In this document: piece by piece, positions 1 to 64,000 of the stretch
How the letters are laid out: every line of letters begins with the position of its first letter
How positions within the stretch are numbered: position 1 is the first letter of the stretch
Assembly (NCBI GenBank): GCA_052034235.1
Contig: JBPOIT010000011.1
Span: forward strand, 118,719 to 182,718
Reading direction: 5' to 3'
Length of the DNA: 64,000 nt
From: Candidatus Levyibacteriota bacterium
GTDB lineage: Bacteria > Patescibacteriota > Microgenomatia > Levybacterales > UBA12049
The notes under the pieces: model-generated
The model's input: the letters and a program-made list of their open reading frames with translations, nothing else
The model's database searches: none
What the model was told of the DNA's origin: nothing
Position numbers and translations under genes: made by a program

Positions 1-1143
1 TACCTCCGATAAGATGAGTAAACCGTGAATATTTTGTGGTTATACCGGTCAGTTCGAGAGTCTTCATCGATACAAAAAAAACAATCAAGTCATCAAGCAT
101 AAACACAAAAATATAAAGTAGCATATAAAGGTAATATTGCCAGATTGGCAAATCACTCATCACTAGTACTTGCGTATAGATAACTGGCAAACCTGCAGAA
201 CAAATCAGTTCAACAATATTAACCGCCGCTGCGAGTAATATGATTCCACCTAACGCAACCCAGAAGTTTTTCTCTCGTGCATAGTGTTTAAGAGAGCCAA
301 ATACACGTCGATGCTCTTCAGTTCGAGAAACTTTGCACGCATTCTCTTTATTAACAAAATATTCACGAAGATTATAAATCCCTCCTCCAACTCCCAAAAG
401 AGCAATTGCAGCGCGTATCCAAAAAATAAAGCCAATAAAGAGAATTAAATGAAGCCACGCAGCCATGAAAAGAAAATAAACGAGTGCAGATGTAAAAATA
501 AATGTGCCACCCAAAATCCACATCCTTCGCCTATCATGCATTCCCAAAAGGAGGCTTAGTAAAAAGAGTAATGCCCACATCGCACATGGATTAAATCCAT
601 CAAGTGCGCCAATGAGTATTGTTAAAACAGGTAGGGAAAGATTTTTAATTGGAATGTTACCAAGTACAGGAACAGTTATTTTTTCAGGAACTGCTTGTGT
701 CTTTTGCGGATTTTGAGAATTATTTGTTACAACATCTGAAATACCTAACATGTGTCCAATAGGATCAGGACATGTTTGTTGCAGACAATAGGTAATTACA
801 TCCTCTAACTGCTTGCCAGTCGTTTCGTCATTTAAATAACCTGAGAAGTGCTTGTCACCGATGACAGTAAACGGCACACCGCTGATATTTGCGTTCAGCT
901 CAGAGCCAACTTTTTTTAAGAGATCTTTGTTTGATTGGTCATACCAGACTTCATATTTATAGACCTTAAGTGATGGATACTTCTTTCCAAGACGTTCAAG
1001 AAATGGTTTTTCTTTGGCACAATGCGGACACCCTGAACCCCAAAAGAAATAGACATTTACGCTGTTATCTGCGAATGCAGAACTTGGAATGAGGAGGGCG
1101 AGGAAAATCGCAGTAACCAAACTTAAAAGCAATTTTTTGAACA
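1..1143 (-). CDS. Thiol:disulfide oxidoreductase, periplasmic thioredoxin-fold domain (WGSGCPHCAK) fused to a CcdA/DsbD-like multi-TM domain (…GALDGFNPCAMWALLFLL…). The C-terminus runs off the window edge. The gene is absent from the ORF track because no stop codon lies inside the window.
   Basis: ATG at 1143 on the minus strand is followed by an open frame all the way to position 1. The N-terminus has a signal-like hydrophobic segment, then a CPHC thioredoxin motif, then hydrophobic helices with a conserved Cys. Confidence 0.5.
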
Positions 1144-1200
1144 TGACAGTAAAACTAGTATAAAACTAAACAGAGGTTTGGTAAGTGATTAGGAACACAC

Positions 1201-2931
1201 CTAAGCGGCTTTTATGAGGTCCACTTTACCGAGTCGTCGCAACACTTTATCAAGCGAAATTAATTCTGACGTTTCTTTATCTCGTTCTTTCCACTCAATC
1301 TGTTCCCCAGTTTTTGGAGAAACAACCAATCTCACAGGAATCCCAATCAAATCCGCATCGCCAAATTTAGCACCAGCGCTCATATCTTCACGATCATCAT
1401 AGAGAACTTCGATTCCTGCATCTTGCAGTTTTTTATAAAGTTCATCTGCTTTATCAACAGCATTAATTGCTACTAAATGAGCTTGGAACGGCGCGACTGC
1501 TTTTGGCCACACAATTCCTTTGTCATCGTGAAATTTTTCAACAATAACACCCATAATTCTTGACGGACCGATACCATAACTTCCCATATAAATCTTGCCT
1601 TCTTTCCCCTCTTGATCAGTAAATTTAAATTTGAAAGCGTCTGTGAATTTGGTATTTAGAGGGAAAATATTGCCAATCTCTGCAACTTTATAAACTTCAT
1701 ACAGCTCACCATTTTCTGGGAATCTGTCTCCATCTTTTGCAATTTTGAAATCGTAAAACTTGTCAGGCAAAGGTAGATCTTTTTCAAAGTTTACATTGAT
1801 GGAATGATAATGAGTTTTGTTGGCACCCATTTCAAAATTCTTCCGTCCTTTCATCGAATCGTCCATGAAGACTTTCACTTCCTTAGGTAAATTCAGAAGA
1901 CCTGCGTAGCCGACATCAGCTTTTGTGACGCGTTTAACTGTTTCAAGAGAAGCAAGTTTGAGGCTTTTTGCTCCTGAGATTTTTTGCAATTTTTCTTCGT
2001 TAATATCGTAACCACCACGGAGTGCTGCTGCTATAACATCTCCATTTTCATCTTCAAAAAGCATTGTCTTGGTTGTTTTTTCAACTGGAATCTTAAGAAA
2101 TGCTGCTAACTCTTCAACCCCAATAATTCCTTTACCTTCAACTTCCTTCATTGGTTTTTCTTCTTCTTTGCTATCATCAATCTCAGGTGCAAGAGATGGA
2201 GCAACTTCTCTGTTAAATGTTAGATTCATGCTTTTGACATGGAAAATAATATCTTCACCTGCGTCACAAACTGTCTGATATTCGTGAGAATATTCTTTGG
2301 TAAAATCGCCACCTGAGGCAAGTGTAAGATAACTCGTATGACGCCCAAGACCTAAACGTTCAAAAACCTGCCAATAGACATCTTTCGCGTTTTCGTAAAA
2401 AACTTTCAAATCTGCTTCGCTTGTATGAAAGCTATATAAATCCTTCATACGAAATTCACGACAACGAAGGAGGCCGGATTTCGCACGAGGTTCATTACGG
2501 AATTTTGTTTGAATTTGATAAACAGAGACAGGAAAATCTTTATAACTTTTAACAAACTGTTGAAGAATTGGTGTCACCATGTCTTCATGCGTTGGACTGA
2601 GCACATACTCTGTGTCATTTTTTGCAAGCGCTTTTTCATTTGCTGGTGTCGTTTTCATCAGCACATCAACAGAATCATATCTTTTGGTTGTCATCCAATA
2701 ATCCTTTGGTGCAAGTGAACTCATGAATATCTCAACACCAATTTTGTCCATTTCTTCACGAATGATTGTTTCAATTTTATTAAGAACGCGAAGACCAAGT
2801 GTTAAATAGGTATAAACACCAGCAATTTCTTGATGGATAAATCCCGCTTTTGTCAGTAAACTTGCGTTTTTTGACACTAGTTCTCGACTGACAGTTTTGT
2901 TTGTTTTAAAAGGAATTCGTGATAGTCTCAT
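1201..2931 (-). CDS. proS: Prolyl-tRNA synthetase (bacterial type with editing insertion)
   Basis: 576 aa. Class II aaRS motifs are present (…RPRAKSGLLRCREFRMKDLYSF…), and the C-terminal anticodon-binding region is typical of ProRS. Confidence 0.9.
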   Translation of the reverse strand: MRLSRIPFKTNKTVSRELVSKNASLLTKAGFIHQEIAGVYTYLTLGLRVLNKIETIIREEMDKIGVEIFMSSLAPKDYWMTTKRYDSVDVLMKTTPANEKALAKNDTEYVLSPTHEDMVTPILQQFVKSYKDFPVSVYQIQTKFRNEPRAKSGLLRCREFRMKDLYSFHTSEADLKVFYENAKDVYWQVFERLGLGRHTSYLTLASGGDFTKEYSHEYQTVCDAGEDIIFHVKSMNLTFNREVAPSLAPEIDDSKEEEKPMKEVEGKGIIGVEELAAFLKIPVEKTTKTMLFEDENGDVIAAALRGGYDINEEKLQKISGAKSLKLASLETVKRVTKADVGYAGLLNLPKEVKVFMDDSMKGRKNFEMGANKTHYHSINVNFEKDLPLPDKFYDFKIAKDGDRFPENGELYEVYKVAEIGNIFPLNTKFTDAFKFKFTDQEGKEGKIYMGSYGIGPSRIMGVIVEKFHDDKGIVWPKAVAPFQAHLVAINAVDKADELYKKLQDAGIEVLYDDREDMSAGAKFGDADLIGIPVRLVVSPKTGEQIEWKERDKETSELISLDKVLRRLGKVDLIKAA

Positions 2932-2934
2932 AGA

Positions 2935-4002
2935 TTATAATAGTGTAAGTATATCATTTTCTTGTTGTACTTTTGTAGGTTTTTTAAGTGCTGCTATAAG
3001 ATCTTTTGCATCAGTAAGCACTGGTGTCATGGTAAGTGAATCACCAATGTGATACTTGTGTGCAAGTTCATAGGTTAAGCGCAGTGCTGAATAATCTTCG
3101 AGTCCAATCCCCACTGCGTCAAAAAGCGTTATCTCTTCATCGCTTTTGCGCCCCTGTTTAATACCGTTTACCAGTTCATGCATTTCGGCATGAACAAGCC
3201 TCTTTGCTTCTTCTACTGTAAACCGCTGGATTTCACCTTCGACAAATGATTGGTCAAAGTATTCGACAACGACACGACACTGTTCTACGATCCTTTTTTC
3301 TAGTTCTGTTTTCCCAACAGTATCGCCACCAAGCGCATTAATATGCACTCCTTTGGTAATCCAATCTTTTTTCAATACATCGATGTGTGCTTTGCACGCT
3401 GTACAAACTGTCACAATATCTGCACCTTGTACAGCATCCTCTGCATTATTGCATCTAACAACCTTAAATGACTTATGTTTCATATTAGTTTCAAATTTAT
3501 CCATTGCTCCTGAGTCAATATCAAAATATCTCACCTCTTTTATATCCCGAACCAGTTCCAATGCTTGCACTTGAAACTCACTTTGGGCCCCTGTGCCAAT
3601 GATTGCCGCCACATGGGCATTTTTGCGACTCATAAGGTCTGTAGCTAGTGCTGACGTCGCTGCAGTACGAAGTGCGGTAAGTATAGTCATCTCACTGAAC
3701 ATAACTGGATAGCCTGTATCAATCCGTGATAACTGACCTGTTGCGACAACTGTTTGTTGTCCTATTTCTGGATTTTTTGGATGGCAATTAACGTATTTAA
3801 ACGAATAATATTTTTCATTGTCACAAATCGGCATGAGTTCCAAAACCCCACCTGGCACGTGCATGGCAGGACGAGGCATTTTCGTAAAGGTTTCCCAGCG
3901 ACCAAAATCACGTTTCAAACCTTCCATTAGATCAAGGAGATAGTTATCTAATCCATGACGGCTTATGAGTTCTTGTAATGATTCAACAGATATTATTTTC
4001 AT
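2935..4002 (-). CDS. Ornithine cyclodeaminase / mu-crystallin family protein (possibly archaeal-type alanine dehydrogenase)
   Basis: 355 aa with a Rossmann segment (AAIIGTGAQSEFQ) and the overall OCD/mu-crystallin pattern. Confidence 0.65.
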   Translation of the reverse strand: MKIISVESLQELISRHGLDNYLLDLMEGLKRDFGRWETFTKMPRPAMHVPGGVLELMPICDNEKYYSFKYVNCHPKNPEIGQQTVVATGQLSRIDTGYPVMFSEMTILTALRTAATSALATDLMSRKNAHVAAIIGTGAQSEFQVQALELVRDIKEVRYFDIDSGAMDKFETNMKHKSFKVVRCNNAEDAVQGADIVTVCTACKAHIDVLKKDWITKGVHINALGGDTVGKTELEKRIVEQCRVVVEYFDQSFVEGEIQRFTVEEAKRLVHAEMHELVNGIKQGRKSDEEITLFDAVGIGLEDYSALRLTYELAHKYHIGDSLTMTPVLTDAKDLIAALKKPTKVQQENDILTLL

Positions 4003-4106
4003 AATTTTTCCAATAAAAAAGCCCTTGCAAATTTCTTTCCATAAGATATGGATAGAAACTTACAAGGGCCCTTCGATAATCTTAGGACGATACCACCTTG
4101 CTTCCG

Positions 4107-4132
4107 ATGCTTACAAAAAATCCACCTTTCGG
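4107..4132 (-). terminator. Rho-independent terminator downstream of the gnd-like gene
   Basis: Minus-strand reading gives CUCCACC-gaaa-GGUGGA followed by UUUUUUG. Confidence 0.45.
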
Positions 4133-4366
4133 TGGAGCAAACGAGATGTAAGCAATCGCTTATTATCTGCGCTCCGTTGCCGACACGCTTTATCGAATTT
4201 TACGGGTGATTTCCGTAGTGCTTATCGCACTCAGCTCGTTTGGTAGGATGCCAAACTTCTTATCCGCCTCTCAGCGGATTATCGCTTTATACATAATATT
4301 GTAGTAAATAAAAAGAACTTTGTCAAATAATTCCTTTGGAGGTTAGGATTCCGCTGTAGTTTCAAA

Positions 4367-5314
4367 CTATTTTTGTGGTTCTTCGTGTTTCATTGTATGA
4401 CCGCCGAATTCGTGGCGGAGGGCGCCTACCATTTTGGCGGCAAAGGTTTCCTGTGTTGCTTTATCATATTGAGCTTTTTTACGAAACTCCAATGACTGCT
4501 CGATTACATTTACAGGTAGTTTATCTTCTTTCGCTTTTTGCACAGTCCATTCTGCTTCACCAGTTGCTTGCAGATACCCGTCTGACTGGGAAAGAGTTGG
4601 ATCCTTGGACAATGCGAGATAGGCCATATCGACGAGAAAACTTGCAACAATACTTCCACCTTGCCAATTACGAAGTACATCAAGCATATTAAACCGGTAA
4701 TCACTATGTGCAATAACACCCATACCTTCGGAAATTGACTGCATCATACCGTACTCAATGCCGTTATGAACCATTTTCACAAAATGTCCAGCTCCTCCCG
4801 GACCGAAATACGTGTGAATACCGTATGGTTTGGCCAAACTATCAAGTACTGGTTCTATATACTCATAAGCTTCCTTATCTCCGCCGACCATCATAGGATA
4901 ACCATTTTCAAACCCATGAAGCCCGCCAGAAACACCAATACCTAAAAATCTAACACCCTTTGCTGAAAATTCCTTTGCCCGCGTTTCTGTATCTGTGTAA
5001 TGTGAATTACCACCATCAATCACAATATCGCCCGGCTCAACCACTTCATCCAGCAGCTGCTTCATCACTTCACTTGTAACGTCTCCTGCAGGCAACATTG
5101 ACCAAATAACACGAGGTTTTCTTAAGGTATTGCGAAGTTCTTCAAACGAGCGTGTTATGACAAGATTACCTTTGATGATAAATTCAGACTTTTCAACCCT
5201 GAGAGTATCTAACACTGCATGTGATCTATTCCACACCACGACTTCATGATGATCCCCCATCAACTTCTCAGCAATATTTCGCCCCATCTTACCAAGTCCC
5301 AGAAGTCCAATCTG
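4367..5314 (-). CDS. gnd: 6-phosphogluconate dehydrogenase (decarboxylating), short NAD-binding form
   Basis: The N-terminus has MQIGLLGLGKMGRNIAEKL (a GxGxxG Rossmann motif), at about 316 aa. The likely start is the internal Met at 5314 rather than the ORF-track 5374. The gene is adjacent to zwf and pgl. Confidence 0.7.
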   Translation of the reverse strand, partial: QIGLLGLGKMGRNIAEKLMGDHHEVVVWNRSHAVLDTLRVEKSEFIIKGNLVITRSFEELRNTLRKPRVIWSMLPAGDVTSEVMKQLLDEVVEPGDIVIDGGNSHYTDTETRAKEFSAKGVRFLGIGVSGGLHGFENGYPMMVGGDKEAYEYIEPVLDSLAKPYGIHTYFGPGGAGHFVKMVHNGIEYGMMQSISEGMGVIAHSDYRFNMLDVLRNWQGGSIVASFLVDMAYLALSKDPTLSQSDGYLQATGEAEWTVQKAKEDKLPVNVIEQSLEFRKKAQYDKATQETFAAKMVGALRHEFGGHTMKHEEPQK

Positions 5315-5409
5315 CATAGCGCTAAGTAACACTTTACCAAAAATACCCCTTCGAATACAACAGAGAAGTTCCAAATTTAAGAAATTTCTGCTAAAATCAA
5401 GTCTATACT

Positions 5410-6414
5410 ATGGGTACAAAAGAAAATCCTTCGATGAGCTTAATCGAGCAAACTTATAAGTCAAAAGCGGCAAGTATTGGAGCTGTTCTTCAAGGCAAAT
5501 TGGATGTCTATTTTGCAACATACCTCGACGCAGAAACATTAACGCTTCTCGGAGTAACTAATTATGCAAGCGACCAATTTATTATTGACCCTCCTGATTT
5601 ATCAAAATACAAAAACCATTTGATTAAGAATATGCCCGATTCGTTTAGTTTGCCTCGAACTCGCTGGAGCAATATCATACACGACCTGCTTGGTACAAAT
5701 ATGAAAGACGGGAGAGTACATTATGCAATAAGCGATGCTTATGAGAGACTTAGAGAAGATGGGGCTGACACACTCCAAGACCAATTTGCAGAGCTATTGG
5801 CATATCAACACAAACTTGATCCAGATTTTAATTTGGGACAACCTGGGATACGCGTTGACTATGAGGCAAACTTAATTCGAGGAGTTGAAGGGGAAGAGGT
5901 ATATAGAATGTCTCAGTCACCCAAAATAATCGTCGAATATGGACCTGGTCTTGCAGCAGCTTCAAAATCTCTTACTGAAATACCTAGAGCAGATACGACT
6001 GTATTCATTGATACAAACCCCTATGTAAGTACATTTCTTAAAGAACGAGCCCTCCTGAATGGATTGACTCCGCCACAGTTTATTGTTAAAGCTGAAAGTC
6101 TTGGAACTGCAACAAGTGATTTATTGCCAGATTTTGAAGGACGGGCAGATATTGTTATCGCTTCAAGAGTAAGACCTGCAGATCATGAGGATCTTATTGA
6201 AGGTATAAATAGGGGTCAGCAATTGTTACGACCTGGAGGATTGTATATTATGCAAGATTATGTTCAAACAGAATTCCCATCTGGAAAACCTTTCTATCCG
6301 CTTATAAAGGAAGCTGTAACAGTTTTTGGCCCACCAGATAAATTTGCTGAATTTCCATTCAAAACATACGGGAATCATTTTCCAGCGTTTAACGCAGTTT
6401 TTGTCAAACGATAA
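5410..6414 (+). CDS. Hypothetical protein with a class I SAM-dependent methyltransferase-like fold
   Basis: Motifs EYGPGLAAAS (GxGxG-like), DIVIASRV and LLRPGGLYIMQD are spaced as in Rossmann-fold MTases. The gene is inserted in opposite orientation between zwf and gnd. Confidence 0.4.
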   Translation: MGTKENPSMSLIEQTYKSKAASIGAVLQGKLDVYFATYLDAETLTLLGVTNYASDQFIIDPPDLSKYKNHLIKNMPDSFSLPRTRWSNIIHDLLGTNMKDGRVHYAISDAYERLREDGADTLQDQFAELLAYQHKLDPDFNLGQPGIRVDYEANLIRGVEGEEVYRMSQSPKIIVEYGPGLAAASKSLTEIPRADTTVFIDTNPYVSTFLKERALLNGLTPPQFIVKAESLGTATSDLLPDFEGRADIVIASRVRPADHEDLIEGINRGQQLLRPGGLYIMQDYVQTEFPSGKPFYPLIKEAVTVFGPPDKFAEFPFKTYGNHFPAFNAVFVKR

Positions 6415-6415
6415 C

Positions 6416-7852
6416 TTATAGCCATTTGCGGCCGTCTTTTTCAATTAACGTAAATGCTTCTTGTGGTCCCCAGCTTGATTGTGGATAAACTGCTATCTCG
6501 TCATTTTCCTCTTCCCAGCCCCTTAAAACATCTGAGATAAGCTGCCAGGAGCTTTCAAGTTCATCAGAGCGGTTAAAGAGCATTTGATCGCCAACCAGGA
6601 TATCCATAAGAATCTTTTCGTAAGCATCAGCACCATGGCCGCCAAACGATTGATGATAGGAAAAATTCATATCAACTGTGGCAAGACCAAGTTGGCTGCT
6701 TGGCTGTTTGGCGATAACCCGCATGGTAATTCCTTCATCAGGTTGAATACGAATCGTGAGAACGTTGCCAACTTCAGGACATCCGTATTCTTTAAAGAGC
6801 AAATGACATGTTTGTTTGAAAACAATTTTGATATCCATCATTTCTTTTTCCATTTTCTTACCCAAGCGCAGATAGAACGGCACATTTTCAAAACGAGGCG
6901 TATCAACATATAATTTCATGGCAGCAAAGGTTTCAGTTTGAGAATCCGGAGTGATGTTTTTTTCTTCTCTGTAGCCTTCATATTGTCCACGCACCACAAA
7001 CTGCGCAACATCTTCTGGTTTAATATGTCTGATAGCTTTTATGGCTTTAGCGCGGGTATCCCTCACTTCTTCACGAGTAAAACTTCTGGGCATTTCCATC
7101 GCAACTGTTGCAAGCATCTGGAGTAAATGATTTTGTCCGACATCTCGAAGTATGCCAATGCCATCAAAAAATTTCCCTCTTGTCCGAATCCCCTCTTTTT
7201 CAGCGAAGGTGATCTGGACATGATCAATATATTCTTTGTTCCAAAGCGGTTCAAAAATGCTGTTTGCGAACCTAAATGCAATCATATTTTGCAATGTTTC
7301 TTTACCGAGATAATGATCAACTCTGAAAATTTGTCGTTCTTCAAAAATGTTAGCAATTTTTTTATCCAGTGCTCGGGCGTTATCTAAATCTTTGCCAAAA
7401 GGTTTTTCAATAGAGAGTCTCGTCCACTTTTCAGAACCTTGGCCACAGCCTTCTGAGAGTTTGGTTTCTGTTAAATTATGAAGAATTGTTTCGTAGTTAT
7501 CTGGAGGCGTTGCGAGATAAAAAACACGAGTGATACACGCACCAATTTCCTCGTCAAACTTCACCAGTTTTTCAATTAATTTCTCATACCCAACACGTTC
7601 ATCAAACATTCCCTGCTGATAATACACATTTTTAGCAAAACCTTCCCATGCCGGATCTTTATCAACTTCAAGTTCATCCCCTATCATATGTGCATAGGCT
7701 TCATCACTAAATTCACGACGAGCAAAGCCAACGATATAAAATTTCTCTCCGAGCAGATTATTTTTGTAGTGATTAAAAAGCGCCGGAAGCAACTTATGCT
7801 GAGCCAAATCCCCTGTAGCACCGAAGATAACAATAACAAAAGGAGACATCAT
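6416..7852 (-). CDS. zwf: Glucose-6-phosphate 1-dehydrogenase
   Basis: 478 aa, N-terminal IFGATGDLA, and the RVDHYLGKE signature. Confidence 0.9.
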   Translation of the reverse strand: MMSPFVIVIFGATGDLAQHKLLPALFNHYKNNLLGEKFYIVGFARREFSDEAYAHMIGDELEVDKDPAWEGFAKNVYYQQGMFDERVGYEKLIEKLVKFDEEIGACITRVFYLATPPDNYETILHNLTETKLSEGCGQGSEKWTRLSIEKPFGKDLDNARALDKKIANIFEERQIFRVDHYLGKETLQNMIAFRFANSIFEPLWNKEYIDHVQITFAEKEGIRTRGKFFDGIGILRDVGQNHLLQMLATVAMEMPRSFTREEVRDTRAKAIKAIRHIKPEDVAQFVVRGQYEGYREEKNITPDSQTETFAAMKLYVDTPRFENVPFYLRLGKKMEKEMMDIKIVFKQTCHLLFKEYGCPEVGNVLTIRIQPDEGITMRVIAKQPSSQLGLATVDMNFSYHQSFGGHGADAYEKILMDILVGDQMLFNRSDELESSWQLISDVLRGWEEENDEIAVYPQSSWGPQEAFTLIEKDGRKWL

Positions 7853-7858
7853 ACTATT

Positions 7859-8617
7859 CTAAACGTTTTGATCAGTAATGAAAAGTGTTTTCTTTGCAAT
7901 GTCAATTCTTTTGAAATATCTGGCGGGGATTTCTTGTTCACTTCCTTCCGAAAAGACCTTTTCAAACATTTCTTGTTTAGCAGAACCGAATGCTGGGACG
8001 ATGAGTAGATCAAGCATTGAGAGTGCAAGGAAGGTCATACCTACTCGTTCCTTATAATGACTGTTTGGATCGTTAAACTCTGAGACCATAAGATTTTTAT
8101 GGTCATCATCAAACCATGGATTATGAAAATCAGGTCTGTTTGGAATAATGCTAGAGGTGTGTCCATCAGGCCCGATTCCTAAAAGGCCAACACTCTTTGG
8201 AAAAAGAGCTGTGAGTTCACGGAATTTCTCATCGTATGCCGCTGCTGTTTCCTCACGTGATATATTCTGAAGTATGGGATGAAACGTGATATCTCTTGCA
8301 TGCAGATAACGTAGAAACTGTGTATCTCTAATCATTTTTTCATTACTCATTTCATGAAACTTCTCACCAAACCGTTCATCAACAAGCCCCACTGCTGCCG
8401 GAGTAATGCTTTCTTCCTTTGCGAGTAATTCATAGAGGGATTTTAAACTGCCTCCTGAAAGATAAACAACTGTTTTTGTATCGACAATTTCATAAAGAAT
8501 TTCTTTTGCCAGTTCCACACCATCACGCGCATCCCCCACTCTTGCAATGGTTATACCCTGGTTTTCGTGGGCGAGGATATTGTTTCTAGCGAATAGCTGT
8601 TGTAGTAATTGCTTCAT
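7859..8617 (-). CDS. pgl: 6-phosphogluconolactonase (GlcN6P-deaminase/PGL family)
   Basis: Has LSGGS…GIGPDGHTSS motifs and lies immediately upstream of zwf in the same orientation. Confidence 0.7.
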   Translation of the reverse strand: MKQLLQQLFARNNILAHENQGITIARVGDARDGVELAKEILYEIVDTKTVVYLSGGSLKSLYELLAKEESITPAAVGLVDERFGEKFHEMSNEKMIRDTQFLRYLHARDITFHPILQNISREETAAAYDEKFRELTALFPKSVGLLGIGPDGHTSSIIPNRPDFHNPWFDDDHKNLMVSEFNDPNSHYKERVGMTFLALSMLDLLIVPAFGSAKQEMFEKVFSEGSEQEIPARYFKRIDIAKKTLFITDQNV

Positions 8618-8631
8618 AGAGTAGGCTCTGG

Positions 8632-9552
8632 TTATTTTACCAGACCTATGAAGAGAGTTTCAACGTGTGGTAATTGCACTGACTGGCCAGGCAACTTAAC
8701 TTGAATAGGATTTCCGAGATCAGATGTGTAACCTTTAGGCAGCACAGCAGCGACAATATATTGTCCCTGACCGGGTACATTACAATTAAAAATCCCTGAA
8801 GAATCAGTTTTTGTTTCGCATACAACTGTGCCTGCTGCATCAGTTATTTTGATCGTTAATTGTGAGGGCGCTTCACTATTTTCATCTCTTTCTCCGTTTT
8901 TATCCAGATCATAAAAGATTTGTCCATTAATCGCGTATTGTACATTCTCAGGCGCAACGAGTTGATCTTCTGAAACTGTGGGAATGGAAGACGAATCATC
9001 TGAGGTAACACATCGAACAACCTGCATCTCAAAGTGTATACAAAATTCATAGTTATTATTAACAATTTTGTATTCATAAGCAGTTTTCGTTTTAGGATCA
9101 AGGGGTTCAACTGGTAAATATTCGGGTACGAGGTTTTTAATGACAGTCGGATAGACGTTGTTATCACCATAAAATTTCTCCAGTGCCACTCGCATAGCAA
9201 CAGCTGCCTGTTCACGCTGTTTATCACGATCTGCCATCCTAAAGCCTAACGGATCAAGGAAATAATATAGTGCCGCAACTCCGGCAATAAAAATAATCGC
9301 AATGACAATAAATATTTGGACAAGAACTCGAGTTGGAAGTTGTGCTGTTTTTTTATCAAGAGATGACATCCAGTTATGCATTTTCGCATAAAGAGGAATT
9401 TGTAAAAAAGCTTCATGTCTGATTTGAGCAAAAGCGGCAGAGATATCACCATCAGACCATCCTTCGTTCAACAATGCTTCTCTTATTTCATTCGCTTTTT
9501 CACCCTGCTGGAAGCGTGCTTTTATATTGCCTATAAGCTCTTCGTTTACCAT
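8632..9552 (-). CDS. Hypothetical single-pass membrane protein with a C-terminal SdrD-B/Cna-B-like domain
   Basis: An N-terminal soluble region is followed by a TM segment (VLVQIFIVIAIIFIAGVAALYYF). The C-terminus has …YDLDKNGERDENSE…DAAGTVVCETKTDSSGIFNCNVPGQGQYIV…. The start is taken at MVNEEL (9552). Confidence 0.4.
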   Translation of the reverse strand: MVNEELIGNIKARFQQGEKANEIREALLNEGWSDGDISAAFAQIRHEAFLQIPLYAKMHNWMSSLDKKTAQLPTRVLVQIFIVIAIIFIAGVAALYYFLDPLGFRMADRDKQREQAAVAMRVALEKFYGDNNVYPTVIKNLVPEYLPVEPLDPKTKTAYEYKIVNNNYEFCIHFEMQVVRCVTSDDSSSIPTVSEDQLVAPENVQYAINGQIFYDLDKNGERDENSEAPSQLTIKITDAAGTVVCETKTDSSGIFNCNVPGQGQYIVAAVLPKGYTSDLGNPIQVKLPGQSVQLPHVETLFIGLVK

Positions 9553-9637
9553 AACATGAACTACCCAGAGAAAATTTGGGGTATAAAATAATACAAACAG
9601 AACGCGCAAAAGAAGTCAAGAATTCTTAAAGTGAAGA

Positions 9638-10840
9638 TTATTTGAATTGTTGGAAGATATCTTTAAATGTTACCAATATAATAAGCCCTATTAACAAAAC
9701 CATTCCGACTGCATGTGCATACCCTTCAACTTTTTGGTTTACCTTGCGGCCTATGACCGCCTCAATAAGGATAAAGAATAATCTTCCTCCATCCAAACCT
9801 GGAATTGGCAAAACATTAAAAAATGCGAGTGATATTGAGAGAAGTCCTGCCAAGTTTAAGATTTGCAGAATTCTTTCTTTCACATCAGGGATATCGACAA
9901 TCGTACCTACAAGTGAATAAATACCAACAGGCCCTGATACACCTTGACTGAGCGGTTCAACAGTTTTTTCTTTGACTGATACGTCAATCAAACTGCCCAT
10001 CACCGAAAAATTATATGCCATCAGATTTGCCGGATGAATAATACCTGAAAAGAGTTTTTGTGCTGGCGTGTCATAAGAAAGTGTGACTGTCGACATCGGG
10101 AAGAATGAAACACCTAATGCGCCTTCATTTTTTGGAGGATTAACTCGTGGTGTCATTGGAGCTTGTGCTCGTTTCATCGTTTGCACATCTTCCCATTCGA
10201 CTACTATTTCTTTTCCTTTATTCTCACTAATAAGCCTGGCGAATTCGTTAGGGTCTGAGACACGTTTGCCATTAATAGAAATAATTCTGGTAAACGGTGT
10301 TAAACCTGCCTTCTCAGCAGGAGAGTTTTGTACAACAGTGCTCACAACAACACTTGTAGATTTTTCCTGAGTCACGAAAAAGAAATTATGATTACCGATA
10401 AGCGGAAGCTCCGTTTTAAAGCCACCAATAAACATAAAGACATAATAAATAACAATAGCGAGAAGTGTATTCATTACAACACCTGCGATGACTACTGCAG
10501 CACGCTGCGCTATTGACCGACTATAATATGCTCTTTTTTGATCTTTATCTTTTGCTTTTTTCTTTTCATCTTCACTTTTGGTGGGTGCAATGCGGCCTGC
10601 TCCTGCTTCATCTTCACCATAAAGTTTTACAAATCCTCCAATTGGAAGCCAATTGAGTGAATAAATAGTTTCCCCTCTTTTTTTACCCCACAGACGTGGC
10701 GGCAAACCAAATCCAAATTCTTCAACCTTGATACCGAATTTTTTGGCAACAAAATAATGTCCAGCTTCATGGATAAGAACCAACACTGAAAGAATCAGAA
10801 GAAAAACGAATCCTGTAAATAACGCGGCGAGAATGTCCAT
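9638..10840 (-). CDS. rseP: RIP site-2 metalloprotease (RseP family) with PDZ domain
   Basis: Has an HEAGHYFVAK HExxH motif, a PDZ-like middle region, and a C-terminal LDGG. Confidence 0.85.
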   Translation of the reverse strand: MDILAALFTGFVFLLILSVLVLIHEAGHYFVAKKFGIKVEEFGFGLPPRLWGKKRGETIYSLNWLPIGGFVKLYGEDEAGAGRIAPTKSEDEKKKAKDKDQKRAYYSRSIAQRAAVVIAGVVMNTLLAIVIYYVFMFIGGFKTELPLIGNHNFFFVTQEKSTSVVVSTVVQNSPAEKAGLTPFTRIISINGKRVSDPNEFARLISENKGKEIVVEWEDVQTMKRAQAPMTPRVNPPKNEGALGVSFFPMSTVTLSYDTPAQKLFSGIIHPANLMAYNFSVMGSLIDVSVKEKTVEPLSQGVSGPVGIYSLVGTIVDIPDVKERILQILNLAGLLSISLAFFNVLPIPGLDGGRLFFILIEAVIGRKVNQKVEGYAHAVGMVLLIGLIILVTFKDIFQQFK

Positions 10841-10882
10841 TTAATGATTATAGCATTTTTTTAAAGTTGCAATGAAGGGATT

Positions 10883-11434
10883 TTAGATTTGAAGCAGTTC
10901 TTGCTCTTTTTGCTTGCCGATACTTTCTATTGTTTCGACAGAATCATCAACAAGACGCTGAACGTCTTTTTCTAAGCGTTTGATGTCATCCTCTCGACCT
11001 TCATACTCCTTCTTAATCGTATCATACGAGTCATGACGAACCTGTCGAACCATAATTTTTCCGTTTTCGAGTTTGTGTTTCATTGCTTTTATCAATTCCT
11101 GCCTGCGCTCTTGTGAGAGTGGTGGAATACTAATACGAAGCAAGTTGCCATCAATTGACGGATGAAAACCAACATTTGCTGCTTCTATGCCTTTTTGCAT
11201 TTCATGAATGATAGACATATCAAATGGAGTTACAGCAAGTGTTTGATTGTCCGTAATTGAAATAGTAGCAAGTTCCATAACCTTAAGTTTGGTTGTGCCA
11301 CCATAAACATTAACAGTGATATTTTCAACAAGTGACGGGGTTGCGCGGCCGGTGCGGATGGTCGAGAGATCTCCCTTGAGTATCTCTAAGACTTTATCAA
11401 TCTTTTTCTTTATGTCTGCGACAAATGGATCCAT
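10883..11434 (-). CDS. frr: Ribosome recycling factor
   Basis: 183 aa with a typical RRF pattern (…VNVYGG…LRISIPPLSQERRQEL…). Confidence 0.9.
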   Translation of the reverse strand: MDPFVADIKKKIDKVLEILKGDLSTIRTGRATPSLVENITVNVYGGTTKLKVMELATISITDNQTLAVTPFDMSIIHEMQKGIEAANVGFHPSIDGNLLRISIPPLSQERRQELIKAMKHKLENGKIMVRQVRHDSYDTIKKEYEGREDDIKRLEKDVQRLVDDSVETIESIGKQKEQELLQI

Positions 11435-11437
11435 AAA

Positions 11438-11893
11438 TTAGATCTCGTATCTTACGAATTTTTTAATAGCGATGTTCTCACCGAGTTTGCCGATTGCATT
11501 CTTTACAAGTTTTTCTATCGTCAAACTACCGTCTCTAATATATTCCTGTTTAAGCAAACTGTCAACATCTGAAGGATTCATTGCTGCAATTTGCATAGCA
11601 ACTTCTTTTGCAAGATGTTTGAATTCGTCTGTTTTTGCAACGAAATCTGTTTCACATAGAATTTCTATCATCACACCAACTTTGCCGCCGCCGTGAATGT
11701 ATGCTTCGATAAGTCCCTGACCGGTTTCTCTGTCTGCTTTCTTTGCTGCAATTTCTTCGGAGCGCTTTTTAAGAAGCTCAAGTGCTGCCTTTTCATTTCC
11801 CTCTGCCTCATCAAGAGCACGTCTGATATCTGCGATTGACGCAGCTGTTTCATCTCTGAGTTTTTTAAGTGCTTTTAAATCAATTTGTGACAT
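11438..11893 (-). CDS. tsf: Elongation factor Ts (short form)
   Basis: 151 aa with an N-terminal UBA-like LRxxTxxSxxDxxxAL motif and GKVGVMIEILCETDFVA. Confidence 0.85.
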   Translation of the reverse strand: MSQIDLKALKKLRDETAASIADIRRALDEAEGNEKAALELLKKRSEEIAAKKADRETGQGLIEAYIHGGGKVGVMIEILCETDFVAKTDEFKHLAKEVAMQIAAMNPSDVDSLLKQEYIRDGSLTIEKLVKNAIGKLGENIAIKKFVRYEI

Positions 11894-11931
11894 ATATTTT
11901 AAGAATAAAGAATTATGATTTAAGAATCAAG

Positions 11932-12789
11932 TTACTTCTTTTTCTCAGTTTTTGAAGCTGGTTTTGATTCTTGCGTTTTTTCAACTTTTTTCTCTGCTGG
12001 TTTGGCTGCTGCTTTTTCTTCTTTTGCTTTTTCTTTTTCTTTGGCTTTTTCTTCTTTGGCTGCCTCTGCTGCTGCTCCTTTTCTCATTTGTTCTTTTCCT
12101 TCAATCCATGCATCTAATATATAAGAAACAATGAGTTTCAAACTGCCGACTGCATCGTCATTTGCTGGGATTGGGTAATCAATAATTGTTGGATCCGCAT
12201 TTGTATCTGTGATACCAATTGTTGGGATACCCATTCTCTTTGCTTCATGTGATGCAACTCTTTCCTCATGTGTATCAATAATAAATAATGCATCAGGAAC
12301 TTTGGTTAAATCTGCTGCATTGCCATAAAATCCAAGCAGCTTTTGGCGTTCCTTTTCCCATTCACCAATTTCTTTTTTGGTGTATTTGGATTTCTCATAA
12401 TCATTTTGAAGTTTTTCGGTCAAATCTTTAAGGCGCTTAAAGTTCTTTGATACTTCTGAGAAATTGGTAAGTGTTCCACCAATCCAGCGTCTGGTCACAA
12501 AATGAATACTTTCTGTGTTGGCATCTTTTACCCGTTTAATTTCGTCACGAAGTAAACCTTCTGCCTGTCTTTTAGTTCCAAGAACGAGCAACGTTCCACC
12601 GTTTTTGGCAAGCTCTTTCGTAAATTTACCTGCATCTTCGAGGCCTTCTTTGGTTTTTTCCAAATCAATGATATGAATACCATCACGAGCTTCAAAAATA
12701 TACTCGCGTGCTTTGGGGTTTTGGCGGGTTACCTGATGGCCAAAATGGCATCCGGCTTCCAATAATTCTTCAAGAGTAATTGTTTTCAT
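11932..12789 (-). CDS. rpsB: 30S ribosomal protein S2 with a Lys/Ala/Glu-rich C-terminal tail
   Basis: Has LLEAGCHFGHQ and a typical S2 core. The start is probably MKTITL (12789). There is a low-complexity KEKAKEEKAA tail. Confidence 0.9.
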   Translation of the reverse strand: MKTITLEELLEAGCHFGHQVTRQNPKAREYIFEARDGIHIIDLEKTKEGLEDAGKFTKELAKNGGTLLVLGTKRQAEGLLRDEIKRVKDANTESIHFVTRRWIGGTLTNFSEVSKNFKRLKDLTEKLQNDYEKSKYTKKEIGEWEKERQKLLGFYGNAADLTKVPDALFIIDTHEERVASHEAKRMGIPTIGITDTNADPTIIDYPIPANDDAVGSLKLIVSYILDAWIEGKEQMRKGAAAEAAKEEKAKEKEKAKEEKAAAKPAEKKVEKTQESKPASKTEKKK

Positions 12790-12936
12790 AGTTATTCCCT
12801 TAAACATCCACCTGAACTCTGTAAAAAGACAGGGAATAAATTCAGATGTGTAAGATAGTAGCTATTATAGCATCTCTACTGCTATCTTGACAAGCATGTG
12901 TATTTTAATTACGCTAAATTCATTCCTCATATAATT

Positions 12937-13377
12937 ATGAAAAAGAAACCTGTCCGAAAAGTAATCAAGCATAAAAAATATAATAGAGGCGCACTTGGAG
13001 CAGGAATGGCTTATGCGATACTCGCAATGCTTGTTATTGTAGCTGCTGGAACAACAATGATTGGAAGTATCGTCCCTAACGGTAAAGGCGATGGTGGTAT
13101 GCCAGTTGTAGTCATGACACACTCTCCAAATGGACAAAAGAATAATCTTCAACTAGAGACATTTCCTGGCGCTACATACACACCGACACCAACGCCAACA
13201 GCAACGCCAACACCAACAGATCCCCCACCTCCACCAAATTCAGGCGGCGGCGGCGGTGGTGGCAATAATGCTCCTGATAAAGGTGGTGGAAGTGCACCAG
13301 CTGGACCAGGCATTGGTTATTCACCAATGGACAGTATCGGAGCATTTCTTCTTGCAATTACAGGAAAATCTGAATAA
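12937..13377 (+). CDS. Small hypothetical membrane protein with Thr-Pro and Gly-rich tracts
   Basis: Has a basic N-terminus (MKKKPVRKVIKHKKY), one TM segment, then PTPTPTATPTPT and GGGGGGG tracts. It is paralogous at the N-terminus and promoter to gene 38346. Confidence 0.5.
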   Translation: MKKKPVRKVIKHKKYNRGALGAGMAYAILAMLVIVAAGTTMIGSIVPNGKGDGGMPVVVMTHSPNGQKNNLQLETFPGATYTPTPTPTATPTPTDPPPPPNSGGGGGGGNNAPDKGGGSAPAGPGIGYSPMDSIGAFLLAITGKSE

Positions 13378-13382
13378 TAATT

Positions 13383-14528
13383 ATGGCAGACGAACTTAAA
13401 ATTGGTCCGGCAAAGACTAACCCCGATAAATCAGAAGATACAAAATCAGCAGGCACCCATTATTCTCCTGATGCCCCGGATGCTGACGTGGAATCACGCG
13501 CTGGCGTTGGGCAGGCTGGAAGAACTGCTACAGGTCCTAGTGCGCCCTTGCATCATCTCAAAGGAGCTAAAATCAGCGGTCGCCCAAATCGTGGCACAAT
13601 ATCACCTGGAATAGGTTATCTGTATGTTTTAGGAGCAATGTTTATGATGATTGGTGCGGGCACACTTCTGAGCGGTGGATTCGTACCTGTTGATCCGAAT
13701 GGACCTGGAGGCCCACCAACACTTGACCCATATTTTAATCCGGAAGACTACGGCGAACAAAAAAAGATTTACCCTAGCAACGCAAATAGACCTGAAGATA
13801 ATAATCTTCAGCTTAAGACGTTTAAAGTGAATACCTGCGGTCAAAAAACTGCAATTGATTTTCTTATCGACACATCTGGATCGATGCAATACGACGGCAA
13901 AGTTGGAAAACAAAAAACGGCCTTGAAAGCCATAGTCAAAAAATTGACAGCAAAGTCAGTCGTCGGCATCCACACATTTAGTAAAAGTGCAAAAGAAGAA
14001 GTTCCCATGGGACTATATAAAGACAATAAGGCTGATATTGATAAAACAATTGAGAGTCTGAAACCAGATGGTTGGACAACAACACGAGAAGGTTTTAGTT
14101 TGGTAAAACAAAAACTGACTGAATTAATTACTGCAGATAAATATCCCGGATACAGCTATGCAGTCATTTTATTAACTGATGGAATCCCAGAGCAACCAGC
14201 GCCAAGAACATGTTTCCCTGATAATAGTTTCCAGCCGTTTGACCCGCAATATCAGGCGAACCGCTGTTTCTCAATTGAACAGGATCCAAGAAAACCAACC
14301 GATTTAGCAGGAGATTTGAAATCGATGGGTGTCAAAGTCTATTCAGTTGGTATTTTTAGCCAAACAACAACTGATAAGCTGTTTTATCCTCACTTAAGTG
14401 GGATGCTTAAAGACGTCGCCTCAGGACCTGGAGAGCCTTATTATTATGAAAGTATTGAGGGTGGAAACCTGGAAAAAATTCTTAACGACGTGCTGAATCA
14501 AATTTGTGAAGAACAAGGTGCTATTTAA
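13383..14528 (+). CDS. von Willebrand factor type A (VWA) domain protein with N-terminal TM
   Basis: Has a MIDAS motif (DTSGSM) and a later LLTDG segment. Confidence 0.7.
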   Translation: MADELKIGPAKTNPDKSEDTKSAGTHYSPDAPDADVESRAGVGQAGRTATGPSAPLHHLKGAKISGRPNRGTISPGIGYLYVLGAMFMMIGAGTLLSGGFVPVDPNGPGGPPTLDPYFNPEDYGEQKKIYPSNANRPEDNNLQLKTFKVNTCGQKTAIDFLIDTSGSMQYDGKVGKQKTALKAIVKKLTAKSVVGIHTFSKSAKEEVPMGLYKDNKADIDKTIESLKPDGWTTTREGFSLVKQKLTELITADKYPGYSYAVILLTDGIPEQPAPRTCFPDNSFQPFDPQYQANRCFSIEQDPRKPTDLAGDLKSMGVKVYSVGIFSQTTTDKLFYPHLSGMLKDVASGPGEPYYYESIEGGNLEKILNDVLNQICEEQGAI

Positions 14529-14544
14529 ACTCTAGAAACATTAT

Positions 14545-15867
14545 TTAAGGAACGGGGAACTTCGCACACAGTAATTTTACTTCTTTTGCGATAGCGACAA
14601 GGTTTTTATTTTTTTCAATTGCGGCGCGATATTCCTTCATAAGTTCGGCTCGTTTTACTTTGTCATCCTTTGGTAATTCCATACCTTCAACTTCCTTAAT
14701 TGCTTTGTCGTACCAAACTGCAACTTTTTTCATCTCGCGCTCTTTCATGCCGCGGGTTGTGATTGCTGGTGTACCCAGCCTTATACCAGATGCAAAAAGA
14801 GGCGGCATATCATCTCCCGGAACACCGTTATAATTCAGCACAATCCCCGCTTTTTCAAGCGCAATCGCAGCGACACGACCATTTACCTTTTTATTTCTGA
14901 GATCAAGAAGAATTAAATGATTATCTGTTCCACCACTGACGACTTTAAAACCAAGTTTTTTAAGTTCTTCAGCGAGTGTTGCTGCATTGGCAACAACTTG
15001 TGCACCGTATTTTTTAAACGAAGCGGTACTTGCCTCTTTTAAGGCAACGGCAATCGCTGCTGTTTGGTTGTCATGTGGTCCACCTTGAAGACCAGGAATG
15101 ATTGCTGTTTCAATCTTTTTCGGAAGATCTGGGTTTTTCTTAAGTCCTTTTTCTGTCACCATAATCATCGCACCTCGTGGTCCACGAAGTGTCTTGTGTG
15201 TTGTTGTGGTAACAATGTGCGCATATTGAACTGGTGATGGATGAACTCCTGCAACAATAAGTCCGGTGATGTGAGAGATATCAGCCATCAGATAACAATC
15301 TGCTTTCTCTGCAATTTGTGCAAATTTCTTAAAATCAACTTTTCGTGAGTATGCTGTAAAGCCACAAATAAGCAGTTGTGGTTTTTCTTTCATGACAGCT
15401 TTTTCAATTAAGTCGTAATCAAGTTTTTCATTTGCACCGAGTTCGTAATGCGCAAACTTAAATAATCTGCCTGATAATCCTAATTTGTGACCATGCGTGA
15501 TATGTCCACCCATAGCCAGTGACAATCCCATGATTTTCTGCCCATTTTCAAGTGTTGCGAAATAGACAGCGGAATTTGCAGGGGAACCTGAAAGCGGCTG
15601 AACATTGACATAAGGAACACCAAAAAGTTTTTTTGCTCGTTCTTGTGCTAGTGATTCAACGGAATCCGCAACGGCGTTTCCCTGATAGTATCGTTTGCCT
15701 GGGAATCCTTCTGAATATTTATTGGTCAATACTGTGCCGAGAGCTTCCATAACAGCTTGAGATGTGTAATTCTCTGAGGGGATCATTTCGAGGACTTCTT
15801 TCTGCCGTTTTTCCTCTTGTTTAACAAGTTCGTAAATTTGCGGATCGACTTTTTTCAGATTCTTCAT
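14545..15867 (-). CDS. glyA: Serine hydroxymethyltransferase
   Basis: 440 aa with typical SHMT motifs (…GGHLTHG-like HITHGHK, TTTTHKTLRGPRG). Confidence 0.9.
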   Translation of the reverse strand: MKNLKKVDPQIYELVKQEEKRQKEVLEMIPSENYTSQAVMEALGTVLTNKYSEGFPGKRYYQGNAVADSVESLAQERAKKLFGVPYVNVQPLSGSPANSAVYFATLENGQKIMGLSLAMGGHITHGHKLGLSGRLFKFAHYELGANEKLDYDLIEKAVMKEKPQLLICGFTAYSRKVDFKKFAQIAEKADCYLMADISHITGLIVAGVHPSPVQYAHIVTTTTHKTLRGPRGAMIMVTEKGLKKNPDLPKKIETAIIPGLQGGPHDNQTAAIAVALKEASTASFKKYGAQVVANAATLAEELKKLGFKVVSGGTDNHLILLDLRNKKVNGRVAAIALEKAGIVLNYNGVPGDDMPPLFASGIRLGTPAITTRGMKEREMKKVAVWYDKAIKEVEGMELPKDDKVKRAELMKEYRAAIEKNKNLVAIAKEVKLLCAKFPVP

Positions 15868-15914
15868 CAGAAAGACATGTTCAATATACCTTATAAAGAC
15901 AACCTTTGCAACTA

Positions 15915-16397
15915 CTATTTTTCAAGAGTCAGAAAAGTATACTGATATCCATCCCCTTCTTTTTCTTCTTTCTCTACGACTTTTGAATAAGCACCATAGT
16001 CAGGGAAAAACGTGTCAGCGTCATAATCGCCTTTAACAACCGTCAAATAAATTCGATCAACCAAACCTTTTTCGATTGATTCTTTAAATAATTGACCACC
16101 ACCGAAAATGAAAATCTCATTGTCTCCTGGTTTGCCCTGAGCTTTTTCAATCCCCTCTTCAAGTGAATGTGCAATTACGGCACCTTCAAATGTAAAATCG
16201 GTATTTCTAGTAACAATAATATTTGTTCGATTCGGAAGGACTCGACCAATTGAATCAAAGGTTTTTTTACCCATGATGATTGGATGACCGTTCGTGATTG
16301 TTTTTAATCTTTTGAAGTCTTCGGAGATTTTAAACAGCAGATCATTATTCTTTCCAATCCCCCGCTTTTCATCAACTGCAACTATTATACTTATCAT
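15915..16397 (-). CDS. folA: Dihydrofolate reductase
   Basis: 160 aa with MISIIVAVDEKRGIGKNNDL…IMGKKTF. Confidence 0.85.
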   Translation of the reverse strand: MISIIVAVDEKRGIGKNNDLLFKISEDFKRLKTITNGHPIIMGKKTFDSIGRVLPNRTNIIVTRNTDFTFEGAVIAHSLEEGIEKAQGKPGDNEIFIFGGGQLFKESIEKGLVDRIYLTVVKGDYDADTFFPDYGAYSKVVEKEEKEGDGYQYTFLTLEK

Positions 16398-16400
16398 AAT

Positions 16401-17390
16401 TTACGCGGCCATTTTGCCGGTTTTGGGATCATACAGACCTCCAGCGACAGTGAGTTCTGCTTTGAGCATTGGATATGGATCATAATTTTCAAGTGTTACG
16501 TGTTCTGGTCTGAAATCGTCAAGTTTCTTGACGGATTTGTCGATTGAAATGGTTGGAAACTCGCGTGGTTTTCTTTTTAATTGTTCCTTTGCCTGTTCAA
16601 TATGATTCTCATAGATATGGACATCACCAAAGGTATGCACAAATTCTCCAGGTTCCAACCCTGCAACGCGCGCTAAGATAATCGTAAGTAAAGCATAACT
16701 TGCAATGTTAAACGGCACGCCGAGGAAAATATCTGCACTTCTTTGATAGAGCTGGAGTGAAAGTTTGCCGTTACGATTTGAAATCTGATACATATTGTGG
16801 CAAATTGGGAAACGAGAAGCGTCTTCATGTGTTGCCATAGTATAGAGATACTCTGGATTCCAGGAATTTACAATTAAATTCTTAGCATCAGGATCATCTT
16901 TCATTTCCTGAAGGACAAATTTTAACTGATCTACTGTTCTCCCCTTTTTGCGAGTTGGCCAATGTCTCCACATTTCTCCATAAATTCTGGGAAGATTACC
17001 ATACTTTTTGGCAAATCGTGGACTTGTGGCAATGTTATTTACAAATTCTTCTTGTGTGAGCGGTTCAACTTCCTTACTCTCTGCTTTTTTTGCATACATC
17101 TTAAACGGATATGCATCCCAAATGTGAACATTGTTATCAATTAGATATTTAATATTGGTTTGCCCTGACATAAACCAATACAATTCATGCAAAACACCTT
17201 TCCAATACACGCGTTTTGTCGTCAAAAGTGGAAATCCTTTAGAAAGATCATAACGAGTTTGGCGTCCAAACAAACTATACAAAACAATATCAGTTCCCCG
17301 ATCAACTTTACGCTCACCGTGATCAAGAATTTCTTGAAGTAAATCTAAATACTGATATTCGGGGTGTTTTAATGGGGATTTCATAAACAC
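16401..17390 (-). CDS. thyA: Thymidylate synthase (ThyA)
   Basis: Has the FPICHNMYQ active-site Cys region and a ThyA-like C-terminus. It is longer than usual at 329 aa. Confidence 0.85.
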   Translation of the reverse strand: MFMKSPLKHPEYQYLDLLQEILDHGERKVDRGTDIVLYSLFGRQTRYDLSKGFPLLTTKRVYWKGVLHELYWFMSGQTNIKYLIDNNVHIWDAYPFKMYAKKAESKEVEPLTQEEFVNNIATSPRFAKKYGNLPRIYGEMWRHWPTRKKGRTVDQLKFVLQEMKDDPDAKNLIVNSWNPEYLYTMATHEDASRFPICHNMYQISNRNGKLSLQLYQRSADIFLGVPFNIASYALLTIILARVAGLEPGEFVHTFGDVHIYENHIEQAKEQLKRKPREFPTISIDKSVKKLDDFRPEHVTLENYDPYPMLKAELTVAGGLYDPKTGKMAA

Positions 17391-17432
17391 ATTTATATAC
17401 CTTTTATAAAGAATGAATCAAGTAGTAAAAAA

Positions 17433-17972
17433 CTAAACCTGCTTTTCTTTTTTAGTTGCGGAGACTCTTCCGCCTTGCCATTGGCCTCGGTATTGGCTTC
17501 CTTCGCCTTTTATTTCGTGGAAGATGACGTGGACGAAGCGGGCGCCCATTTCTATTTCGACGGTGATTGGACCTTCGTTTTTAAGACCAAAGGTGAGTTC
17601 ACCTGAATATCCTGGTTGAATGGGGCCTGTTCTTAGGAAAAGACCTGAGCGGAATGTTGTCGTTCTTGGCAAGATTACTGCTGATAGCGTGAGTGGAAGA
17701 TTGATTTTTTCAATTGTCTTCACGAGATAGAAATCGCCAGGTTTTATTTTCATTACCTGCTTTTTCTTTTTGTTATATTCCATCACCGTTTCGATATCTG
17801 GTGTTTTTCTGTGGGTTTCGCCGAGGAATGCTTCACCTGAGATTTTTATCACTTCACCCAAACGCAGATCAAAACCTGATCCTTCAGGATTAGTAAGTTC
17901 TCGCTCGCTGAGACCATCAACGAGTTTTATTTTTTTGACAAGTTGTAATAATTCTTTTGGACCAAGTACCAT
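17433..17972 (-). CDS. dCTP deaminase/dUTPase superfamily protein (second paralog)
   Basis: 179 aa with a beta-barrel dUTPase-like signature (…GSGFDLRLGE…ILPRTTTFRSG…GPIQPGYSGELTF). Confidence 0.65.
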   Translation of the reverse strand: MVLGPKELLQLVKKIKLVDGLSERELTNPEGSGFDLRLGEVIKISGEAFLGETHRKTPDIETVMEYNKKKKQVMKIKPGDFYLVKTIEKINLPLTLSAVILPRTTTFRSGLFLRTGPIQPGYSGELTFGLKNEGPITVEIEMGARFVHVIFHEIKGEGSQYRGQWQGGRVSATKKEKQV

Positions 17973-17973
17973 A

Positions 17974-18651
17974 TTATTTTTTAATTTCTCCCAAAATCTT
18001 TTCCGTTACTTCGTCAACTGACTTTCTCGCATCAACAATAATAAGCTCTTTTGGAAATTCTTTTAACACCCATTGATACCCGTAAATTACTTTTTCCAGT
18101 TTTTTCTCGTCTTCGTAAATTTCCTCAGCACTGTCAGCCCGTTCAATCCTCTGCATCGCAACAGCGAGTGGCAAATCCAGATAAAACGTGTAATCAGGAA
18201 TGGTAAATTGATGATACATCGACAAGATACTTTGTGCAACCATATATCTATCAACTGTCGCACGATTTGGCTCTTCTTCTTTGTCTAAAATGCCATACGG
18301 AATCGCTGACCAAAAACATCTGTCCGAAATGACAACATCTCCTTTTTCAAGCGCTGGCAGAATCAGTTCCTTGTGATGCATCTCACGATCTGCTGAAAAG
18401 AGATATTGAAACGCAACTGATGGGACTTTGGTTTTGCCAAGGAGAATTTGTTGAATGAGTTTTCCAATCAAACCTTCATCCTTACGTGGCTCACGAGTTT
18501 TTATGACCTTTCTCCCCTGCTTTTGGAAATATTCAGCTAAAAGATCTACTTGGGTCGTCTTTCCGCTTCCGTCTATACCTTCAATTGCAATATATAAACC
18601 TTCGGTTTTATTGCGCTTAAAATCAATATCAAATTCGATATGGTACTTCAT
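17974..18651 (-). CDS. tmk: Thymidylate kinase
   Basis: P-loop IEGIDGSGKTTQ with a DRC-like lid. Confidence 0.85.
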   Translation of the reverse strand: MKYHIEFDIDFKRNKTEGLYIAIEGIDGSGKTTQVDLLAEYFQKQGRKVIKTREPRKDEGLIGKLIQQILLGKTKVPSVAFQYLFSADREMHHKELILPALEKGDVVISDRCFWSAIPYGILDKEEEPNRATVDRYMVAQSILSMYHQFTIPDYTFYLDLPLAVAMQRIERADSAEEIYEDEKKLEKVIYGYQWVLKEFPKELIIVDARKSVDEVTEKILGEIKK

Positions 18652-18671
18652 GGGCTGGAATGAGAGACCGT

Positions 18672-19277
18672 TTATTTTTCTTCGTGAATTCTGCTCTCTT
18701 CAGGAGCTTGTTGGAATTTATACTTGGCAAATTTTTTGCTCGTGTAAGGCACATCTGCTGGGGTTGATAATTCTTCAAACGTCATCGCACAAATTCGCAT
18801 ACCAACGGTGAGCTTGATAGCCATTCGTCCCAAGTTGCCAAGTTCCAAAACTGGTTTTCCATCCCAGCCTGGATCAAAAATTGAAGCGGTTGAATGAACA
18901 ACAAGTCCCAAACGTCCGAGTGACGATCGCCCTTCAAGACGACCCATGAGTGTTGGTGGAATTGTTACAGACTCAAGCGTTACAGCTAGCACAAAATCTC
19001 CCGGTTGCATAATAAAACTTCCGTCTTTTTCTACTTTAATGACTTTGGTGATTTCATTACTGTAATCTTTCTTTGCTGGATCAATGTAGGGGTATTTACT
19101 GTAATCAAAAACTCTAAAGGTATTTCCAAGACGCAAATCGATAGAACATGCTCCAAGCTGCTTATCGAAGTCAGGAGCGGGCTTGATGACGATTCGCTTT
19201 TCTTTAAGGGCTTTTTTAATATCTCTGTCTGACAAAACCATATCATAGATATTATCAAACAATTGAGCAATTGACAA
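18672..19277 (-). CDS. dcd: dCTP deaminase
   Basis: 201 aa. The N-terminus (MSIAQLFDNI…SDRDIKKAL…GACSIDLRLG) and C-terminus are typical of Dcd. Confidence 0.8.
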   Translation of the reverse strand: MSIAQLFDNIYDMVLSDRDIKKALKEKRIVIKPAPDFDKQLGACSIDLRLGNTFRVFDYSKYPYIDPAKKDYSNEITKVIKVEKDGSFIMQPGDFVLAVTLESVTIPPTLMGRLEGRSSLGRLGLVVHSTASIFDPGWDGKPVLELGNLGRMAIKLTVGMRICAMTFEELSTPADVPYTSKKFAKYKFQQAPEESRIHEEK

Positions 19278-19309
19278 TTAACAGTTATGTATACTACGCT
19301 GATTGAGAC

Positions 19310-20017
19310 ATGAACAAACTCAAAAACCTGCTTCTGACTGCTTCATTACTACTCTGCGGGTTATTTATTGTGCAACCAGTACATGCTGCGTCATACACGA
19401 TGTTTGGGGTCTCAAATATTCCTGACGGCCTCCCAACAGGATGGACCAATAAATCAATTTTTAATGGTGTTAACACATGTAATATTATTGACACAGAACA
19501 GGTCTATGCAGGAACGCATTCACTTTCCTGTATTGCAAGCGGACCTTTTGAATTTGCATCATTTACTTCCCCCACACTTATTAATGTTGACGCCTATACA
19601 TATCTTAATTTTTATGCCAGTGCATCACAGGATGGACAGCGCTACGAAATAGGATTTGTGGATACCTCAGGTGCCAAAATTGGCACATGGGTCGCACTCA
19701 ATACAGGAGGCGGTCCGTTGCAGGCAAAACGTTTTCAACTATACAGCTTCCCTTTAACGGTATTTGGATTACCAACACCAACTATTGGCGGTTTTGGTCT
19801 AAAGGATTCAAATGGAGCTCCTCAGCCGAAAGTATTTTTTGACGAAGTGCAGCTTTCAGATGCGCCGGGGACACCAGCTGTCGTAAATCCAGTATTGGGA
19901 CAACCTGCAACTCCAACACTCGTTCCAAAACCAAAAGGACCTTATTATCCCAATATTTCTCCATGGGTGTTTATTATTCCAGCCATTATTATCATGCTGG
20001 CAATCTTCTTTGAATGA
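19310..20017 (+). CDS. Secreted protein with a carbohydrate-binding-module-like beta-sandwich and a C-terminal TM anchor
   Basis: Has a signal peptide (…VQPVHAAS), a CBM-like end (…VFFDEVQLS), a Pro/Thr linker, and a terminal hydrophobic segment (VFIIPAIIIMLAIFF). Confidence 0.45.
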   Translation: MNKLKNLLLTASLLLCGLFIVQPVHAASYTMFGVSNIPDGLPTGWTNKSIFNGVNTCNIIDTEQVYAGTHSLSCIASGPFEFASFTSPTLINVDAYTYLNFYASASQDGQRYEIGFVDTSGAKIGTWVALNTGGGPLQAKRFQLYSFPLTVFGLPTPTIGGFGLKDSNGAPQPKVFFDEVQLSDAPGTPAVVNPVLGQPATPTLVPKPKGPYYPNISPWVFIIPAIIIMLAIFFE

Positions 20018-20081
20018 TTGATGCTTGACACCGCGATGACCCTTCTATTACGATTAAAGTACGCGCACTTAGACGTTATTT

Positions 20082-21644
20082 ATGATGCTTTTTACAAAAA
20101 AGAATGTATTTTTAGGACTTGTCGCAGTACTGGCGCTTAGTATCCCAATTACCGTCGGCATATTACAGCAGCAACAAGAAACTCGAGGAAGGGCTTCTGC
20201 TTCAACCTCTCTCGCTTTCACACCCACAACATCAACAACTGCCCCTATACAAAAGAAAATGGGAGAAACTATTTCACTCGATTTAATCGTCACCCCAAGT
20301 AACAATCTCGTTACCTTTGTGAAATTTGAACTAAAATATGACCCTACCAAACTTGAACCTGTGGGTACTGATCCGTTTACGCTCAACACGAGCGCTTTTG
20401 TTTCAAAAGACGGGCCAGTGATCACATCAGGCAGACTGATTGCTTCAGCTTCTGTCGGTTCAGATCCGACAAAAGCAATTCAAAAACCAACAAAAGTAGG
20501 GACCATTCTCTTTCGGGCTATTGGAGGAACGGGTAGTTCTCCGACGACGATTACCTTTGAGAATCTCACCCAAGCACTTTCTTCAGCGACAACAGATCAA
20601 GCTTCTGAAAATGTTATCTCAACAACATCCCCTGCGCATATCCTTATCGCAAATAATATCCAAGCATGCACAAGTAATAAATATAAAGCCGAAATGACAG
20701 CAGGACAGGAAGTCCCTACCAACACAAGTTCTGCTAGTGGAACGACAACACTTTCTCTCCTTGCTGAAAGCAAGGCAGATGCTACAACTACTGTCAAAAA
20801 TCTACAGCCTGGCGATGTAACTGGTATGTTCATCTATAGCCCTGCATCAGCTAGTGCTAAAGGCGCACAAAGAGTAACGCTTTATGCCACTGGGACATTT
20901 GCGAATCCTCATACAGCTAATGACGTTTTTATTCCTGAGGATGTACTGAATGATATTAATAGTGGTAATGCTTATGTTGGAATTACTACCAAACAATACG
21001 CAAATGGGGAGATTCGCGGAAAACTGACATGCGTCACAGGAGGTGGCAATGAAGAAACAAATCTTAATTTCGAACTTCTACTCCATGGCATCGGTTCAGC
21101 CGGAGATAATCCTAATCCAAGCGGGAGTTCTCTAAGCAATAAAAATCCATTACACCCTCAACGAAATCTTCAACTCGAGATATATGATGTTGATAACAAA
21201 CTTGTGACAAGTGTTTCTGGAGACCTTTCTCTTAATTACGAAGTTAACGGCGGAATCTTTAAAGGGTCATTGAGCCTTGGAACCAATTTCCAGGAAGGAA
21301 ATTACAATTTGAAAGTAAAATCAGACAGGTATCTTAAACGACGTGTCCCCGGCATTATTCAAATTAAACCAAAATCAGATACACGTGTTCCGAAAATTGA
21401 TTTAGTAGCGGGTGATATTAATAGTGATAATACGCTTAATGTTCTGGACTACAACGCACTTCTTGATTGTGGTTACGGCGAAATTGAACCACTCCCAATG
21501 GCAGATCCAAATGCAATTTTTAACAAAACAGAATGTCAGGCACATACACCTGCTGAGCTCATTGATCTTGATGATAACGGCATCATAAATGGACCTGATT
21601 ATAATCTGTTTATACGTGAACTTTCGGTTCAGAATGGTGACTAG
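20082..21644 (+). CDS. Surface protein with, in order, signal/TM, cohesin-like module, CHRD domain, beta-sandwich and dockerin-type double Ca-binding repeat
   Basis: The CHRD signatures are AGQEVP…YVGITTKQYANGEIRGKL. The dockerin-like segments are AGDINSDNTLNVLDYNALL and DLDDNGIINGPDYNLFIRE. The N-terminal module is shared with 25420, 27757 and 28932. Confidence 0.6.
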   Translation: MMLFTKKNVFLGLVAVLALSIPITVGILQQQQETRGRASASTSLAFTPTTSTTAPIQKKMGETISLDLIVTPSNNLVTFVKFELKYDPTKLEPVGTDPFTLNTSAFVSKDGPVITSGRLIASASVGSDPTKAIQKPTKVGTILFRAIGGTGSSPTTITFENLTQALSSATTDQASENVISTTSPAHILIANNIQACTSNKYKAEMTAGQEVPTNTSSASGTTTLSLLAESKADATTTVKNLQPGDVTGMFIYSPASASAKGAQRVTLYATGTFANPHTANDVFIPEDVLNDINSGNAYVGITTKQYANGEIRGKLTCVTGGGNEETNLNFELLLHGIGSAGDNPNPSGSSLSNKNPLHPQRNLQLEIYDVDNKLVTSVSGDLSLNYEVNGGIFKGSLSLGTNFQEGNYNLKVKSDRYLKRRVPGIIQIKPKSDTRVPKIDLVAGDINSDNTLNVLDYNALLDCGYGEIEPLPMADPNAIFNKTECQAHTPAELIDLDDNGIINGPDYNLFIRELSVQNGD

Positions 21645-21647
21645 TAT

Positions 21648-23624
21648 ATGAAATATTTCCAAAAAAGAAAAAAACTTATTCCCTTAGCTATTTTTATAGC
21701 CCTTTATCTCCTCGTTCTTGTGCCGCTTATCGTATTCAACTTGCAGCAGCGCCAAGATATTCGCAGCAAAGCACAGGTCGATCCAACACCTGGTGTGCAG
21801 CTTGCAGCAGTGTGCGGCAATGCATCTTCAGATATCGTCCTTGTGATTGATCGATCAACAAGTATGACCGGACAGAAATTCACTGACGCAAAGAATGCTG
21901 CAAAATTATTTGTCGATATTATCGATCAAGATAATAACAATTCCCGCATAAGCCTTGTGTCATATGCGGGGAACTCAACAATTAATACACCTATGACAAA
22001 TAACTTTACTTCTATTAAAACCGCGATCGACGGGTTACAACTTCAATCAGGAACTTGTATTCAATGTGCTGTTAAATCAGCAATTCAAACAATCGCAAAT
22101 AACCCTGGAGCAAACAAAAAAGTAGTTGTTTTGTTAACTGACGGACGTGCAAACCGTGTTGATGGCAATTCAACGAGCGAAACAGTCGCAGAACAAGCTA
22201 CATTAACGGCTGTGACAAACGGTCCAGCTATGCCCTACTTTACCATCGGCCTTGGATCTGACGTAAATACAAACCTTCTTCAAAATATAGCAGCAAAATT
22301 TGGAGCAAAGTACTACTTCCCTCCTACACCTGAGCATTTGAACGCAATTTATAAAGAGATCTCTGAAATTGTAGGCAAAGGTTCTGTCTCAGGGTTTGTC
22401 TTTGAAGATCTAAATGCAAACGGAGCGTTTGAAAGTACAGAGCCCAAACTACCAAATTGGCAGGTACAGGTCACACAACAAGGCACAGGGACAACGCAAA
22501 CTGTAACAAGTGATAACCTCGGTAACTATTATGCTGCCGGTCTTTGCGATGGATCACACCAAGTAAAACAAGTTGCCCAAACCGGTTGGAGACAGACATT
22601 GCCAACTGATGTTAACGGACATGTTATTACTGTGACCAATGCAAACGCGGTCATAGACAAGAACTTTGGCCAAACAAAAGCGACAAGATGTTCAGATAAG
22701 ATTGATAATGACAATAACGGATTTATAGATGAAAAAGATTCAACCTGTCACACTGATGGTAATCCAAATAATCCGAACTCATACGATCCTAACAAAGATG
22801 GCGAACGTGGTGGAAATACTTGTGCAGATTCAAAAGATAATAATGGGAACGGTTTAATTGATGGTGCAGATCCAGTATGTCATCCAGGTGGCGATATCAC
22901 AAAGCCTTGGGATCCAAACCTTCCAGAGGTTAATCCTACGCCTACGCCAACATTAACACCGACACCAACAAAAGTGCCTACTGGTACGCCAACACCAACT
23001 CCAACGAAAGTCCCAACGGGCACACCTACGCCAACACCAACTGCTGTTCCAACTTCAGTGCCAACACAAGGCTTGACGAGTTTTCAATTGACAGTTTTCC
23101 AGCACGGTATCGGATCAAGTGGTGATAATACAAATGCAGCAAGTTCGCTCAGTAATAAAAATCCTCTCAGAAAAACTGTCCCAGCAGAATTGCAATTATA
23201 TGATCTAAATAATAACCTGATCGGCGCGGGAACAGGCAAAGTGAATTATAACGAACAAACAGGCAATTACATCGGAACTATCAGTATTACACCAAATGTT
23301 TTTACAACTGGAAAATATACACTTAAGGTAAAAACTGAGGGACATTTGAGAAAACTTATGACCGGTATTCAAACAATTGTCGCCGGACAGCATAACACTT
23401 CCCTACCTGCAGTTTCACTGGTGACTGGAGATATCGACAATAATAATGCGCTGAGTATTCTTGATTACAATCTATTGCTTGACTGCTACAGTGATTTGAC
23501 TGTTGCATCAAATTGTTCTGATACCAAAAAGAAAACTTCATCAGATCTTAACGATGACGGTCCTGTTAACCAAATTGACTACAATCTCTTCTTAAGAGAA
23601 ATTGCAACGCAACCTGGAGAATAA
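21648..23624 (+). CDS. Surface protein with, in order, signal/TM, VWA domain, SdrD-B-like domain, two TSP3-like Cys-bracketed Ca-binding repeats, Pro/Thr linker, beta-sandwich and dockerin-like module
   Basis: Has MIDAS DRSTSM…LLTDGRAN, and Ca-binding repeats DKIDNDNNGFIDEKD and DSKDNNGNGLIDGAD. The linker is PTPTPTLTPTPTKVPTGTPTPTPT. The C-terminal module is homologous to those of 20082, 25420 and 27757. Confidence 0.6.
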   Translation: MKYFQKRKKLIPLAIFIALYLLVLVPLIVFNLQQRQDIRSKAQVDPTPGVQLAAVCGNASSDIVLVIDRSTSMTGQKFTDAKNAAKLFVDIIDQDNNNSRISLVSYAGNSTINTPMTNNFTSIKTAIDGLQLQSGTCIQCAVKSAIQTIANNPGANKKVVVLLTDGRANRVDGNSTSETVAEQATLTAVTNGPAMPYFTIGLGSDVNTNLLQNIAAKFGAKYYFPPTPEHLNAIYKEISEIVGKGSVSGFVFEDLNANGAFESTEPKLPNWQVQVTQQGTGTTQTVTSDNLGNYYAAGLCDGSHQVKQVAQTGWRQTLPTDVNGHVITVTNANAVIDKNFGQTKATRCSDKIDNDNNGFIDEKDSTCHTDGNPNNPNSYDPNKDGERGGNTCADSKDNNGNGLIDGADPVCHPGGDITKPWDPNLPEVNPTPTPTLTPTPTKVPTGTPTPTPTKVPTGTPTPTPTAVPTSVPTQGLTSFQLTVFQHGIGSSGDNTNAASSLSNKNPLRKTVPAELQLYDLNNNLIGAGTGKVNYNEQTGNYIGTISITPNVFTTGKYTLKVKTEGHLRKLMTGIQTIVAGQHNTSLPAVSLVTGDIDNNNALSILDYNLLLDCYSDLTVASNCSDTKKKTSSDLNDDGPVNQIDYNLFLREIATQPGE

Positions 23625-23636
23625 AACTTAACGAGT

Positions 23637-25352
23637 ATGAAAAAGGTGAAAAAAAGAACAACTCATCAAATGAAACAAATAAAAAAAATAAAAAATAAGG
23701 ACTCATTTCTAAAGCAAATGATTGGTTTTCGATGGCAAATTGCTGTCGTAGCGCTTTTTGCTATTGTCGCTTTTGTTGCAGTTTACTTCACTTTCCAAAC
23801 CAAAGCTGCAACGGCATGGCCACTTAAAGTGAGTCAAAATGGACGCTACCTCGTAGATCAAAATAATAAGCCATTCTTTTACACAGCAGATACCGCATGG
23901 ACGCTTGTAAACAAACTCACTGCTGCTTCTGCAAAAAAATTAATTGATGTACGTAAAGAGCAAGGATTTAACGCAATTCAGGCAAGTCTGAGCGGATTTG
24001 GAAGAACAATACCAGGCCCACAAGGAACTCCTTTCCAAAATGGTGATTTAACAAAACCCAACGAAGAATATTTTAAAGTAGTTGATGAAATTGTGAAATA
24101 CGCAGAATCGAAAGATATGGTGCTCGTGATGACACCATTTTGGCTCGGAGACAATGGCGGCAAATTTGGTGGAACATTGCCATCAGATGCAGAAATGCAA
24201 AGTTACGCTGCTTTTCTAGGGAACCGATATAAAAATTCTGGTAACATCATCTGGTTTGTCGGTGGAGACGATGCAGCAGACAGCAATGAAGCAGCAATAA
24301 AACTTTTGGGTAGCGCACTAAAAGCTGCTGATCCTAATCATCTTATAACTGCTCATAACGACGCTAAGACTTTCCAATATAAAAATGAATCTTGGTACAG
24401 TTTGTATGCATTCCAATGGAATGCCAATAGTCCGCCATACAGTTATAAAGATGTTGACGATGGCTATAACCAAACTCCGATAAAACCTGTTTTTAACATG
24501 GAGCCTGCGTATGATCCTTCTACGTGTTGTGGAACTGATAAGGATACGACACCACAAAAAAACAGACGAAGCGGCTGGTGGTCAATACTTTCTGGAGCTA
24601 TGGGTGTTGTTTATGGCGGACCACGAGAAGCTTGGAATGCAAGTGAACCATTAAATCTAGATGCTCTTAACAGGGTTCCAGCTACTCACACAGCAAACAT
24701 TCAAAAAATTCTTAGTGTTTATCCATGGGAGAAATTAGTTCCGGATAACAATAAGGATAGCTTTACCGTAGTAACTGGCGGCAGAGGGACATATGACAAT
24801 GATGATTTTGCAACAGCTGCACGCGCAAGCGATGGCAGTCTCATTGTTGCGTATATACCTACTGGAAGAACATTGACTGTAGACATGTCCAAACTATCAG
24901 GTCCAGCAACTGCATCCTGGATAGATCCAACAAATGCTGCAAAAACTGATGCAGGTGCCAATTTGCCAAATAGCGGAACAAAAGATTTTGCTCCACCAAG
25001 TGCCAACGCAGGTGGCGATAGTGACTTTGTCCTTATTCTCACAACAGGTACCACTACCATATCTACAGTCCCAAATGTATCTCAACCGATAACAAGTCCG
25101 CCATATGTATGTCTTGGTCCATGTGTTCCTTCTGTATCACCGGGAGTTTCTATAGTACCAAGTAACGCAGCACCTGTTCCGTCTGAAGATCCACTCGATC
25201 CCGATAACCCGACAGATCCAGATATTAACCCTTCAACACAGCCTAATCCAATAGATGATGGCGACAACAATCAAAAACCGAAAGGCCTCTTTGCACTCAT
25301 CCTGGAGTTCTTCCGAATACTACTCGAATTTCTTCTAAGCCTTTTTAGATAA
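23637..25352 (+). CDS. Putative glycoside hydrolase (DUF4038/GH140-like TIM-barrel) with N-terminal TM and a Pro-rich C-terminal tail
   Basis: The segment WPLKVSQNGRYLVDQNNKPFFYTADTAWTL…EQGFNAIQ… resembles DUF4038-type hydrolases. The C-terminus is Pro/Asp-rich and then hydrophobic. Confidence 0.5.
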   Translation: MKKVKKRTTHQMKQIKKIKNKDSFLKQMIGFRWQIAVVALFAIVAFVAVYFTFQTKAATAWPLKVSQNGRYLVDQNNKPFFYTADTAWTLVNKLTAASAKKLIDVRKEQGFNAIQASLSGFGRTIPGPQGTPFQNGDLTKPNEEYFKVVDEIVKYAESKDMVLVMTPFWLGDNGGKFGGTLPSDAEMQSYAAFLGNRYKNSGNIIWFVGGDDAADSNEAAIKLLGSALKAADPNHLITAHNDAKTFQYKNESWYSLYAFQWNANSPPYSYKDVDDGYNQTPIKPVFNMEPAYDPSTCCGTDKDTTPQKNRRSGWWSILSGAMGVVYGGPREAWNASEPLNLDALNRVPATHTANIQKILSVYPWEKLVPDNNKDSFTVVTGGRGTYDNDDFATAARASDGSLIVAYIPTGRTLTVDMSKLSGPATASWIDPTNAAKTDAGANLPNSGTKDFAPPSANAGGDSDFVLILTTGTTTISTVPNVSQPITSPPYVCLGPCVPSVSPGVSIVPSNAAPVPSEDPLDPDNPTDPDINPSTQPNPIDDGDNNQKPKGLFALILEFFRILLEFLLSLFR

Positions 25353-25419
25353 ATAGTTTAGGAAAACTCATCTTGACAGTCTAAGCCTAAATTCATTATG
25401 CTTACAGTGATACTGTCTT

Positions 25420-27753
25420 ATGTCTTTTTTTACAAAAAAACGATTAGTGCTTGGTGGATTATTTTTACTCGCTATCGTTCTGCCGGTTACTATCCTTTTC
25501 TTTCAAAATCAACAAAATATAAGATCCCGTGCTGATAAAACTGTCGTGCTATCTTATGAACCAGGATCTACGGCAGGCGCTCCCCTTCAAATCCCAGCAG
25601 GAAGTACATTCTCGCTTGATGTCTTTGTTGATCCTGGAGCAAGTGCAGTATCGTATGTCAAAGCAGAACTTGTGTATGACACTGGGAAATTTGAAGCGGC
25701 TGGCGGGTTTATTCCTAACCAGGAAGCATTCTCTCAAGTTATAGAATCAACCGATGCTCCTGGGAAAGTAACTACCACACTTTCTGTAGGATCTGATACA
25801 TCCAAAGCACTTAAGGCTAAAACAAAAATTGGCACAATCTCATTGCGGGCATTATCAACTGTCGCGACCAACTCAGAAGGCACGATTAACTTTGGTGCAG
25901 GTTCACAAGCACTCGCTATAAGTGCCAACAGCTCATTTAACGAAAATGTTATAGCAAATACAGTTCCCGCAGTTATTCGTTTCAATCAACCTTCAAATGT
26001 CTGTGGTAATGCATCAAGCGATACGATGCTTGTTATCGACAGATCTGGAAGTATGGCTGATAAAGAAGGTACGAGTGGTACCAAAATCTCAAACGCAAAA
26101 ACTGCAGCCAGTAACTTTATCGATATCGTTGCAAGAGACGCAGCCAATAAATTCGGCCTCGTTTCATTCGCTACTACCGCTAGTTTGAACAGTCCAATTG
26201 CGAGTGATGCAAACAGCGTAAAATCACAAATAAATTCACTTTCAACCTCATCATATACCTGTATTGAATGCGGGATACTCAAGGCAAATCAGGAAATAGC
26301 CGCAAAGAAACGGGCTGGAACTAAAAATATTGTCATCCTCTTAACTGATGGTCGTGCAAATGTTGTTGAAGGAAATACTGCAACTGCAGCAGAAGCAACA
26401 GCAGAACTTAAAGCGACAAATGCTGCCATAAGCGGATATAATGCCAACGGAACAATCTTTTTTACGATAGGCCTCGGGAAAGATGTTAATTCAGAATTCC
26501 TTACCAAACTTGCAGAAAAAACGGGAGGTCAATACTACTACAGCCCAACAACAGATCAGCTCAACGGCATTTATAATCAAATCTCTCAAATAATCGCCAA
26601 AGGCAGTGTCGCGGGGAACGTCTTTAATGATACCAATGCCAATGGGACACTTGATCAAGGCGAAGAAAACCTCCCAGGTGCAATTGTGCAGCTTCACTCC
26701 TCTACCCAATCACCTCAATCAGTGACATCTGATAGCACAGGGAATTTCGCAATTACTAATCTCTGTGACGGAAACTATACCTTAAAGCAAGTTCTCCAGT
26801 CAGGCTGGAAACAGACTTTCCCGGCAAACAGCGGCGACCATACAATTGCAATCGCAAATGGCAGTGCAATAACTAACAAGAATTTTGGCAACAATAAAGG
26901 TACACGCTGCTCTGATGGGATTGATAACGACGGCAATGGTTTTATCGACACAAAGGATTCTACCTGTCATACAGATGGCGACCCAACGAATCCTAATTCC
27001 TATGATCCTAACAAAGATGGCGAACGTGGTGGAAATACTTGTGCAGACTCAATTGATAACAACAATGACGGCAAGATAGATGGTGCGGATCCAGTTTGTC
27101 ACACGGACGGCGATCCTACAAAACCTTGGGATCCAAACTTGCCTGAGAATGCCAAACCAACACCAACCCCGACTGCGGCACCAACAATTCCTCCACCTGC
27201 AAATGCTGCTCAGTTCAATTTGGATGTCATACTGCACGGTATAGGATCTGGCGGAGACAATGCAAACCCAACTGCAAATAGTTTCAGTAATAAAACGCCA
27301 CTCAACCCTATACAACAAGCATCTATCAGAGTCTTTAACGCAAGTAATCAATTGTTTGCAACAGCTTCAGGCGTTGTCACATACAGTAGTGCAAGCGGCA
27401 GCTATAAAGGTGTGTTAACAGCTGATAAAGCGATCAGTGCAGGACCATATATTATCCGTGTAACTATTGATAAACATCTTACACGCCTTGTCCCGGGAAT
27501 CCAGTCACTTAAAGAAAATGTTGACACATCGATTTCTTCAATTCAAGTTGTAGCTGGAGATATAACCCGCGATAACAGACTCGATATCCGTGATTATAAC
27601 AATATTCTCGATTGTTATAGTGATTTATTGCCGCCTGTTTCTTGTGATGATCCGCAAAAGAAAAAAGATACTGATATTAATGACGACGGCAATGTTGGAC
27701 AATTTGATTACAACTTGTTCCTGCGTGAACTTTCTACACAACCGGGTGAATAA
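25420..27753 (+). CDS. Surface protein with, in order, signal/TM, cohesin-like module, VWA, SdrD-B-like domain, TSP3-like Ca repeats, Pro/Thr linker, beta-sandwich and dockerin-like module
   Basis: Carries the combined architecture of 20082 and 21648: MIDAS DRSGSM…LLTDGRAN, DGIDNDGNGFIDTKD, DSIDNNNDGKIDGAD, and a C-terminal DINDDGNVGQFDYNLFLRE. Confidence 0.6.
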   Translation: MSFFTKKRLVLGGLFLLAIVLPVTILFFQNQQNIRSRADKTVVLSYEPGSTAGAPLQIPAGSTFSLDVFVDPGASAVSYVKAELVYDTGKFEAAGGFIPNQEAFSQVIESTDAPGKVTTTLSVGSDTSKALKAKTKIGTISLRALSTVATNSEGTINFGAGSQALAISANSSFNENVIANTVPAVIRFNQPSNVCGNASSDTMLVIDRSGSMADKEGTSGTKISNAKTAASNFIDIVARDAANKFGLVSFATTASLNSPIASDANSVKSQINSLSTSSYTCIECGILKANQEIAAKKRAGTKNIVILLTDGRANVVEGNTATAAEATAELKATNAAISGYNANGTIFFTIGLGKDVNSEFLTKLAEKTGGQYYYSPTTDQLNGIYNQISQIIAKGSVAGNVFNDTNANGTLDQGEENLPGAIVQLHSSTQSPQSVTSDSTGNFAITNLCDGNYTLKQVLQSGWKQTFPANSGDHTIAIANGSAITNKNFGNNKGTRCSDGIDNDGNGFIDTKDSTCHTDGDPTNPNSYDPNKDGERGGNTCADSIDNNNDGKIDGADPVCHTDGDPTKPWDPNLPENAKPTPTPTAAPTIPPPANAAQFNLDVILHGIGSGGDNANPTANSFSNKTPLNPIQQASIRVFNASNQLFATASGVVTYSSASGSYKGVLTADKAISAGPYIIRVTIDKHLTRLVPGIQSLKENVDTSISSIQVVAGDITRDNRLDIRDYNNILDCYSDLLPPVSCDDPQKKKDTDINDDGNVGQFDYNLFLRELSTQPGE

Positions 27754-27756
27754 CGT

Positions 27757-28881
27757 ATGTCAAAAAAAACGCTTCTCGTGATCGGTCTTGTAGTCGTTGC
27801 ACTCGTAGGTATACCTGCTGCGCTGCTTGTCTCTCAACAGACACAAAATATCCGTTCAAAAGCATCTGGATCAACAACGCTTGCTATTACTCCTGGCACA
27901 ACTGAATCAACACCGTTACAAAAAGGTATTGGTGAAACGGCTTCATTTGAGGTTTGGGTAAAGCCAGGAGATAACATGCCTTCGATGATCAAAATGGAGA
28001 TTAATTATGATGCTACGTACTTTGAAAATACGCCAAATACCTTTACGGTAAATAATGAGGCCTTTCCCGTGACCGTTGAGGGTCCTGTTGTAACTGATGG
28101 AAAAATACTTGTTGCTGTATCGATTGGCTCAGATAGTACAAAAGCAATTCAAAAAGAAACCAAAGTCGGCACACTCACTCTGAAAACAAAAGCAGTCACT
28201 TCTTCCCCCACGAAAATCTCATTGGGTACAATTTCTGAAGTTCTTTCAGTCGCGACAACCGATCAGGCGGCAGAAAACGTGCTTGCGACAACACTCCCCG
28301 CGTTTGTCATCGTTGCAGAAGCCCCGACACCGACAGCAACAACACTCACTTTCACAGCTTTCCTTCATGGCATTGGCAAAAGCGGTGATAATGCCAATCC
28401 AAGCGCTCACAGCATGAGTAATAAAAATCCCCTTCACGAATCACGGCAAATCTTTATTGAGGTTATTAACGATCAAAATATCGTGACAGCTACAAAAGCA
28501 GGAATCCTTACTTATAATAAAGACAATGGTAACTTTACCGGCACTTTTGATTTTGGACAATCATTACCTGAAGGCGACTATATCATAAAATTAAAAGAGC
28601 CAACTCATCTTCGTAAACTTGTCGACGGAATCATATATATTAAACCCCAGCAGAGCAATCAAATTCCGGAGGTCGCCTTTGTTGCAGGCGATGTGAATAA
28701 CGATAATACACTCAATATACTTGATTATAATATCATTTCCGGCTGTTACAGTGATTTACTTCCCGCAGTTGCCTGTGACGATCTCAAAAAAGAAATCTCA
28801 GATTTAAATGACGACGGGAAAGTAAACCAATACGACTATAACCTTTTCCTCAGAGAAATCATTGTCCAATATGGCGGATAA
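27757..28881 (+). CDS. Surface protein with signal/TM, cohesin-like module, beta-sandwich and dockerin-like module
   Basis: The N-terminus is homologous to 20082 (…GSDSTKAIQKETKVGTLTL…ATTDQAAENV…). The C-terminus has AGDVNNDNTLNILDYNII and DLNDDGKVNQYDYNLFLREI. Confidence 0.6.
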   Translation: MSKKTLLVIGLVVVALVGIPAALLVSQQTQNIRSKASGSTTLAITPGTTESTPLQKGIGETASFEVWVKPGDNMPSMIKMEINYDATYFENTPNTFTVNNEAFPVTVEGPVVTDGKILVAVSIGSDSTKAIQKETKVGTLTLKTKAVTSSPTKISLGTISEVLSVATTDQAAENVLATTLPAFVIVAEAPTPTATTLTFTAFLHGIGKSGDNANPSAHSMSNKNPLHESRQIFIEVINDQNIVTATKAGILTYNKDNGNFTGTFDFGQSLPEGDYIIKLKEPTHLRKLVDGIIYIKPQQSNQIPEVAFVAGDVNNDNTLNILDYNIISGCYSDLLPAVACDDLKKEISDLNDDGKVNQYDYNLFLREIIVQYGG

Positions 28882-28931
28882 TATCAATAGTCTGCTCGAC
28901 AAAACAAGCTCCTAGATATTACAATAGAGGC

Positions 28932-29561
28932 ATGTCAAAAACCTCAGTCGCGCTTATTGTACTTTTTTTTATCTCTCTAACAACACTGCTCATATTGAAT
29001 GCAAAATATTCTTCAAACCCTGTCTTACCGTCATTTCCTAAAATGTTTCCGACCCAAACAGTTATTTCAGAAAGTACGCTTTCTCTTTCTCCAACAATCC
29101 TTAACGTACAACCAGGCAAGCGAACATCGCTGCAAATAATAATTGAAAATAGTGGACAAAAGCCCTCACTTATCCAAATGGAACTCGCGTATGATCCTTC
29201 CGTTATCAGTAACGTTTCATTTATCCCAGGATCGTTTTATCAAAATCCAGATGTCCTACTCACAACCGTTAACGCAAGAAATGGCAGAATTTCTTATGCT
29301 ATCGCTCCAAGTAAAGGCCAAGAAGATACAACGGGTTCAAATGTCGTCACAACGCTGATGTTCACTCCCCGACTAACCACGAGACAAACAACTATCTCCT
29401 TTATGCCAAAAACCCTTGTGCAAACTGAAGAGACAAAAAATACGTTAAAAACAACATTTGGAGCAACAATAAAATTACAATCTGGATTTGAACCTGTTCC
29501 TGCATCTCCTTCTGCGATTATTCAACCTGAAGTACCGTATCAATTACCTACTGCGTTTTGA
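28932..29561 (+). CDS. Membrane-anchored cohesin-like single-module protein
   Basis: Has an N-terminal TM, then a module matching the N-terminal modules of 20082, 25420 and 27757 (SLQIIIENSGQKPSLIQMELAYDPSVI…). No C-terminal dockerin segment is present. Confidence 0.45.
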   Translation: MSKTSVALIVLFFISLTTLLILNAKYSSNPVLPSFPKMFPTQTVISESTLSLSPTILNVQPGKRTSLQIIIENSGQKPSLIQMELAYDPSVISNVSFIPGSFYQNPDVLLTTVNARNGRISYAIAPSKGQEDTTGSNVVTTLMFTPRLTTRQTTISFMPKTLVQTEETKNTLKTTFGATIKLQSGFEPVPASPSAIIQPEVPYQLPTAF

Positions 29562-30404
29562 TTAGTTTGTGAGTGTGGGTTTGTGAAGTCTGTGGGCAAA
29601 TCTTTGGAGTTTACGTAGGGTGAGCCTCTTGAGTATTGGCATACGTGAAGATTGCGGCTTGGGGTCAACATTGCCGACATGCATAACTTTTGGAGCTTCC
29701 CCATCAAAAGAAACTGTATAAATCGGCAAATGTAGGGCTAACAGCTGCAGTGTCGTTTGGAGCTGCAAATCTGACTCAGTTTTCATATCTTCATACGTGA
29801 CACCTTCTACGTGCATTTCTTTTACCAATTTTTTAAGGAATTCATTATCACGGGTTTCATCATAAATAAAATACATTTGCGAAAGTTTTGGATTATCTGC
29901 TAGAACAGTATGTGAGGTACTTTGTATAATCAGCACTCCTTGTTCCTTATGCTCTCCTTCGAGTTTGAGCATGTGAACTCCCTTTGAAATTTCTTTTACG
30001 TTTCTTGCGTACGCAATTACTTTTTCAACGTCTTCACACTTCACGTCATAATCGTCACAAAACTTACGATTCGCAGCCTTTGCCATATGCCCACATCCGA
30101 TGAGCCCGATATGGGTTGTTGCATCGGGATCAGTATGATGATCTGTGTGCATACAAAAACCGCTGTCATCTTTGACAGCGTTATAAACAGCGTTGAAACA
30201 TTGTTCTGGTGTAAGTCCAAGGTTCTTCTTCCTATTAACCGCCATGAGGGCCATGACATAGCCACCGTCTCCACCGGGTCTGGCAATCATACCTGTTGCT
30301 TGTTCAGGTAAATATCTACCATCTACACATTTTCGTCCCTCTTTTGCGGGTACAACGCTTGCTTTGACGTATGCTTCAATATCCATAAAAATTAAGTATA
30401 CCAT
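29562..30404 (-). CDS. Hypothetical protein with conserved Cys/His/Asp clusters (possible metal-binding enzyme)
   Basis: Has KCVDGRY, RPGGDGG, HTDHHTD and LIGCGHM motifs with no family recognised. The true start is probably MDIEAY (30386). Confidence 0.4.
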   Translation of the reverse strand: MVYLIFMDIEAYVKASVVPAKEGRKCVDGRYLPEQATGMIARPGGDGGYVMALMAVNRKKNLGLTPEQCFNAVYNAVKDDSGFCMHTDHHTDPDATTHIGLIGCGHMAKAANRKFCDDYDVKCEDVEKVIAYARNVKEISKGVHMLKLEGEHKEQGVLIIQSTSHTVLADNPKLSQMYFIYDETRDNEFLKKLVKEMHVEGVTYEDMKTESDLQLQTTLQLLALHLPIYTVSFDGEAPKVMHVGNVDPKPQSSRMPILKRLTLRKLQRFAHRLHKPTLTN

Positions 30405-30453
30405 ACTCTAAAAAGTTGACAAGCAGTGCCTTTATTTGTTGTACTAGAAGTGT

Positions 30454-30621
30454 ATGCGTCAATTGAAGAAACTTTTTGGGTCAAAAACAGCAGTCTTAGG
30501 TTTCTTTGCGGTACTTACTTTACTTCTCGCCATTCCACTTATTGTCATGATGATGCAGGAAGAACAGGATCCACGACAATTTGCTGATGAAATTACAACC
30601 GAAAAGAATCAATCGAAATAG
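30454..30621 (+). CDS. Small (55-aa) putative membrane peptide, below the ORF-track size cutoff
   Basis: ATG at 30454 is preceded by TTGACA at 30408. The product is MRQLKKLFGSKTAVLGFFAVLTLLLAIPLIVMMMQEEQDPRQFADEITTEKNQSK. Confidence 0.25.
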   Translation: MRQLKKLFGSKTAVLGFFAVLTLLLAIPLIVMMMQEEQDPRQFADEITTEKNQSK

Positions 30622-30624
30622 TTA

Positions 30625-30912
30625 TTATACTTTCTTTTCGTCTCCTGAAGTTTTAGAAGATTCATGATGCCATGTTGTAGGCTCTCCCATCAAATATGTA
30701 ATAACAGTCAGGAGTGCTGTAAAAATAAAGAATCTTGGGAAAAAGCCGATAAATGTGTCACTAAAAGTTTTGCTCTCAGCGTTTATTTGCAGAAACGAGT
30801 GGATAAGTAAACCTGTGTAAACTGCGAGTACTGCCCAGCCTTGCCAAGAACTTGGTACCCAACCGACACTATTTTTTCCTCGTGCCTTAAACCAATATTT
30901 CAAAGCAGCCAT
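30625..30912 (-). CDS. Small hypothetical membrane protein
   Basis: Two predicted TM helices. The start is taken at MAALKYW. Confidence 0.35.
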   Translation of the reverse strand: MAALKYWFKARGKNSVGWVPSSWQGWAVLAVYTGLLIHSFLQINAESKTFSDTFIGFFPRFFIFTALLTVITYLMGEPTTWHHESSKTSGDEKKV

Positions 30913-30931
30913 ATAATTAGTATAGCATAAC

Positions 30932-31306
30932 TCAACGATAACTGATTTGCGTTGCAGTATCGACAATCTCTCCCTCAATTACTCCCTGTTTCACATGACG
31001 TTTAAGTATTTTGACATTTTTCAAATTGGCATGATTGAAAAAATCGACAGCATCCCCGATTACCGGCAAAAGACCAATTAAAAAGTTAATAACGACATTC
31101 GCAATCATTTCAGTAATGGCAGCTGTTGGGAGTTTCATTTTAACGCCAATCCAAACAATATAAAGTGAAACCGCAGCAACAATAAAATCTCCAGCACCCG
31201 GAATAAGTCCCAGAACTCCATTCAAACCAAATTTAACGCCCAAAATATTAAACTGATTGTCTAGAAGTCTTGCTAATCGTTCAGCTGCTTTAAGGTGATT
31301 TTCCAT
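30932..31306 (-). CDS. DUF4112-like small membrane protein
   Basis: …GLIPGAGDFIVAAVSLYIV… matches the DUF4112 core pattern. Confidence 0.45.
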   Translation of the reverse strand: MENHLKAAERLARLLDNQFNILGVKFGLNGVLGLIPGAGDFIVAAVSLYIVWIGVKMKLPTAAITEMIANVVINFLIGLLPVIGDAVDFFNHANLKNVKILKRHVKQGVIEGEIVDTATQISYR

Positions 31307-31352
31307 AGTGGTTAGTATAAACTACTTGCGTAAAAGCGGTGTAAGAAACTGC

Positions 31353-32183
31353 TTAGTCTTTAAAAATACCCTTTGATGAATCCAAAAATTCGTCATACAG
31401 TTTCATAAGCTGTTTTAGTGCTGCTGGGATTTCTGGAAACTCGAATTCGTCAATTTGTTTGATTGGGATCATTTTGGTGCTCGTACTGGTCAGAAATGCT
31501 CCGTCGTACTCGCCTATTTTGGTAAGTGGAATATCTTGCTCAACGAGTTTAAACCCATTTTTTAAAGCAACCGCAATGACTGTTTGACGGGTAACTCCTT
31601 CCAGCACTTCCTCAAGCGGCGGCGTGTATAACACATTTACTTTTAACGCAAAGAAATTCGTTCGTGTGCCTTCTATGATATTTCCTTCACGGTTTATAAG
31701 CAGCCCGTCATAACAGCCTGCGGATTTGGCTTTTTTATAGGCCATGTAGCTTGGAAACATATTTAGTGTCTTTGCATTAGGATATAAACGTTCATAGTGG
31801 ACAGTAAGAGTCTTTGCTCCGTCTGAATACAATTTGCGATCCGGAAAAAGTGGCGCGAGTGCCATAATAAATAACTGAGGCTCTTTTCCACCAATAAGTA
31901 GCATTTTGATGTTACAGGCATCAACTTCCAGTTTGGTTACTAATTCCTCAATATAGCGCTTTACATCTTCTTTTATAAATGGATGAGGCAGATCGATAAT
32001 GCGAGCCGACTGAAACAACCTTTCAACATGCTGATCCACAAAATATAAAACCCCATGCCTGACCTTGAGTGATTCATACACGCCAAAACCATAAGAATAC
32101 TCAATATTACTAAGAGGAATCACCGCCTGTTCAATAGGAAGAATCTGCCCATTCTTGGAGAAAAACAGAAATTGTGTGGACAT
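31353..32183 (-). CDS. Class IV (branched-chain/D-amino acid) aminotransferase
   Basis: 276 aa with a fold-type IV PLP-enzyme pattern (…EGTRTNFF…). Confidence 0.75.
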   Translation of the reverse strand: MSTQFLFFSKNGQILPIEQAVIPLSNIEYSYGFGVYESLKVRHGVLYFVDQHVERLFQSARIIDLPHPFIKEDVKRYIEELVTKLEVDACNIKMLLIGGKEPQLFIMALAPLFPDRKLYSDGAKTLTVHYERLYPNAKTLNMFPSYMAYKKAKSAGCYDGLLINREGNIIEGTRTNFFALKVNVLYTPPLEEVLEGVTRQTVIAVALKNGFKLVEQDIPLTKIGEYDGAFLTSTSTKMIPIKQIDEFEFPEIPAALKQLMKLYDEFLDSSKGIFKD

Positions 32184-32184
32184 G

Positions 32185-32257
32185 TGGGTGCTAATAGAAT
32201 CGAACTATTGACCTCTTTCTTATCAGGAAAGCGTTCTAGCCACTGAACTAAGCACCC
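32185..32257 (-). tRNA. tRNA-Ile (anticodon GAU)
   Basis: The reverse complement GGGTGCTTAGTTCAGTGGCTAGAACGCTTTCCTGATAAGAAAGAGGTCAATAGTTCGATTCTATTAGCACCCA folds as a cloverleaf. The anticodon loop is CTGATAA and the T-loop TTCGATT. Confidence 0.8.
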
Positions 32258-32265
32258 TTTTGAGT

Positions 32266-32285
32266 GAGTATCTATTATATCAAAT
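32266..32285 (-). promoter_or_regulatory. Extended -10 promoter (TGaTATAAT) for the tRNA-Ile/aminotransferase transcript
   Basis: Minus-strand TTTGATATAAT lies 16 nt upstream of the tRNA 5' end. Confidence 0.35.
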
Positions 32286-32495
32286 TTCTTCTTCTTTTTG
32301 TGCCTGAAAAACAGTTTGTGTTTTTTTCTTTGGAGCAAAGATATTTCCCATCTTTAAAGCTTGCTTTGATGATTTCCCTTGATCGAACTGGAGAGCTAAT
32401 TTTTTTTCACTGTAACCGTCGTCTGTATGCTCAGAAGCACCCTTCCCAAGCTCTCGTTCATTTTCCATTTGTATATTATACATTAACTGACTCAA
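32280..32495 (-). CDS. Small hypothetical protein
   Basis: Co-oriented with its neighbours and starts next to the 32492 ORF's stop codon. Plus-strand ORFs overlapping this region look less gene-like. Confidence 0.3.
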   Translation of the reverse strand: MSQLMYNIQMENERELGKGASEHTDDGYSEKKLALQFDQGKSSKQALKMGNIFAPKKKTQTVFQAQKEEEI

Positions 32496-32728
32496 TTTCT
32501 AAACCGTTTAGGACCCCAACGACGAAGGACTTGCCTAGCAGCTTCATTGGCTCTAACTCTCGCTGCATACACAAAAACATCGATAGCTCCTTCCCGCCCA
32601 TTCTCGTTATCAGGTTGCCGCCCTGTCTCCCATACTGCGCCAGCAGTTGCCGCGACAACCCCAGCGCCCCAAGCAAGCTCGTTTGCTCCTTTTCTTACTG
32701 TATGGTCTAGTGTCAGTGTTTCACTCAT
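32492..32728 (-). CDS. Small hypothetical protein (Ala/Gly-rich)
   Basis: Minus-strand ORF in a run with 32741..33292. Confidence 0.3.
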   Translation of the reverse strand: MSETLTLDHTVRKGANELAWGAGVVAATAGAVWETGRQPDNENGREGAIDVFVYAARVRANEAARQVLRRWGPKRFRN

Positions 32729-32740
32729 ATTTTATCTCCT

Positions 32741-33292
32741 TTAATGCCCTTCTGGCTTGGGTCTTACCCATCTTCCAGCGATATGAGCAGCACCGCCTAC
32801 GAGTGCTCCTCCTAGATCAAGTGTTATAAGGTTATAAAATCCATAAATGCCTCCACCCCAAAATAATGTTTCCCCCGGGATTCTTCGCCCCCACTGTTTA
32901 TCACCTTTTTCAAAAACGACAGTTTCACCATTTTTTGCTTCTGCAAGTTGTGCCTTTTCTAGACTATTATTTTTCGCTCTCTTTTCAACGATATGCGACC
33001 CAACTCCTTGTGCAGTATCAACGCCAGCTCCAACTGCGCCTGCACCGATAAGCACTGGATTCGCAGTCGCTACCCCTACGCCGGCAACTCCAAGCCAGAT
33101 AGGCGCAGTTATTATATTTACCTTCTTACTAAGTCCTGCCACTTTTTCCGTATTACTTTTTTGATCTTTATGTGGCATGACGAATTCGCCATGCTTTACC
33201 GATGGCCCTACAGATTTATCTCTATAATATTCCTGCATTGCTGCATTTTTAGTGATGATTTGTTTTAAAATTGGTCTTGTTTCTACAGGCAT
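32741..33292 (-). CDS. Gly/Ala-rich hypothetical membrane protein
   Basis: 183 aa with GVAGVGVATANPVLIGAGAVGAGV and GGALVGGAAHIAG segments. Confidence 0.45.
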   Translation of the reverse strand: MPVETRPILKQIITKNAAMQEYYRDKSVGPSVKHGEFVMPHKDQKSNTEKVAGLSKKVNIITAPIWLGVAGVGVATANPVLIGAGAVGAGVDTAQGVGSHIVEKRAKNNSLEKAQLAEAKNGETVVFEKGDKQWGRRIPGETLFWGGGIYGFYNLITLDLGGALVGGAAHIAGRWVRPKPEGH

Positions 33293-33385
33293 AGTTTTCT
33301 CTTTTCTATACCTATATTATATACCCGGAGGTCAAACTGAGCTTTATTGTAGCCTTACAAAAAGTTAACAAAATGAGGGTTTTTG

Positions 33386-33457
33386 AGGCGCGAACGGGGA
33401 TCGAACCCGTGCATGGAGGTTTTGCAGACCCCTGCGTTACCGCTTCGCCACCGCGCC
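33386..33457 (-). tRNA. tRNA-Cys (anticodon GCA)
   Basis: The reverse complement GGCGCGGTGGCGAAGCGGTAACGCAGGGGTCTGCAAAACCTCCATGCACGGGTTCGATCCCCGTTCGCGCCT has a 7-bp acceptor stem, a GGTTCGATCC T-arm and anticodon GCA. Confidence 0.8.
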
Positions 33458-33496
33458 ACAAAGACAATCTTACCACAGGCTAGCCTCACAGGCAAG

Positions 33497-34627
33497 CTAC
33501 TTGTGCTTTGAGTTTCCTTGTCCAATGAGCCACCAAAGTGTTATGAGAGAAACAATGCTTGCGGGATTAAAAGATAAAGCAGCAAGTAATCCCAACAAAA
33601 TAACGCTATTTCTCGTTTGCTTTTCAACGAGAAAAGCCTTAGCTGTTTTATAAAGCAGAAAAAGAAAAACAAAAAGTCCGACAATTCCTGCTTGAATAAA
33701 CCAGTCAAGAAAAATATTATGTGCACTATCGACATAATAACCGGTAAGTTTGTTTCCCAGCGAGATATTGGCTGTATGAAGTTCATATTCAGCATTTCCG
33801 AATCCAATCCCAAAAACAGGATGTGCAATTCCTGCAATTGCCGCCGCCTTCCAAATTTCTCCCCTATCTTCATATTCAGTTCTCGGACCAATAAATGGAG
33901 TGCTATAAGAAATAACAAGGAGAAGTAGTGAAACTATAAAGGCAATGACAGTCGATTTTCTGTTTGATTTGCCTTGTGACATACTTATTAACCACTGTAT
34001 GAAAAGAAAACTCAGCTGCACTCCTAAAGCAATAACGCCAGAACGTGAACCTGTTAAGAAGAGGATACTCAAAGCAATTATAAGGCTTATAGCTATTGCA
34101 ATTTTTAGACGAACTGTTTTCTTTTCTCCGAATAATAGCCAGGGCCAAAGGATAATAATAGTCGCAGCAAGCGCGTTTGGCTCCCCCAATGTTCCGACCG
34201 GCCTATCAGTCCCCATACCGATAAATAACACCGTACAAATAAACTGCACAAAAAATACAAAAATGAGCAAAAACGGTTTGTTTTTTTGTTCAATTGAAAT
34301 ACACGACGAGAGCGCTGCAAAAAGAAGTAACACCCATAAAAGGAATGTCCCCTGCTGCCGAAAAACATTTCCAAAAAAAAGCGTTTCTGTTTGATGAAAA
34401 AAGAGATGATAAAATGTGAGACCAATAAGTAAACCGGAACACCAGAGAAGCGTTCTGTTATATCTTTTGAAAGAGAATCCTTCTTTTGAAACTATTTGCA
34501 GAATAAACAATATAAAAATAAGTATTTCCCCGGCATACACCTTCGCTCCTTCAAAAAAGCTCATACCCGCCGGGAAATAAAAGAATTGAAGCAAAAAAAG
34601 AAGAAATAAGACAATGTACGCTTGCAC
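33497..34627 (-). CDS. O-antigen ligase/polymerase (Wzy_C) family polytopic membrane protein
   Basis: About ten hydrophobic helices plus a …LTGSRSGVIALG… loop motif typical of O-antigen ligases. Confidence 0.55.
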   Translation of the reverse strand: MQAYIVLFLLFLLQFFYFPAGMSFFEGAKVYAGEILIFILFILQIVSKEGFSFKRYNRTLLWCSGLLIGLTFYHLFFHQTETLFFGNVFRQQGTFLLWVLLLFAALSSCISIEQKNKPFLLIFVFFVQFICTVLFIGMGTDRPVGTLGEPNALAATIIILWPWLLFGEKKTVRLKIAIAISLIIALSILFLTGSRSGVIALGVQLSFLFIQWLISMSQGKSNRKSTVIAFIVSLLLLVISYSTPFIGPRTEYEDRGEIWKAAAIAGIAHPVFGIGFGNAEYELHTANISLGNKLTGYYVDSAHNIFLDWFIQAGIVGLFVFLFLLYKTAKAFLVEKQTRNSVILLGLLAALSFNPASIVSLITLWWLIGQGNSKHK

Positions 34628-35125
34628 TTAGAATTTAAATGTATGTCCTGTGAAGTTTACCTTTGTTTTTGTAGGTTTCTTTTCAGTTAATTGTACAAAA
34701 TGCAGCGGAGGCATATAGTGTTTGCCATTTCCGCCTGAAACAGTAACTCGATAGTGACCTTTGTCGTTTGTCGTAATGACATAATTCCCGTTACTGTCTG
34801 TTGTCGCGGTTGCGCTGCTTCCATTGAAAAGACCTTTCGCTTTAACTGTGACGCCAGACGCGGGCATCAATCTACTTGCTCCCCTCTTGAAAAGCCCCCA
34901 AACGTGATAGCTCACATTACCACTTATGGTGAAAAGCTTGGCAGGACTTGTGATTGGACCGGTCACCGGACCAGTTACAGGACTCGTTGTGGGTGTCATT
35001 GTAGGCTTTGGTGAGTGATGGAAGATGTTGAAGTTAGCGTAACTAACTTGTGCCGAAAAAACAAGCGTAAATGCAGCGACAAGACTTAGGGCAGTTAAAA
35101 TTTTTCGTCTCACTATATTTAACAT
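34628..35125 (-). CDS. Secreted protein with a carboxypeptidase-regulatory-like beta-sandwich domain
   Basis: Signal peptide, then …SGVTVKAKGLFNGSSATATTDSNGNYVITTNDKGHYRVTVSG…. Confidence 0.45.
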   Translation of the reverse strand: MLNIVRRKILTALSLVAAFTLVFSAQVSYANFNIFHHSPKPTMTPTTSPVTGPVTGPITSPAKLFTISGNVSYHVWGLFKRGASRLMPASGVTVKAKGLFNGSSATATTDSNGNYVITTNDKGHYRVTVSGGNGKHYMPPLHFVQLTEKKPTKTKVNFTGHTFKF

Positions 35126-35791
35126 TAGACGGCCTAGAATTGTTTGTCAACTGCAGACTATTTATAGACAATAAGGTGCAGAGAACCTATGTACGCAGTC
35201 ATAAACAATTGACACATTTTTATTGAACATGCCTGTTTCCACAAAAAAACCCACCTATAAAAGATGGGTCTAAAACGTAAATACACAATATACTTAAACT
35301 TCAACCAAGACGTGGTAGGAAGGCGAGAGTAGATTTGCTTATCTCTAAGTGTTCCTCGATCGACCAAAAGGCCAATTTTGGAAAGGTCCTGCTTGCGCAG
35401 GGTTGCGAGATATGCCAGGTGCTACTCACTCCACCTGTTGTCATACATTTTCCTAGCTAGTCCAGTTATTGCTAACTGTCTAACGTAGTTATATGTCTTC
35501 CCCCGTCCGTTCAACAAAAGGTAAGAAATTATTACTGTTCTCTATTCTCTGAGCGACTATGCGATACGAGAGGTAAATACCTCTGTGTCGACTTATAAAT
35601 CGGTTCACAGTTTTAAAACAAAAACGGTAATCCTTTCAAACTTTAATATGTTTAATTAGAAAGGAGGTGATCCATCCCCAGCTTCGGCTAGGGATACCTT
35701 GTTACGACTTAAGCTTCATCGCCAAGCTTGGACTCGTCCACCTTACGGTAGCCTTCATCCACTCCCGACTTTGCTGCCTTGACGGGCGGTG

Positions 35792-36587
35792 ATCGCAGTA
35801 AGAACTATTCTGCTCCCCACTGGACGTGCGGATTTCCCGCATCCAGCGAGTCTCTTATAAAAGCCTCTTTGAGAAGTTTTATCTTCTCAATGCCAGAAAT
35901 GGTTAAATGATGCTTTTGAAGCATGAGATTTGCTACGATACAAAATAGAGCAAAACTCTGCTTTTTCTTTGCTTGTAGAGGATATTTTGTAAAGAATGGA
36001 ATAATTTTTGTTGTAATATCTTTTAAGTTTGAGACCTTATATTTGTAATGCGGTCTCCACTTTTTATACCTCTCATATTTGAGATGGTAGATATTGCCAC
36101 AAGCAAACGATTCTTTAATCCTTTCTAAAATTTCCAAATCATCTTCTCGTAATTCTATTTCGAAGATGAGTCTTACTTCAAGCAAACGATTGTTTTTGTG
36201 TTTGTTAAAACTAACACTAAAACAACCTTCACCATCAACTAATCCAACAATATAATAAGGATTTAATTTTGAGTTCATCCCTTCCTCTAAAATCATTATA
36301 CATAATTCTAAAGTACTATGGAATCTGCTGACTTCCTATAGCCGATTATAGTTCTGATGCATATAGGATCTCCTTGGGTCACTTAAAAGACAATTTCAAA
36401 CATCCTAAGAAGCTTTTCTAGTCTCTTCCTCTTAGTACACGTAAGAGTCGAGAAGCTTTGTTTATCTTAGGCTGCTCTTCGTTTCATCGAACCCTTCAGA
36501 CTTTCCCTTACGGGAGAAGTCCTGTTCTTCAACTACAAGAATGGATTTTCACCATTTTGTCGGTTAAGCTGCCAAGCGCATTTAATT
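35792..36587 (-). mobile_element. Intron inserted in the 16S rRNA decoding-region helix (near E. coli position ~1395), probably group I
   Basis: The sequence between the TTGTACA and CACCGCCCGTC halves of the conserved 16S motif has no rRNA similarity and contains a homing-endonuclease ORF. Confidence 0.75.
35805..36296 (-). CDS. LAGLIDADG-family homing endonuclease encoded within the 16S intron
   Basis: 163 aa with an IVGLVDGEGCFSV motif (a single LAGLIDADG motif is visible). Confidence 0.8.
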   Translation of the reverse strand: MILEEGMNSKLNPYYIVGLVDGEGCFSVSFNKHKNNRLLEVRLIFEIELREDDLEILERIKESFACGNIYHLKYERYKKWRPHYKYKVSNLKDITTKIIPFFTKYPLQAKKKQSFALFCIVANLMLQKHHLTISGIEKIKLLKEAFIRDSLDAGNPHVQWGAE

Positions 36588-36885
36588 TGTACAAGACCCG
36601 AGAACGTATTCACAGCGGCCTACTGATCCGCGATTACTACTGATTCCTCCTTCATGCAGTCGGGTTGCAGACTGCTATCTGAACTGAGGCGAAATTTCTG
36701 AGATTTGCTTGCCGTCGCCGGCTTGCTGCTCTTTGTTCTTCGCCATTGTAGGGTGTGTGTAACCCAGGGCATAAGGGCCGTGCTGACTTGACGTCTTCCC
36801 CTCCTTCCTTCCCGATATGATCGGGACCGTCCGAAATGAATATGTAACATTTCGCGGGGGTTGCGCTCGTTTCCCCACTTAAGGG

Positions 36886-36929
<44 letters not shown>

Positions 36930-37038
36930 GTACCATCCTTACGGATCTACCAATGTTTCCAAAGGTATTAAACGGTATCATGTCAAGCCCTGGTAAGGTT
37001 TTTCGCTTTGTCTCGAATTAAACCACACGCTCCACCAG

Positions 37039-37070
<32 letters not shown>

Positions 37071-37870
37071 TAACCTTGCGGTCGTACTCCCCAGGCGGTT
37101 CGCTTAATGCGTTAGCTTGAACCTCTGCAGACAAGTCTGCAAAAGTTAGCGAACATCGTTTACGGCTAGGACTACACAGGTATCTAATCTGTTTCGCTAC
37201 CCTAGCTTTCGTGCCTCAGCGTCAGGAAAAACCCAGGAGCCTGCCTTCGCCCTTGGTGTTCCAGTTAATATCAACGCATTTCACTGCTACACTAACTGTT
37301 CCAGCTCCCCGATCAATCCTCAATTCCGTGAGTATCACCACCAGTCCCAAGGTTAAGCCTTGGTCTTTAAGTAATGACTTTACGGAACGCCTACGCACAC
37401 TTTACGCCCAATGAATCCGGATAACGCTTGCCTCCTACGTATTACCGAGACTTCTGGCACGTAGTTAGTAGAGGCTTATTCTCCAAGCTGTGAAAGGCTT
37501 GGCAAAAGGAGTTTACAACCCGAAGGCCTTCATCCTCCACGCGGCGTCGCTGCGTCAGACTTTCGTCCATTGCGCAATATTCCTGGTTGCTGCCATCCGT
37601 AGATGTATTGCCCGTGTCTAAGTGCAATTGTGGCTGATCGACCTCTCAGTCCAGCTACCCGTCATCGCCTTGGTAAGCCTTTACCTTACCAACTAGCTGA
37701 TGGGACGCAGGCTCCTCTCTCGGCGGACCGTTAAGTCCTTTACCCTTGCGGGACTATAGTGAATTACCCGACCTTTCGGCCGGCTATGCACTACCCAGAG
37801 GTAGATTCCTACGCGTTACTCACCCGTCTGCCACTTGAATATTACTATTCCCGTTCGACTTGCATGCCTA

Positions 37871-37913
<43 letters not shown>

Positions 37914-38100
37914 AAAAAAAATTTGGGTTTCAGATTTCTTTATTTGTATAAGGAATAATCTGAAAAAAATTCCTACCACATCTTGATTGTCAAACGCATG
38001 ATTATCCAAATCACACGCTTGAACTGTTGCGTGAATAAGTGTGTTGTGTATTTCGTTTTTAAAGAGCAATAGTATTTATTGTAGAGCGTTTTGAGATAAA

Positions 38101-38128
38101 AAAACCCCGCCGCAGGCGAGGTATAATC
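38101..38128 (-). terminator. Intrinsic-terminator-like hairpin on the minus strand ~185 nt upstream of the 16S 5' end
   Basis: Minus-strand CCUCGCC-UGC-GGCGGGG followed by UUUUUUUAUCUC. Confidence 0.35.
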
Positions 38129-38345
38129 TCGTATATTCCTTGGCTTAGGCTCTACATACTGTCTATCCATTATAATGATTTTCAGCCTGGTGTCAAGCCC
38201 GATTAATTGTCGTATAAGCAAGTCATAGAATGATAAGTGAAGAAACATTCTGGGAGACCAAATTAATCTTTAGGAAGAATGCTATAAAGCTGCGACATAA
38301 TTGACAAGCTGTTGATTTTTAACTACGCTTAAATTGACCCTATAT

Positions 38346-39275
38346 ATGAAGAAAAGAAAGCCTGTTAAAGCTCGGGTTAGCACAAAAAAACATCCTCTTG
38401 CAAAGAAATGGCTGCGTGGAAAGATTGATCGCGGTACTATTTTTATCGTTGTTATCATGATCACGCTGATGTTCTGCGGCTATATTTTTGTTGGCGGGAC
38501 TATTCCTGAAACCATACCAAAACCTCGATCAGAGAACATTATGTCAGTTGATTTAAAGCAAACATTTCCCCAGGAACTCGGGTTGCAAATGCATACATTT
38601 CAAGGAGTGACAAATACACCATACCCAACCCAACAACCTGCAGCTCCACAGCCCAATTCTTTGCAGTTGACTGAAGTAGCATGCGGAAGCAGTGCGCTCG
38701 TCGGAACAGCAAAACCAGAACTTATTTGGGCATATCGCGTAAGCGCTACAGCCGCAAGCGGCAATACCCAATCAGTCCAAGTCTTTTTTTCAGGAGCTGA
38801 TTCCCTTGCTGCTGGAACCAGAGCAATGACACAAAGCCCAACAGAACACATTGTCAGTCCTCCAGTTAATGCAGCCAATAAAGACGCAAACAAATTCCCT
38901 ATCTCCCCAGCTGTTTTTTTAACGGATATTACAGCGAACGCAGCTGATGTCTCAGGAGATGCACAAAATAACGGAGTAGCTCAATTCCCGACTGATATCT
39001 ATGGTGCATGGCGTGTTGAGAACGGCTTGAGTTCAAATGTAGCTAACGGACAGAACCTCGGTCAGGGAGCAGATTTATGGCCGCCAGCAAATGGCCCTGC
39101 TGGTGGATCTCGTAATTCTGCGTGGACCGCTCAAATTATTTGGAAAATGCCTAATTTAAAAACCAATACAGGAGCAGCACTTACCGCTGGAAATACGTAT
39201 CGAATGCAGCTTGTGCTTCATTCTGGAACACAAAATAAAGAAATAGCAGAACTTTGTACAACTTTTAAACTTTAG
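38346..39275 (+). CDS. Hypothetical secreted/membrane-anchored protein (basic N-terminus, one TM, Ala/Gly/Asn-rich ectodomain)
   Basis: The start is taken at ATG 38346 (MKKRKPVKARV…). The promoter and N-terminus are paralogous to gene 12937. Confidence 0.5.
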   Translation: MKKRKPVKARVSTKKHPLAKKWLRGKIDRGTIFIVVIMITLMFCGYIFVGGTIPETIPKPRSENIMSVDLKQTFPQELGLQMHTFQGVTNTPYPTQQPAAPQPNSLQLTEVACGSSALVGTAKPELIWAYRVSATAASGNTQSVQVFFSGADSLAAGTRAMTQSPTEHIVSPPVNAANKDANKFPISPAVFLTDITANAADVSGDAQNNGVAQFPTDIYGAWRVENGLSSNVANGQNLGQGADLWPPANGPAGGSRNSAWTAQIIWKMPNLKTNTGAALTAGNTYRMQLVLHSGTQNKEIAELCTTFKL

Positions 39276-39807
39276 TTTGAGAAGAATGCTCCATTACTTG
39301 GTATAAGACAATCCCCAAACTTACCATTACATTCAGACTGATATTTACACCCCACATAGGCATCTCGGCGATATAATCTGATGCTTCCATCGCTTCTTGT
39401 GAAACACCATCAGTCTCATGTCCGACAATCAGGGCGACCGGAAATTTATAGTCTACTTGATCATAAGGAATACTACGCTCATTTTGCTCAATGGAAACAA
39501 TTTGGATATCTTTAATCTTATCTCTTAAATCTTTAATCGCTTCGACCGCAGTCGAAGTATATTCCCAATCAACCCACTCTGTGGTATTTATTGATGCTTT
39601 TTTAATCCGATGATTTGGAGGTGTTTCTGCACCTGCACATAAATAGACTTTTTCAACAGCAACCGCATCTGCGAGCCTAAAAATTGAACCAATATTATAC
39701 GTATCAAGGACATTATCAACGATAATATAGACAGGATTCTTTTTCAGATGTTTCTTCTGGTGTTCCTCAGCTGTTGCCAATCTCAGTGCTTTTGCATCAA
39801 GTTTCAT
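39265..39807 (-). CDS. SpoU/TrmH-family RNA 2'-O-methyltransferase
   Basis: Has …IIVDNVLDTYNIGSIFRLADA… and a C-terminal SPOUT knot motif (…IVGHETDGVS…MWGVNISLNVMVSLGIVLY). Confidence 0.7.
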   Translation of the reverse strand: MKLDAKALRLATAEEHQKKHLKKNPVYIIVDNVLDTYNIGSIFRLADAVAVEKVYLCAGAETPPNHRIKKASINTTEWVDWEYTSTAVEAIKDLRDKIKDIQIVSIEQNERSIPYDQVDYKFPVALIVGHETDGVSQEAMEASDYIAEMPMWGVNISLNVMVSLGIVLYQVMEHSSQTKV

Positions 39808-39861
39808 GCTCACATTATACCAAAGATTGAAATTGGGAGGTAAATCTGGAATACTTGATGT

Positions 39862-40374
39862 ATGCCTGACGATCAGCCACTCGGTGTACCACCTTCCGAA
39901 TTTCATCCGGAAAGACCTGATGCGCCTTTTAAAAAAAGAGGTAATGTCAAAACTGCGATTCTTGTCGGCATTCTTATTGTGGTTGTTGATATCCTTATCT
40001 ATTTCTTTTTGATAAGACCTGACGATTCACAATTATTAAAAGCCATTGAGCCGCTTAAGCCAGCTGAGAATGTCGCACCAAGCATGACAAATCCCGAAGT
40101 AACACAAGGAATAGTTCCTTCTCAAGTCGTAACGAGCGTTACCGATCTTGCAAAAGAAGATCTGGCAAAAAGATTAAACATATCGACTGGGGAAATTAGT
40201 GTTGTGTCTGAAAAAGAAATAACTTGGAATGATGGTAGTCTAGGATGTCCCCAGCCTGATATGATGTACACACAAGCACTTGTTGAAGGATCGCAAGTCG
40301 TTTTATCTGCCAAAAATAATAGTTATGACTATCATGCCGGACCAAACGATAAACCGTTTTTATGTAATAAATAA
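39862..40374 (+). CDS. Hypothetical single-pass membrane protein
   Basis: A basic N-terminus is followed by a TM segment (ILVGILIVVVDILIYFFLI). Confidence 0.4.
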   Translation: MPDDQPLGVPPSEFHPERPDAPFKKRGNVKTAILVGILIVVVDILIYFFLIRPDDSQLLKAIEPLKPAENVAPSMTNPEVTQGIVPSQVVTSVTDLAKEDLAKRLNISTGEISVVSEKEITWNDGSLGCPQPDMMYTQALVEGSQVVLSAKNNSYDYHAGPNDKPFLCNK

Positions 40375-40376
40375 TT

Positions 40377-41132
40377 ATGGAACAACATTTACCACCAGCA
40401 CATGAAAAAAAACCAGTCCAAAATACTCGTTCATTACGATTCTTAATCCGAAAATACTTTTGGTATATTGTTATTTTTTTCGTGATTGCGATAACAAGCG
40501 GCGTACTGCTTGCAGAGCATGAGGCGAAATCCACGGCAAATTGGGAAACATTCACTAGTAAGGATGCTGGTGTAACATTTCAGCATCCAAAAACATTTAA
40601 TGTTATTGAGGATAAAGGTTGGAGAATCACAGCGTACACATCTGAGGAAAACCCTGAAAACAATATTAAAATCCTCTACTCTCACAACGAACTACCTGAT
40701 GCGTTATCCACCGAAGAACAGTTTTTAGCAAACTGTCAGGCAAAACGCGTGAGCGAAATAACAGCAAAAGGCGGCCGGATGAAGGTGTATGAAGACAGCA
40801 CCTGCAGCGGACAAGTGGTGGAAAACGCCGTTCTCGTCTATGCAGAAAACGGCATGACCTATGATATCAGCCTTTTTGGCAAAATTGACCGAACACAACT
40901 CTACCTCTTCCTCTCCACATTTCGTTTCGAACCAGTCCAATCAGCATTGACTGTTAACCCGAGTGAAGGAGTTTTGCCAACTGGCATGTCTCCAAAGCCG
41001 AGCGTCGTGGACATAACTGAAGCTGTAACAATATGCACGATGGACGCAAAACAATGCTCAGATGGTTCATTTGTAGGAAGATCTGGACCGAATTGTGAGT
41101 TTAAATGCCCCGATGGAAGTGTTTCTCGTTGA
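40377..41132 (+). CDS. Hypothetical membrane-anchored protein with a Cys-rich C-terminus
   Basis: N-terminal TM, and a C-terminal …CTMDAKQCSDGSFVGRSGPNCEFKCPDGS. Confidence 0.4.
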   Translation: MEQHLPPAHEKKPVQNTRSLRFLIRKYFWYIVIFFVIAITSGVLLAEHEAKSTANWETFTSKDAGVTFQHPKTFNVIEDKGWRITAYTSEENPENNIKILYSHNELPDALSTEEQFLANCQAKRVSEITAKGGRMKVYEDSTCSGQVVENAVLVYAENGMTYDISLFGKIDRTQLYLFLSTFRFEPVQSALTVNPSEGVLPTGMSPKPSVVDITEAVTICTMDAKQCSDGSFVGRSGPNCEFKCPDGSVSR

Positions 41133-41146
41133 AGTAACCTGAAGCT

Positions 41147-43468
41147 TTATTTTGATTTTTTCATAAACCTTCCCCTTTTGGGTTTTGGGTTTTTTGCGTC
41201 TGCTTCTGCGAGTTCTTTGCATTGCGCGTAAGTCAGGGATTTTGGATCTGTTTCTTTTGGAATCTTCACATTTTGTTTGCCAAATTTGATGTATGGGCCA
41301 TAACGACCGTTTAAGACTTGGACTTCTGCATCTTCTTCAAATGATTTAATGTGTTTGTTTGCATCTGCTTCCCTTTTTGCTTTGATGATTTCAATTGCAC
41401 GCACTTCGTGAATGGTATTTGGATCTTCTGGTTTGGGAATTGAATAAAACTTTCCTGCGTGTCTGATGTACGGGCCAAATCTACCGATATTGGCTTCCAT
41501 ATCTTCTCCTTCAAATTCACCAACACGTCTGGGAAGTTTAAAGAGTTCAAGCGCTTCTTCGAGTGTGATCGTTTCTAACATTTGACCAGTTCTGAGTGGC
41601 GCAAATTTTGCCTTTTCTGTTTCGGTTGTATGTCCAATTTGTGCAAGCGGTCCAAACCTGCCGACACGAACCAATAATTCCTTGCCACTCTTTGGATCTT
41701 TGCCCAAAATTCGCTCTCCACTTGCGCGTTCTGCATGTTCTTCAGTTGATTCGACATGTTTGTGGAATGGTCCGTAAAATTTTTTAAGCATTTTTTGCCA
41801 TTCGAGCTGTCCTTCTGCGATATCATCAAATTCTTTTTCAACTGTTGCCGTAAATTCATAATCCATAATATTTGGAAAATGTTTACTCAAAAAATCAGTC
41901 ACAACCATGCCGATATCCGTTGGAAATAATTTGCCTCGTTCAACGCCTGTCATTTCAGCTCGTTTTTCTTCTTTAATATGTCCTTTATGCAACGTCAAAA
42001 CCTCATAATCACGAGAAGAACCTTCTCTGTCTTCCTTTACAACATATCCGCGTTTCAGAATTGTTGAAATAGTCGGAGCATACGTTGAAGGTCTACCGAT
42101 ACCATGTTCTTCCAGTTTTTTAACAAGTGTTGCTTCTGTATATCTGCTTGGCGGACGCTGGAATTTTTGCAGCGCCTGCATATATTCAAGGCCAACTTTT
42201 TCACCAACAGTAAGTGCAGGTAAAATGCCCATTTGTTCTTCTTCGTCTTCATCTCGTCCTTCAAAATAGACTTTGAGAAACCCGTCGAACTTGATGACCT
42301 CACCTGTTGCTGTAAGGACATCTGGAACAGTTGAGATGCCAACAGTCACTGTTGTCTTTTCAAGCAGTGCATCTGCCATCTGAGAGGCAATCGCGCGTTT
42401 CCAAATCAGTTCATAAAGCCGTGCTTCTCCAGCATCACCGGTTGAAATGGTATGATGGTCAAAATGTGTTGGACGAATTGCCTCATGCGCTTCTTGTGCT
42501 CCTGCTGTTTTGGTTTGATATTTGCGGATTTGGACATGATTTGCACCGTATTTCTTGGTAATTTCTGCCTCAGCTGCTTTGATGGCTGTTTCTGAAAGAT
42601 TGACAGAATCAGTACGCATATACGTAATTTGGCCTGACTCGTAGAGCTTTTGTGCAATTACCATCGTTCGGGAAACTGAGTAGCCAAGTTTGCGGCCAGC
42701 TTCCTGCTGAAGTGTTGAGGTTGTAAAAGGCGGAGTTGGAGAACGTTTACCGGGGCGAGTTTGGACATCAGTAATTGTATAGGTTGCACCAATACATTTT
42801 TCGAGAAATGTCCGCGCATCAGGAAGCGATTTAAACTTTTCATTATGTTCTGCAATAAACTTTTTGCCTTCTTTGGTTTCAAATTCCGCTGAGATTTTAT
42901 AAAAGGTCTGTCCTGCAAAATCCATGATTTCGCGTTCCCGCTCGACAAGGAACCGAACGGCAACAGATTGGACGCGACCTGCAGATAGTTGCGGTTTGAT
43001 TTTTTTCCAGAGAATTGGTGAGAGTTCAAAACCAACTAATCGGTCCAGAATACGTCTTGCTTGTTGTGCATCTACCAGATTGGTATCGATATCACGAGGT
43101 GTTTCAATTGCGCGCTCAATTGCGGTTTTGGTGATTTCATGAAAGACAATTCGCTTTGTATTTTTTGGTTTTAAACCCAAAACTTGTGATAAATGCCACG
43201 AAATAGCTTCTCCTTCACGGTCTTCGTCACTTGCAAGCCAAATCATATCAGCTTCTTTGGTAAGTTTCTTAAGCTCTGCAACAACTTGTTTTTTCTCGTC
43301 CGGGACAACATACGTTGGAGTAAATCCGTTTTTAATATCAATCGCATCTCCACCCTTTGGCAGATCACGAATGTGTCCAAACGAAGATCGAACATGAAAA
43401 TCTTTCCCCAAAAATCCCTCAATGGTTTTCGCTTTCGCCGGTGATTCAACAATAACAAGGTTCTTCAT
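41147..43468 (-). CDS. topA: DNA topoisomerase I
   Basis: 773 aa with an N-terminal Toprim domain (LVIVESPAKAKTI) and a C-terminal region of repeats. Confidence 0.9.
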   Translation of the reverse strand: MKNLVIVESPAKAKTIEGFLGKDFHVRSSFGHIRDLPKGGDAIDIKNGFTPTYVVPDEKKQVVAELKKLTKEADMIWLASDEDREGEAISWHLSQVLGLKPKNTKRIVFHEITKTAIERAIETPRDIDTNLVDAQQARRILDRLVGFELSPILWKKIKPQLSAGRVQSVAVRFLVEREREIMDFAGQTFYKISAEFETKEGKKFIAEHNEKFKSLPDARTFLEKCIGATYTITDVQTRPGKRSPTPPFTTSTLQQEAGRKLGYSVSRTMVIAQKLYESGQITYMRTDSVNLSETAIKAAEAEITKKYGANHVQIRKYQTKTAGAQEAHEAIRPTHFDHHTISTGDAGEARLYELIWKRAIASQMADALLEKTTVTVGISTVPDVLTATGEVIKFDGFLKVYFEGRDEDEEEQMGILPALTVGEKVGLEYMQALQKFQRPPSRYTEATLVKKLEEHGIGRPSTYAPTISTILKRGYVVKEDREGSSRDYEVLTLHKGHIKEEKRAEMTGVERGKLFPTDIGMVVTDFLSKHFPNIMDYEFTATVEKEFDDIAEGQLEWQKMLKKFYGPFHKHVESTEEHAERASGERILGKDPKSGKELLVRVGRFGPLAQIGHTTETEKAKFAPLRTGQMLETITLEEALELFKLPRRVGEFEGEDMEANIGRFGPYIRHAGKFYSIPKPEDPNTIHEVRAIEIIKAKREADANKHIKSFEEDAEVQVLNGRYGPYIKFGKQNVKIPKETDPKSLTYAQCKELAEADAKNPKPKRGRFMKKSK

Positions 43469-43584
43469 AAAGTCAGCAATGGCTAATATTGTAATCTAGA
43501 TTATACAGGAGGTGTCAAGTAGCAGAAAATGATTTATATTATTGAGACTATAGAAAAGTAGAAATAATTAGACCCCACATGAAT

Positions 43585-44747
43585 TTATCTTGCACCATCA
43601 AATACTATTATTTCCCTTCTTGTTGCCTTTTGTTCTAAATAATAGTTTCTGTTAGCTTGCTCTGTAACAGCTCTCGTAACATCAAAAATAGGTTGTATAG
43701 AAACATGTGTTTCATCAGTAACTCTACCATTATGTCCCAACACGTCCACAGCACTTGCAAACATCGCTTGTACTTCAACAAAGTTTTGTCCATCAGGCAA
43801 CCCCGTATCAAGATATCCACTTGAGCCACCTCGTACTACAAAGTTGCCTTGACCTATTTCAACAAGATTAGGCACTAAACCATTTTTTGCAATAACGGGC
43901 TCACCACCGTCAATAGATACTGAAAGATATGGACTAGTAGCAATTCCAGGTTCTGCTACTAATTCGCTAACTGTTATGTTTGACTTCAAATTATCAGTAC
44001 CATCTATCGCCACAATCGCACCTTTGCGTGGATCTGGAATAGCCTCCACATCAAGTGAACCAGAGATATGATCTGTCCCTCCACTCAAAACATCAAAAGC
44101 AACCTCAATAAAAGGGCCTCTTGAAAGGAATTGATCAACACGATGACCATCCAGTACATGCCCCTCTACAATATGTGGTTTAACATATGAAAGATTACTG
44201 CCCCTATCAACTGTAAATAGATGCGTGCCATTATCAAGGCGTGCATATACTAACTCGTTAGAATTATCTTTACCAGTCCAACTTCTATTATCCCCAGGAC
44301 TATATCGTGAATTGGTATTAACATACCCAACACGAGTACGTCCCTTATGATCTTTATTAACAAGCGCTTGCCATGTCTGATAACCAGTATTTTCTGTTGC
44401 GAACTTATCATTATGTCCTGAAATTACATGCGCAACTTCTAATCCATATTCTTCTGCCACTGCTGTCAAATTGAGGTCTACTTCAACATTTGCAAAATCA
44501 TCTCGCCCATGTCCACCTCCAAAATCTGTTATCCGGACAATATCAAATGGTCCCTTTACAAGTGCACGATCAGGCACCAACAAGCCTGTTTTTCTATCAG
44601 GCCTAAAGCTACTCGTGTCAATATGCGGAGCCTTACCATTTGCAGTAGGGAGAGCTCCTTCCACAAGAAAAATGCCACTCGGAGTAGCAGCTGTTGGGAT
44701 TGGTAAACCGTTTCTTGAAATTTGTTCTAGACTTGGTCGTGCCATAT
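43585..44747 (-). CDS. Hypothetical 388-aa protein under SAM-riboswitch control, no family recognised
   Basis: The start is taken at MARPSLEQ (44747), with GGGAGG 16 nt upstream. The ORF-track N-terminal extension to 44895 overlaps the riboswitch and is rejected. Motifs include ITDFGGGHGRDD, VISGHNDKF and SGGTDHISGSLD. Confidence 0.5.
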
Positions 44748-44749
44748 AA

Positions 44750-44918
44750 AACAAAAAAACCTCCCGGAAAGGAGGTTTATTACAAAAAAATTGTTTTCCA
44801 GATTTAATCTGGACTAATCCTCCCCCTACGGGATTGGGTTTGGCACCGTGGTATTTACTCGGTTGCCGGATGGGTCTTCGGAGCCAATTCTCCATTCGCC
44901 ATCACTCTTGATTAGCAA
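44750..44918 (-). promoter_or_regulatory. SAM-I (S-box) riboswitch with aptamer at 44811..44916 and intrinsic terminator at 44750..44776
   Basis: The minus-strand aptamer is GCUAAUCAAGAGUGAUGGCGAAUGGAGAAUUGGCUCCGAAGACCCAUCCGGCAACCGAGUAAAUACCACGGUGCCAAACCCAAUCCCGUAGGGGGAGGAUUAGUC. It contains the S-box blocks AUCAAGAG, GGAG, CCGGCAACC and GGUGCCAA, and P1 pairs CUAAUC with GAUUAG. The terminator is CCUCCU-uucc-GGGAGG followed by U7, and its 5' arm can alternatively pair with the aptamer's GGGGGAGG. Confidence 0.75.
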
Positions 44919-44962
44919 TATAATAGCATAGAGCACATATGATGACAAGAGGTTTTTTGTGA

Positions 44963-46030
44963 TTAGTGCGGGGTCATGCACGCACCTGTTGACTGATTCC
45001 AAATTGGTTTCGGATCGACAGTGAGATTTGCTGGTGGATCAATAATAATTTGTGTGTCTCCACTTGGAGTGATTGAGTTTTCGCATTCCACAACCGCCTG
45101 TGCGTCTGAAGGATTTCCAACATAAAGATCAACCATTGTCACGACGCCGCAACCTTTAGGCGCTGTCCATGAAACAGCGCATTCGTCCTCTTTGATGAAA
45201 TATTTTTGAACACGCGGCACATAAATAATTTGTCCAACTTTGTATGCTCCAGCACCCGCTGGAGATGCAAATGTTAATGGATCTGCATGTGTTCCTGTAC
45301 CGCCTGCTTCCTGATGGATAACGGGATTTGCGATTGCTTTTGAACCTTTTGGATCATTGTCGTAGGCACCATAAAAGGTAATTTTCACATTGGCAGTTGT
45401 GCCAGCGCCACCTGATGGGACAACTGAAAGCACTGTCGAAGGTACCGGTGGTGCTACTGAAGTTGATGTACTTGGCACAGGTGCTGTTGAAGGATCAGGA
45501 CATGGAACTTCTTCTTCCTGCTCTTGTTCTTCATCTGGTGTTGTATCTTCTTCATTTGGAACGTTGCTTGGGGCTGGGACAGTATTTTCGTCGGGCAGTT
45601 TGATCGTTCCTTCCCCCAATAATTTATTGATAAGTTCAATAAGCCATTCAAGTATCTGCTTCATAAATTTACTTACTTCCCCATCGTGAATTTTATGTTT
45701 GCTTTTGTGTTTACTTTTCTTGCTATGTGCAGTTGACGCCCCTCCCGTAACACATGGATCTGCTGGAGTTTGACTCATACTTGTTGAAGGAGTTTGCGCT
45801 GTGGGTGCAGGAGCACTACTTGTTACCGGTGATACTGCAACAGATGTGCAGGACGGACACGGTGCTAATGGATAAAAGCTTGGTTTTATCACAGATGATG
45901 CTTCTGTTCTCACGTCCTGCTCTTTTTGGACGAGGAAAATAGTTAGAGGCATTAACATCGCGAGCATGACCGCATATGCAACAAGACTAAGTTGCCTCAC
46001 ATGTTCCCTTTTATGATTGAATTCGTTCAT
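44963..46030 (-). CDS. Secreted protein with Pro/Ser/Thr-rich linkers, a basic KSKHK/amphipathic module and a C-terminal 3D/double-psi-beta-barrel-like domain
   Basis: Signal/TM N-terminus. The C-terminus (…ITFYGAYDNDPKGS…THADPLTFASPAGAGAYKVGQIIYVPRV…) resembles MltA-type 3D domains. It shares an internal module with gene 46074. Confidence 0.45.
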   Translation of the reverse strand: MNEFNHKREHVRQLSLVAYAVMLAMLMPLTIFLVQKEQDVRTEASSVIKPSFYPLAPCPSCTSVAVSPVTSSAPAPTAQTPSTSMSQTPADPCVTGGASTAHSKKSKHKSKHKIHDGEVSKFMKQILEWLIELINKLLGEGTIKLPDENTVPAPSNVPNEEDTTPDEEQEQEEEVPCPDPSTAPVPSTSTSVAPPVPSTVLSVVPSGGAGTTANVKITFYGAYDNDPKGSKAIANPVIHQEAGGTGTHADPLTFASPAGAGAYKVGQIIYVPRVQKYFIKEDECAVSWTAPKGCGVVTMVDLYVGNPSDAQAVVECENSITPSGDTQIIIDPPANLTVDPKPIWNQSTGACMTPH

Positions 46031-46073
46031 ACTATTTAAGAGTAACTTCTCGCTCAGAGAGAGTCAAGTATGA

Positions 46074-47879
46074 TTAGTCACAAGTACCTGGATCGTCAGG
46101 GTAGTTTGGATTAATGTTATGGACGCATGCATTGGTACAACATTTCCGTGCACCTGTTGCATCACATTTTTGACCGCTTGGAATACATGCAAATACTTGC
46201 GTAGGCGCTGCACTTGGAGCAACACTAAACGGCTGCGTAATTGAAGGCGCGACAGAGACTGGCGTTGATGGAGCAATGATAGGTGCCACTGACGGTGAGA
46301 CGACCGGAACAGATGGATTTATTGTAGGGACAGGTGCACTTGTTGGAGCACTTGTCGGCGCGCATGGATCAGGTACTGTGGATGGAGTTGGCTGCGGGTT
46401 TGGAAGAGGTGTTGTCCCACCACCGATAAGTCGCAGAAGCAGATTTAAAAGTTCAATAAGAAACCTGAGCAGTGCGTCCATAAATTTACTCACACCACCG
46501 CTTTTCTGTTTATGTTTGCTTTTCTTTTTCTTATTGTGAGCAATCGACGCTCCTTCGGCTACGCAAGGTTGCGTTGATACACTTGGAGTCGTAGTTCGAC
46601 TTGAAGGTTGAGGGTTTGTACTTGCGGAACTCGGAATTGGTGAAGTTACGCCACAGCTGGGACAAGGAGCAATAACGCCGTAGGTTGGTGTTATGAAAGC
46701 AGATGTCGGTGCTGAATTAGCGGCAAAGTTGACTCGAATAATTTTATCATCCTCCGCTTGAGGGGTTCCCCTGCCGTCTCTATTTGAAGTTGTGATGTAT
46801 AACTGATTATCAGGACCAACGATTACTTCACGAATACGGCCAAACTGCCCCTTGAAGTGCTGATTAACGATACTGGCTGTTGTGCCTTGCACTTTTGCTT
46901 CATACAGAGCTTGTCCTTTGAGTCCTCCAAAAAAGATCGAATCATTAAAGAAAGCTGTACCCGCAGGTGCCCACGTTGTTGTTGCATCATTGCCGCTATG
47001 AACAAGCGGCGTTACCATACCTGTTTGCTGAGCATCACCTTCGATAGTTGGCCAGCCATAATTTTTGCCTGCTTCGATAAGATTAAGTTCATCAGACCTT
47101 GATGGCGAAGAATTACCATGCTCTGTTGCATAAAATGTCGAACCGTTCCAAGTAAGGCCCTGTGGGTTACGATTACCATATGAATACGTTCTATTATTAA
47201 ATGGATTTCCAGGTGCAGGTTGACCTGTATCAGTTACTCTCAATATTTTCCCGGCCAAAGAGTTTGTGTCTTGTGCAGATGATGGATTTCCTGCATCACC
47301 TGTTGTTATATATAAAAAGCCATCCGGTCCAAATTTAATTCGACCCCCATCATGATTTGTACCTCCTGGTATCGCATCTACAATAGTTGTCGGGCTTGTC
47401 ATTTGATTATTGGAAAAGACATACCGAACAACACGATTCAATGTGTTTCCGCTTGTTTCCTGATATGTGTAATACAGGTATACAAAATTATTTGAAGCAA
47501 ATTGCGGATGAAGCGCGATACCAAGCAGACCTCCTTCACCGGTAGCTTTCACCCCGGTTATTGCAACTATATCTGTCGTTTGTCCATTTGCCGGAGCAAT
47601 GAGTTTTACCGTACCTGGCCTTTCAGTAACCAACATATTCCCATCCGGCAAAAAAGCTATCGCCCAAGGAATGTTTAAATTCTTGGCAATTATTCTTGTT
47701 GCCGGTGTACCAGACGGAAGATTCTGCGCTTCAGTTTTCAGAGATTGATTGGTATTTATATTGGCTGTAAATATAACTAAAACTATCAGTGGAAGAACAA
47801 GAAGTAACAGTAAGAAGAGATGAGATATGTGATGTCTGTGCATATTTTTATTGTACGTACGCACAACAACTTTTTGCAA
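46074..47879 (-). CDS. Secreted soluble quinoprotein glucose/sorbosone dehydrogenase-like beta-propeller protein with a Cys-rich C-terminal extension
   Basis: GSDH-family patterns (…NIPWAIAFLPDGNMLVTERPG…, …NHDGGRIKFGPDGFLYITTGD…, …GKNYGWP…) are followed by the module shared with gene 44963 and a Cys-rich tail. Confidence 0.55.
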   Translation of the reverse strand: MQKVVVRTYNKNMHRHHISHLFLLLLLVLPLIVLVIFTANINTNQSLKTEAQNLPSGTPATRIIAKNLNIPWAIAFLPDGNMLVTERPGTVKLIAPANGQTTDIVAITGVKATGEGGLLGIALHPQFASNNFVYLYYTYQETSGNTLNRVVRYVFSNNQMTSPTTIVDAIPGGTNHDGGRIKFGPDGFLYITTGDAGNPSSAQDTNSLAGKILRVTDTGQPAPGNPFNNRTYSYGNRNPQGLTWNGSTFYATEHGNSSPSRSDELNLIEAGKNYGWPTIEGDAQQTGMVTPLVHSGNDATTTWAPAGTAFFNDSIFFGGLKGQALYEAKVQGTTASIVNQHFKGQFGRIREVIVGPDNQLYITTSNRDGRGTPQAEDDKIIRVNFAANSAPTSAFITPTYGVIAPCPSCGVTSPIPSSASTNPQPSSRTTTPSVSTQPCVAEGASIAHNKKKKSKHKQKSGGVSKFMDALLRFLIELLNLLLRLIGGGTTPLPNPQPTPSTVPDPCAPTSAPTSAPVPTINPSVPVVSPSVAPIIAPSTPVSVAPSITQPFSVAPSAAPTQVFACIPSGQKCDATGARKCCTNACVHNINPNYPDDPGTCD

Positions 47880-47917
47880 GAGGTAGAAAGACGCTGTGAG
47901 CTGATCGGTTTAAAAAA

Positions 47918-49513
47918 ATGCTAAAAAATGATATAGTGGTCAGCAATAAGCCTCGCGCTCTTTTTGAAATGAAAACTTTTTTCACTTACCTTTTAATATT
48001 TCTCGCATTCTTTGGAATGCTTGATGCGGGATATTTAACATACGAACATTATCAAAACGAAATTCCACCATGCAGTGTAAGTTTTCTCGCTAGCGATTGC
48101 GGCGCGGTATTAACCAGTGAATATGCAATTGTTTTTGGCATTCCACTTGCACTGATTGGGCTTGCACATTATTACGTCTCAACAATCGCCCATATGTATG
48201 CAGCGATAGGCAAAAAAAGAAAGGCACGTTATCTCACGATTATACTCGCCTATGCTGGCCTTATAAGCTCAATTTATTTTGTATATTTGCAGCTAATCGT
48301 TATCCAATCAATTTGTTTATTCTGCATGGGTTCTGCACTGATTAGCACACTTATCTTTATCTTTGTCCAATTCGCATTTCAAAAAGAACAAAAATTACTT
48401 TTTTCGTTGGTATTTGGTTATTTCTACCGAAATGTTGCAAAGCCAATATTATTCAAACATGATCCTGAAATCGTGCATGAAAGGATTACTTCATCGAGTG
48501 AAATGTTTGGTAAATTCCCACCGATTAAATGGTTTGCAAAACTGTTTTTTCACTACAAAAATAACGCCTTGAAGCAAACTGTTGCCGGAATCACTTTTCA
48601 AAATCCCGTGGGCCTTGCAGCGGGGTTTGACTATGACGCAAAACTGACACAAATTCTACCAAGCGCTGGATTCGGATTTCAAGCAGTTGGAACAATTACC
48701 AATTTTTCATACGAAGGAAATAAACGCCCAATGCTCGGACGACTCCCCAAATCAAAATCACTTATGGTAAATAAAGGTTACAAAAATCTAGGCGCTTTGA
48801 AAACTGCAGAAAAATTAAACACACTTCACTTTGCCTATCCTGTGGGAATCAGCATCGGTGCGACTAATTTTCAAAAAAAGATAACCTTAAAAGACGCTAT
48901 CAACGATGTTGTTGACGCTTTTAAGGTTTTTGAAAAATCACCTGTGCGGCACGCATATTATGAACTAAATATCAGTTGCCCCAATTTATATACCGATATT
49001 AGTTTTTATCCGCCTAAGAATTTACGAGCACTACTTGAAGCTGTTGATAAACTTAAAATTAAAAAACCAATTTTTGTCAAAATGCCAATTGATCACACTG
49101 ACAAAGAAACCCAAGACATGCTCAAGGTGATTGCGGATCATTCACCGGTAGGAGTTATTTTTGGCAATCTCCAAACGAATAGAAAAGATGCTTCACTTGT
49201 TCAGAGCGAAGTAAAACAATTTAGTGTCGGTAATTTCAGCGGTAAACCTACATTTGTTCGTTCAAATGAATTAATTGCACTTACATATAAACAGTATAAA
49301 AAGCGATTTGTAATCATAGGCTGCGGGGGCATATTTAGTGCTGAGGATGCATATAAAAAAATTACATTGGGTGCAACACTTGTACAGCTTATTACTGGAA
49401 TGATTTTTGTGGGTCCGCAGCTAATTTCAGACATCAATATAAAACTTGTCGATCTTATAAAAAAGGACGGATTCACCCACATCTCTGAAGCAATTGGTTC
49501 AAAAAACACCTAA
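47918..49513 (+). CDS. pyrD: Fusion of a vitamin-K-epoxide-reductase-like (VKOR) membrane domain with class 2 dihydroorotate dehydrogenase
   Basis: The N-terminal 150 aa have a loop Cys pair (CSVSFLASDC), SEYAIVFGIPLALIG and a TM CxxC (ICLFCM). The rest aligns with quinone-dependent PyrD (GITFQNPVGLAAGFD, ELNISCPN, IIGCGGIFSAEDAYKKITLGATLVQLITGMIFVGPQLI). Confidence 0.7.
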   Translation: MLKNDIVVSNKPRALFEMKTFFTYLLIFLAFFGMLDAGYLTYEHYQNEIPPCSVSFLASDCGAVLTSEYAIVFGIPLALIGLAHYYVSTIAHMYAAIGKKRKARYLTIILAYAGLISSIYFVYLQLIVIQSICLFCMGSALISTLIFIFVQFAFQKEQKLLFSLVFGYFYRNVAKPILFKHDPEIVHERITSSSEMFGKFPPIKWFAKLFFHYKNNALKQTVAGITFQNPVGLAAGFDYDAKLTQILPSAGFGFQAVGTITNFSYEGNKRPMLGRLPKSKSLMVNKGYKNLGALKTAEKLNTLHFAYPVGISIGATNFQKKITLKDAINDVVDAFKVFEKSPVRHAYYELNISCPNLYTDISFYPPKNLRALLEAVDKLKIKKPIFVKMPIDHTDKETQDMLKVIADHSPVGVIFGNLQTNRKDASLVQSEVKQFSVGNFSGKPTFVRSNELIALTYKQYKKRFVIIGCGGIFSAEDAYKKITLGATLVQLITGMIFVGPQLISDINIKLVDLIKKDGFTHISEAIGSKNT

Positions 49514-49599
49514 TCCAAACACACCCGATGCATGAAGTAAATTCTCACTCGCGAAGAAAGATCACTGGAAAAATGAAATAGATCTGCTACAATAATTGT

Positions 49600-49923
49600 A
49601 TGAGCGACCCTGCCAAAACACCGCCAGTTCTGCTTGTTACTGATAAAACTTCACACGATGGAAAAGTCTGGAGTGACACTGCAAAAAACCGTTTTATTAA
49701 ACAACATGGAAGTGTTGACGATATTCCAGAAGGAGACGCGCACGCCGTTCCTGTTTATAACAGCCCCGTCCAACCACCACCAGTAACACCTGAAGAGCAA
49801 AAAGCTGCTGTGGACAAACTCACTGAACAAATAAATGCACTAAAAAACCAAGACACAAAACCCGAAGAGCCAGTACCCGCAGAAAAAAAAGGCAGTAATT
49901 TCTACGATGAGTGGGTCGATTAA
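49600..49923 (+). CDS. Small hypothetical protein
   Basis: 107-aa acidic/Pro-rich ORF in an intergenic gap. No family recognised. Confidence 0.3.
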   Translation: MSDPAKTPPVLLVTDKTSHDGKVWSDTAKNRFIKQHGSVDDIPEGDAHAVPVYNSPVQPPPVTPEEQKAAVDKLTEQINALKNQDTKPEEPVPAEKKGSNFYDEWVD

Positions 49924-51741
49924 TTATTTATTTCGAAAATACGCTTCTAAGACTTTCTTTGCAATCGGGGCTGCTTTTTGAGAACCTTCTCCGCTTTCTT
50001 CAACTAAAACAGTGACAACAATTTCAGGTGCATACGCGGGAGCAAATGAGGTTATCCATGCGTGCGGCAGTGTTTCTTCACCGCCGTGCTGTGCAGTTCC
50101 TGTTTTACATGCAACAGGTATTTTAATCATTTTTGCTGAACCTGAAGCTGTTTCTACATAATTTTTACCGTCAATTTGAATATTTGTCTTTCCGTCTGCG
50201 GGTTTTTTGATGCCAAAGTTATAGAGAGGATAAGCTACTCCACCGGGACTGCAGCTGTCAATCATTCCTTTTCGTATCAATTGAGTCGTTGAATCACTCA
50301 AAAAATCATATCGTATTGTATTGATTGATGCAGTGTTAACCTCCAACAATAATCGTGGTTTAAAAAGCGTTCCACCGTTTGCAATGACTTCTCCCCACGT
50401 GTGTACCTGAAGCGGTGTTGCAAGCATATAGCCTTGCCCAATGCCATAATGATACGTATCTCCGAGATACCAGCTCTCACCTATAACATCTTTTTTCCAA
50501 TCTTTTGTCGGCACGGTACCTGAAACTTCACCACCCAAATCAATTCCTAATTTGCTACCTGCGCCAAATGTTTTTGCCATATCAGCGAGTCTGTCGACAT
50601 TTATTTTTTCAGCCAATTTATAATAAAAAATATCATTTGACCTGGCGAGTGCGCGCGTCACATCAAGTTTGCCTTGTTCTTTTCGACCATATTGTGTGTA
50701 ATACCAATTTGCGTAAGAAAATTCACCAACAGTGAGAACTCCAGTGTCTTCAACTCTATAACTTGCATCAATAATTCCTTTCTCAAGCCCAGCTGCTGAT
50801 GTGATAATTTTAAAGGTAGATCCAGGCGGATAGACACCACCAATTGCACGATTAAGAAGCGGCTGCGCTGTTGTATCAGATAATACAGCTTCTAAGTTGG
50901 AATAGGCACTTGTAGACGATACTTTATATGTTTTATCAAGTGTAAAAAGATTTGGATCAAATGTTGGACGCGAAATAAGTGAAAGGACTTCACCATTGGG
51001 TTTGGAGACTATCACTACTCCCCGCTTCACATCTTTCGTCGCATCATAAACTGCTTCCTGTAATTTGCTATCAATGGTAAGCGTTATGTCCTGACCAGGT
51101 ATGGGATCTTCTTTGCCCAGTGAGCGAATAGGTTTTCCTGTTGCATCGACCTCAATAAGTTGTCTTCCGTCTTTGCCTTTTAAAATACTTTCGTATGACC
51201 TTTCAATACCGTTCTTGCCAATCCAATCTGTACCAAGATAACCTTCAAACTTTTTACTTTTCAGTTCTTCTTCTGAAATTTGACCAATATACCCAAGGAC
51301 ATGCGCAAGCGTATCTTTAAGCGGGTATTCTCGAAAAGAATCAACTTCAATGTTTCTCATGCCTCGTGCGATAAGTGGTATTGCTTCCTCTTGACTGAGT
51401 GGTTTTGTCTCACAAATTTTTTCTTCTTTGTTACAATTTATTATTTGCCTGAAACCTGGAGTGTTGAGAACCAACGGAACTCCATTTCTATCAAAAATGA
51501 TGCCTCGTGGTGCATGAATTGTCTGGGTTCGTACGCGGTTTGAATCTGCAAGAGCACGATATTCTCCGCCCTTTATTATTTGCAAAGAGAAAAGCTGCCA
51601 GAGAAAAATTCCACCTACAAGTAGAAGTACACTAGGAAAAAGAAAACCCCGCAGTTTAATTGGAGTGGGAGTATCATCGTACTTTCTCCTTTTATATTTT
51701 CCTGTTTTGATATGTTCACCAAGAAGATAAGCGTATTTCAT
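49924..51741 (-). CDS. mrdA: Penicillin-binding protein 2 (peptidoglycan D,D-transpeptidase)
   Basis: N-terminal TM plus dimerisation domain, an STFK active-site motif, and a position downstream of mreCD. Confidence 0.85.
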   Translation of the reverse strand: MKYAYLLGEHIKTGKYKRRKYDDTPTPIKLRGFLFPSVLLLVGGIFLWQLFSLQIIKGGEYRALADSNRVRTQTIHAPRGIIFDRNGVPLVLNTPGFRQIINCNKEEKICETKPLSQEEAIPLIARGMRNIEVDSFREYPLKDTLAHVLGYIGQISEEELKSKKFEGYLGTDWIGKNGIERSYESILKGKDGRQLIEVDATGKPIRSLGKEDPIPGQDITLTIDSKLQEAVYDATKDVKRGVVIVSKPNGEVLSLISRPTFDPNLFTLDKTYKVSSTSAYSNLEAVLSDTTAQPLLNRAIGGVYPPGSTFKIITSAAGLEKGIIDASYRVEDTGVLTVGEFSYANWYYTQYGRKEQGKLDVTRALARSNDIFYYKLAEKINVDRLADMAKTFGAGSKLGIDLGGEVSGTVPTKDWKKDVIGESWYLGDTYHYGIGQGYMLATPLQVHTWGEVIANGGTLFKPRLLLEVNTASINTIRYDFLSDSTTQLIRKGMIDSCSPGGVAYPLYNFGIKKPADGKTNIQIDGKNYVETASGSAKMIKIPVACKTGTAQHGGEETLPHAWITSFAPAYAPEIVVTVLVEESGEGSQKAAPIAKKVLEAYFRNK

Positions 51742-51742
51742 A

Positions 51743-52183
51743 TTAAGAAAGAGGTAAAAACTTTTCTTTTTGCTTCGTCAATTTTGTATCTAAAAAAACT
51801 CTTATCCCACTAAATAAAATGAGTGCAACCAGTGCTGCTATAAATGACTGCTGTAATATATTTTCTAAGCCAAAAGTCAAAAGGAACAAAAATGAACCAA
51901 AAAAGGTCGCGATGAGTACAAAAGGGGCAGAATATATTTCATATTTCTTTTTATAAAGTAATATAAATAAAAGAAAACAAAGATAAAAAATACTTGTAGC
52001 TCCGGCTTGTTGCAATCTGAAACCATCAATAATAAGCCCCGATGCAAATGCTAGCAAAAAAACACTTGTATCTCGCTTTATTATGGTAAAACAAATGAGA
52101 CAAAGGAGCGTTAGTGGAAGTGTTGTTATAACACCCTCAAGCAGTATAGAAACAATGAGTAAAGCGACTAATAAAATTATCAT
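51743..52183 (-). CDS. mreD: Rod shape-determining protein MreD
   Basis: 146-aa polytopic membrane protein between mreC and mrdA. Confidence 0.5.
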   Translation of the reverse strand: MIILLVALLIVSILLEGVITTLPLTLLCLICFTIIKRDTSVFLLAFASGLIIDGFRLQQAGATSIFYLCFLLFILLYKKKYEIYSAPFVLIATFFGSFLFLLTFGLENILQQSFIAALVALILFSGIRVFLDTKLTKQKEKFLPLS

Positions 52184-52190
52184 AAAGAAG

Positions 52191-52958
52191 TTATTCTAAC
52201 AGGATAAAAACCGTGTCCATTTTCCCCAAATCAACTAATGTTTCTATTTCAGCAGATTGAAACAGCGAACTTGCTTTTTTATTTACTGCAATTATTTTTC
52301 CCACAACCAAATCCTGAGGAAAACCTTTACCGCTTTGATCGATATCTCCTTTTGTCATAACAATATCATTTTTTTCAAGTTTGTCAGCGAGCACAACGTT
52401 AAGGAGTACTACTTTCCCTTCACCTTTTCCTTGAATTATTCCCAATGCCGTCGTCTTTGTCGTTTTGGCAGTAAAAGTTAAACCGTTTTTCGTAAGCAGT
52501 TCCCCCACTGATCTATGCTCGGAAACCTTTATTATTCTGCCAATGAGATTATCTCGGATAATCATCACACTTCCCGCTTTAACTCCATCTTTGGTTCCTT
52601 TATCAAGGATGATTTCATCATTTTTCCCACCGATAATTTGTGCTGGAACTAATTGTTTAGGAGAAGGTATTGTTGTTCTGAATTGATCACGCAGGGCATT
52701 GTTTTCTTTTTTCAACTCTTCCTGTTGCGCAAGTAAAGTTTGGAGCTTCACATTTTCTTCTCGTAATTTTGCCTCCGGTGTAAGCTGTTTTGCTCCTGAA
52801 CCAAAGGAAAGAAAAAGTGTTTTTTGCACTGGCAATAAAAGGCCTTCAAAAAAACTACTCGTACCCTTCCCCAACTGTGTGCCTGAAAAAATGTACACGA
52901 GGATTGCTAAAACAAAAAAAAAGGAAAATATAGGAAGAAGACTGCGCCTACTCTTCAT
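52191..52958 (-). CDS. mreC: Rod shape-determining protein MreC
   Basis: N-terminal TM, a coiled-coil (LQTLLAQQEELKKENNALRDQ), and a C-terminal beta-domain typical of MreC. Confidence 0.7.
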   Translation of the reverse strand: MKSRRSLLPIFSFFFVLAILVYIFSGTQLGKGTSSFFEGLLLPVQKTLFLSFGSGAKQLTPEAKLREENVKLQTLLAQQEELKKENNALRDQFRTTIPSPKQLVPAQIIGGKNDEIILDKGTKDGVKAGSVMIIRDNLIGRIIKVSEHRSVGELLTKNGLTFTAKTTKTTALGIIQGKGEGKVVLLNVVLADKLEKNDIVMTKGDIDQSGKGFPQDLVVGKIIAVNKKASSLFQSAEIETLVDLGKMDTVFILLE

Positions 52959-53027
52959 GAGCCTATTGTAGCCGCTTTAAACTAATCTCGCAACCATCAC
53001 AGCATTCAAACCAAATTGTGGTTTTGG

Positions 53028-53717
53028 CTATTTAATTGCTTTGTAAATATCAACACCGTTAAGTGCCATATGATAGAGAAACAGCGGATGTAATAATTTT
53101 TCAGGGTGTGGAAATGCACCGAGTTTTTTGGCAGTTTCAACTGACATATCATATGTACCAACGGCTTTTGCAGGTACTACTATCTTTTTCTGTTGATTTG
53201 CTGCGTTTGCAGATAGACGAAGATGCATTGCCATGGAATAGACACAAAGGTCTGTGCAGTCACCAATTATTATAAAGGTATCTATTTCCGGACGGTTTTT
53301 GAAGTAAGTATCAAACTCTGTATTATATGCAGGACTCAGAGAATTTTTTTCAATAAGATGAAACTTATCAGCAAATGGTAATTGTTTTATTTCAGGAATA
53401 GTTTCCGCTTCGTCACTCCCCTTTTGACAATGTGGTGGATAAGCCGCAAATTCAACTGCTTGATCATGATGTGCATCTTGGACAAGTAAAAAATGCTCAA
53501 CTCCAGAATTATATGCACTCTCAAAAACTGCAACGACATCCGGAATAATACTTTTTACTTGCGGACTTGCAAGCGGCCCTTTATGGCAAAATCCAACCAC
53601 CATATCAACGGAGATTACCGCAATTTTTTTAGGGTCTTTTTGTAGCGTCTTAAAGGTAACTGATTGTAAATTTTGTTCCCAATCAGTCAACCAATCAAAG
53701 AAATCATTTTGTTTCAT
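53028..53717 (-). CDS. pncA: Isochorismatase-family cysteine hydrolase, probable nicotinamidase
   Basis: Has VDMVVGFC, K, and the GDCTDLCV catalytic Cys region. It is clustered with pncB. Confidence 0.55.
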   Translation of the reverse strand: MKQNDFFDWLTDWEQNLQSVTFKTLQKDPKKIAVISVDMVVGFCHKGPLASPQVKSIIPDVVAVFESAYNSGVEHFLLVQDAHHDQAVEFAAYPPHCQKGSDEAETIPEIKQLPFADKFHLIEKNSLSPAYNTEFDTYFKNRPEIDTFIIIGDCTDLCVYSMAMHLRLSANAANQQKKIVVPAKAVGTYDMSVETAKKLGAFPHPEKLLHPLFLYHMALNGVDIYKAIK

Positions 53718-55092
53718 TTCTTTTTGAGAGCCCTAAATAAAGGAATGTCACAAACACCATTGTTGGGATGGTTGCCGTTACAGAATGTCTTACTTCAGGA
53801 AGCGCATAACTGCAAATCCAATACATAACCGTTCCAGAAATAAGCGCAATCACCCCGCTATGATTCCAACCGTTTTTGAACCAATAGATTCCACCCTTTA
53901 ATTTAAAGAGATCATCAGTATATTTTTGTTTGTGTATGAAGAAATAATCAACCAAAATTAAGGTCCAAAGCGGCACGACAATTGCTCCCAGGAAATCGAG
54001 GAAGAAAATATAAAATCCTACAAATGACGTCGCAATCAAAGGAGTACATGCAAGTGGTATAAGAGCAAGTGAGACATAAAGCAATAATTTGTTAAGAGAA
54101 ACATGTTTTTTATGAGCAATAATATTGGCAACGCCGAGCGATGTTGCATAGATATTCCCGGCATTTGTCGTTACTGTTGCAAAAAGAACTATAAATGCAG
54201 CAAGCCAACCAAGACCCAACGCAACAGTCGTTGATGATGGGTCAGCAAGAAGCGGTGAATATTCTCCCGTTGAAACTGCGAGATAGACAACGGCTACTGC
54301 ACCAACGGTAAACCACAATAGTTGAGCAGCAACTGCACCGGTAAACGGTCCCCATGTTCCTGCTTTTTTGGTTTTCGCAAAGCGAGAAAAATCGCCGATA
54401 AATTCCCACGTCCAGTTATACGCAATCATCAAATCAACAAGGAGTGCAAAAGTGACAGGAAATGTGTATGGTCCAATATTGGTTTGCAAAACTTCTGAAG
54501 GTCTCCAATCAATCAGTGTCACCACATCCCAATGAGAAAAAACAACATAGGTTTGATATATACCAAGAAGTACAAAGCCAATTGTCGCTGCCCATTGAAT
54601 TTTTTTCAAACCCTTACTACCGGTGACCGCGAAGAATCCCTGAATAAGACATACAATAACAATATACCCCACCATATACTGTGCATTATTTGGATCCAGA
54701 TATGAAGGCAAACCTAACCAAAGTTTGAAGATAAACGACAGTGCAATTGCACCGAGAAACACATTAACAACGCCCCATCCTGCACCGAGGATAAGATAAA
54801 AAATTGAAGGGACAATTGAACCGCGAGTACCAAATGTAGGACGGGCAATAGCAATCGAGGATGCGCCAGTCTCAGCTGAAATTTTACCCAAATATGCCCA
54901 TGGAATAAGTGAAAGAATATTGACGACAACAATAAAAAAAGTAGCGCCCATAAGCCCCTGCCATCCTGCCATTAATGCACCATAGAACCAAGCTGCCGGT
55001 AAACTTGTACTCCCAAACCAGAACGCCACTAAATCCCAATAAGAATACGTGCGTTCTTTCCAACCTACTTTATCAAATGCTGAATGTTCCAT
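53704..55092 (-). CDS. NCS1-family (nucleobase/nicotinamide-riboside-type) cation symporter
   Basis: 462 aa with about 12 TM helices and an NCS1-like N-terminal pattern (…WDLVAFWFGSTSLPAAWFYGALMA…). Confidence 0.6.
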   Translation of the reverse strand: MEHSAFDKVGWKERTYSYWDLVAFWFGSTSLPAAWFYGALMAGWQGLMGATFFIVVVNILSLIPWAYLGKISAETGASSIAIARPTFGTRGSIVPSIFYLILGAGWGVVNVFLGAIALSFIFKLWLGLPSYLDPNNAQYMVGYIVIVCLIQGFFAVTGSKGLKKIQWAATIGFVLLGIYQTYVVFSHWDVVTLIDWRPSEVLQTNIGPYTFPVTFALLVDLMIAYNWTWEFIGDFSRFAKTKKAGTWGPFTGAVAAQLLWFTVGAVAVVYLAVSTGEYSPLLADPSSTTVALGLGWLAAFIVLFATVTTNAGNIYATSLGVANIIAHKKHVSLNKLLLYVSLALIPLACTPLIATSFVGFYIFFLDFLGAIVVPLWTLILVDYFFIHKQKYTDDLFKLKGGIYWFKNGWNHSGVIALISGTVMYWICSYALPEVRHSVTATIPTMVFVTFLYLGLSKRNETK

Positions 55093-55247
55093 CGCTTATT
55101 ACTTAGTGTAATATTTACACTAAGTCAATATATTTAATGATAGTCCAATTAAAAATCGTATGCAAGAGGCAAATTTATTATTTTATGATAAAGCACGCAT
55201 TTGTTGCGAGAAAAAGTGTATTTCAGATGCAATGAGTAAGTTATAGT

Positions 55248-55844
55248 TTAGGAGAAAATTTTCACCAATGTAGGGCTTCTCTTCTTGAATGTATATACTT
55301 GTGCAGGACGTGAAACCCCAACTCTTCTTTTTCCTGTTGGCTCCAAAAAATCCAGTGAGAGAATCTTTTTTCTGAAGTTTCTTTTATCAAGTATTTGTCC
55401 CAATATTGCTTCGTACGTTTTCTGAAGGTCACTTAGAGTAAATTCTTTGGGAAGCAAACTGTACACGACATTGGTATATTCAATTTTCCACTCCAGCCGT
55501 TGAACCGCATACGAAATAATTGTTTTGTCTTGTGCTTGAATTGCTGTACTCTTTACCTTTTTCCACGCATCATCATACTTTTGATTTTGTGAAAGCGGTA
55601 CCAACACATAGTACACAATTGAAATCGTATTATCTTCAGCCGCAACTGTATAAAGTTGTTCTGAATAGTTATTACCCAAAGGAAAACCAGTTGCGGTAGT
55701 AAATAACGTATCGACTTGTTCATCAAGCGTTTTTTGTGATTGCACCTCTGTGGACGGTAGTAATCCTTCGTTTATAAATACAGCAAGTGAATTATCAATA
55801 ACACCAAAAATAACAATTTTTATGTTTACAGTGATTTGTTGCAT
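55248..55844 (-). CDS. Putative NrtR-like regulator of NAD metabolism (degenerate Nudix fold plus C-terminal winged-helix)
   Basis: The C-terminus …LSDLQKTYEAILGQILDKRNFRKKILSLDFLEPTGKRRVGVSRPAQVYTF resembles the NrtR DNA-binding domain as I recall it. The N-terminus has a Nudix-like strand pattern but lacks the catalytic Glu residues. Confidence 0.4.
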   Translation of the reverse strand: MQQITVNIKIVIFGVIDNSLAVFINEGLLPSTEVQSQKTLDEQVDTLFTTATGFPLGNNYSEQLYTVAAEDNTISIVYYVLVPLSQNQKYDDAWKKVKSTAIQAQDKTIISYAVQRLEWKIEYTNVVYSLLPKEFTLSDLQKTYEAILGQILDKRNFRKKILSLDFLEPTGKRRVGVSRPAQVYTFKKRSPTLVKIFS

Positions 55845-56884
55845 AAGCGTTTATTGGGAATAAATGTTCGGCCGGTTTTTGCAATTTTCTTTCCATCAAC
55901 TTCTACACAATCTGCAGTAAAATCATTACTGCCCTTTAAAAGTGATGATCCAACTCCATATATATCAACAGGAATATGTGCATTTTCAAAATCAACTATT
56001 TTTTCTGCTGTAAAACCTCCGGACACAACAATTTTGACATGATGAAAACCCTCAGCATCCAGTGCTTTTCGAACAGCAATGACAAGCTGTTTATTAACCC
56101 CTCTTAACGAAGCGTCATCTTGCTGAAGTGATATATCAATCATTGTTTCAGAAGTATCAAGCCGTACTCCAAATAATTTCTTACCAAATTTTCTCGCAAC
56201 AGTAAGTGCAGTTGTCACACAATCATTATCAAAATCAACAAGAACAATAAGTGGAACTTCAGGAAAGTTTTTTGCAAAAGATTCAGCAGCTTTTACTGTC
56301 TCACCATCATGAATCGCAATAAGCGAATGAGGTAAGGTACCCATTGCTTTTCCTTCGTATAAAAAAGCTTGAGCTGGGGTTGCAACGCCGTGTACTCCTC
56401 CTCTATTTGCAGCATAACCATCAATCTCCTGATTCAAAAAATAATCAAATCTATCGGCAAAAAACATGACTTGTTTTCCTTTTGCTGCTTTTACAACAGT
56501 ATGAGCATTTGTCGCTATTTTTGTTTGACGAGCCAACATACCGAGATATAAAGATTCTAAATGTGCGAAATGTGCATAGGGACCTTTAATATGCATTACT
56601 GTTTCTCGAGGTTCAATTGTGTCACCATCAGATAAAGATTCAATGCTTATCTCACCTGATTTATCAATCCATTTTTCATTTTCAAAATAACCAGTACCAA
56701 TTTTTAACAGTTCCAAAACTTGATCAACACCGCAAAGTATCCCATCATTTTTTTGAAAAATTTGCATGGTAATAGGTTTGAGATTTTTCTCATTCAGAAG
56801 CATCTGCTTTGTGCGGTTAAAATACTGCGCAGAATAAAACCCTTTTCTAATCTTTTCAATTGTCTCTTGATCCCAATAGTTCAT
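55826..56884 (-). CDS. pncB: Nicotinate phosphoribosyltransferase-family protein
   Basis: 352 aa with the NAPRTase/PRTase type II pattern (…FADRFDYF…GYAANRGGVHGVATP…VRLDTSE…VSGG…). Confidence 0.65.
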   Translation of the reverse strand: MNYWDQETIEKIRKGFYSAQYFNRTKQMLLNEKNLKPITMQIFQKNDGILCGVDQVLELLKIGTGYFENEKWIDKSGEISIESLSDGDTIEPRETVMHIKGPYAHFAHLESLYLGMLARQTKIATNAHTVVKAAKGKQVMFFADRFDYFLNQEIDGYAANRGGVHGVATPAQAFLYEGKAMGTLPHSLIAIHDGETVKAAESFAKNFPEVPLIVLVDFDNDCVTTALTVARKFGKKLFGVRLDTSETMIDISLQQDDASLRGVNKQLVIAVRKALDAEGFHHVKIVVSGGFTAEKIVDFENAHIPVDIYGVGSSLLKGSNDFTADCVEVDGKKIAKTGRTFIPNKRLCNKSL

Positions 56885-56885
56885 C

Positions 56886-58034
56886 TTATCTCAATCCACC
56901 AATGACTTTGACTCGCTCGAGAAGTTCTTCTTGTTCGAGAACTTTTCCTGTTCCTCTTACAACTGATGTCAGTGAATCTTCTGAAACAACTACTGGCAAA
57001 TGCACCCGTTCGACAATGAGTTGATCTAAACCTGAAAGTTTTGCCCCTCCACCCGTGAGCAAAATTCCGTGTTCCAAAATATCTGGCAGTAGTTCAGGCG
57101 GAGTTTCTTCCAAAACATCTGCAACTCCTTGCACAATTTGTGTAAAAATTGGGGTAAGTGCTTCTCTCACTTCTGATTCCGTAATTTTAAGACTACGCGG
57201 CAGTCCTGTCTCAATATCTCTTCCTCGAACAATAATCATTTTCTCAGTTTTTTCCTTTTCTCCTTTTTCGTCATTTTCTATACCCTCTTCTCCACTTTTT
57301 ATTTTCTGATTTTTCATCTTTGGTCTTTTCTCATACGCGCTGCCAATTTTCATTTTTATTTCTTCAGCAGTTCTTTCTCCCAAAAGTAACCCGTGACGCA
57401 ATCGAATATAATGTAAAACTGCTTGATCCATGTCATCGCCTGCAAGTTTGAGAGATCGTCCAACGACAATACCACCCAGCGAAATAACTGCAATTTCTGT
57501 CGTTCCGCCACCGATATCAACTACCATAACCCCTTTTGACTGAAAAACCATAATGCCTTCACCAATTGCAGCTGCCATTGGTTCCTCAATGAGATATGCT
57601 TCCCGTGCCCCAGCTGCAAGTGCTGCCTCCCAAACAGCACGACGTTCAACTTCTGTAACTGCTGAAGGGATACCAATAACAACTTTAGGGCGGGCAAACA
57701 ACCTTTGTAATGGTTTGCCTACTTCATGCACTTGTTTAATATAATGCGCAATCATAGCTTCTGTTGCATCAAAATCCGCAATTACTCCTCCTTTAAGTGG
57801 GCGTATTGTCAAAATCGAAGCTGGTGTCTTTCCATGCATTTTTTTTGCTTCAGATCCGATAGCGATTATTTGTTTTGTTTTCCTATGACGGGCAACCATT
57901 GAAGGTTCTCTAATAACAATTCCTTTACCCTTTACAAAAACCAACGTATTCGCAGTACCTAAATCAATACCAATATCATAAGAAAAAAGTGAGAATAATT
58001 TATTAAGTGGAGAAATATTCATTTTAGAATTCAT
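56886..58034 (-). CDS. mreB: Rod shape-determining protein MreB (actin-like) with a ~35-aa Lys/Glu-rich insertion
   Basis: Has DIGIDLGTANTLVFVKGKGI and VVDIGGGTTEIAVISLGGIV motifs. There is an insertion (KRPKMKNQKIKSGEEGIENDEKGEKEKTEK). The start is taken at the MNSKMNIS Met. Confidence 0.85.
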   Translation of the reverse strand: MNSKMNISPLNKLFSLFSYDIGIDLGTANTLVFVKGKGIVIREPSMVARHRKTKQIIAIGSEAKKMHGKTPASILTIRPLKGGVIADFDATEAMIAHYIKQVHEVGKPLQRLFARPKVVIGIPSAVTEVERRAVWEAALAAGAREAYLIEEPMAAAIGEGIMVFQSKGVMVVDIGGGTTEIAVISLGGIVVGRSLKLAGDDMDQAVLHYIRLRHGLLLGERTAEEIKMKIGSAYEKRPKMKNQKIKSGEEGIENDEKGEKEKTEKMIIVRGRDIETGLPRSLKITESEVREALTPIFTQIVQGVADVLEETPPELLPDILEHGILLTGGGAKLSGLDQLIVERVHLPVVVSEDSLTSVVRGTGKVLEQEELLERVKVIGGLR

Positions 58035-58192
58035 CTTGCGGCAACTTACTTGCGTCGAGAAGATAAGCAAAACTAGACGCTCAACGCTAGAAGCTAGACG
58101 CTCAAGCTATTCTATCAGCTACATATCTGTATGTAAACAAAAAGAAGATCTTGCCTGAGTGAGTATCTATGTGATAGCATTTAATTTAAATC

Positions 58193-60454
58193 ATGAATTT
58201 CGTAAAATTCTGCACCAAAGTCATTGAATATTCCATCTATGCAATCATTTTTCTTGTTCCTTTAGTTTTTGCACCTGATACTTCTGAACTCTTTGAACTT
58301 AATAAAATGTGGCTCACCTGGGGCTTTGCAATTGTTGTTGGGGTTGCGTGGGGTTCCAAAATAATCGCCCAAAGAAAATTTCATTTTCAAAGAACACCTC
58401 TAGACATTCCTATATTTCTTTTTCTTGTATCACAAATAATCTCGACCATGTTCAGTCTTGACCCTCAAGTTTCATGGTGGGGTTATTATTCCCGTTTTAA
58501 TGGTGGACTACTCTCCACAATCACCTATATATTCCTTTACTACGCATTTGTTTCAAACCTTGAACTTAAACACGTAATGAGATCTCTTTCGATCTCCCTG
58601 CTTGCTGGACTTATTACTGCATTATGGGGTTTTCCTGCTCACTTCGGTTATGATCCAACATGTTTTGTCTTTAGAGGAACCCTCGATACAACTTGTTGGA
58701 CGGAGGCTTTTAAACCTACCATTAGAACATTTTCAACCCTTGGGCAACCAGCGTGGTTTGCAGCATATCTCGCGCTGCTTATTCCGGTCGCTATGGCCGG
58801 AGCACTCGCTTTTGCCTTGAATAAAAGTACATTAAAATTTTGGCTGTTTTTCGCTTTTGCAATGTTTTTATATATAAATCTTAATTTTGCAAATACAAGA
58901 GCAGGATTCTTAGCTTTTTGGGTAGGTAACTTTCTCTTCTGGGGAATAATTTTCGTTAAACAGCTCATTGAAAAGAAGTTACTACTTCGGTCTTTTGCAC
59001 TATTTAACATTTCGTTTGTTTTATGCAATTTCTTGTTTGGAGGTCCGTTAGGTAATTATTACCAATATTCTCTTCCTGGCATACAAAGCACTAAATCAGC
59101 ACAACAAGCAAAGACTCAACCAGTTGAGGCAGCGCCAACAACTTCGACAGAAGCATCGCAAGCTCAGGTTGATCCTATTGGAGCCGGAGGTACAGACTCA
59201 GCAATTATTCGTAAATATGTATGGCAAGGTGCAATTGACGCATGGAAAGCAAATCCAATTTTGGGCACGGGAGTTGAGACATTTGCATTTGCATATTATA
59301 AATATAAACCTGCAGGTCATAATCTCACTACTGAATGGGACTATCTTTACAATAAAGCACATAATGAATACCTCAATTATCTAGCAACAACTGGCATCTT
59401 CGGTTTTGGAACATATGCTTCATTTATTGGACTCTTTCTATTCATAACTTTCATGTGGATTCTCAAAAAAGGCAAAGCTGAAGATAATGTCCAGGAAGAC
59501 GGAATTGGTTTACCATCACATTATCGAACTTTGCTGGTCAGTGGTTTGCTTGGAGGTTTCATAACTATACTTATTACAAACTTTTTCGGTTTTTCTGTTG
59601 TTATAACCAATCTTTACCTATTCATATTCCCGCTATTCATCTTAATGATTACAGGCAGTATCAAAGAAAGCAAAGCATTTACTTATAGCTTTTCAGAATC
59701 GCACTCTCGCAATCTTGGAGGTGCTCAATGGGCAGGCATTATCGTCATAGCAATAATTGGCTGCTGGCTTTCTTACGGATTGCTTGTGTATCGAATTGCC
59801 GATATTGATTACGCACTGGGCAATAATCTTGATAAGGTTGGCGACTATCAAAATGCCTTCCCCAAACTACAAAGTGCAGTTAATACAGTGCCAAGCGAAT
59901 CGGTTTATAAAGATGAATTCGCAATAAACCTCGCAACACTTTCAACTGCAGGTCAACAACAACCAGAAATGGCAGCACAAGCTGCAGAAGCAAGAACCAA
60001 AGCCCTTGCGCTAAGCGATGAAATAACAACCGAGCATCCTAACAACGTCACGTACTGGAAAAACAGGGTGAGAATTTTTTACACACTTGCACAAACTGAT
60101 CCGCAAAATCAAAACACCTATCTCGCCGATGCTGCTGCCGCAATTACCAAAGCAGCTGAATTAGCCCCAAATGACGCCAAAATCCTTTATAACCTCGGCG
60201 TTCTTTACGGACAAACTGGTAATATTGATAAGGGTATTGAGGTTCTCAAGAAAACTACTGAACTGAAACCTGATTATAGAGATGCTTTATACGCACTCGG
60301 ACTCTTTTATCATGAAAAAGCCATCGATCCTCAAGGCAAAGTGGTAAATCCTGAATATCAACAACTCGCAATAGACACATACGAACATATTCTTGAGAAA
60401 GTCTCCATAGGAGATAAACAAGTACAGCAAGCACTTAATACCTGGAAAAACTAA
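58193..60454 (+). CDS. O-antigen ligase (Wzy_C)-like polytopic membrane protein with C-terminal TPR repeats
   Basis: About 12 TM helices and a …YNKAHNEYLNYLATTGIFG… ligase loop. The C-terminus has TPR-like repeats (…AKILYNLGVLYGQTGNIDKGIEVLKKTTELKPDYRDALYALGLFY…). Confidence 0.6.
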   Translation: MNFVKFCTKVIEYSIYAIIFLVPLVFAPDTSELFELNKMWLTWGFAIVVGVAWGSKIIAQRKFHFQRTPLDIPIFLFLVSQIISTMFSLDPQVSWWGYYSRFNGGLLSTITYIFLYYAFVSNLELKHVMRSLSISLLAGLITALWGFPAHFGYDPTCFVFRGTLDTTCWTEAFKPTIRTFSTLGQPAWFAAYLALLIPVAMAGALAFALNKSTLKFWLFFAFAMFLYINLNFANTRAGFLAFWVGNFLFWGIIFVKQLIEKKLLLRSFALFNISFVLCNFLFGGPLGNYYQYSLPGIQSTKSAQQAKTQPVEAAPTTSTEASQAQVDPIGAGGTDSAIIRKYVWQGAIDAWKANPILGTGVETFAFAYYKYKPAGHNLTTEWDYLYNKAHNEYLNYLATTGIFGFGTYASFIGLFLFITFMWILKKGKAEDNVQEDGIGLPSHYRTLLVSGLLGGFITILITNFFGFSVVITNLYLFIFPLFILMITGSIKESKAFTYSFSESHSRNLGGAQWAGIIVIAIIGCWLSYGLLVYRIADIDYALGNNLDKVGDYQNAFPKLQSAVNTVPSESVYKDEFAINLATLSTAGQQQPEMAAQAAEARTKALALSDEITTEHPNNVTYWKNRVRIFYTLAQTDPQNQNTYLADAAAAITKAAELAPNDAKILYNLGVLYGQTGNIDKGIEVLKKTTELKPDYRDALYALGLFYHEKAIDPQGKVVNPEYQQLAIDTYEHILEKVSIGDKQVQQALNTWKN

Positions 60455-60503
60455 TGACGCCAGTTCTATTCCATACCTATAAGCATGTGTTATAATCGTT
60501 TCT

Positions 60504-61058
60504 ATGCTTAAAATCGTACAAGCACCGCAAATAGTTCTATCCCAAAAAGCGAAATCTGTTTCAAAAGTTGACAGTACAATTACTGACCTTTTGAAAGAAA
60601 TGGAAGACACATTGAACAACGCGTCAGATCCTGAAGGCGTTGGCCTTGCCGCGCCCCAAGTTGGCAAATCGCTCAGAATTTTTATTATCAAACAATCACC
60701 GAGATCTCCGCTTCTTACCTTTATTAATCCTGTAATTGAGAACTCTTTTGAGAAAGAAAAAATAAAAAATACGAAGTCAAACAAAAAAGACGGCGTACAG
60801 CTTGAAGGATGTCTTTCTCTCAAAGATATTTGGGGTGTCGTAAGAAGAGAACATGGTGTTGTTATTTCGTATCAAGATGAAACTGGCGTAAAACATAAAA
60901 AAACATTTGAAGGATTTATTGCGACAATTATTCAACATGAAGTAGACCATCTTAATGGTATACTATTTCCTGTCAGGGTTATTGAACAAGGTAATCGTCT
61001 TTATCGCTCAAAAGTAAATACAAAAGGTGAAACTGAGTTTGAAGAAATAGAATTATAG
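60504..61058 (+). CDS. def: Peptide deformylase
   Basis: Motifs GVGLAAPQVG, EGCLS and HEVDHLNG. Confidence 0.85.
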   Translation: MLKIVQAPQIVLSQKAKSVSKVDSTITDLLKEMEDTLNNASDPEGVGLAAPQVGKSLRIFIIKQSPRSPLLTFINPVIENSFEKEKIKNTKSNKKDGVQLEGCLSLKDIWGVVRREHGVVISYQDETGVKHKKTFEGFIATIIQHEVDHLNGILFPVRVIEQGNRLYRSKVNTKGETEFEEIEL

Positions 61059-61069
61059 TATCTGGCACG

Positions 61070-61930
61070 TTGTATATGAAAATTGTTTTTTTTGGCACTC
61101 CCCAATTTGTTACTCCTGTTTTAGAAGTATTGCTGAAAGATTTTACAGTTATAGCTGTCGTTACAGCACCAGATAAAAAAGCAGGACGTAAACAATTACT
61201 AACATCCTCTCCTATTAAAAGTTTTGCAACTGGTGATAAATTACATTTACCCGTTTTAACTCCTGTCACGTTTGATAAAAAAGCTGTGCAGGAGCTTAAA
61301 GCAACGCAGCCTGATCTTTTTGTCGTTGCGGCATATGGATATATTTTGCCGCCAGAAGTTTTAGCAATTCCCCCTTTTGGCTCAATTAATATTCATCCTT
61401 CACTTTTACCTAAATTTAGAGGCCCAACACCCGTTCCTTCTGCATTACTAAGCGGAGATACCACAACAGGTGTCACAATTATCAAAATGGACGATAAAAT
61501 GGATCATGGCCCCATACTTGCTATGCAAACATACAAGGTGCACGAAACAGATACCACAGAAACATTACTCAAACATCTATTTAAACTCAGCGCAGAGATG
61601 CTTCCTGATGTCATTAAGCAGTACACCAGCGGAAAATCAACTCCTCAGATACAGGATGATGAAAACGCAACGTATACCAAACTGATTTCTAAAAATGATG
61701 GAGAGATAACAGTCGACAATCCACCAGATAAACAGTTTCTGGACCGAATGATCAGAGCTTATTATCCCTGGCCAACTGTTTGGTCAAAAGTAACTATCAA
61801 AGGAAATGAAACCCGAATGAAACTCTTACCAGGCGGAAAAGTACAAATGGAAGGTAAAAACCCAATCGCAATAAAAGATTTTATAAATGGTTATCCTGAG
61901 ATGAAAGACTTGTTGAATAAACTATTCTAG
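61070..61930 (+). CDS. fmt: Methionyl-tRNA formyltransferase
   Basis: Has KIVFFGTPQF…, a SLLPKFRGPTP formyltransferase motif, and a C-terminal domain. The start is probably 61076. Confidence 0.85.
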   Translation: MYMKIVFFGTPQFVTPVLEVLLKDFTVIAVVTAPDKKAGRKQLLTSSPIKSFATGDKLHLPVLTPVTFDKKAVQELKATQPDLFVVAAYGYILPPEVLAIPPFGSINIHPSLLPKFRGPTPVPSALLSGDTTTGVTIIKMDDKMDHGPILAMQTYKVHETDTTETLLKHLFKLSAEMLPDVIKQYTSGKSTPQIQDDENATYTKLISKNDGEITVDNPPDKQFLDRMIRAYYPWPTVWSKVTIKGNETRMKLLPGGKVQMEGKNPIAIKDFINGYPEMKDLLNKLF

Positions 61931-61957
61931 CTGTTAGAGGTATTATTTATCCCCAAA

Positions 61958-62200
61958 TTATGCGGAGGCTTGTTGTTGTGATTCTTCAATTATTTGTGTT
62001 AATTCAGGCTCTGGAGCTGTTAATTTCTTAAGAGTACGCTGACATTTGGTACAAAGTTTTAGTCTCATACTTTGCCCATTAATAATAACCCTCGTCTGGT
62101 GAAGGTTTGGTTTAAAGATTTTTCGAGTGCGTCTTTTTGAGTGTGAAACGTTATGTCCGTACATAACACCCTTGCCGCAACTACTGCATTTCATCGCCAT
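61958..62200 (-). CDS. rpmB: 50S ribosomal protein L28
   Basis: …KCSSCGKGVMYGHNVSHSKRRTRKIFKPNLHQTRV…CTKC… has the L28 zinc-ribbon pattern. The start is taken at MAMKCSS. Confidence 0.65.
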   Translation of the reverse strand: MAMKCSSCGKGVMYGHNVSHSKRRTRKIFKPNLHQTRVIINGQSMRLKLCTKCQRTLKKLTAPEPELTQIIEESQQQASA

Positions 62201-62297
62201 AGAACGATATGATATCATATCAACAGATATATCTCAATAGCATTGACAAAATCAATGGGAAATTATATACATTTATAATAAAATTCAAAACCCTAAA

Positions 62298-62924
62298 ATG
62301 GAAATTATTCTCAGCATTGCCATACTCATATACTCATCAGTTCTGCACGAAATAGCCCACGGTTATTCTGCCTACAGACTTGGAGACCCAACAGCTAAAT
62401 TGAAAGGACGAATCACTCTTAATCCAGTGAGTCATATTGATCCTTTTTTTAGTCTTCTTATGCCGCTTCTCACATATATCGCAACAGCAGGAAGTCTTAT
62501 CTTTGGAGGTGCAAAACCAGTACCTGTTGATCCTTTTAACTTGAAAGACGGACGAAAAGATCTTGCGGTTGTGTCTCTAGCTGGTCCCGCAACAAACTTG
62601 GCACTTGCTTGTATTGCAGCTGCGCTTATCCATACTATTTACCCTGGATATTCATTTGGAGAGGTTGGCGGAAGCGGTTTATTAGGTTTTATTCTGGCAA
62701 CCACAGTGAAATGGAACCTGCTTCTGGCAATACTTAACCTACTCCCCATTCCTCCACTTGATGGTTCAAAAATATTCTCACTACTTTTAACACCTAAAGC
62801 AGCTGCAGCTTTCCAGTCGCTTGAATACATGGGCTTTATTCTGGTGATCATGTTTTTCTTCTTAGGAGGTTCCACTTTGTTGGGCGTTCTTATAAATTTC
62901 TCACTGTCACTTCTCGGTTTTTAG
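62298..62924 (+). CDS. Peptidase M50 (site-2-protease-like) family membrane metalloprotease
   Basis: HEIAHG HExxH motif in the first TM helix, NPVSHIDP, and a C-terminal LDGSK. Confidence 0.7.
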   Translation: MEIILSIAILIYSSVLHEIAHGYSAYRLGDPTAKLKGRITLNPVSHIDPFFSLLMPLLTYIATAGSLIFGGAKPVPVDPFNLKDGRKDLAVVSLAGPATNLALACIAAALIHTIYPGYSFGEVGGSGLLGFILATTVKWNLLLAILNLLPIPPLDGSKIFSLLLTPKAAAAFQSLEYMGFILVIMFFFLGGSTLLGVLINFSLSLLGF

Positions 62925-62991
62925 CCTCAATAAAATGATCTATTGACAAATCTGTTCATTTGTTACAACAATAGATAATACAATAATTATT

Positions 62992-64000
62992 ATGGCCGCA
63001 AAAATAAAAAAGACAGTAGCTACCCGTAAGACAACTCCAAAGAAAAAACGTAAATTCCTTGGCGAAGCAAATGGTGGTGCTCTCTATGTTGTAGCTATAT
63101 TAGGCATCGTGGCTTTATTTGGAGGAGTTATGGCTGGAGGAGCTGTTCCTCAAATTACTAAATTAGCTACTCCCCCAGCACCTGGTAACTTGTACACATG
63201 CTGTGATACTGGAGACGGCACTGCGTGCAAACCTATTCTTGAAAAACAATTTCAATATCAAGGACAGACGTATGCACTTCTAAAATCAAATATCTACCAA
63301 GGAGAATCTGGCCATATAGTCCCTACAAATGATAACACTCCCGATGGATTTAGAATTTTTCTTAACAATTCAGATAAGACTGCTGACTACAGCGGCAAAT
63401 ATCCAGGTTGTGAGAAAGGCAAAGATCTAATCGGCGTTGATAAATCAAAGAATAACGGCCGTCCATGTTTTGGCCTAAATAATGACCAAATAATCTATGT
63501 ATGCCGAGACACACAGGCACAATGCGGTAAACAAGTTAACTGGGATACTGTTCCATTTGATGTATATTACAGAATTGGTGATGGAACAGTCCCTCCAGAA
63601 ATTGCAAGCTACTGCCCGAAACCAGATGTTGTCGTAAGCCAGGGACCTCAACAAGTTGTTGTGCAGGTATCACCAGACGGCAAACAGAGACTCCAGCTTG
63701 AAACATTTAAAGTTGAACAAAAACAAACGAAATCAGAATGGCTTGGTGCATGGTGCAAACCAGCAATCTATCTCTACCCAGAGAAAAAGACGCAAGTTAA
63801 TGTAAAAGTCGCTCCTAAAGGTCCATTTACGCTTACCATTCCACAATATCCAACCAGTGGTTGGGATGTCACAGCGTACCCAGACGGACGTGTCATTGAC
63901 AACAGTGTCAATGTAGAATACCCATATCTCTATTGGGAAGCATCAATCGAAGACAAATATATTAATGAACCAAAAGAAGGTTATGTTGTGACCCGAGGTG
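62992..64000 (+). CDS. Hypothetical membrane-anchored Cys-containing protein (3' partial; absent from the ORF track because no stop codon lies in the window)
   Basis: ATG at 62992 gives MAAKIKKTVATRKTTPKKKRKFLGEANGGALYVVAILGIVALFGGVMAG…. The frame is open to the window end, and TTGACA lies at 62945. Confidence 0.4.
   Translation, partial: MAAKIKKTVATRKTTPKKKRKFLGEANGGALYVVAILGIVALFGGVMAGGAVPQITKLATPPAPGNLYTCCDTGDGTACKPILEKQFQYQGQTYALLKSNIYQGESGHIVPTNDNTPDGFRIFLNNSDKTADYSGKYPGCEKGKDLIGVDKSKNNGRPCFGLNNDQIIYVCRDTQAQCGKQVNWDTVPFDVYYRIGDGTVPPEIASYCPKPDVVVSQGPQQVVVQVSPDGKQRLQLETFKVEQKQTKSEWLGAWCKPAIYLYPEKKTQVNVKVAPKGPFTLTIPQYPTSGWDVTAYPDGRVIDNSVNVEYPYLYWEASIEDKYINEPKEGYVVTRG

Follow-up and report, generated by a model that had tools for sequence, protein, structure and literature searches.

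According to our analysis, the genes g1 to g7, seven codirectional open reading frames (ORFs) on the plus strand within 10 kb of a 64,000-nucleotide window from a Levybacteria-related CPR bacterium (tiny, uncultured), probably encode a noncellulosomal, Ca2+-dependent, two-tier cohesin–XDoc system predicted to anchor adhesins and enzymes at the cell surface. A surface-anchoring device is probable, rather than the "minimal cellulosome" of the original prediction, since each protein has at most one cohesin and the dockerins mostly carry adhesin domains. The seven starts (19310, 20082, 21648, 23637, 25420, 27757, and 28932) match that prediction exactly, all peptides quoted in it are present in the translations, and every product has the basic N terminus and single hydrophobic segment described there. 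Successive genes are separated by 64, 3, 12, 67, 3, and 50 nt. A promoter-like site, TTGACA-18-TACGAT, lies in the g1-g2 gap (20025 to 20054, plus strand), and similar sites precede g5 (25373 to 25402) and g7 (28896 to 28925); these three, with 10 of 12 matches, occupy the only three gaps of at least 50 nt. Such sites number 20 overall, which is not above shuffled sequences (25 ± 4.2), and their position at the three longest gaps gives only a hint that they may be real promoters.

Four exported proteins, g2, g3, g5, and g6, end in an XDoc whose two Ca2+-binding F-hand loops are intact. The conserved C-terminal module of about 180 amino acids (aa) predicted in them was confirmed (38 to 48% identity, E values of 1e-33 to 1e-48, BLASTP); it is an X-module plus dockerin dyad (XDoc), which had been missed. 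It is matched best by the CohI9–X–DocII end of Clostridium thermocellum CipA: a profile of the module finds CipA X-DocII (2B59_B, E value of 1e-6), and the whole AF2 model of g6 (pLDDT 87.2) aligns with the CohI9–X–DocII fragment 4FL4_I (Foldseek, E value of 2.4e-13). Together with the Pfam Dockerin_1 score of g6 (26.2 bits, cut-off 22.9) and the Ca2+-binding residues, 92 to 100% conserved in both loops across 145 related modules, these matches bear out the dockerin-type Ca-binding nature of the C-terminal segments. The g3 and g2 dockerins score 16.6 and 10.7 bits, and the Pfam scores of the cohesin and dockerin modules of g2, g3, and g5 are under the gathering cut-offs or give no match.

The architecture of g6 (27757 to 28881), a minimal Coh-XDoc protein, consists of an export signal (aa 1 to 36), an Nmod-class cohesin (nt 27868 to 28320), an 8-aa Pro/Thr linker, an X module (nt 28342 to 28686), and a short-loop dockerin (nt 28687 to 28878). 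In g2 (20082 to 21644), an export signal with a Q..R..A motif is followed by an Nmod-class cohesin (nt 20205 to 20651), the predicted CHRD domain (nt 20685 to 21026; Pfam E value of 2e-12), an X module (nt 21060 to 21410), and a long-loop dockerin (nt 21411 to 21641). The products of g3 (21648 to 23624) and g5 (25420 to 27753), which are 48% identical over 620 aa (BLASTP), both have an export signal, and their VWA/MIDAS and SdrD_B assignments hold, the latter above the gathering score. In g3, which has no cohesin, the VWA domain (nt 21831 to 22343; E value of 8e-22) carries the DxSxS motif DRSTS at aa 68 and precedes SdrD_B (nt 22386 to 22643; 33.5 bits), two acidic repeats (nt 22689 to 22751 and 22821 to 22883), a Pro/Thr linker, an X module (nt 23079 to 23426), and a short-loop dockerin (nt 23427 to 23621). 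In g5, an Nmod-class cohesin (nt 25543 to 25977) comes before the VWA domain (nt 26023 to 26577; E value of 1e-16; DRSGS at aa 207), SdrD_B (nt 26614 to 26847; 45.4 bits), two acidic repeats (nt 26908 to 26970 and 27040 to 27102), an X module (nt 27211 to 27555), and a short-loop dockerin (nt 27556 to 27750). The Cys-bracketed acidic repeats had been read as TSP3-like; we reject this identity, since they match the "acidic double-disulfide repeat" NF033662 (45.3 bits in g3 and 41.6 bits in g5; NCBIfam cut-off, 41 bits) and Pfam TSP_3 gave no match at an E value of ≤1. Cohesin and dockerin on one polypeptide are real and recurrent: three of the four XDoc proteins start with one cohesin, and many of the 445 homologues of g6 share its Coh-XDoc architecture.

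The identification of the N-terminal modules of g2, g5, g6, and g7 as cohesins is upheld by Pfam (37.4 bits for g7 and 22.9 bits for g2, with a cut-off of 24.1), by profile matches to PDB cohesins, and by the AF2 model of the g6 module, which superposes on cohesins in Foldseek with TM scores of 0.74 to 0.81 and root mean square deviations (rmsd) of 2.5 to 3.0 Å. However, the four do not form one clearly homologous set, as had been claimed. This is true of g2, g5, and g6 (38 to 45% mutual identity, E values of 1e-31 to 1e-45; 45% for g2 versus g6 and 38 to 40% for g5 against either), whereas the relation of g7 to them was overstated, since g7 is much more distant (26% identity to g6 over 86 aa, E value of 5e-4) and lacks the GSDxTKA motif. 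The cohesins fall into two classes, Nmod and g7, about 20% identical to each other, and g7 represents a separate membrane-anchored class that had escaped notice. Its small protein (28932 to 29561) comprises an N-terminal hydrophobic segment (nt 28932 to 29012) with neither a Q..R..A motif nor a signal-peptidase-type site, a Pro/Ser/Thr stalk (nt 29013 to 29105), the cohesin (nt 29106 to 29459), and a short tail. The transmembrane segment, stalk, and cohesin are common to all 39 members of the family, whose profile matches cohesin 6KG8 over the full domain (E value of 8.6e-7).

The remaining two genes encode proteins with C-terminal hydrophobic tails of their own and no XDoc. In g1 (19310 to 20017), a signal peptide (aa 1 to 26) precedes a β-jelly-roll domain (aa 27 to 185; nt 19388 to 19864), a Pro-rich linker, and an invariant tail, PYYPNISPWVFIIPAIIIMLAIFFE (nt 19946 to 20014), conserved across 19 homologues. 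No Pfam or NCBIfam match was found for g1, and its predicted CBM-like character is supported at the level of the modeled fold (AF2, pLDDT 81.5), the best Foldseek match being CBM8 7T7Y (TM score of 0.81, rmsd of 2.4 Å), followed by CBM11, CBM30, and CBM29. A homologue is likewise first in the cluster in loci L006, L011, and L015. In g4 (23637 to 25352), an N-terminal hydrophobic segment, a GH140-type catalytic domain (nt 23832 to 24716; PF13204, E value of 3.4e-66), a Collagen_bind_2 β-sandwich (nt 24792 to 25040; E value of 1.8e-13), a Pro-rich region, and the tail (nt 25281 to 25349) were identified, with neither cohesin nor dockerin; the proposed DUF4038-like hydrolase is correct, PF13204 (formerly DUF4038) being now named "Apiosidase-like." An orthologue in locus L013 has an equal cluster position and a similar tail. 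No such tail was found in any of 86 XDoc proteins, but the rule that a protein without XDoc has its own C-terminal anchor fails in relatives, where such a tail is missing from 20 of the 26 exported cluster proteins without XDoc.

The predicted conservation of the locus was also confirmed: in about 35 Levybacteria-like genomes or loci the cluster lies 3' of thyA-dcd-tmk-dcd, a single chromosomal site at which it has been inherited vertically, and its last gene typically encodes a small cohesin of the g7 type, stalked and anchored in the membrane. Dockerins, like cohesins, fall into two classes, a division that had also been missed; the two differ at positions 10 and 11 of repeat 2, the classical specificity positions. 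The long-loop form, with 21 residues between a conserved Cys pair in g2, is essentially limited to one copy per cluster, carried by the first gene with a cohesin (21 of 22 genes with it also carry a cohesin). In 32 of 39 cases, an XDoc gene directly precedes the g7-type cohesin gene at a distance of less than 400 nt, the upstream gene has a short-loop dockerin in 26 of 34, and seven loci have g7-type cohesins and short-loop XDoc only. From gene adjacency and these partial loci we infer that short-loop dockerins would pair with g7-class cohesins and long-loop dockerins with Nmod cohesins. The opposite pairing fits a rare-with-rare stoichiometry.

In the mechanism that we propose, XDoc proteins would be secreted, with cleavage following the conserved site ...R-S-(R/K)-A. 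Their short-loop XDoc would plug, in a Ca2+-dependent manner, into the membrane-anchored g7 cohesin, and XDoc-tagged hydrolases, the VWA/MIDAS adhesins g3 and g5, and the adaptor protein g6 would thereby be kept at the surface. The cargo within the locus is adhesin-type, and the XDoc-tagged enzymes would be encoded elsewhere in the genome. In relatives, this XDoc, which defines about 860 to 1,900 clusters at 50% identity, is found on GH5, GH16, GH26, and GH114 enzymes, peptidases, and lectins; the breadth of its cargo and its nearly constant place at the extreme C terminus count in favor of such a system. At the N termini of g2, g5, and g6, the cohesins would be second-tier sockets, most likely for the single long-loop XDoc of g2, giving short polar head-to-tail assemblies with adhesin and glycan-binding domains projecting from the cell. 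These assemblies may serve to attach the cell to a surface coated with polysaccharide or protein, for example that of a host cell or a particle, and to process this surface. With a length of only about 30 residues, the stalk of g7 may be too short to clear a wall.

Each XDoc protein has a long N-terminal segment (about 20 hydrophobic residues, modeled by AF2 as a helix with pLDDT of 85 to 91) that may stay uncleaved and act as an anchor, in which case the topology would differ. Since every XDoc protein of the locus has one, all the proteins might sit on such signal anchors, with cohesin–XDoc contacts cross-linking neighbors in cis into an S-layer-like lattice or coat. We hold this to be very unlikely, because the XDoc proteins keep a small-x-small site, S-R/K-A, 8 to 10 residues past the hydrophobic core and directly ahead of the first cohesin strand, whereas all 39 g7-type proteins lack it, and because, if every protein were membrane anchored, there would be no need for a cohesin devoted to anchoring. 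Another reading, unlikely in our view, is that the two folds do not pair at all, XDoc being a Ca2+-dependent wall- or glycan-binding module or a secretion/sorting tag and the cohesin-like domains Ig-like spacers or adhesive domains. It is consistent with the behavior of XDoc as a generic tag, almost always at the extreme C terminus of very diverse cargo; with weak matches of the X module to FlgD_ig, Por_Secre_tail, and gingipain C-terminal domains; with the location of the most conserved motif, HGIGxxGDNxNP...SNKNP, which has no known counterpart, in the X module rather than the dockerin; and with the AF2 model of g6, whose cohesin is not docked on XDoc (its pTM of 0.51 indicates no confident packing between them). 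However, genes for XDoc and for cohesins occur in tight, recurrent linkage, each partner has two classes, and the dockerin helix DYNLFLRE is 88 to 99% conserved, as expected with a conserved protein partner. In addition, CPR bacteria have a monoderm envelope and are not known to possess a T9SS.

Cellulosomes of wood-degrading bacteria are built from cohesin and dockerin modules, and a true minimal cellulosome would here degrade cellulose or hemicellulose by means of dockerin-tagged plant-cell-wall hydrolases on cohesin scaffolds. The GH140-type hydrolase and CBM-fold protein embedded in the locus agree with this, as do relatives in which XDoc is fused to a GH5 cellulase, GH16, GH26, GH39, CBM4_9, or CBM9, and cohesin/dockerin genes of Microgenomates have already been noted, and called cellulosomal, in metagenome and metaproteome work (PMC9123182). 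Nevertheless, we consider it improbable, since the locus fails the definition: the window and about 1 Mb of related loci yielded no scaffoldin with multiple cohesins, every protein there having one at most and the g7 homologues all being about 200 aa long; there is no CBM3; and g4 and g1 have no dockerins. Moreover, about one-third of the XDoc cargo is VWA adhesin (26 of 72 proteins), and the M4 and M11 peptidases, GH114, GH99, and peptidoglycan (PG)-binding domain in the rest, which also includes CBM96, ricin, PA14, and lectin domains, are not specific to the plant cell wall.

The predicted two-tier tethering system that we favor resembles the ScaE/XDoc system of Ruminococcus flavefaciens and the amylosome of Ruminococcus bromii more than it does a cellulosome. 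In R. bromii, single-cohesin proteins and a ScaE-like single-cohesin anchor have been shown experimentally, as has a protein with a dockerin that binds the cohesin of that same protein (PMC4611034).

The seven consecutive plus-strand genes that the original prediction had placed in this cluster were all found, at exactly the coordinates claimed: g1 (19310-20017), g2 (20082-21644), g3 (21648-23624), g4 (23637-25352), g5 (25420-27753), g6 (27757-28881), and g7 (28932-29561). Successive genes from g1 to g7 are only 64, 3, 12, 67, 3, and 50 nt apart, and every encoded protein has the expected basic N terminus with a single hydrophobic segment. The N-terminal module said to be shared by four of the proteins is clearly homologous in g2, g5, and g6 (38 to 45% identity; BLASTP, E values of 1e-31 to 1e-45), while the fourth, g7, is a marginal member, aligning with g6 at 26% identity across 86 aa (BLASTP, E = 5e-4). 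The C-terminal modules of g2, g3, g5, and g6 are 38 to 48% identical to one another (BLASTP), as claimed, and g3 and g5 align across 620 residues at 48% identity (BLASTP). Three of the five best sigma-70-like matches (20025-20054, 25373-25402, and 28896-28925, plus strand, each with 10 of 12 matching positions and an 18-nt spacer) lie in the three longest intergenic gaps of the cluster, a placement which hints at the sub-operons g1, g2 to g4, g5-g6, and g7; total counts in the promoter and terminator scan were no higher than in shuffled sequences.

According to Pfam, the cohesin family PF00963 is matched by g7 with 37.4 bits, over the gathering cut-off of 24.1, and by g2 slightly under it, with 22.9 bits; g5 and g6 gave no direct PF00963 match, yet they are 38 to 45% identical to g2. 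The homologues of g7, one of which bears the name Candidatus Levybacteria, are all 121 to 209 aa long, and a precomputed PF00963 match is present on 12 of 16. In profile searches of the PDB, the N-module profile matched the cohesin CaCohA2 (6KG8/6KGC, E = 4e-3), and the g7-family profile matched 6KG8 over the full domain length (E = 8.6e-7). The AlphaFold2 (AF2) model of g6, built with 57 homologues in the input (mean pLDDT 87.2), comprises a helix (residues 3-26), two beta-sandwiches (40-187 and 196-308), and three helices within residues 321-370. Its residues 40-187, modeled with a pLDDT of 93 to 98, superimpose in Foldseek on 6KGC_A (TM 0.79, rmsd 2.6 Å), on 1G1K and 2VO8 as well, and on many cohesins in all with TM scores of 0.74 to 0.81 and rmsd values of 2.5 to 3.0 Å. 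The nine-stranded flattened beta-sandwich (jelly roll) that characterizes cohesins was found both in the g6 model and through the g7-family profile; Pfam, profile, and fold matches agree on the cohesin identity proposed for the N-terminal modules.

The C-terminal module had been described as a beta-sandwich followed by dockerin-type segments; the dockerin stood, and the whole is better defined as a dyad of an X module and a dockerin (XDoc) of about 180 aa. Dockerin_1 (PF00404) is matched by g6 with 26.2 bits, above the gathering cut-off of 22.9, and below it by g3 (16.6 bits) and g2 (10.7 bits), with no PF00404 match in g5. All four proteins carry a duplicated F-hand whose two 12-residue Ca2+ loops (D-x-N/D-x-D, with D at position 12) are intact, in line with the Ca-binding role suggested for these segments. 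In relatives, PF00404 was matched at E ≤ 1e-3 by 34 of 46 and 50 of 72 XDoc proteins in two Pfam censuses, and across 145 modules the Ca2+-loop residues are 92 to 100% conserved. In the AF2 model of g6, the Ig-like X module (the beta-sandwich at 196-308) abuts the dockerin, whose helices span residues 321-330, 342-348, and 358-370. A profile of the four C modules matched the X-module/type II dockerin of CipA (2B59_B, 3KCP_A, and 5G5D_B; E values of 1e-6 to 1e-5), the alignment to 2B59_B crossing the X module into the dockerin, and the match to CipA X-DocII was reproduced with a 57-sequence family profile. X module and dockerin occur together in all of about 150 ORFs but one, which breaks off after the X module. 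On sequence and predicted fold, the modules of the cluster can be assigned to the cohesins, the dockerins, and the XDoc dyads.

Two features of the dyad deserve mention. Conservation within the XDoc peaks at the start of the X module, where the motif L-H-G-I-G-x-x-G-D-N-x-N-P...S-N-K-N-P is 86 to 98% conserved in 145 modules; the corresponding loop (28366-28443, plus strand, g6 residues 204-229, with equivalents in g2, g3, and g5) is modeled by AF2 with a pLDDT below 50, and its role could lie in metal binding, in contact with a cohesin, or in processing. We know of no counterpart of this HGIG...SNKNP loop in other X modules. The two dockerin repeats are joined by a linker that lies between two invariant Cys residues (100% and 98% in 145 modules; 28744-28776, plus strand, Cys330 and Cys340 of g6, with equivalents in g2, g3, and g5), which suggests a disulfide-stapled dockerin. 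To our knowledge, clostridial dockerins have no such pair.

Most of the other domains proposed for the cluster were recovered by Pfam. VWA (PF00092) scores above cut-off in g3 (78.7 bits, E = 8e-22) and g5 (62.1 bits, E = 1e-16), with the MIDAS motif DxSxS present as DRSTS at residue 68 of g3 and DRSGS at residue 207 of g5. SdrD_B (PF17210, cut-off 29.7) is matched in the same two proteins with 33.5 and 45.4 bits, respectively, and CHRD (PF07452) in g2 with 48.4 bits (cut-off 24.1, E = 2e-12) over model positions 2-117 of 117. In g3 and g5, the acidic repeats bracketed by Cys had been taken for TSP3-like ones but belong elsewhere: thrombospondin type 3 (PF02412) had no match at E ≤ 1 among the cluster proteins, and the repeats match instead the NCBIfam entry NF033662, "acidic double-disulfide repeat" (45.3 and 41.6 bits, cut-off 41). 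The embedded DUF4038-like glycoside hydrolase, g4, matches PF13204, now named "Apiosidase-like" (224.5 bits, cut-off 26.5, E = 3e-66), followed by a C-terminal Collagen_bind_2 domain (50.6 bits, cut-off 22), as is usual for GH140-type enzymes, and is predicted to be a GH140-type hydrolase. No family match was obtained for g1 in Pfam or NCBIfam; its AF2 model (pLDDT 81.5) is a CBM-type beta-jelly-roll closest to the CBM8 structure 7T7Y (TM 0.81), followed by CBM11, CBM30, and CBM29, and is consistent with the CBM-like protein originally proposed.

In XDoc proteins, the N-terminal hydrophobic segment is followed by Q-x-x-Q-x-(I/T)-R-x-x-A, of which Q30, R33, and A36 (g6 numbering) are nearly invariant in 57 sequences. 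Small residues at -3/-1 (S-R/K-A), three residues ahead of the first cohesin strand, would form a signal-peptidase I site. The whole signal, consisting of a basic N terminus, about 20 hydrophobic residues, and Q..Q..R..A, lies at 20082-20200, 21648-21770, 25420-25535, and 27757-27865 on the plus strand and also in the ORF 44963-46030 on the minus strand of the window, a protein with no Pfam match. The motif is enriched among XDoc ORFs, of which 54 of 150 have it, and occurs in 17 other ORFs, 44963-46030 among them, and in none of 39 g7-type proteins; the 17 non-XDoc ORFs rule out a dedicated XDoc sorting signal, and by its sequence distribution the motif appears to be a lineage-typical export signal that is not specific to XDoc. 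Its absence from the g7 type would fit a protein that stays anchored in the membrane while the others are released. The 39 g7-type proteins share a hydrophobic N-terminal segment, a variable Pro/Ser/Thr stalk of 25 to 45 residues, and then the cohesin. The LPxT[GASN] motif was found in none of the seven cluster proteins, and a sortase pilus was dropped as an explanation since all seven are without LPXTG.

A C-terminal hydrophobic segment is present on g1 and g4, the two exported proteins of the cluster that, besides g7, have no XDoc, and on none of 86 XDoc proteins. The tail of g1 (19946-20014, plus strand), PYYPxISPWVFIIPxIIIxLAIFFE, is invariant in 19 homologues; that of g4 (25281-25349, plus strand) has KPKG or NRGF before the hydrophobic stretch, in g4 and in its orthologue at the related locus L013. 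These tails may be C-terminal membrane anchors or a novel sorting signal. The g1 tail was discarded as a general signal, being confined to the g1 family, and a rule by which each exported protein has either an XDoc or its own C-terminal anchor was likewise set aside: it holds for g1, g4, and their orthologues, and 20 of 26 non-XDoc proteins of relatives are tailless. A third conserved motif, located at the extreme C terminus, ...(Q/E)R(L/P)DF(I/V)LN(L/A)P(E/D)F...Q(S/N)T..E(E/D)(V/A)AP, absent from the window, is common to XDoc-less cluster proteins of relatives, mostly of SdrD_B type (L004:5998-7284, L005:5694-7439, L010:6006-7283, L013:4623-5564, L017:3799-6732, L025:8270-9868, and L060:2852-6952).

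Elsewhere in the window, a 16S rRNA gene (36540-37919, minus strand) spans Rfam model positions 1-1533 in 1,380 nt and is directly followed, on the same strand, by a group-II-intron D1-D4 match (36278-36354) and, next to these, by a LAGLIDADG homing-endonuclease ORF (35805-36296, minus strand; Pfam, E = 2.3e-24). By sequence, the stretch 35805-37919 looks like an rRNA operon bearing an intron and an endonuclease, of a kind frequently described in CPR bacteria. A SAM-I/IV riboswitch match (44781-44919, minus strand; 45.8 bits, cut-off 41.1) overlaps the start assigned to the ORF 43585-44895 (minus strand, no Pfam match), and this start is probably wrong.

When one genome per species was scanned for related loci, 75 were obtained, many of them ending at contig edges, mostly from metagenome-assembled genomes (MAGs) which their record titles, the source of the names used here, call Candidatus Levyibacteriota/Levybacteria or Patescibacteria. 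Loci syntenic with those of Levybacteria (L004, L010-L015, L017, L020, L021, L024, L025, and others) are titled "uncultured Gammaproteobacteria bacterium," and some "Lysobacterales" or "Sulfotelmatobacter," titles that probably stem from placeholders or wrong taxonomic assignments in bulk submissions of MAGs. Just upstream of the cluster are two dCTP-deaminase-like paralogues (17433-17972 and 18672-19277, minus strand) with a thymidylate kinase between them and thyA adjoining. Conservation in relatives, one of the checks proposed for the locus, held: about 35 loci are syntenic, with thyA, dcd, tmk, and dcd upstream and a homologue of 29562-30404 downstream, which argues that the cluster is vertically inherited at one chromosomal site and that the window belongs to a Levybacteria-like CPR bacterium; the dCTP-deaminase/thymidylate-kinase block marks the insertion site of the cluster.

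Module HMMs built here were run over every ORF of the 75 loci. Where a cohesin is present, it is N-terminal and the XDoc is C-terminal, and in neither the window nor the 75 loci is there an ORF with more than one cohesin. The gene order that recurs is [g1] - [Coh-XDoc] - [VWA-SdrD_B-(repeats)-XDoc] - ... - [Coh-VWA-...-XDoc] - [Coh-XDoc] - [small cohesin]. Homologues of g6 number 445 at E ≤ 1e-3, many of them cohesin-XDoc proteins like g6 itself. An exhaustive search of 1.84 billion representatives with the XDoc-module profile retrieved 2,584 proteins at E ≤ 1e-3, 1,880 at E ≤ 1e-10, and 861 at E ≤ 1e-30, in which the XDoc is almost always at the extreme C terminus. The XDoc cargo consists, by Pfam census, of VWA (26 of 72), SdrD_B (25 of 72), and CHRD (3 of 72); fusions in relatives further include hydrolases (GH5, GH16, GH26, GH39, GH99, GH114, and GH115_C), peptidases (M4 and M11), and beta-helix, CBM4_9, CBM9, CBM96, ricin, PA14, and FG-GAP domains. 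Given so diverse a cargo, XDoc acts as a general C-terminal exoproteome tag of the lineage.

By overall identity, the XDoc modules could not be divided into subtypes, forming one broad family (43 to 56%) with no sharp split; two dockerin classes are visible only by the length of the loop between the conserved Cys pair, which is 9 residues in 101 dockerins (short loop, as in g3, g5, and g6) and 21 in 22 (long loop, as in g2; consensus CGYGxIxPLPMxDPNxxFNxxxC, n = 22). The long-loop form is essentially limited to the first cohesin-bearing gene of the cluster, the g2 orthologue, and is accompanied by a cohesin in 21 of 22 cases. The long-loop form also departs from the short-loop one at positions 10-11 of the second repeat (Q-F/Y versus S-T/P/F) and at a few helix positions; in cellulosomes, dockerin specificity is classically determined by positions 10-11. 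The cohesins fall into two classes as well: those at the N termini of g2, g5, and g6 and their relatives are 37 to 47% identical to one another, irrespective of the accompanying dockerin class, and 19 to 20% identical to the g7 class.

The most economical reading of these data would be that cohesins and XDoc assemble on the cell surface in two tiers and in a Ca2+-dependent manner. The membrane anchor would be g7, which would bind the short-loop XDoc of the VWA adhesins g3 and g5, of the adaptor g6, and of hydrolases encoded elsewhere; a second tier of sockets would be provided by the cohesins at the N termini of g5, g6, and g2, and its most likely occupant would be the one long-loop XDoc, that of g2. 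We infer this pairing of classes from gene adjacency: 32 of 39 g7-type genes follow an XDoc gene within less than 400 nt, and among 34 genes immediately 5' of g7, 26 encode a short-loop XDoc and 2 a long-loop one. Within the sampled stretch, seven loci have no cohesins but those of the g7 type and no XDoc but the short-loop form. The reverse pairing is also possible, in which the long loop would go with g7 and the short loop with the N-terminal cohesins, giving extensible chains; it agrees with a stoichiometry in which rare pairs with rare. Within a single g6 chain, the AF2 model (pTM 0.51) gives no confident docking of the cohesin on the XDoc.

It is also conceivable, although we consider it rather unlikely, that the proteins with one cohesin and one XDoc together build a polar filament held by non-covalent, Ca2+-dependent contacts, a "cohesin-dockerin pilus." Its base would be the cohesin of g7, anchored in the membrane; g2, g5, and g6 (Coh-XDoc) would polymerize head to tail into the shaft, and XDoc proteins without a cohesin, either the VWA/MIDAS adhesin g3 or XDoc-tagged hydrolases, would cap the tip. 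Support for such a filament comes from the module grammar, in which the cohesin is always N-terminal, the XDoc always C-terminal, and neither is present more than once. If true, it would be a self-assembling tether with exchangeable tips by which an ultra-small CPR cell attaches to and digests the surface of a host cell.

The resemblance to a minimal cellulosome that had been suggested for the locus did not survive. The window and the 75 related loci encode no multi-cohesin scaffoldin, CBM3 had no Pfam match among the cluster proteins, the CBM-fold domain sits on the separate and presumably self-anchored g1, and the local hydrolase g4 has no dockerin, so that membership among the cellulosomes fails; dockerin-bearing hydrolases occur in relatives as GH5-, GH16-, GH26-, GH39-, GH99-, and GH114-XDoc fusions. 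Cohesin and dockerin genes called cellulosomal have reportedly been found in Ca. Roizmanbacterium by Geesink et al. in 2020, as cited in PMC9123182. For Ca. Shapirobacterales (Microgenomates), of the same superphylum, expressed cohesin and dockerin proteins have been read as components of a cellulosome (PMC9123182); unlike here, the treatment in the accessible text of that report is at annotation level, without locus architecture, XDoc, anchor cohesin, classes, or VWA cargo. A dockerin-domain protein is essential in a cultivated Saccharibacterium (PMC10633639), and Patescibacteria go unmentioned in a 2024 genome survey of bacteria displaying cellulosomes. None of the following turned up in the searchable literature: a conserved locus of this kind, an anchor cohesin, an XDoc tag as an obligatory feature, VWA cargo, a limit of one socket per protein, or a division of cohesins and dockerins into two classes. 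Cohesin and dockerin genes in Microgenomates being already known, the cluster is not a new principle and is of interest to CPR and cellulosome specialists; the published "cellulosome" label for such Microgenomates genes does not hold for this locus.

How CPR/Patescibacteria attach to partners or substrates is largely obscure, and few of their surface proteins carry an annotation. The locus offers a lineage-wide assembly system built of modules with well-understood binding chemistry, present in about 35 syntenic genomes and about 860 to 1,900 tag-bearing protein clusters. XDoc appears to mark the surface-retained exoproteome, comprising VWA adhesins, glycoside hydrolases, peptidases, and lectins, and the list of XDoc proteins is therefore a ready source of candidates for interaction with hosts or substrates in Levybacteria. 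This divergent family, with its obligatory X module, disulfide-bracketed linker, and two classes each of cohesin and dockerin, could supply orthogonal parts for designer assemblies.

Among known systems, that of Ruminococcus flavefaciens has an anchor, ScaE, to which ScaB and the adhesin CttA attach by their XDoc, and a monovalent adaptor, ScaC. The Levybacterial locus resembles the ScaE/XDoc (type III) arrangement in that a cell-bound single-cohesin anchor would receive X-dockerin dyads, resembles CttA in having an XDoc client that is an adhesin and not an enzyme, and resembles ScaC in its small adaptors with one cohesin and one dockerin; the ScaC and ScaE cohesin structures 5LXV and 2ZF9 are among the Foldseek matches of g6. 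It differs in its anchor, a predicted N-terminal hydrophobic segment with a stalk instead of LPXTG/sortase, in having no multi-cohesin ScaA/ScaB, in carrying an X module on every dockerin, those of enzymes included, with an invariant dockerin Cys pair, in its VWA/MIDAS adhesin cargo, and in its CPR host with a genome of about 1 Mb. The best match to g6 in sequence and structure is the C terminus of Clostridium thermocellum CipA, which has the same order of cohesin, linker, X module, and dockerin (4FL4_I, CohI9-X-DocII; whole length, 353 columns, E = 2.4e-13 in Foldseek); identity is only about 16%, and the nine cohesins and CBM3 of CipA contrast with at most one cohesin and no CBM3 here. SdbA-type type II cohesins, to which the CipA C terminus binds, are anchored by SLH repeats, whereas g7 has a hydrophobic segment and no SLH domain, and is in this respect not a type II partner.

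Gram-positive bacteria assemble pili by sortase with VWA tip adhesins, such as RrgA and SpaC. These share a polar modular logic with the Levybacterial proteins, among which the base would have a cohesin only, the shaft a socket and a plug, and the VWA/MIDAS cap a plug only, but assembly here would be non-covalent and Ca2+-dependent, and sortase signals are lacking; the pilins BcpA and EbpB are among the weaker fold matches of g6, with TM scores of 0.2 to 0.3 that reflect generic Ig-fold similarity only. In the amylosome of Ruminococcus bromii (Sca2 anchor), a ScaE-like anchor with a single cohesin binds the dockerins of enzymes and peptidases and so has a general role in anchoring them at the surface, and the dockerin of Amy4 binds its own cohesin, which permits multimerization (PMC4611034). 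Like the present locus, the amylosome is non-cellulosomal, with single-cohesin proteins and with cohesin and dockerin on one chain; unlike it, its bivalent protein is the enzyme Amy4, where adaptors or VWA adhesins are found here, its dockerins have no obligatory X module, and it belongs to Firmicutes with a sortase anchor and measured interactions, while the system described here is known from sequence and models. By analogy, the single-cohesin systems of R. flavefaciens and R. bromii are its closest working counterparts.

Follow-up and report, generated by a model that had tools for sequence, protein, structure and literature searches.

The question raised by this locus is whether the similar N-termini of several exported proteins in the window, which is the whole 64-kb stretch of DNA analysed here, are generic Sec signal peptides or represent a dedicated signal. 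A reading of the sequence alone had reported a conserved signal-peptide c-region, extending 8-10 residues upstream of a putative cleavage site, in seven proteins. All peptides quoted in that reading were found at the ORFs named, but the N-termini of the two minus-strand proteins are located at 46030 and around 47843, not at the low positions quoted for them (44963 and 46074). The c-region is indeed conserved, but it is the entire signal peptide that forms the conserved unit, and the conserved stretch upstream of the predicted cut is longer than suggested, since it covers about 25 residues and takes in a Pro of the hydrophobic segment.

The N-terminal module, which is common to six ORFs in the window (Table 1), has a median length of 39 residues. 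It begins with a basic n-region, which is followed by a stretch of 21-22 uncharged residues, among them a Pro that is nearly invariant, and by the motif Q-x-x-Q-[DEN]-x-R-x-x-A. An n-region Lys or Arg is followed by an uncharged stretch of this length in 136 of the 142 carriers that were measured (21 residues in 105 carriers and 22 in 31). The Pro is placed at the 15th position of the stretch, within the consensus hh-[AG]-[IL]-P-[LVA]-T-[VIL]-[YF]-[LI]-x, and its distance to the Ala is fixed at 16 residues. The polar c-region consists of 10 residues with the consensus Q-[QK]-x-Q-[ED]-[TI]-R-[SQ]-[RK]-A.

Table 1. Module-bearing ORFs, their products, and the non-member and contrast genes in the window.
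Feature	Position	Strand	Description	Matrix score (bits)
Signal module Met1-Ala38	20082..20195	+	MMLFTKKNVFLGLVAVLALSIPITVGILQQQQETRGRA	56.5
Protein behind the 20082 module	ORF 20082-21644	+	520 aa, cohesin + CHRD + dockerin-like	
Signal module Met1-Ala42	21648..21773	+		45.1
Protein behind the 21648 module	ORF 21648-23624	+	658 aa, VWA + SdrD_B + dockerin	
Signal module Met1-Ala38	25420..25533	+		47.2
Protein behind the 25420 module	ORF 25420-27753	+	777 aa, VWA + SdrD_B, dockerin-like C-terminus	
Signal module Met1-Ala36	27757..27864	+		39.0
Protein behind the 27757 module	ORF 27757-28881	+	374 aa, cohesin-X-dockerin, scaffoldin-like	
55-aa ORF	30454..30621	+	Module Met1-Ala44 (30454-30585) + 11 residues	28.3
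Signal module Met1-Ala44	45899..46030	-		38.9
Protein behind the 46030 module	ORF 44963-46030	-	355 aa, Cys-rich	
GSDH/PQQ-dehydrogenase N-terminus	47733..47843	-	ORF 46074-47879; likely start Met 47843	
Contrast: cohesin-only protein	28932..29561	+	Plain N-terminal TM segment, motif-less	
Contrast: ordinary short signal peptide	19310..20017	+	…QPVHA↓AS, C-terminal TM segment; adjacent gene	

In the alignment of the six ORFs, the P, Q, Q, R and A residues are invariant and spaced as P-x6-Q-x2-Q-x2-R-x2-A. A degenerate DNA pattern of this spacing matched the window six times, compared to 0.00 matches expected from 100 shuffles, and all six matches are in frame and located at the start of an ORF. 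We also scored the N-termini in the window with a position matrix that was derived from other, independent genomes, and the six members obtained 28 to 56 bits. The only match above 25 bits in the control DNA (1.27 Mb, non-CPR genome plus viral sequences) was a clostridial type IV pilin.

Six of the seven proposed examples are thus true members. These include the distant secreted Cys-rich protein, which aligns with the other five and had no Pfam or NCBIfam matches, and the small 55-aa ORF, for which the DNA pattern also matches in frame at the ORF start and whose length is retained in the relative L190 (9886-10053). The seventh, GSDH, shows only a loose likeness (PLIV ... KTEA), contains a 5-residue insertion and scored -2.9; the motif was found in none of 120 GSDH homologs from lineages that have the module. 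The product of the 21648 gene contains no cohesin domain, and its module is therefore placed in a different family context, while the product of the 25420 gene has the N-terminal region of the cohesin family, as assigned by paralogy. A Foldseek search with the 27757 product matched cohesins and the Coh-X-Doc region of CipA.

To learn how widely the module is distributed, we scanned genomes with a DNA pattern and searched proteins exhaustively with a profile. A word-indexed protein search with the six N-termini as queries recovered only orthologs of the 55-aa ORF, since a query of 40 residues can hardly reach a significant E-value against 5.8 billion sequences. The DNA pattern for the collection scan included two additional positions for the T of hydrophobic codons. 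At least 49 true loci were identified among the 118 matches listed in the genome scan, all with a GC content of 0.32-0.48, and 24 more instances of the module were located in the same 8-kb tiles. Wherever the organism title of a locus was informative, it named Levy-, Shapiro- or Gottesmanbacteria or the “Patescibacteria group”; a non-CPR genome was not the source of any of the 49 loci. As a negative control, a scan of viral contigs yielded 69 matches, all of which were by chance and mostly represented one recurrent phage gene, out of frame. The taxonomic assignment is based on ThyA and Dcd, which are 73-77% identical to their counterparts in Levybacteria-labelled MAGs.

The profile, which covers 40 positions, was compared with 1.84 billion representatives and matched at least 1178 protein clusters at E<=0.001; nearly all of the 150 matches listed fall inside the first 75 residues. 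The motif is thus present in several Microgenomates lineages and is not limited to recent paralogs, as it would have to be under the refuting condition given with the sequence-only reading. It is found on unrelated exported proteins with PKD, cohesin, dockerin, VWA, SdrD_B, S8 subtilase, SLH, glycoside hydrolase and peptidase M64 domains, and on SurA_N/PrsA-like foldases. Ordinary signal peptides are encoded in the same genomes (AFA↓D, VHA↓A, SYA↓N) and in relatives (AHA↓Q, AYA↓Q), and this coexistence, like the 120 motif-free GSDH homologs, indicates a distinct class rather than a generic Sec signal. On balance, we consider it likely that the module represents a lineage-specific, modular Sec-type signal-peptide class, on which a defined subset of exported surface proteins relies in the Levybacteria and in Microgenomates related to them.

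The pattern of conservation at the C-terminal end of the module suggests that it is cleaved. The column information drops from 4.3 to about 1 bit immediately past the Ala, which is present at -1 in all 143 carriers and in all 113 members of a family gathered by full-length similarity. Position -3 is S, T or G, and additionally Gln in 6 of the 113 and 50 of the 143 proteins (about 35-40% of the carriers outside the cohesin family), while position -2 is variable (R/K/H/S/N/Q/E). Proline is absent from position +1 (0/143 and 0/113, that is 0/256), but occurs at +2 in 27 of 143 carriers and at a mean frequency of about 10% over positions +2 to +7. Conservation that ends at the Ala, the choice of residues at -3, the variable -2 and the lack of Pro at +1 argue for a signal-peptidase-I cut, and the cut is therefore predicted to fall, probably, directly after the invariant Ala. 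The AlphaFold2 model of the 27757 product agrees with such a cut, in that its TM helix is followed by a low-confidence coil at residues 27-39, over the c-region, and by a first strand at 40-45, four residues past the Ala. The earlier proposal that S-K-A fits a signal peptidase I site agrees with the behavior of the S/Q-x-A end.

An alternative is that the module is an uncleaved signal-anchor, in which the helix is retained and the Q-x-x-Q-[ED]-x-R-x-x-A motif forms a stalk next to the membrane, to which a conserved partner in the envelope would bind; the lineage would use it in place of lipoprotein anchoring. The uncharged stretch is uniformly of transmembrane length and exceeds most cleaved h-regions, and the AlphaFold2 model of the 27757 product contains one continuous TM helix at residues 3-26. 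The type I signal peptidases that have been characterised do not usually act on sites with Gln at -3 or with Arg at -4 and -2, and we saw a lipobox in none of the carrier N-termini. Eight of the 143 carriers are PrsA/PpiD-like foldases, a protein type that other monoderms tether to the membrane. The module is their sole anchor, which fits a retained anchor better, and the conserved 55-aa product is hardly more than the module and has no other anchor. However, an anchor would not account for the avoidance of Pro at +1, nor for the small/variable/small pattern ahead of an invariant Ala at which conservation stops exactly. Furthermore, the motif-bearing cohesin proteins lack a linker before their first domain, whereas cohesin proteins with a plain TM anchor contain a linker of 20-35 aa. 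This linker is Pro/Thr-rich in the cohesin-only protein of the window, a type that recurs beside motif-bearing genes in seven loci. Finally, a third of the carriers already have a hydrophobic anchor at the C-terminus and would be doubly anchored. Taken together, we find the retained anchor rather unlikely.

These C-terminal modules are of two types. A hydrophobic tail is present in 48 of 143 carriers, in most of them after [LIV]-[PA]-x-T-G-P (canonical in 22), and a dockerin C-terminus is present in 21 of 143. In the LPXTG-like carriers, which are located outside the window, about 20 hydrophobic residues follow the motif and the proteins end in ...LFFAL without a basic tail; the NCBIfam LPXTG models matched these C-termini weakly (E ~0.1). 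Sortase is reported to be near-ubiquitous in Microgenomates (PMC6744442). The internal I-P-L-T-V of the module was also considered as a sortase LPXTG site, but it is located inside the membrane helix, lacks the Gly, and a sortase would keep the wrong fragment.

A different explanation is that the module is an ordinary Sec signal with no special role, and that the similarity reflects descent and shuffling of a single N-terminal cassette. Consistent with this, a single large cohesin-like family accounts for many of the carriers (49 members, spread over 32 of the 50 sources compared, which are the 49 loci and the window), carrier genes are clustered in tandem, and in one pair of orthologs the signal has been exchanged, which shows that the cassette is mobile. 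The ortholog of the 25420 protein in the syntenic relative L190 has a different signal sequence that retains the motif. The signals of the window proteins are 89, 86, 72 and 77% identical to those in L190, as compared to 74, 67, 77 and 55% for the mature parts, so that the peptide is conserved as much or more, and it evolves as slowly as folded domains. Synonymous differences are observed at about 50% of the conserved codons, in signal and mature regions alike, and since they are equally frequent in both parts, gene conversion or a cause at the RNA level was dismissed. The equal divergence also speaks against shuffling, as do the fixed length of 21-22 residues, the retention of the motif on unrelated domain families across Levy-, Shapiro- and Gottesmanbacteria, and the rapid evolution of ordinary signals in the same genomes; the signal of the adjacent 19310 gene is only 43% identical to that of its L190 ortholog. 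An ordinary signal that was spread by cassette shuffling and has no special role is thus an improbable explanation.

It is scarcely credible that the module is a type IV pilin-like (class III) signal in degenerate form, with the helix used in a pilus-like assembly. The sole strong non-CPR match to the matrix is indeed a clostridial type IV pilin (KKGFTLAELLIVVAIIAVLVAIAVPLFVSGLQKAQEARDNA, 30.6 bits), but the G↓F-T-L-x-E prepilin peptidase site and Glu5 are absent from every carrier, the Pro is placed 15 residues into the helix rather than at position 22, and the carriers are large multidomain proteins (cohesin, VWA, PKD, C-terminal anchors). The similarity to the pilin is limited to its P...Q..Q.E.R..A stretch.

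We read the module as a probable class-specific signal peptide, with a function that would be comparable to those of the YSIRK-G/S or SipW-cognate signals. Like a generic Sec/SPI signal, it contains a basic n-region, a hydrophobic core and a polar c-region that leads to small-x-Ala with no Pro at +1, but it differs in being conserved over about 25 positions in unrelated proteins, in its h-region of 21-22 residues, and in the frequent Gln at -3 and Arg at -4 and -2. The carriers of the YSIRK-G/S signal are LPXTG surface proteins of Staphylococcus and Streptococcus. Similar to this signal, the module is a conserved motif within an otherwise ordinary Sec signal, is restricted to a lineage and to a subset of exported proteins, is found on surface proteins that often have a C-terminal LPXTG-type anchor, and coexists with generic signals. 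However, its conserved residues are located in the late h-region and c-region and not at the n/h boundary, where no YSIRK-x3-G/S motif was seen in the carrier N-termini listed; furthermore, its length is rigid, its hosts are CPR bacteria, and the likeness is one of presumed function, through the association with LPXTG-like C-termini. YSIRK signals are cut by signal peptidase I and direct the site of protein secretion (PMC11370438).

The SipW-cognate signals (TasA/TapA/camelysin, TIGR04088) likewise form a recognisable signal-peptide family and are tied to a dedicated type I signal peptidase paralog, with sipW encoded beside its substrates, whereas no adjacent peptidase gene was found for the module. 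Neither TIGR04088 nor any other NCBIfam signal-peptide model matched at E<=1 in the 20 proteins scanned. The Bacteroidetes Q-rule and lipoprotein export signal provide a precedent for phylum-level rules beside the cleavage site (PMC5837995), but these involve a Gln at +1 or residues past the lipidated Cys, while the Gln residues of the module are located upstream of the predicted cut. Among the carriers, we saw no Tat consensus (S/T-R-R-x-F-L-K), the n-regions being mostly K-rich (KK, GKK, RK), and no L-[AS]-[GA]-C lipobox, nor a Cys where the h-region ends or close to that point; the prepilin features (G/A at -1, F/M at +1 and Glu at +5) were missing from all of them. No description of the module was found in the protein-family libraries or the literature searched.

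The co-occurring peptidases that the sequence-only reading had proposed to look for did not appear: neither a signal peptidase nor a sortase, nor any other enzyme that could be the partner of the module, was found among the window matches listed or beside the carriers. Clustering of 403 ORFs identified only GroEL/ES, MurJ-like, LepA and cohesin proteins as recurrent neighbors of the carriers. When 46 further proteins of the window were scanned with Pfam, the matches listed (25 of 61 families) comprised two M50 site-2 proteases, both encoded far from the cluster, but neither an S26 peptidase nor a sortase. Regular expressions and phmmer searches with SipS, SrtA and LspA, using approximate query sequences, gave no match. 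The suggestion of a dedicated rather than a generic signal thus stands with regard to the distinct class, but since no cognate enzyme was found, the dedicated route is one that we infer.

In the class-specific reading, the precursor would enter the Sec translocon in the N-in/C-out orientation, and a type I signal peptidase would cut directly past the invariant Ala. The mature protein would thereby be released, its first folded domain beginning 3-8 residues on, and would stay attached to the surface through the module at its C-terminus, which is a dockerin or else an LPXTG-like motif with a hydrophobic tail. The conserved Pro, Q-x-x-Q, acidic residue and Arg exceed the needs of a generic peptidase; most likely, they would allow the carriers to be recognised or sorted apart from proteins with ordinary AxA signals. 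The module may in this way mark a dedicated route for surface display. More tentatively, and on the unlikely side, it could be the N-terminal half of a Microgenomates-specific display pathway, in which the signature is read by a dedicated factor, such as a specialised signal peptidase paralog, a sortase-associated factor or a membrane protease, and is coupled to the C-terminal anchors, so that precursors would be directed to one specific site of secretion or step of processing. The 39-residue peptide set free by the cut, or else the signal-only 55-aa product, may also act independently.

The prevailing view is that CPR bacteria live by attachment to other cells, and the construction of their surface is poorly understood; we know of no cultured representative of the Microgenomates. 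The module profile, with at least 1178 clusters already (scaffoldin-like cohesin/dockerin proteins, adhesin-like PKD and VWA proteins, and foldases), provides a cheap predictor of the surface proteome in these genomes, in which standard predictors may take the 21-22-residue segments for TM anchors and thus misassign the topology. It could also serve as a natural secretion tag for heterologous work, and it makes testable whether bacteria with small genomes use several routes of signal processing. With this module, the CPR would join the few lineages for which a signal-peptide class of their own is known (YSIRK-G/S, SipW-cognate, KxYKxGKxW).

Six ORFs in the window share an N-terminal export signal, here called the module, which extends from the initiator Met to an invariant Ala. 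In all six, a basic n-region precedes a hydrophobic segment in which one Pro is invariant; the stretch Q-x-x-Q-[DEN]-x-R-x-x-A follows, and its Ala is always 16 residues from the Pro. As a consensus, the module reads hh-[AG]-[IL]-P-[LVA]-T-[VIL]-[YF]-[LI]-x-Q-[QK]-x-Q-[ED]-[TI]-R-[SQ]-[RK]-A, and the Met-to-Ala length has a median of 39 residues. Of 142 sequences measured, 105 have an uncharged stretch of 21 residues between the last charged residue of the n-region and the first Gln, and 31 have one of 22. A degenerate DNA pattern that encodes the spacing alone matched the window six times, against 0.00 matches expected from shuffles, and each match was at the start of an ORF and in its reading frame. 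No Pfam or NCBIfam model covered the module, even at E ≤ 1.

The peptides quoted in the sequence-only reading are all present on translation of the window ORFs. The shared c-region that it described is real in the six ORFs, but alignment of the N-termini showed that the conserved unit is larger than the c-region. The PQQ-dehydrogenase-type ORF (GSDH), taken there as a seventh example, is not a bearer: it has a 5-residue insertion and a position-matrix score of -2.9, and the module is present in 0/120 GSDH homologs, many of them from lineages of the Candidate Phyla Radiation (CPR).

Features of the window, with amino acid identities to the syntenic relative L190; module-bearing ORFs were recognised by N-terminal alignment
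Position	Strand	Feature	Assignment and basis	Signal identity	Mature identity
1144	-	ordinary signal	...SSAFA/DN
19310	+	ordinary signal	...PVHA/AS	43%	62%
20082	+	module	cohesin + CHRD (Pfam)	89%	74%
21648	+	module	VWA + SdrD_B + dockerin (Pfam)	86%	67%
23637-25352	+	own non-motif N-terminal TM/AxA signal	apiosidase-like glycoside hydrolase
25420	+	module	VWA + SdrD_B (Pfam); N-terminal region like that of cohesin-bearing paralogs (sequence comparison)
27757	+	module	dockerin (Pfam); cohesin-like (fold match)	72%	77%
28932	+	plain TM segment	cohesin only
30454-30621	+	module	55-aa ORF	77%	55%
34628	-	ordinary signal	...VSYA/NF
35805-37919	-	rRNA operon	with putative intron or homing-endonuclease insertion
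35805-36296	-	ORF after 16S	LAGLIDADG-type (sequence reading only)
36278-36354	-	after 16S	weak group II intron D1-D4 match
36540-37919	-	16S rRNA gene	1380 nt only, for full-length model match
43585-44895		longest ORF call
44781-44919	-	SAM-I/IV riboswitch
44963 (start 46030)	-	module	no Pfam domain
46074-47879	-	GSDH	PQQ-dehydrogenase type

The SAM-I/IV riboswitch falls within the 5' portion of this longest ORF call (43585-44895), and that gene must therefore have its true start downstream of the riboswitch. The 55-aa ORF, which is conserved at L190 (9886-10053), is essentially the module and 11 further residues; its product could be a secreted mini-peptide, a processing decoy or regulator, or a stable single-pass membrane peptide.

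A tandem cluster of surface-protein genes lies on the plus strand of the window (19310-29561), and all four tandem paralogs have a dockerin-like C-terminus; the other three ORFs of the sequence-only reading (30454, 44963, and 46074) are outside the cluster. The AlphaFold2 model of the 27757 family (mean pLDDT 91) matched type I cohesins in Foldseek with TM-scores of 0.75-0.79 (normalised to the target), the best match being a cohesin-X-dockerin fragment of C. thermocellum CipA. In 20082-29561, secreted proteins that begin with a cohesin and end with a dockerin adjoin the cohesin-only 28932 with its plain membrane anchor, which suggests a scaffoldin-like logic of head-to-tail cohesin-dockerin assembly at the cell surface. 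The apiosidase-like gene is missing from the L190 cluster, where the gene order is otherwise the same, and is therefore likely a recent insertion.

The DNA pattern, made stricter by two hydrophobic-codon constraints, was run against a collection with one genome for each GTDB species. At least 118 loci matched, and 49 of the matches listed were true instances with an ORF start, hydrophobic context, and a long ORF, while the other 69 listed were chance matches in unrelated genomes. All 69 matches in a control scan of viral contigs were likewise by chance. All 49 true loci have a GC content of 0.32-0.48, and their housekeeping genes, where present, are 50-77% identical to those of the window. Informative titles were Levybacteria/Levyibacteriota, Shapirobacteria, Gottesmanbacteria, "Patescibacteria group", and one "Parcubacteria"; the window itself is nearest to Levybacteria MAGs, to which its ThyA and Dcd are 73-77% identical. 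One third-party MAG set (SRP/ERP..._co..., binchicken isolates) is titled "uncultured Gammaproteobacteria bacterium" (L073, L076, L078, L080, L095, L097, L115, L119, L122, L123, L130, L140, L146, L147, L154, L166, L168, L175, L177, L181, L183, L184, L189). Since the GC content of all of them and the housekeeping homology where available (50-72% identity to the window in several) are CPR-like, this label is an artefact.

A position matrix built from 47 instances found 70 sites above a cut-off of 25 bits in 49 CPR tiles, 24 of which the DNA pattern had missed, against one such site in 1.27 Mb of control DNA. This site, at 30.6 bits, is the N-terminus of a clostridial type IV pilin, GFTLAELLIVVAIIAVLVAIAVPLFVSGLQKAQEARDNA (L121, a Clostridia MAG, ~3018-3075 (-) of the locus), which has in common with the module the Pro-kink and a Q..Q.E.R..A stretch, probably through convergent helix chemistry. 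A search of 1.84 billion representative proteins with a 40-position profile gave 1178 clusters at E ≤ 0.001; in nearly all of the best 150, the match lies within residues 1-75. The module is thus spread over several CPR lineages and unrelated families rather than confined to recent paralogs; it is real, statistically secure, and lineage-wide.

Among the best 143 of the 1178 clusters, 33 contain PKD, 31 cohesin, 21 dockerin, 8 SurA_N/PrsA-like, and 5 VWA domains, and Ig-like, fn3, CBM, and CHRD domains are also found. Carriers from the genome scan add an S8 subtilase, an SLH protein, a glycoside hydrolase, and an M64 peptidase. Ordinary short signals occur as well as the module in the window and in relatives that carry it (AHA/Q, AYA/Q, VSA/H, AEA/A). 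The module is a class-specific signal that coexists with ordinary ones, not the generic signal of these genomes. The ordinary signals of several CPR genomes often end in A-x-A followed by Gln (ALA/Q, AHA/Q, AYA/Q, VHA/Q; L075, L118, L136, L182, L184, L190 731-1444; P0279-P0288), which recalls the Bacteroidetes Q-rule, and GSDH relatives have T-x-A-Q-T at the signal end.

Synonymous differences between the window and L190 occur at about half of the conserved codons in signal and mature parts alike, and the constraint is therefore on the peptide rather than on DNA or RNA. The L190 ortholog of 25420 has a different signal (47% identity) in which the motif is still there, which shows that the module is exchangeable but retained. 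In 119 members of the family, conservation of the module nearly equals that of the folded domains (2.6 versus 2.8 bits per column).

The sequence pattern at the invariant Ala fits the signal peptidase I site originally proposed. In a 113-member family gathered by full-length similarity, and hence without selection on the motif, Ala is present in 113/113, with S/T/Q/G at -3 and R/K/H/S/N/Q/E at -2. Column information drops from 4.3 to ~1 bit directly past the Ala. Pro at +1 blocks signal peptidase I, and it is absent from this position (0/143 and 0/113); it occurs at +2 in 27/143 and at a mean of ~10% over +2 to +7, a frequency at which a simple binomial gives 0/143 a probability of roughly 5e-7. 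AlphaFold2 predicted a helix at 3-26, a low-confidence coil at Q27-S39, and the first strand four residues past the Ala, consistent with a cut. A plain TM segment without the motif, together with a Pro/Thr-rich linker of 20-35 residues, is found in the cohesin-only neighbors (28932 and six related proteins), whereas the motif-bearing proteins lack a linker. In addition, a C-terminal anchor is already present in many carriers. Against cleavage, the hydrophobic stretch is of transmembrane length, the frequent Gln at -3 and the Arg at -4 and -2 are atypical of such a site, and the PrsA-like foldases and the 55-aa ORF have the module as their sole anchor. These features would suit the main rival, in which the module stays uncleaved as a signal-anchor and its conserved part is a juxtamembrane motif; we consider this reading unlikely.

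A hydrophobic tail (...LFFAL-COOH) ends 48 of the 143 best profile matches and is in most preceded by [LIV]-[PA]-x-T-G-P-[GS]-[DN], in canonical form in 22. The full element, [LIV]-[PA]-x-T-G-P-[GS]-[DN]-x-hydrophobic(~20)-LFFAL-COOH, occurs in about a third of carriers, all outside the window (P0133-P0275; L103, L146, L148, L151, L155, L156, L165, L175, L177). Most of the plausible tail-bearing ORFs in the CPR tiles have the module or a Pro-less variant. The element is LPXTG-like without a basic tail, is not recognised by the NCBIfam LPXTG models, and may be a Microgenomates sortase substrate signal or a simple tail anchor. Sortase is reported to be near-ubiquitous in Microgenomates (PMC6744442).

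A co-occurring peptidase, as the sequence-only reading envisaged, was not found near carriers in the tiles or the window, where recurrent neighbors are GroEL/ES, MurJ-like, LepA, and cohesin proteins. The two M50 proteases of the window are both far from the cluster, no S26 peptidase or sortase is among the window Pfam families listed, and motif and phmmer searches of 403 ORFs with SipS, SrtA, and LspA sequences gave no match. As the search covered 8-kb tiles and one 64-kb window, a cognate enzyme, if there is one, may be unlinked.

Sequence tests placed the module with Sec/SPI signals and not with YSIRK-G/S, SipW-cognate, Tat, lipoprotein, or prepilin signals. The nearest in logic is YSIRK-G/S, a conserved signal peptide on a subset of surface proteins, often with LPXTG-type anchors; however, the motif, its position, and the host lineage all differ. 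A full-text literature search gave no description of the module, and a 2026 preprint on a CPR pilus (10.64898/2026.03.03.709456) reports ordinary SignalP-predicted signals only. We consider it probable that the module is a class-specific signal peptide cleaved by signal peptidase I, the extended conserved part of which would determine the sorting or recognition of surface-display proteins.

Follow-up and report, generated by a model that had tools for sequence, protein, structure and literature searches.

The locus lies within a 64-kb stretch of a Candidatus Levyibacteriota contig, called the window below. A minus-strand coding sequence (43585..44745; ATG at 44745, stop codon at 43587-43585) encodes a 386-aa protein, and its leader carries a SAM-clan aptamer, a short hairpin, an intrinsic terminator and a Shine-Dalgarno sequence. 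These coordinates correct both the length of 388 aa given by an earlier note on this DNA, whose quoted protein motifs do occur in the translation, and the public gene call P0001 (436 aa), which wrongly reads through the riboswitch. A consensus scan (10 of 12 matches, with TG) placed a putative promoter at 44920..44948 on the minus strand, composed of a -35 element TTGTCA (44948-44943), a 17-nt spacer and an extended -10 element TGcTATTAT (-10 at 44925-44920). The transcription start that it implies would fall at or just within the P1 5' strand of the aptamer, and sites of the TTGACA/TATACT type occupy the equivalent place in the L001, L085, L105 and L106 leaders.

The aptamer (44814..44915, minus strand) is supported by its RF01725 score and by covariation on five orthologous aptamers. 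P1 is formed by CUAAUC (44915-44910) and GAUUAG (44819-44814), P2 is split into P2a and P2b by an internal loop, P3 carries the GCAACC/GGUGCC core, and P4 is internal and comprises 3 bp (CCC/GGG), giving the four-way junction characteristic of SAM-I. The P2 loop (AUUGG) pairs with J3/4 (CCAAU) in the pseudoknot that also defines this class. Where a kink-turn would be expected, the P2 internal loop has CGA on its 5' side and GAAGA or GAUGA on its 3' side, and the window copy harbors an insertion there. All the S-box-type elements announced by the earlier note, namely P1 and the conserved blocks AUCAAGAG, CCGGCAACC and GGUGCCAA, were found in the minus-strand leader. The core (AUCAAGAG, GCAACC and GGUGC), the four-way junction and the P2 loop-J3/4 pseudoknot are shared with the Firmicutes S-box (RF00162; Bacillus subtilis yitJ, metI and metK leaders), whereas the P4 cut to 3 bp and the P2 insertion set the window copy apart.

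Scoring against Rfam revealed a further difference from the Firmicutes S-box. RF00162 (SAM-I), the model that the earlier note named, reached 32.9 bits against a gathering score of 44.4 in a search restricted to the window aptamer. Of the clan models, RF01725 (SAM-I/IV) alone exceeded its threshold in the window, with 45.8 bits against a gathering score of 41.1 over 44919-44781. However, RF00162 is passed by orthologous and paralogous leaders, with 49.9 bits for L006, 51.6 for L106, 48.9 for L120 and 46.9 for L105 (gathering score 44.4). Because of its architecture, and because these orthologues pass RF00162, the window RNA is a SAM-I/S-box RNA with a 3-bp P4 and a predicted sensor of SAM.

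Downstream of P1, a hairpin read as CCAGAU-UAA-AUCUGG (44798..44812, minus strand) forms the apex of the antiterminator. The earlier note was right to place a stem-loop here, but the sequence that it gave, CCAGAuuuaaUCUGG, was wrong. A hairpin of varying sequence occurs at the equivalent position in six of six leaders. The antiterminator 5' strand, GGGGGAGGAUUA (44815..44826, minus strand), consists of the P4 3' strand, J4/1 and the P1 3' strand, and its 3' strand, UAAUAAACCUCCUUU (44768..44782, minus strand), overlaps the 5' arm of the terminator. Folding of nascent transcripts up to the terminator loop paired 44815-44826 with 44782-44768, an equivalent pairing formed in all six leaders, and the 3' strand covaries with the aptamer 3' end between loci (CCUCC, CUCCC or CCUCCC).

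The intrinsic terminator, located by a terminator scan at 44753..44778 on the minus strand (nine pairs), contains the hairpin AAACCUCC-UUUC-CGGGAGGUUU at 44778-44757, with AAACCUCC and GGGAGGUUU as its stem and UUUC as its loop, and is followed by a U7 tract (44759-44753). It folds at -20.7 kcal/mol once the strand running from P4 to P1 on the 3' side is blocked. The Shine-Dalgarno sequence GGGAGG (44760..44765, minus strand) lies in the terminator 3' arm, 14 nt before the ATG; the earlier note had located it in that arm, where it is read directly at 44765-44760. This arrangement, another departure from the Firmicutes S-box, is present in every orthologous leader.

The leader thus combines a GC-rich hairpin, a U tract and a mutually exclusive antiterminator built from the aptamer 3' strand, a layout kept in six leaders with covarying sequences. 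As in the Firmicutes S-box, where the P1 3' strand builds an antiterminator followed by an intrinsic terminator, the switch is predicted to be a transcriptional OFF switch and is probably a translational one as well. With SAM bound, P1 and P4 would form and lock up the GGGGGAGGAUUA strand, so that the downstream CCUCC-containing segment would be left to pair with GGGAGG, forming the terminator and burying the ribosome-binding site as well. When SAM is scarce, GGGGGAGGAUUA and UAAUAAACCUCCUUU would form the antiterminator around the post-P1 hairpin, and the gene would be transcribed and translated. This OFF logic, already put forward by the earlier note, is backed by the nascent folds, the blocked-strand fold and the covariation.

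Each of the five known orthologues of the gene lies behind a matching leader, with both aptamer and platform. Across the five orthologous aptamers, 98.6% of the cells are paired and five base pairs show compensatory change on both sides (one in P2a, two in P3 and two in the pseudoknot), values that none of 500 shuffles reached; the RNA structure is conserved beyond chance. The pseudoknot AUUGG/CCAAU of the window, L001 and L006a becomes CUUAG/CUAAG in L003, which accounts for two compensated pairs. P4 has no covariation support, since it spans only 3 bp and is invariant across the five aptamers. The L106 leader, which precedes a canonical SAM hydrolase/halogenase (SAM_HAT) gene, is near-identical to the L001 leader, which precedes a gene of the 386-aa type. 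No SAM riboswitch was present at the sister-family loci L007, L010 and L011.

Analysis of the neighbourhood revealed a shared gene order across L001, L003, L006, L085, L106 and L130: dprA, the riboswitch, the 386-aa-type gene or a canonical N-extended SAM_HAT gene, a homocysteine S-methyltransferase (HSMT) or GAF gene, and topA. Metagenomic contigs of relatives carry, at this syntenic position and after the same leader, a gene for a canonical SAM hydrolase that has the triad and an N-terminal extension of the kind seen in the 386-aa protein; its neighbours are homocysteine methyltransferase or MetE genes. Orthologues of the 386-aa-type gene adjoin HSMT, MetE and MTHFR-like genes. The comparison with related SAM-riboswitch regulons that the earlier note had proposed showed the same leader type before metK and metE: in L006 this platform lies ahead of an MTHFR-like/MetE operon and in L085 ahead of core MetE, and the commonest target of the aptamer subtype is metK, which follows it in 16 of 106 sampled cases. 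MetK, core MetE and canonical SAM_HAT are not encoded elsewhere in the 64-kb window, which says little on the whole genome. These data support membership of the gene in a methionine/SAM regulon, predicted to be co-regulated in this lineage with metK, metE and homocysteine methyltransferase genes, the regulon also known from the Firmicutes S-box. In the literature searched, the family of the regulated gene was not reported in S-box regulons.

The 386-aa protein comprises an N-terminal extension (residues 1-65), a two-domain SAM_HAT core (about 68-353) and a C-terminal helix (about 358-385). It has no match in Pfam, even at E <= 10, nor in single-sequence searches of NCBIfam, PHROGs and PDB, and protein-based scans of the genome contigs and metagenome contigs found no relative. 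A word-index homologue search with a mixed alignment returned six proteins only, and the family is tiny: among 1.8 billion representatives it counts five sequences, which fall into two clusters at 50% and share 42-70% identity. The earlier note, which found no family for the protein, was therefore right as far as direct sequence matches go, but the protein is not unclassifiable, being placed in SAM_HAT by profile and fold.

An exhaustive HMMER search with the family profile led to a sister family whose members match PF20257/PF01887, some of them above cut-off, and a profile search of the PDB retrieved MJ1651 ('(R)-SAM hydrolase'), TM 2zbu and PH0463. Comparison of profiles by hhalign linked the long family to the sister family (100%, E 2e-47), the sister family to canonical DUF62 (98%, E 1.5e-12) and A3 to canonical DUF62 (94.9%, E 4.7e-8), aligning window residues 68-353 with PH0463 1-256. 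An AlphaFold model built with just four close homologues had a pLDDT of 34; the AF2 model used here, with the distant family added to the alignment, reached 81.3. With this model, the best 27 Foldseek matches in the PDB were all DUF62 hydrolases or chlorinases (E 1e-12 to 1e-9, target TM 0.64-0.78), and the next match was unrelated (E 3e-3). On this profile homology over both domains and on the modelled two-domain fold, although not on Pfam models at gathering score, the protein belongs to the SAM hydrolase/halogenase (DUF62/SAM_HAT) superfamily, from whose known members it has diverged strongly. The unambiguous fold search led us to reject a structural protein, phage capsid-like or other.

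[quoted passage not shown] The 386-aa protein lacks this triad. His127 corresponds to Leu207 in every alignment and in all five family members, two alignments match Asp68 with Asn145 and a third matches it with Asn143, and the equivalent of Arg75 is ambiguous between alignments (N153, R154 or N161). Other features are kept, namely the ribose-binding Asp of TDFG (Asp74), Asn252 of DxxGN and the GSSG motif. Residues N143, R147, Q205, F206, S208, D248, N252, K254, G307 and S308 are invariant over the long and sister families. Since the triad is broken, simple hydrolysis by the known mechanism appears unlikely.

Compared with the DUF62 hydrolases PH0463, MJ1651, StDUF62 and SaciSAMH, the protein has the same two-domain fold (Foldseek E 1e-12, target TM up to 0.78) and the N-terminal TDFG Asp, DxxGN, GSSG and xEI...SA motifs, but it is only 13-18% identical to them, has no Pfam match, carries the broken triad (His to Leu207, Asp to Asn) and adds the N-terminal 65 aa, insertions that include GGHGR after TDFG and YSPGDNRSWTGKDN, and the C-terminal helix. 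It also resembles SalL, ClA1/ClA2 and the fluorinase FlA in fold (Foldseek E 1e-12 to 1e-9) and in the absence of the hydrolase triad. However, it is no closer to these halogenases than to the hydrolases and has no natural-product cluster context, and its regulation and neighbours indicate primary methionine/SAM metabolism. No riboswitch is known to control canonical DUF62 genes, and the literature searched contained nothing relevant joining DUF62, SAM hydrolase or COG1912 with a riboswitch.

Enzymes of the SAM hydrolase/halogenase superfamily bind SAM and displace L-methionine from the adenosyl C5', and (R,S)-SAM is a spontaneously formed, inactive SAM epimer. Two routes of (R,S)-SAM salvage are known, through SAM hydrolases and through homocysteine S-methyltransferases (bioRxiv 10.1101/2025.08.29.672840). 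Taking regulation and modelled fold together, we favor, with some confidence, a SAM-I-type OFF switch controlling a divergent SAM_HAT enzyme that would recycle methionine/SAM from a SAM species. SAM starvation would induce the protein, which would recover methionine and the adenosine moiety from an otherwise unusable SAM species, the (R,S)-SAM epimer being the likeliest substrate. We infer this methionine-recovery role from co-regulation with metK, metE and HSMT genes and from the slot shared with a canonical SAM hydrolase; the substrate, the reaction direction and the nucleophile likewise belong to the inferred part of the proposal. The regulon and neighbours bear out the link to methionine/SAM metabolism made by the earlier note; MTA/SAH recycling or methionine uptake, its suggested functions, found no support, and the fold indicates SAM C5' chemistry. 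We also rejected a SAH hydrolase analogue, since a thioether would be expected to leave poorly in the SN2 chemistry of this fold. Induction of a SAM-cleaving enzyme at low SAM is counter-intuitive unless the enzyme is specific for a non-usable SAM species.

The physiological role of DUF62 SAM hydrolases has been uncertain ever since they were discovered, and whether (R,S)-SAM clearance is their true function is still debated (PMC10491745, PMC12120602, bioRxiv 10.1101/2025.08.29.672840). Here, canonical and triad-less members stand in one lineage behind a predicted SAM-repressed riboswitch, beside a homocysteine methyltransferase gene and co-regulated with metK and metE. This independent genomic evidence suggests that enzymes of the superfamily serve methionine/SAM recovery in SAM shortage rather than the removal of excess SAM, and the small diverged subfamily, with its remodelled active site, offers a concrete target for enzymology.

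Other readings of the protein start from the same active site. The 386-aa protein and its 'NTAPR/QFRSRD' sister family may form a new catalytic class in the SAM hydrolase/halogenase fold, in which the water-activating Asp and His are swapped for invariant Arg, Lys and Gln. We hold this reading to be unlikely. The predicted site, which is more cationic and has Arg147, Lys254 and Gln205 where hydrolases have Asp and His, might pass the adenosyl group neither to water nor to halide but to another acceptor, for instance an anionic nucleophile such as phosphate or pyrophosphate, a phosphorolysis yielding AMP or ADP and methionine; alternatively, it might make SAM out of methionine and an adenosine activated at its 5' position. 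If true, and with the gene under SAM-riboswitch control, either adenosyl transfer or SAM formation would add to SAM/methionine salvage a step not known before. In favor of such chemistry, Asp74, Asn252 and GSSG are retained although the triad is gone, the new invariant set is common to the long and sister families, and the triad is likewise missing from the halogenases of this fold, which are reversible (PMC10491745). The regulation, with metK under the same riboswitch subtype, would suit a SAM-forming role, because the SAM synthetase gene is a classical member of S-box regulons. However, the pocket positions of R147 and K254 are taken from the alignment alone, and the canonical, triad-bearing hydrolase in the slot of relatives argues for a conserved methionine-releasing role. 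As the lineage has metK, which is also the gene most often found behind this riboswitch, a replacement for MetK is not needed, and this idea was rejected as a leading one. Loss of two of the three triad residues would also be expected of a dead SAM-binding pseudoenzyme, a buffer or regulator derived from a SAM hydrolase, whose lineage-specific N-terminal 65 aa and C-terminal helix could mediate interactions. This appears quite improbable, given that many polar residues are invariant over five sequences of 42-70% identity and the sister family, as is typical of an active site, and that the gene is regulated and placed like a metabolic gene, adjoining HSMT and MetE.

Two further readings concern the switch itself. 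An ON switch, by which SAM would induce a SAM-degrading enzyme for homeostasis, is intuitive for an enzyme that could clear excess SAM, yet we give it almost no weight. What competes with the terminator 5' arm is part of the aptamer itself, namely its P4/P1 3' strand. Ligand binding would hence favor the terminator, and the identical platform before metE and the same aptamer subtype before metK, both of which must be SAM-repressed, point to the same sign. Assignment to SAM-I/IV, with the post-P1 hairpin in the aptamer instead of the expression platform, would account for RF01725 being the only clan model above threshold, its alignment taking the hairpin at 44812-44798 as external P4, and the SAM-binding core is common to both classes. 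SAM-I/IV riboswitches reportedly carry a P4 hairpin 3' of P1 within the aptamer and a second pseudoknot with the P3 loop. In contrast, the window RNA has an internal P4 (CCC/GGG) and a P2 internal loop, and orthologous leaders pass RF00162. The sequence of the post-P1 hairpin is free to vary, and in every leader the hairpin closes the antiterminator, acting as part of the platform. No conserved second pseudoknot was found: in four of five leaders the P3 loop was no more complementary to the post-P1 region than in shuffles, and the match of the window hairpin to this loop did not exceed chance. A SAM-I/IV riboswitch is thus very unlikely here. An expression-platform hairpin can make the Rfam models of SAM-I and SAM-I/IV confusable.

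The riboswitch and the gene that it controls lie on the minus strand of the window. A sigma-70-like promoter found by a promoter scan (TTGTCA, 17 nt, TGcTATTAT; 44948-44920) precedes an aptamer whose P1 helix pairs CUAAUC (44915-44910) with GAUUAG (44819-44814) and which contains the S-box core strings AUCAAGAG, CCGGCAACC, and GGUGCCAA. The aptamer is followed by a hairpin, CCAGAU-UAA-AUCUGG (44812-44798), and by a terminator identified in a terminator scan, AAACCUCC-UUUC-CGGGAGGUUU (44778-44757) and then U7, whose 3′ arm carries the Shine-Dalgarno sequence GGGAGG (44765-44760), 14 nt upstream of ATG 44745. All the RNA elements described in the earlier note were recovered with small corrections, and the coding sequence, given there as 388 aa, runs from 44745 to 43585 and encodes 386 aa. 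The public gene call (P0001, 436 aa, 43585-44895) starts at 44895 and reads across the aptamer and terminator; it is an annotation error, the real start being ATG 44745. Read-through calls from an upstream ATG are also present in L004, L005, L008, and L009.

At the Rfam gathering threshold, SAM-I/IV (RF01725) was the sole riboswitch reported in the window (44919-44781, 45.8 bits versus 41.1), while SAM-I (RF00162) remained below threshold in a search restricted to the aptamer (32.9 bits versus 44.4). The SAM-I model proposed earlier therefore does not recognize the window copy, but its clan sibling does. The same leader is found at five of five loci (the window, L001, L002, L003, and L006), and that of L006 scores 49.9 bits, above the RF00162 threshold. 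An explicit SAM-I structure comprising P1, P2a, P2b, the P2-loop/J3-4 pseudoknot, P3, and P4 was tested on five aligned aptamers. Pairing was observed in 98.6% of cells, as against 19-48% when the partner was slid by 1-3 columns; in five pairs both partners changed, the pseudoknot and P3 contributing two each and P2a one, and none of 500 shuffles matched the observed pairing and covariation values, which establishes a covarying aptamer of the SAM clan. P4 is uninformative because it is CCC/GGG only and invariant across the five aptamers. The SAM-I/IV filing was rejected: the hairpin that the RF01725 model uses as external P4 is the apex of the antiterminator, since the antiterminator pairing encloses the post-P1 hairpin, and in four of five leaders the P3 loop is no more complementary to the post-P1 region than expected by chance. 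The window RNA was instead filed as a SAM-I/S-box variant whose P4 is minimal.

Nascent transcripts of six leaders, namely the five orthologue leaders and a second L006 riboswitch located upstream of an MTHFR-like/MetE operon, were folded up to the terminator loop. In all six, the P4 3′ side, J4/1, and the P1 3′ side are predicted to pair with the segment preceding and including the terminator 5′ arm; the window strands are GGGGGAGGAUUA and UAAUAAACCUCCUUU, closing over the post-P1 hairpin. Blocking the P4-to-P1 3′ strand, which mimics the ligand-bound aptamer, led to terminator formation in the folds (-20.7 kcal/mol in the window). The antiterminator pairing sequences vary by locus (CCUCC, CUCCC, CCUCCC) and complementarity is kept. 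The terminator/antiterminator arrangement previously read from the window alone is conserved. The same platform lies upstream of the L006 MTHFR-like/MetE operon and the L085 core MetE gene, and the same aptamer subtype upstream of metK. Since ligand binding would take away the competitor of the terminator and the same platform or subtype precedes MetE and metK, the window riboswitch is predicted to be an OFF switch. Translational sequestration probably adds to termination, given that the Shine-Dalgarno sequence is part of the terminator 3′ arm.

The 386-aa sequence alone gave no match in Pfam, NCBIfam, PHROGs, or PDB sequences, even at E <= 10, and only four close relatives were found in 5.8 billion clusters. 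When 1.84 billion representatives were searched exhaustively with HMMER and a four-sequence profile, the matches comprised an additional relative, P0005 (42% identity, E 8e-88), and about 50 further proteins of 215-344 aa (E 1e-14 to 1e-4), several of which match SAM_HAT_C (PF20257) and, weakly, SAM_HAT_N (PF01887), the domains of the SAM hydrolase/halogenase (SAM_HAT or DUF62) superfamily. Profiles including these sister sequences match the solved DUF62 proteins Thermotoga 2zbu, PH0463, and MJ1651, the last deposited as '(R)-S-adenosyl-L-methionine hydrolase'. With hhalign, the 386-aa family aligned to the sister family with a probability of 100% (E 2e-47), the sister family matched canonical Thermococcales DUF62 at 98% (E 1.5e-12), and the combined alignment matched canonical DUF62 at 94.9% (E 4.7e-8), window residues 68-353 corresponding to PH0463 1-256. 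AlphaFold gave a pLDDT of 34 with four sequences and of 81.3 (pTM 0.76) with 22. The best 27 Foldseek matches of the predicted model in the PDB were exclusively DUF62 hydrolases (MJ1651, TM, TT) or chlorinases (SalL, ClA1, ClA2), with E 1e-12 to 1e-9, target TM 0.64-0.78, and 13-18% identity, whereas the following match was unrelated (E 3e-3). The ITDFGGG..D motif noticed earlier is the N-terminal TDFG motif of the family, whose Asp, by analogy with the SalL/FlA structures, would bind the ribose hydroxyls. The protein, previously held to be unclassifiable, is thus a member of the SAM_HAT superfamily by both profile and fold comparison.

According to a review (PMC10491745), all DUF62 hydrolases strictly keep a His-Arg-Asp triad that the halogenases lack. 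In PH0463 (P0057), it consists of Asp68 in VIDPGVG, Arg75, and His127 in TFHGRD. In every alignment, His127 falls on Leu207 (QFLSRG), a residue common to all five members of the family; Asp68 aligns with Asn145 in two alignments and Asn143 in one, while the Arg75 equivalent is ambiguous and the triad mapping in the surrounding loop uncertain. The sister family carries Arg at the His position (QFRSRD) and Ala at the Asp position (NTAPR). Because the triad is not kept (Leu207, Asn145/Asn143), the 386-aa protein, although it has the superfamily fold, is not demonstrably, from its sequence, a SAM hydrolase of known mechanism. The residues invariant in both families (D74, T117, G121, N143, R147, Q205, F206, S208, D248, N252, K254, G307, S308, and A332) point to an active site that is conserved but remodelled and more cationic.

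Scanning metagenomes with a pattern specific for the aptamer subtype returned 120 loci. The downstream gene was taken by a simple rule (own script) as the first ORF after the match, giving 106 ORFs, and cluster representatives were compared with Pfam. MetK accounted for 16 of the 106 and core MetE for five; the remainder includes an M20 peptidase, a Cys/Met PLP enzyme, and several families that Pfam does not recognize. Three were triad-less SAM_HAT-like proteins (L122, which is contig L003, L120, and L105), and three were canonical SAM_HAT (L085, L106, and L130; 99 bits on PF01887, VVDPGVGxxRR and TFHGRD intact). MetK, core MetE, and canonical SAM_HAT were not found elsewhere in the 64-kb window. 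Several recurrent families of about 300-320 aa are encoded by first ORFs behind this subtype (L034 +3635, L082 +1895, L090 +1993, L077 +203); four clusters, each with 2 to 6 members, lack a Pfam match, and these families are further candidates for unknown methionine/SAM functions.

Synteny links the two SAM_HAT types. The gene order is dprA, riboswitch, core MetE, riboswitch, SAM_HAT, homocysteine S-methyltransferase (HSMT; 80% identity with the L003 enzyme), topA in L085; dprA, riboswitch, SAM_HAT in L106; and riboswitch, SAM_HAT, with a GAF gene farther downstream, in L130. Among the loci of the 386-aa family, topA directly follows the gene in the window, an HSMT (PF02574, 1e-42, YitJ-like) lies 10 nt downstream in L003, dprA and a 168-aa GAF protein flank the gene in L001, and in L006 it stands between the riboswitch-controlled MTHFR-like/MetE operon and the same GAF protein plus topA. 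The leaders of L106 (canonical) and L001 (triad-less) are nearly identical. The three canonical proteins are extended at the N-terminus in a way that resembles the window protein, although the evidence is weak: L106 is the sole non-self match of an N-terminal HMM among 4660 fragments (E 1.4e-3). Since canonical SAM_HAT fills the same syntenic slot in L085, L106, and L130, the 386-aa protein is the counterpart, by position, of a canonical SAM hydrolase under riboswitch control. Tandem SAM-I riboswitches occur in L006 (2567-2678 and 5816-5919) and L085 (~6684-6788 and ~7963), one before the MTHFR-like/MetE operon or core MetE and the second before the SAM_HAT-type gene. The conserved GAF gene lies downstream of a SAM_HAT-type gene in three loci (L006 7138-7644, L001 2483-2989, L130 3625-4131); free methionine-(R)-sulfoxide reductases are GAF proteins of about this size, and it may be another methionine-salvage gene.

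Under SAM shortage, MetK, MetE/HSMT, and the 386-aa enzyme would be induced together, and the latter would most plausibly free methionine and the adenosine moiety from an otherwise useless SAM species. The best candidate substrate would be (R,S)-SAM, the epimer that arises spontaneously, because both known types of salvage gene, SAM hydrolases and HSMTs (bioRxiv 10.1101/2025.08.29.672840), share one riboswitch-controlled unit in L085 and L003. With the triad lost, the enzyme may use another nucleophile or mechanism than the DUF62 hydrolases. This loss would also suit an enzyme that uses another acceptor, for example phosphate, or works in the SAM-forming direction, which we consider rather unlikely. 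A catalytically dead SAM binder is possible but unlikely, as the residue conservation pattern argues against it. Neither the class of riboswitch nor the superfamily of the protein is new in itself. Relative to the literature searched, SAM-riboswitch control of SAM_HAT-family genes and the triad-less 386-aa subfamily (five sequences only) appear new, as does the implication that SAM_HAT-type enzymes are part of the SAM-starvation response.

Other features of the window were recorded. The two upstream genes encode a 355-aa orphan (44963-46030, minus strand) and a 601-aa GSDH-domain protein (46074-47879, minus strand). By eye, they have in common a module, PCPSC...(Ser/Pro/Thr-rich)...C..GAS.AH.KK.K.K.K..G.VSKFM..L..LIEL.N.LL, followed by a Pro/Ser/Thr-rich linker, which suggests that they share a secretion or anchoring cassette. 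The 16S rRNA gene (36540-37919, minus strand) matches the model from end to end and is only 1380 nt long; this short gene and the many orphan secreted proteins give no more than a hint of a Patescibacteria-like bacterium. Immediately downstream of it lie a fragment resembling group-II-intron D1-D4 (36278-36354, 37.1 bits) and an ORF for a LAGLIDADG endonuclease (35805-36296, PF00961 2e-24), and no 23S gene was reported adjoining the 16S gene. The 35805-37919 region could represent intron/homing-endonuclease remnants in an unlinked rRNA locus. A 531-aa fusion (47918-49513, plus strand) of a VKOR-family membrane domain (PF07884, residues 25-149) and dihydroorotate dehydrogenase (PF01180, 218-511) could connect a quinone/thiol redox module with the synthesis of pyrimidines. 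Finally, a cluster of large secreted proteins with VWA, SdrD_B, CHRD, dockerin, and apiosidase-like domains (13383-14528 and 20082-28881, plus strand) resembles a set of genes for surface/adhesion functions and glycan degradation.
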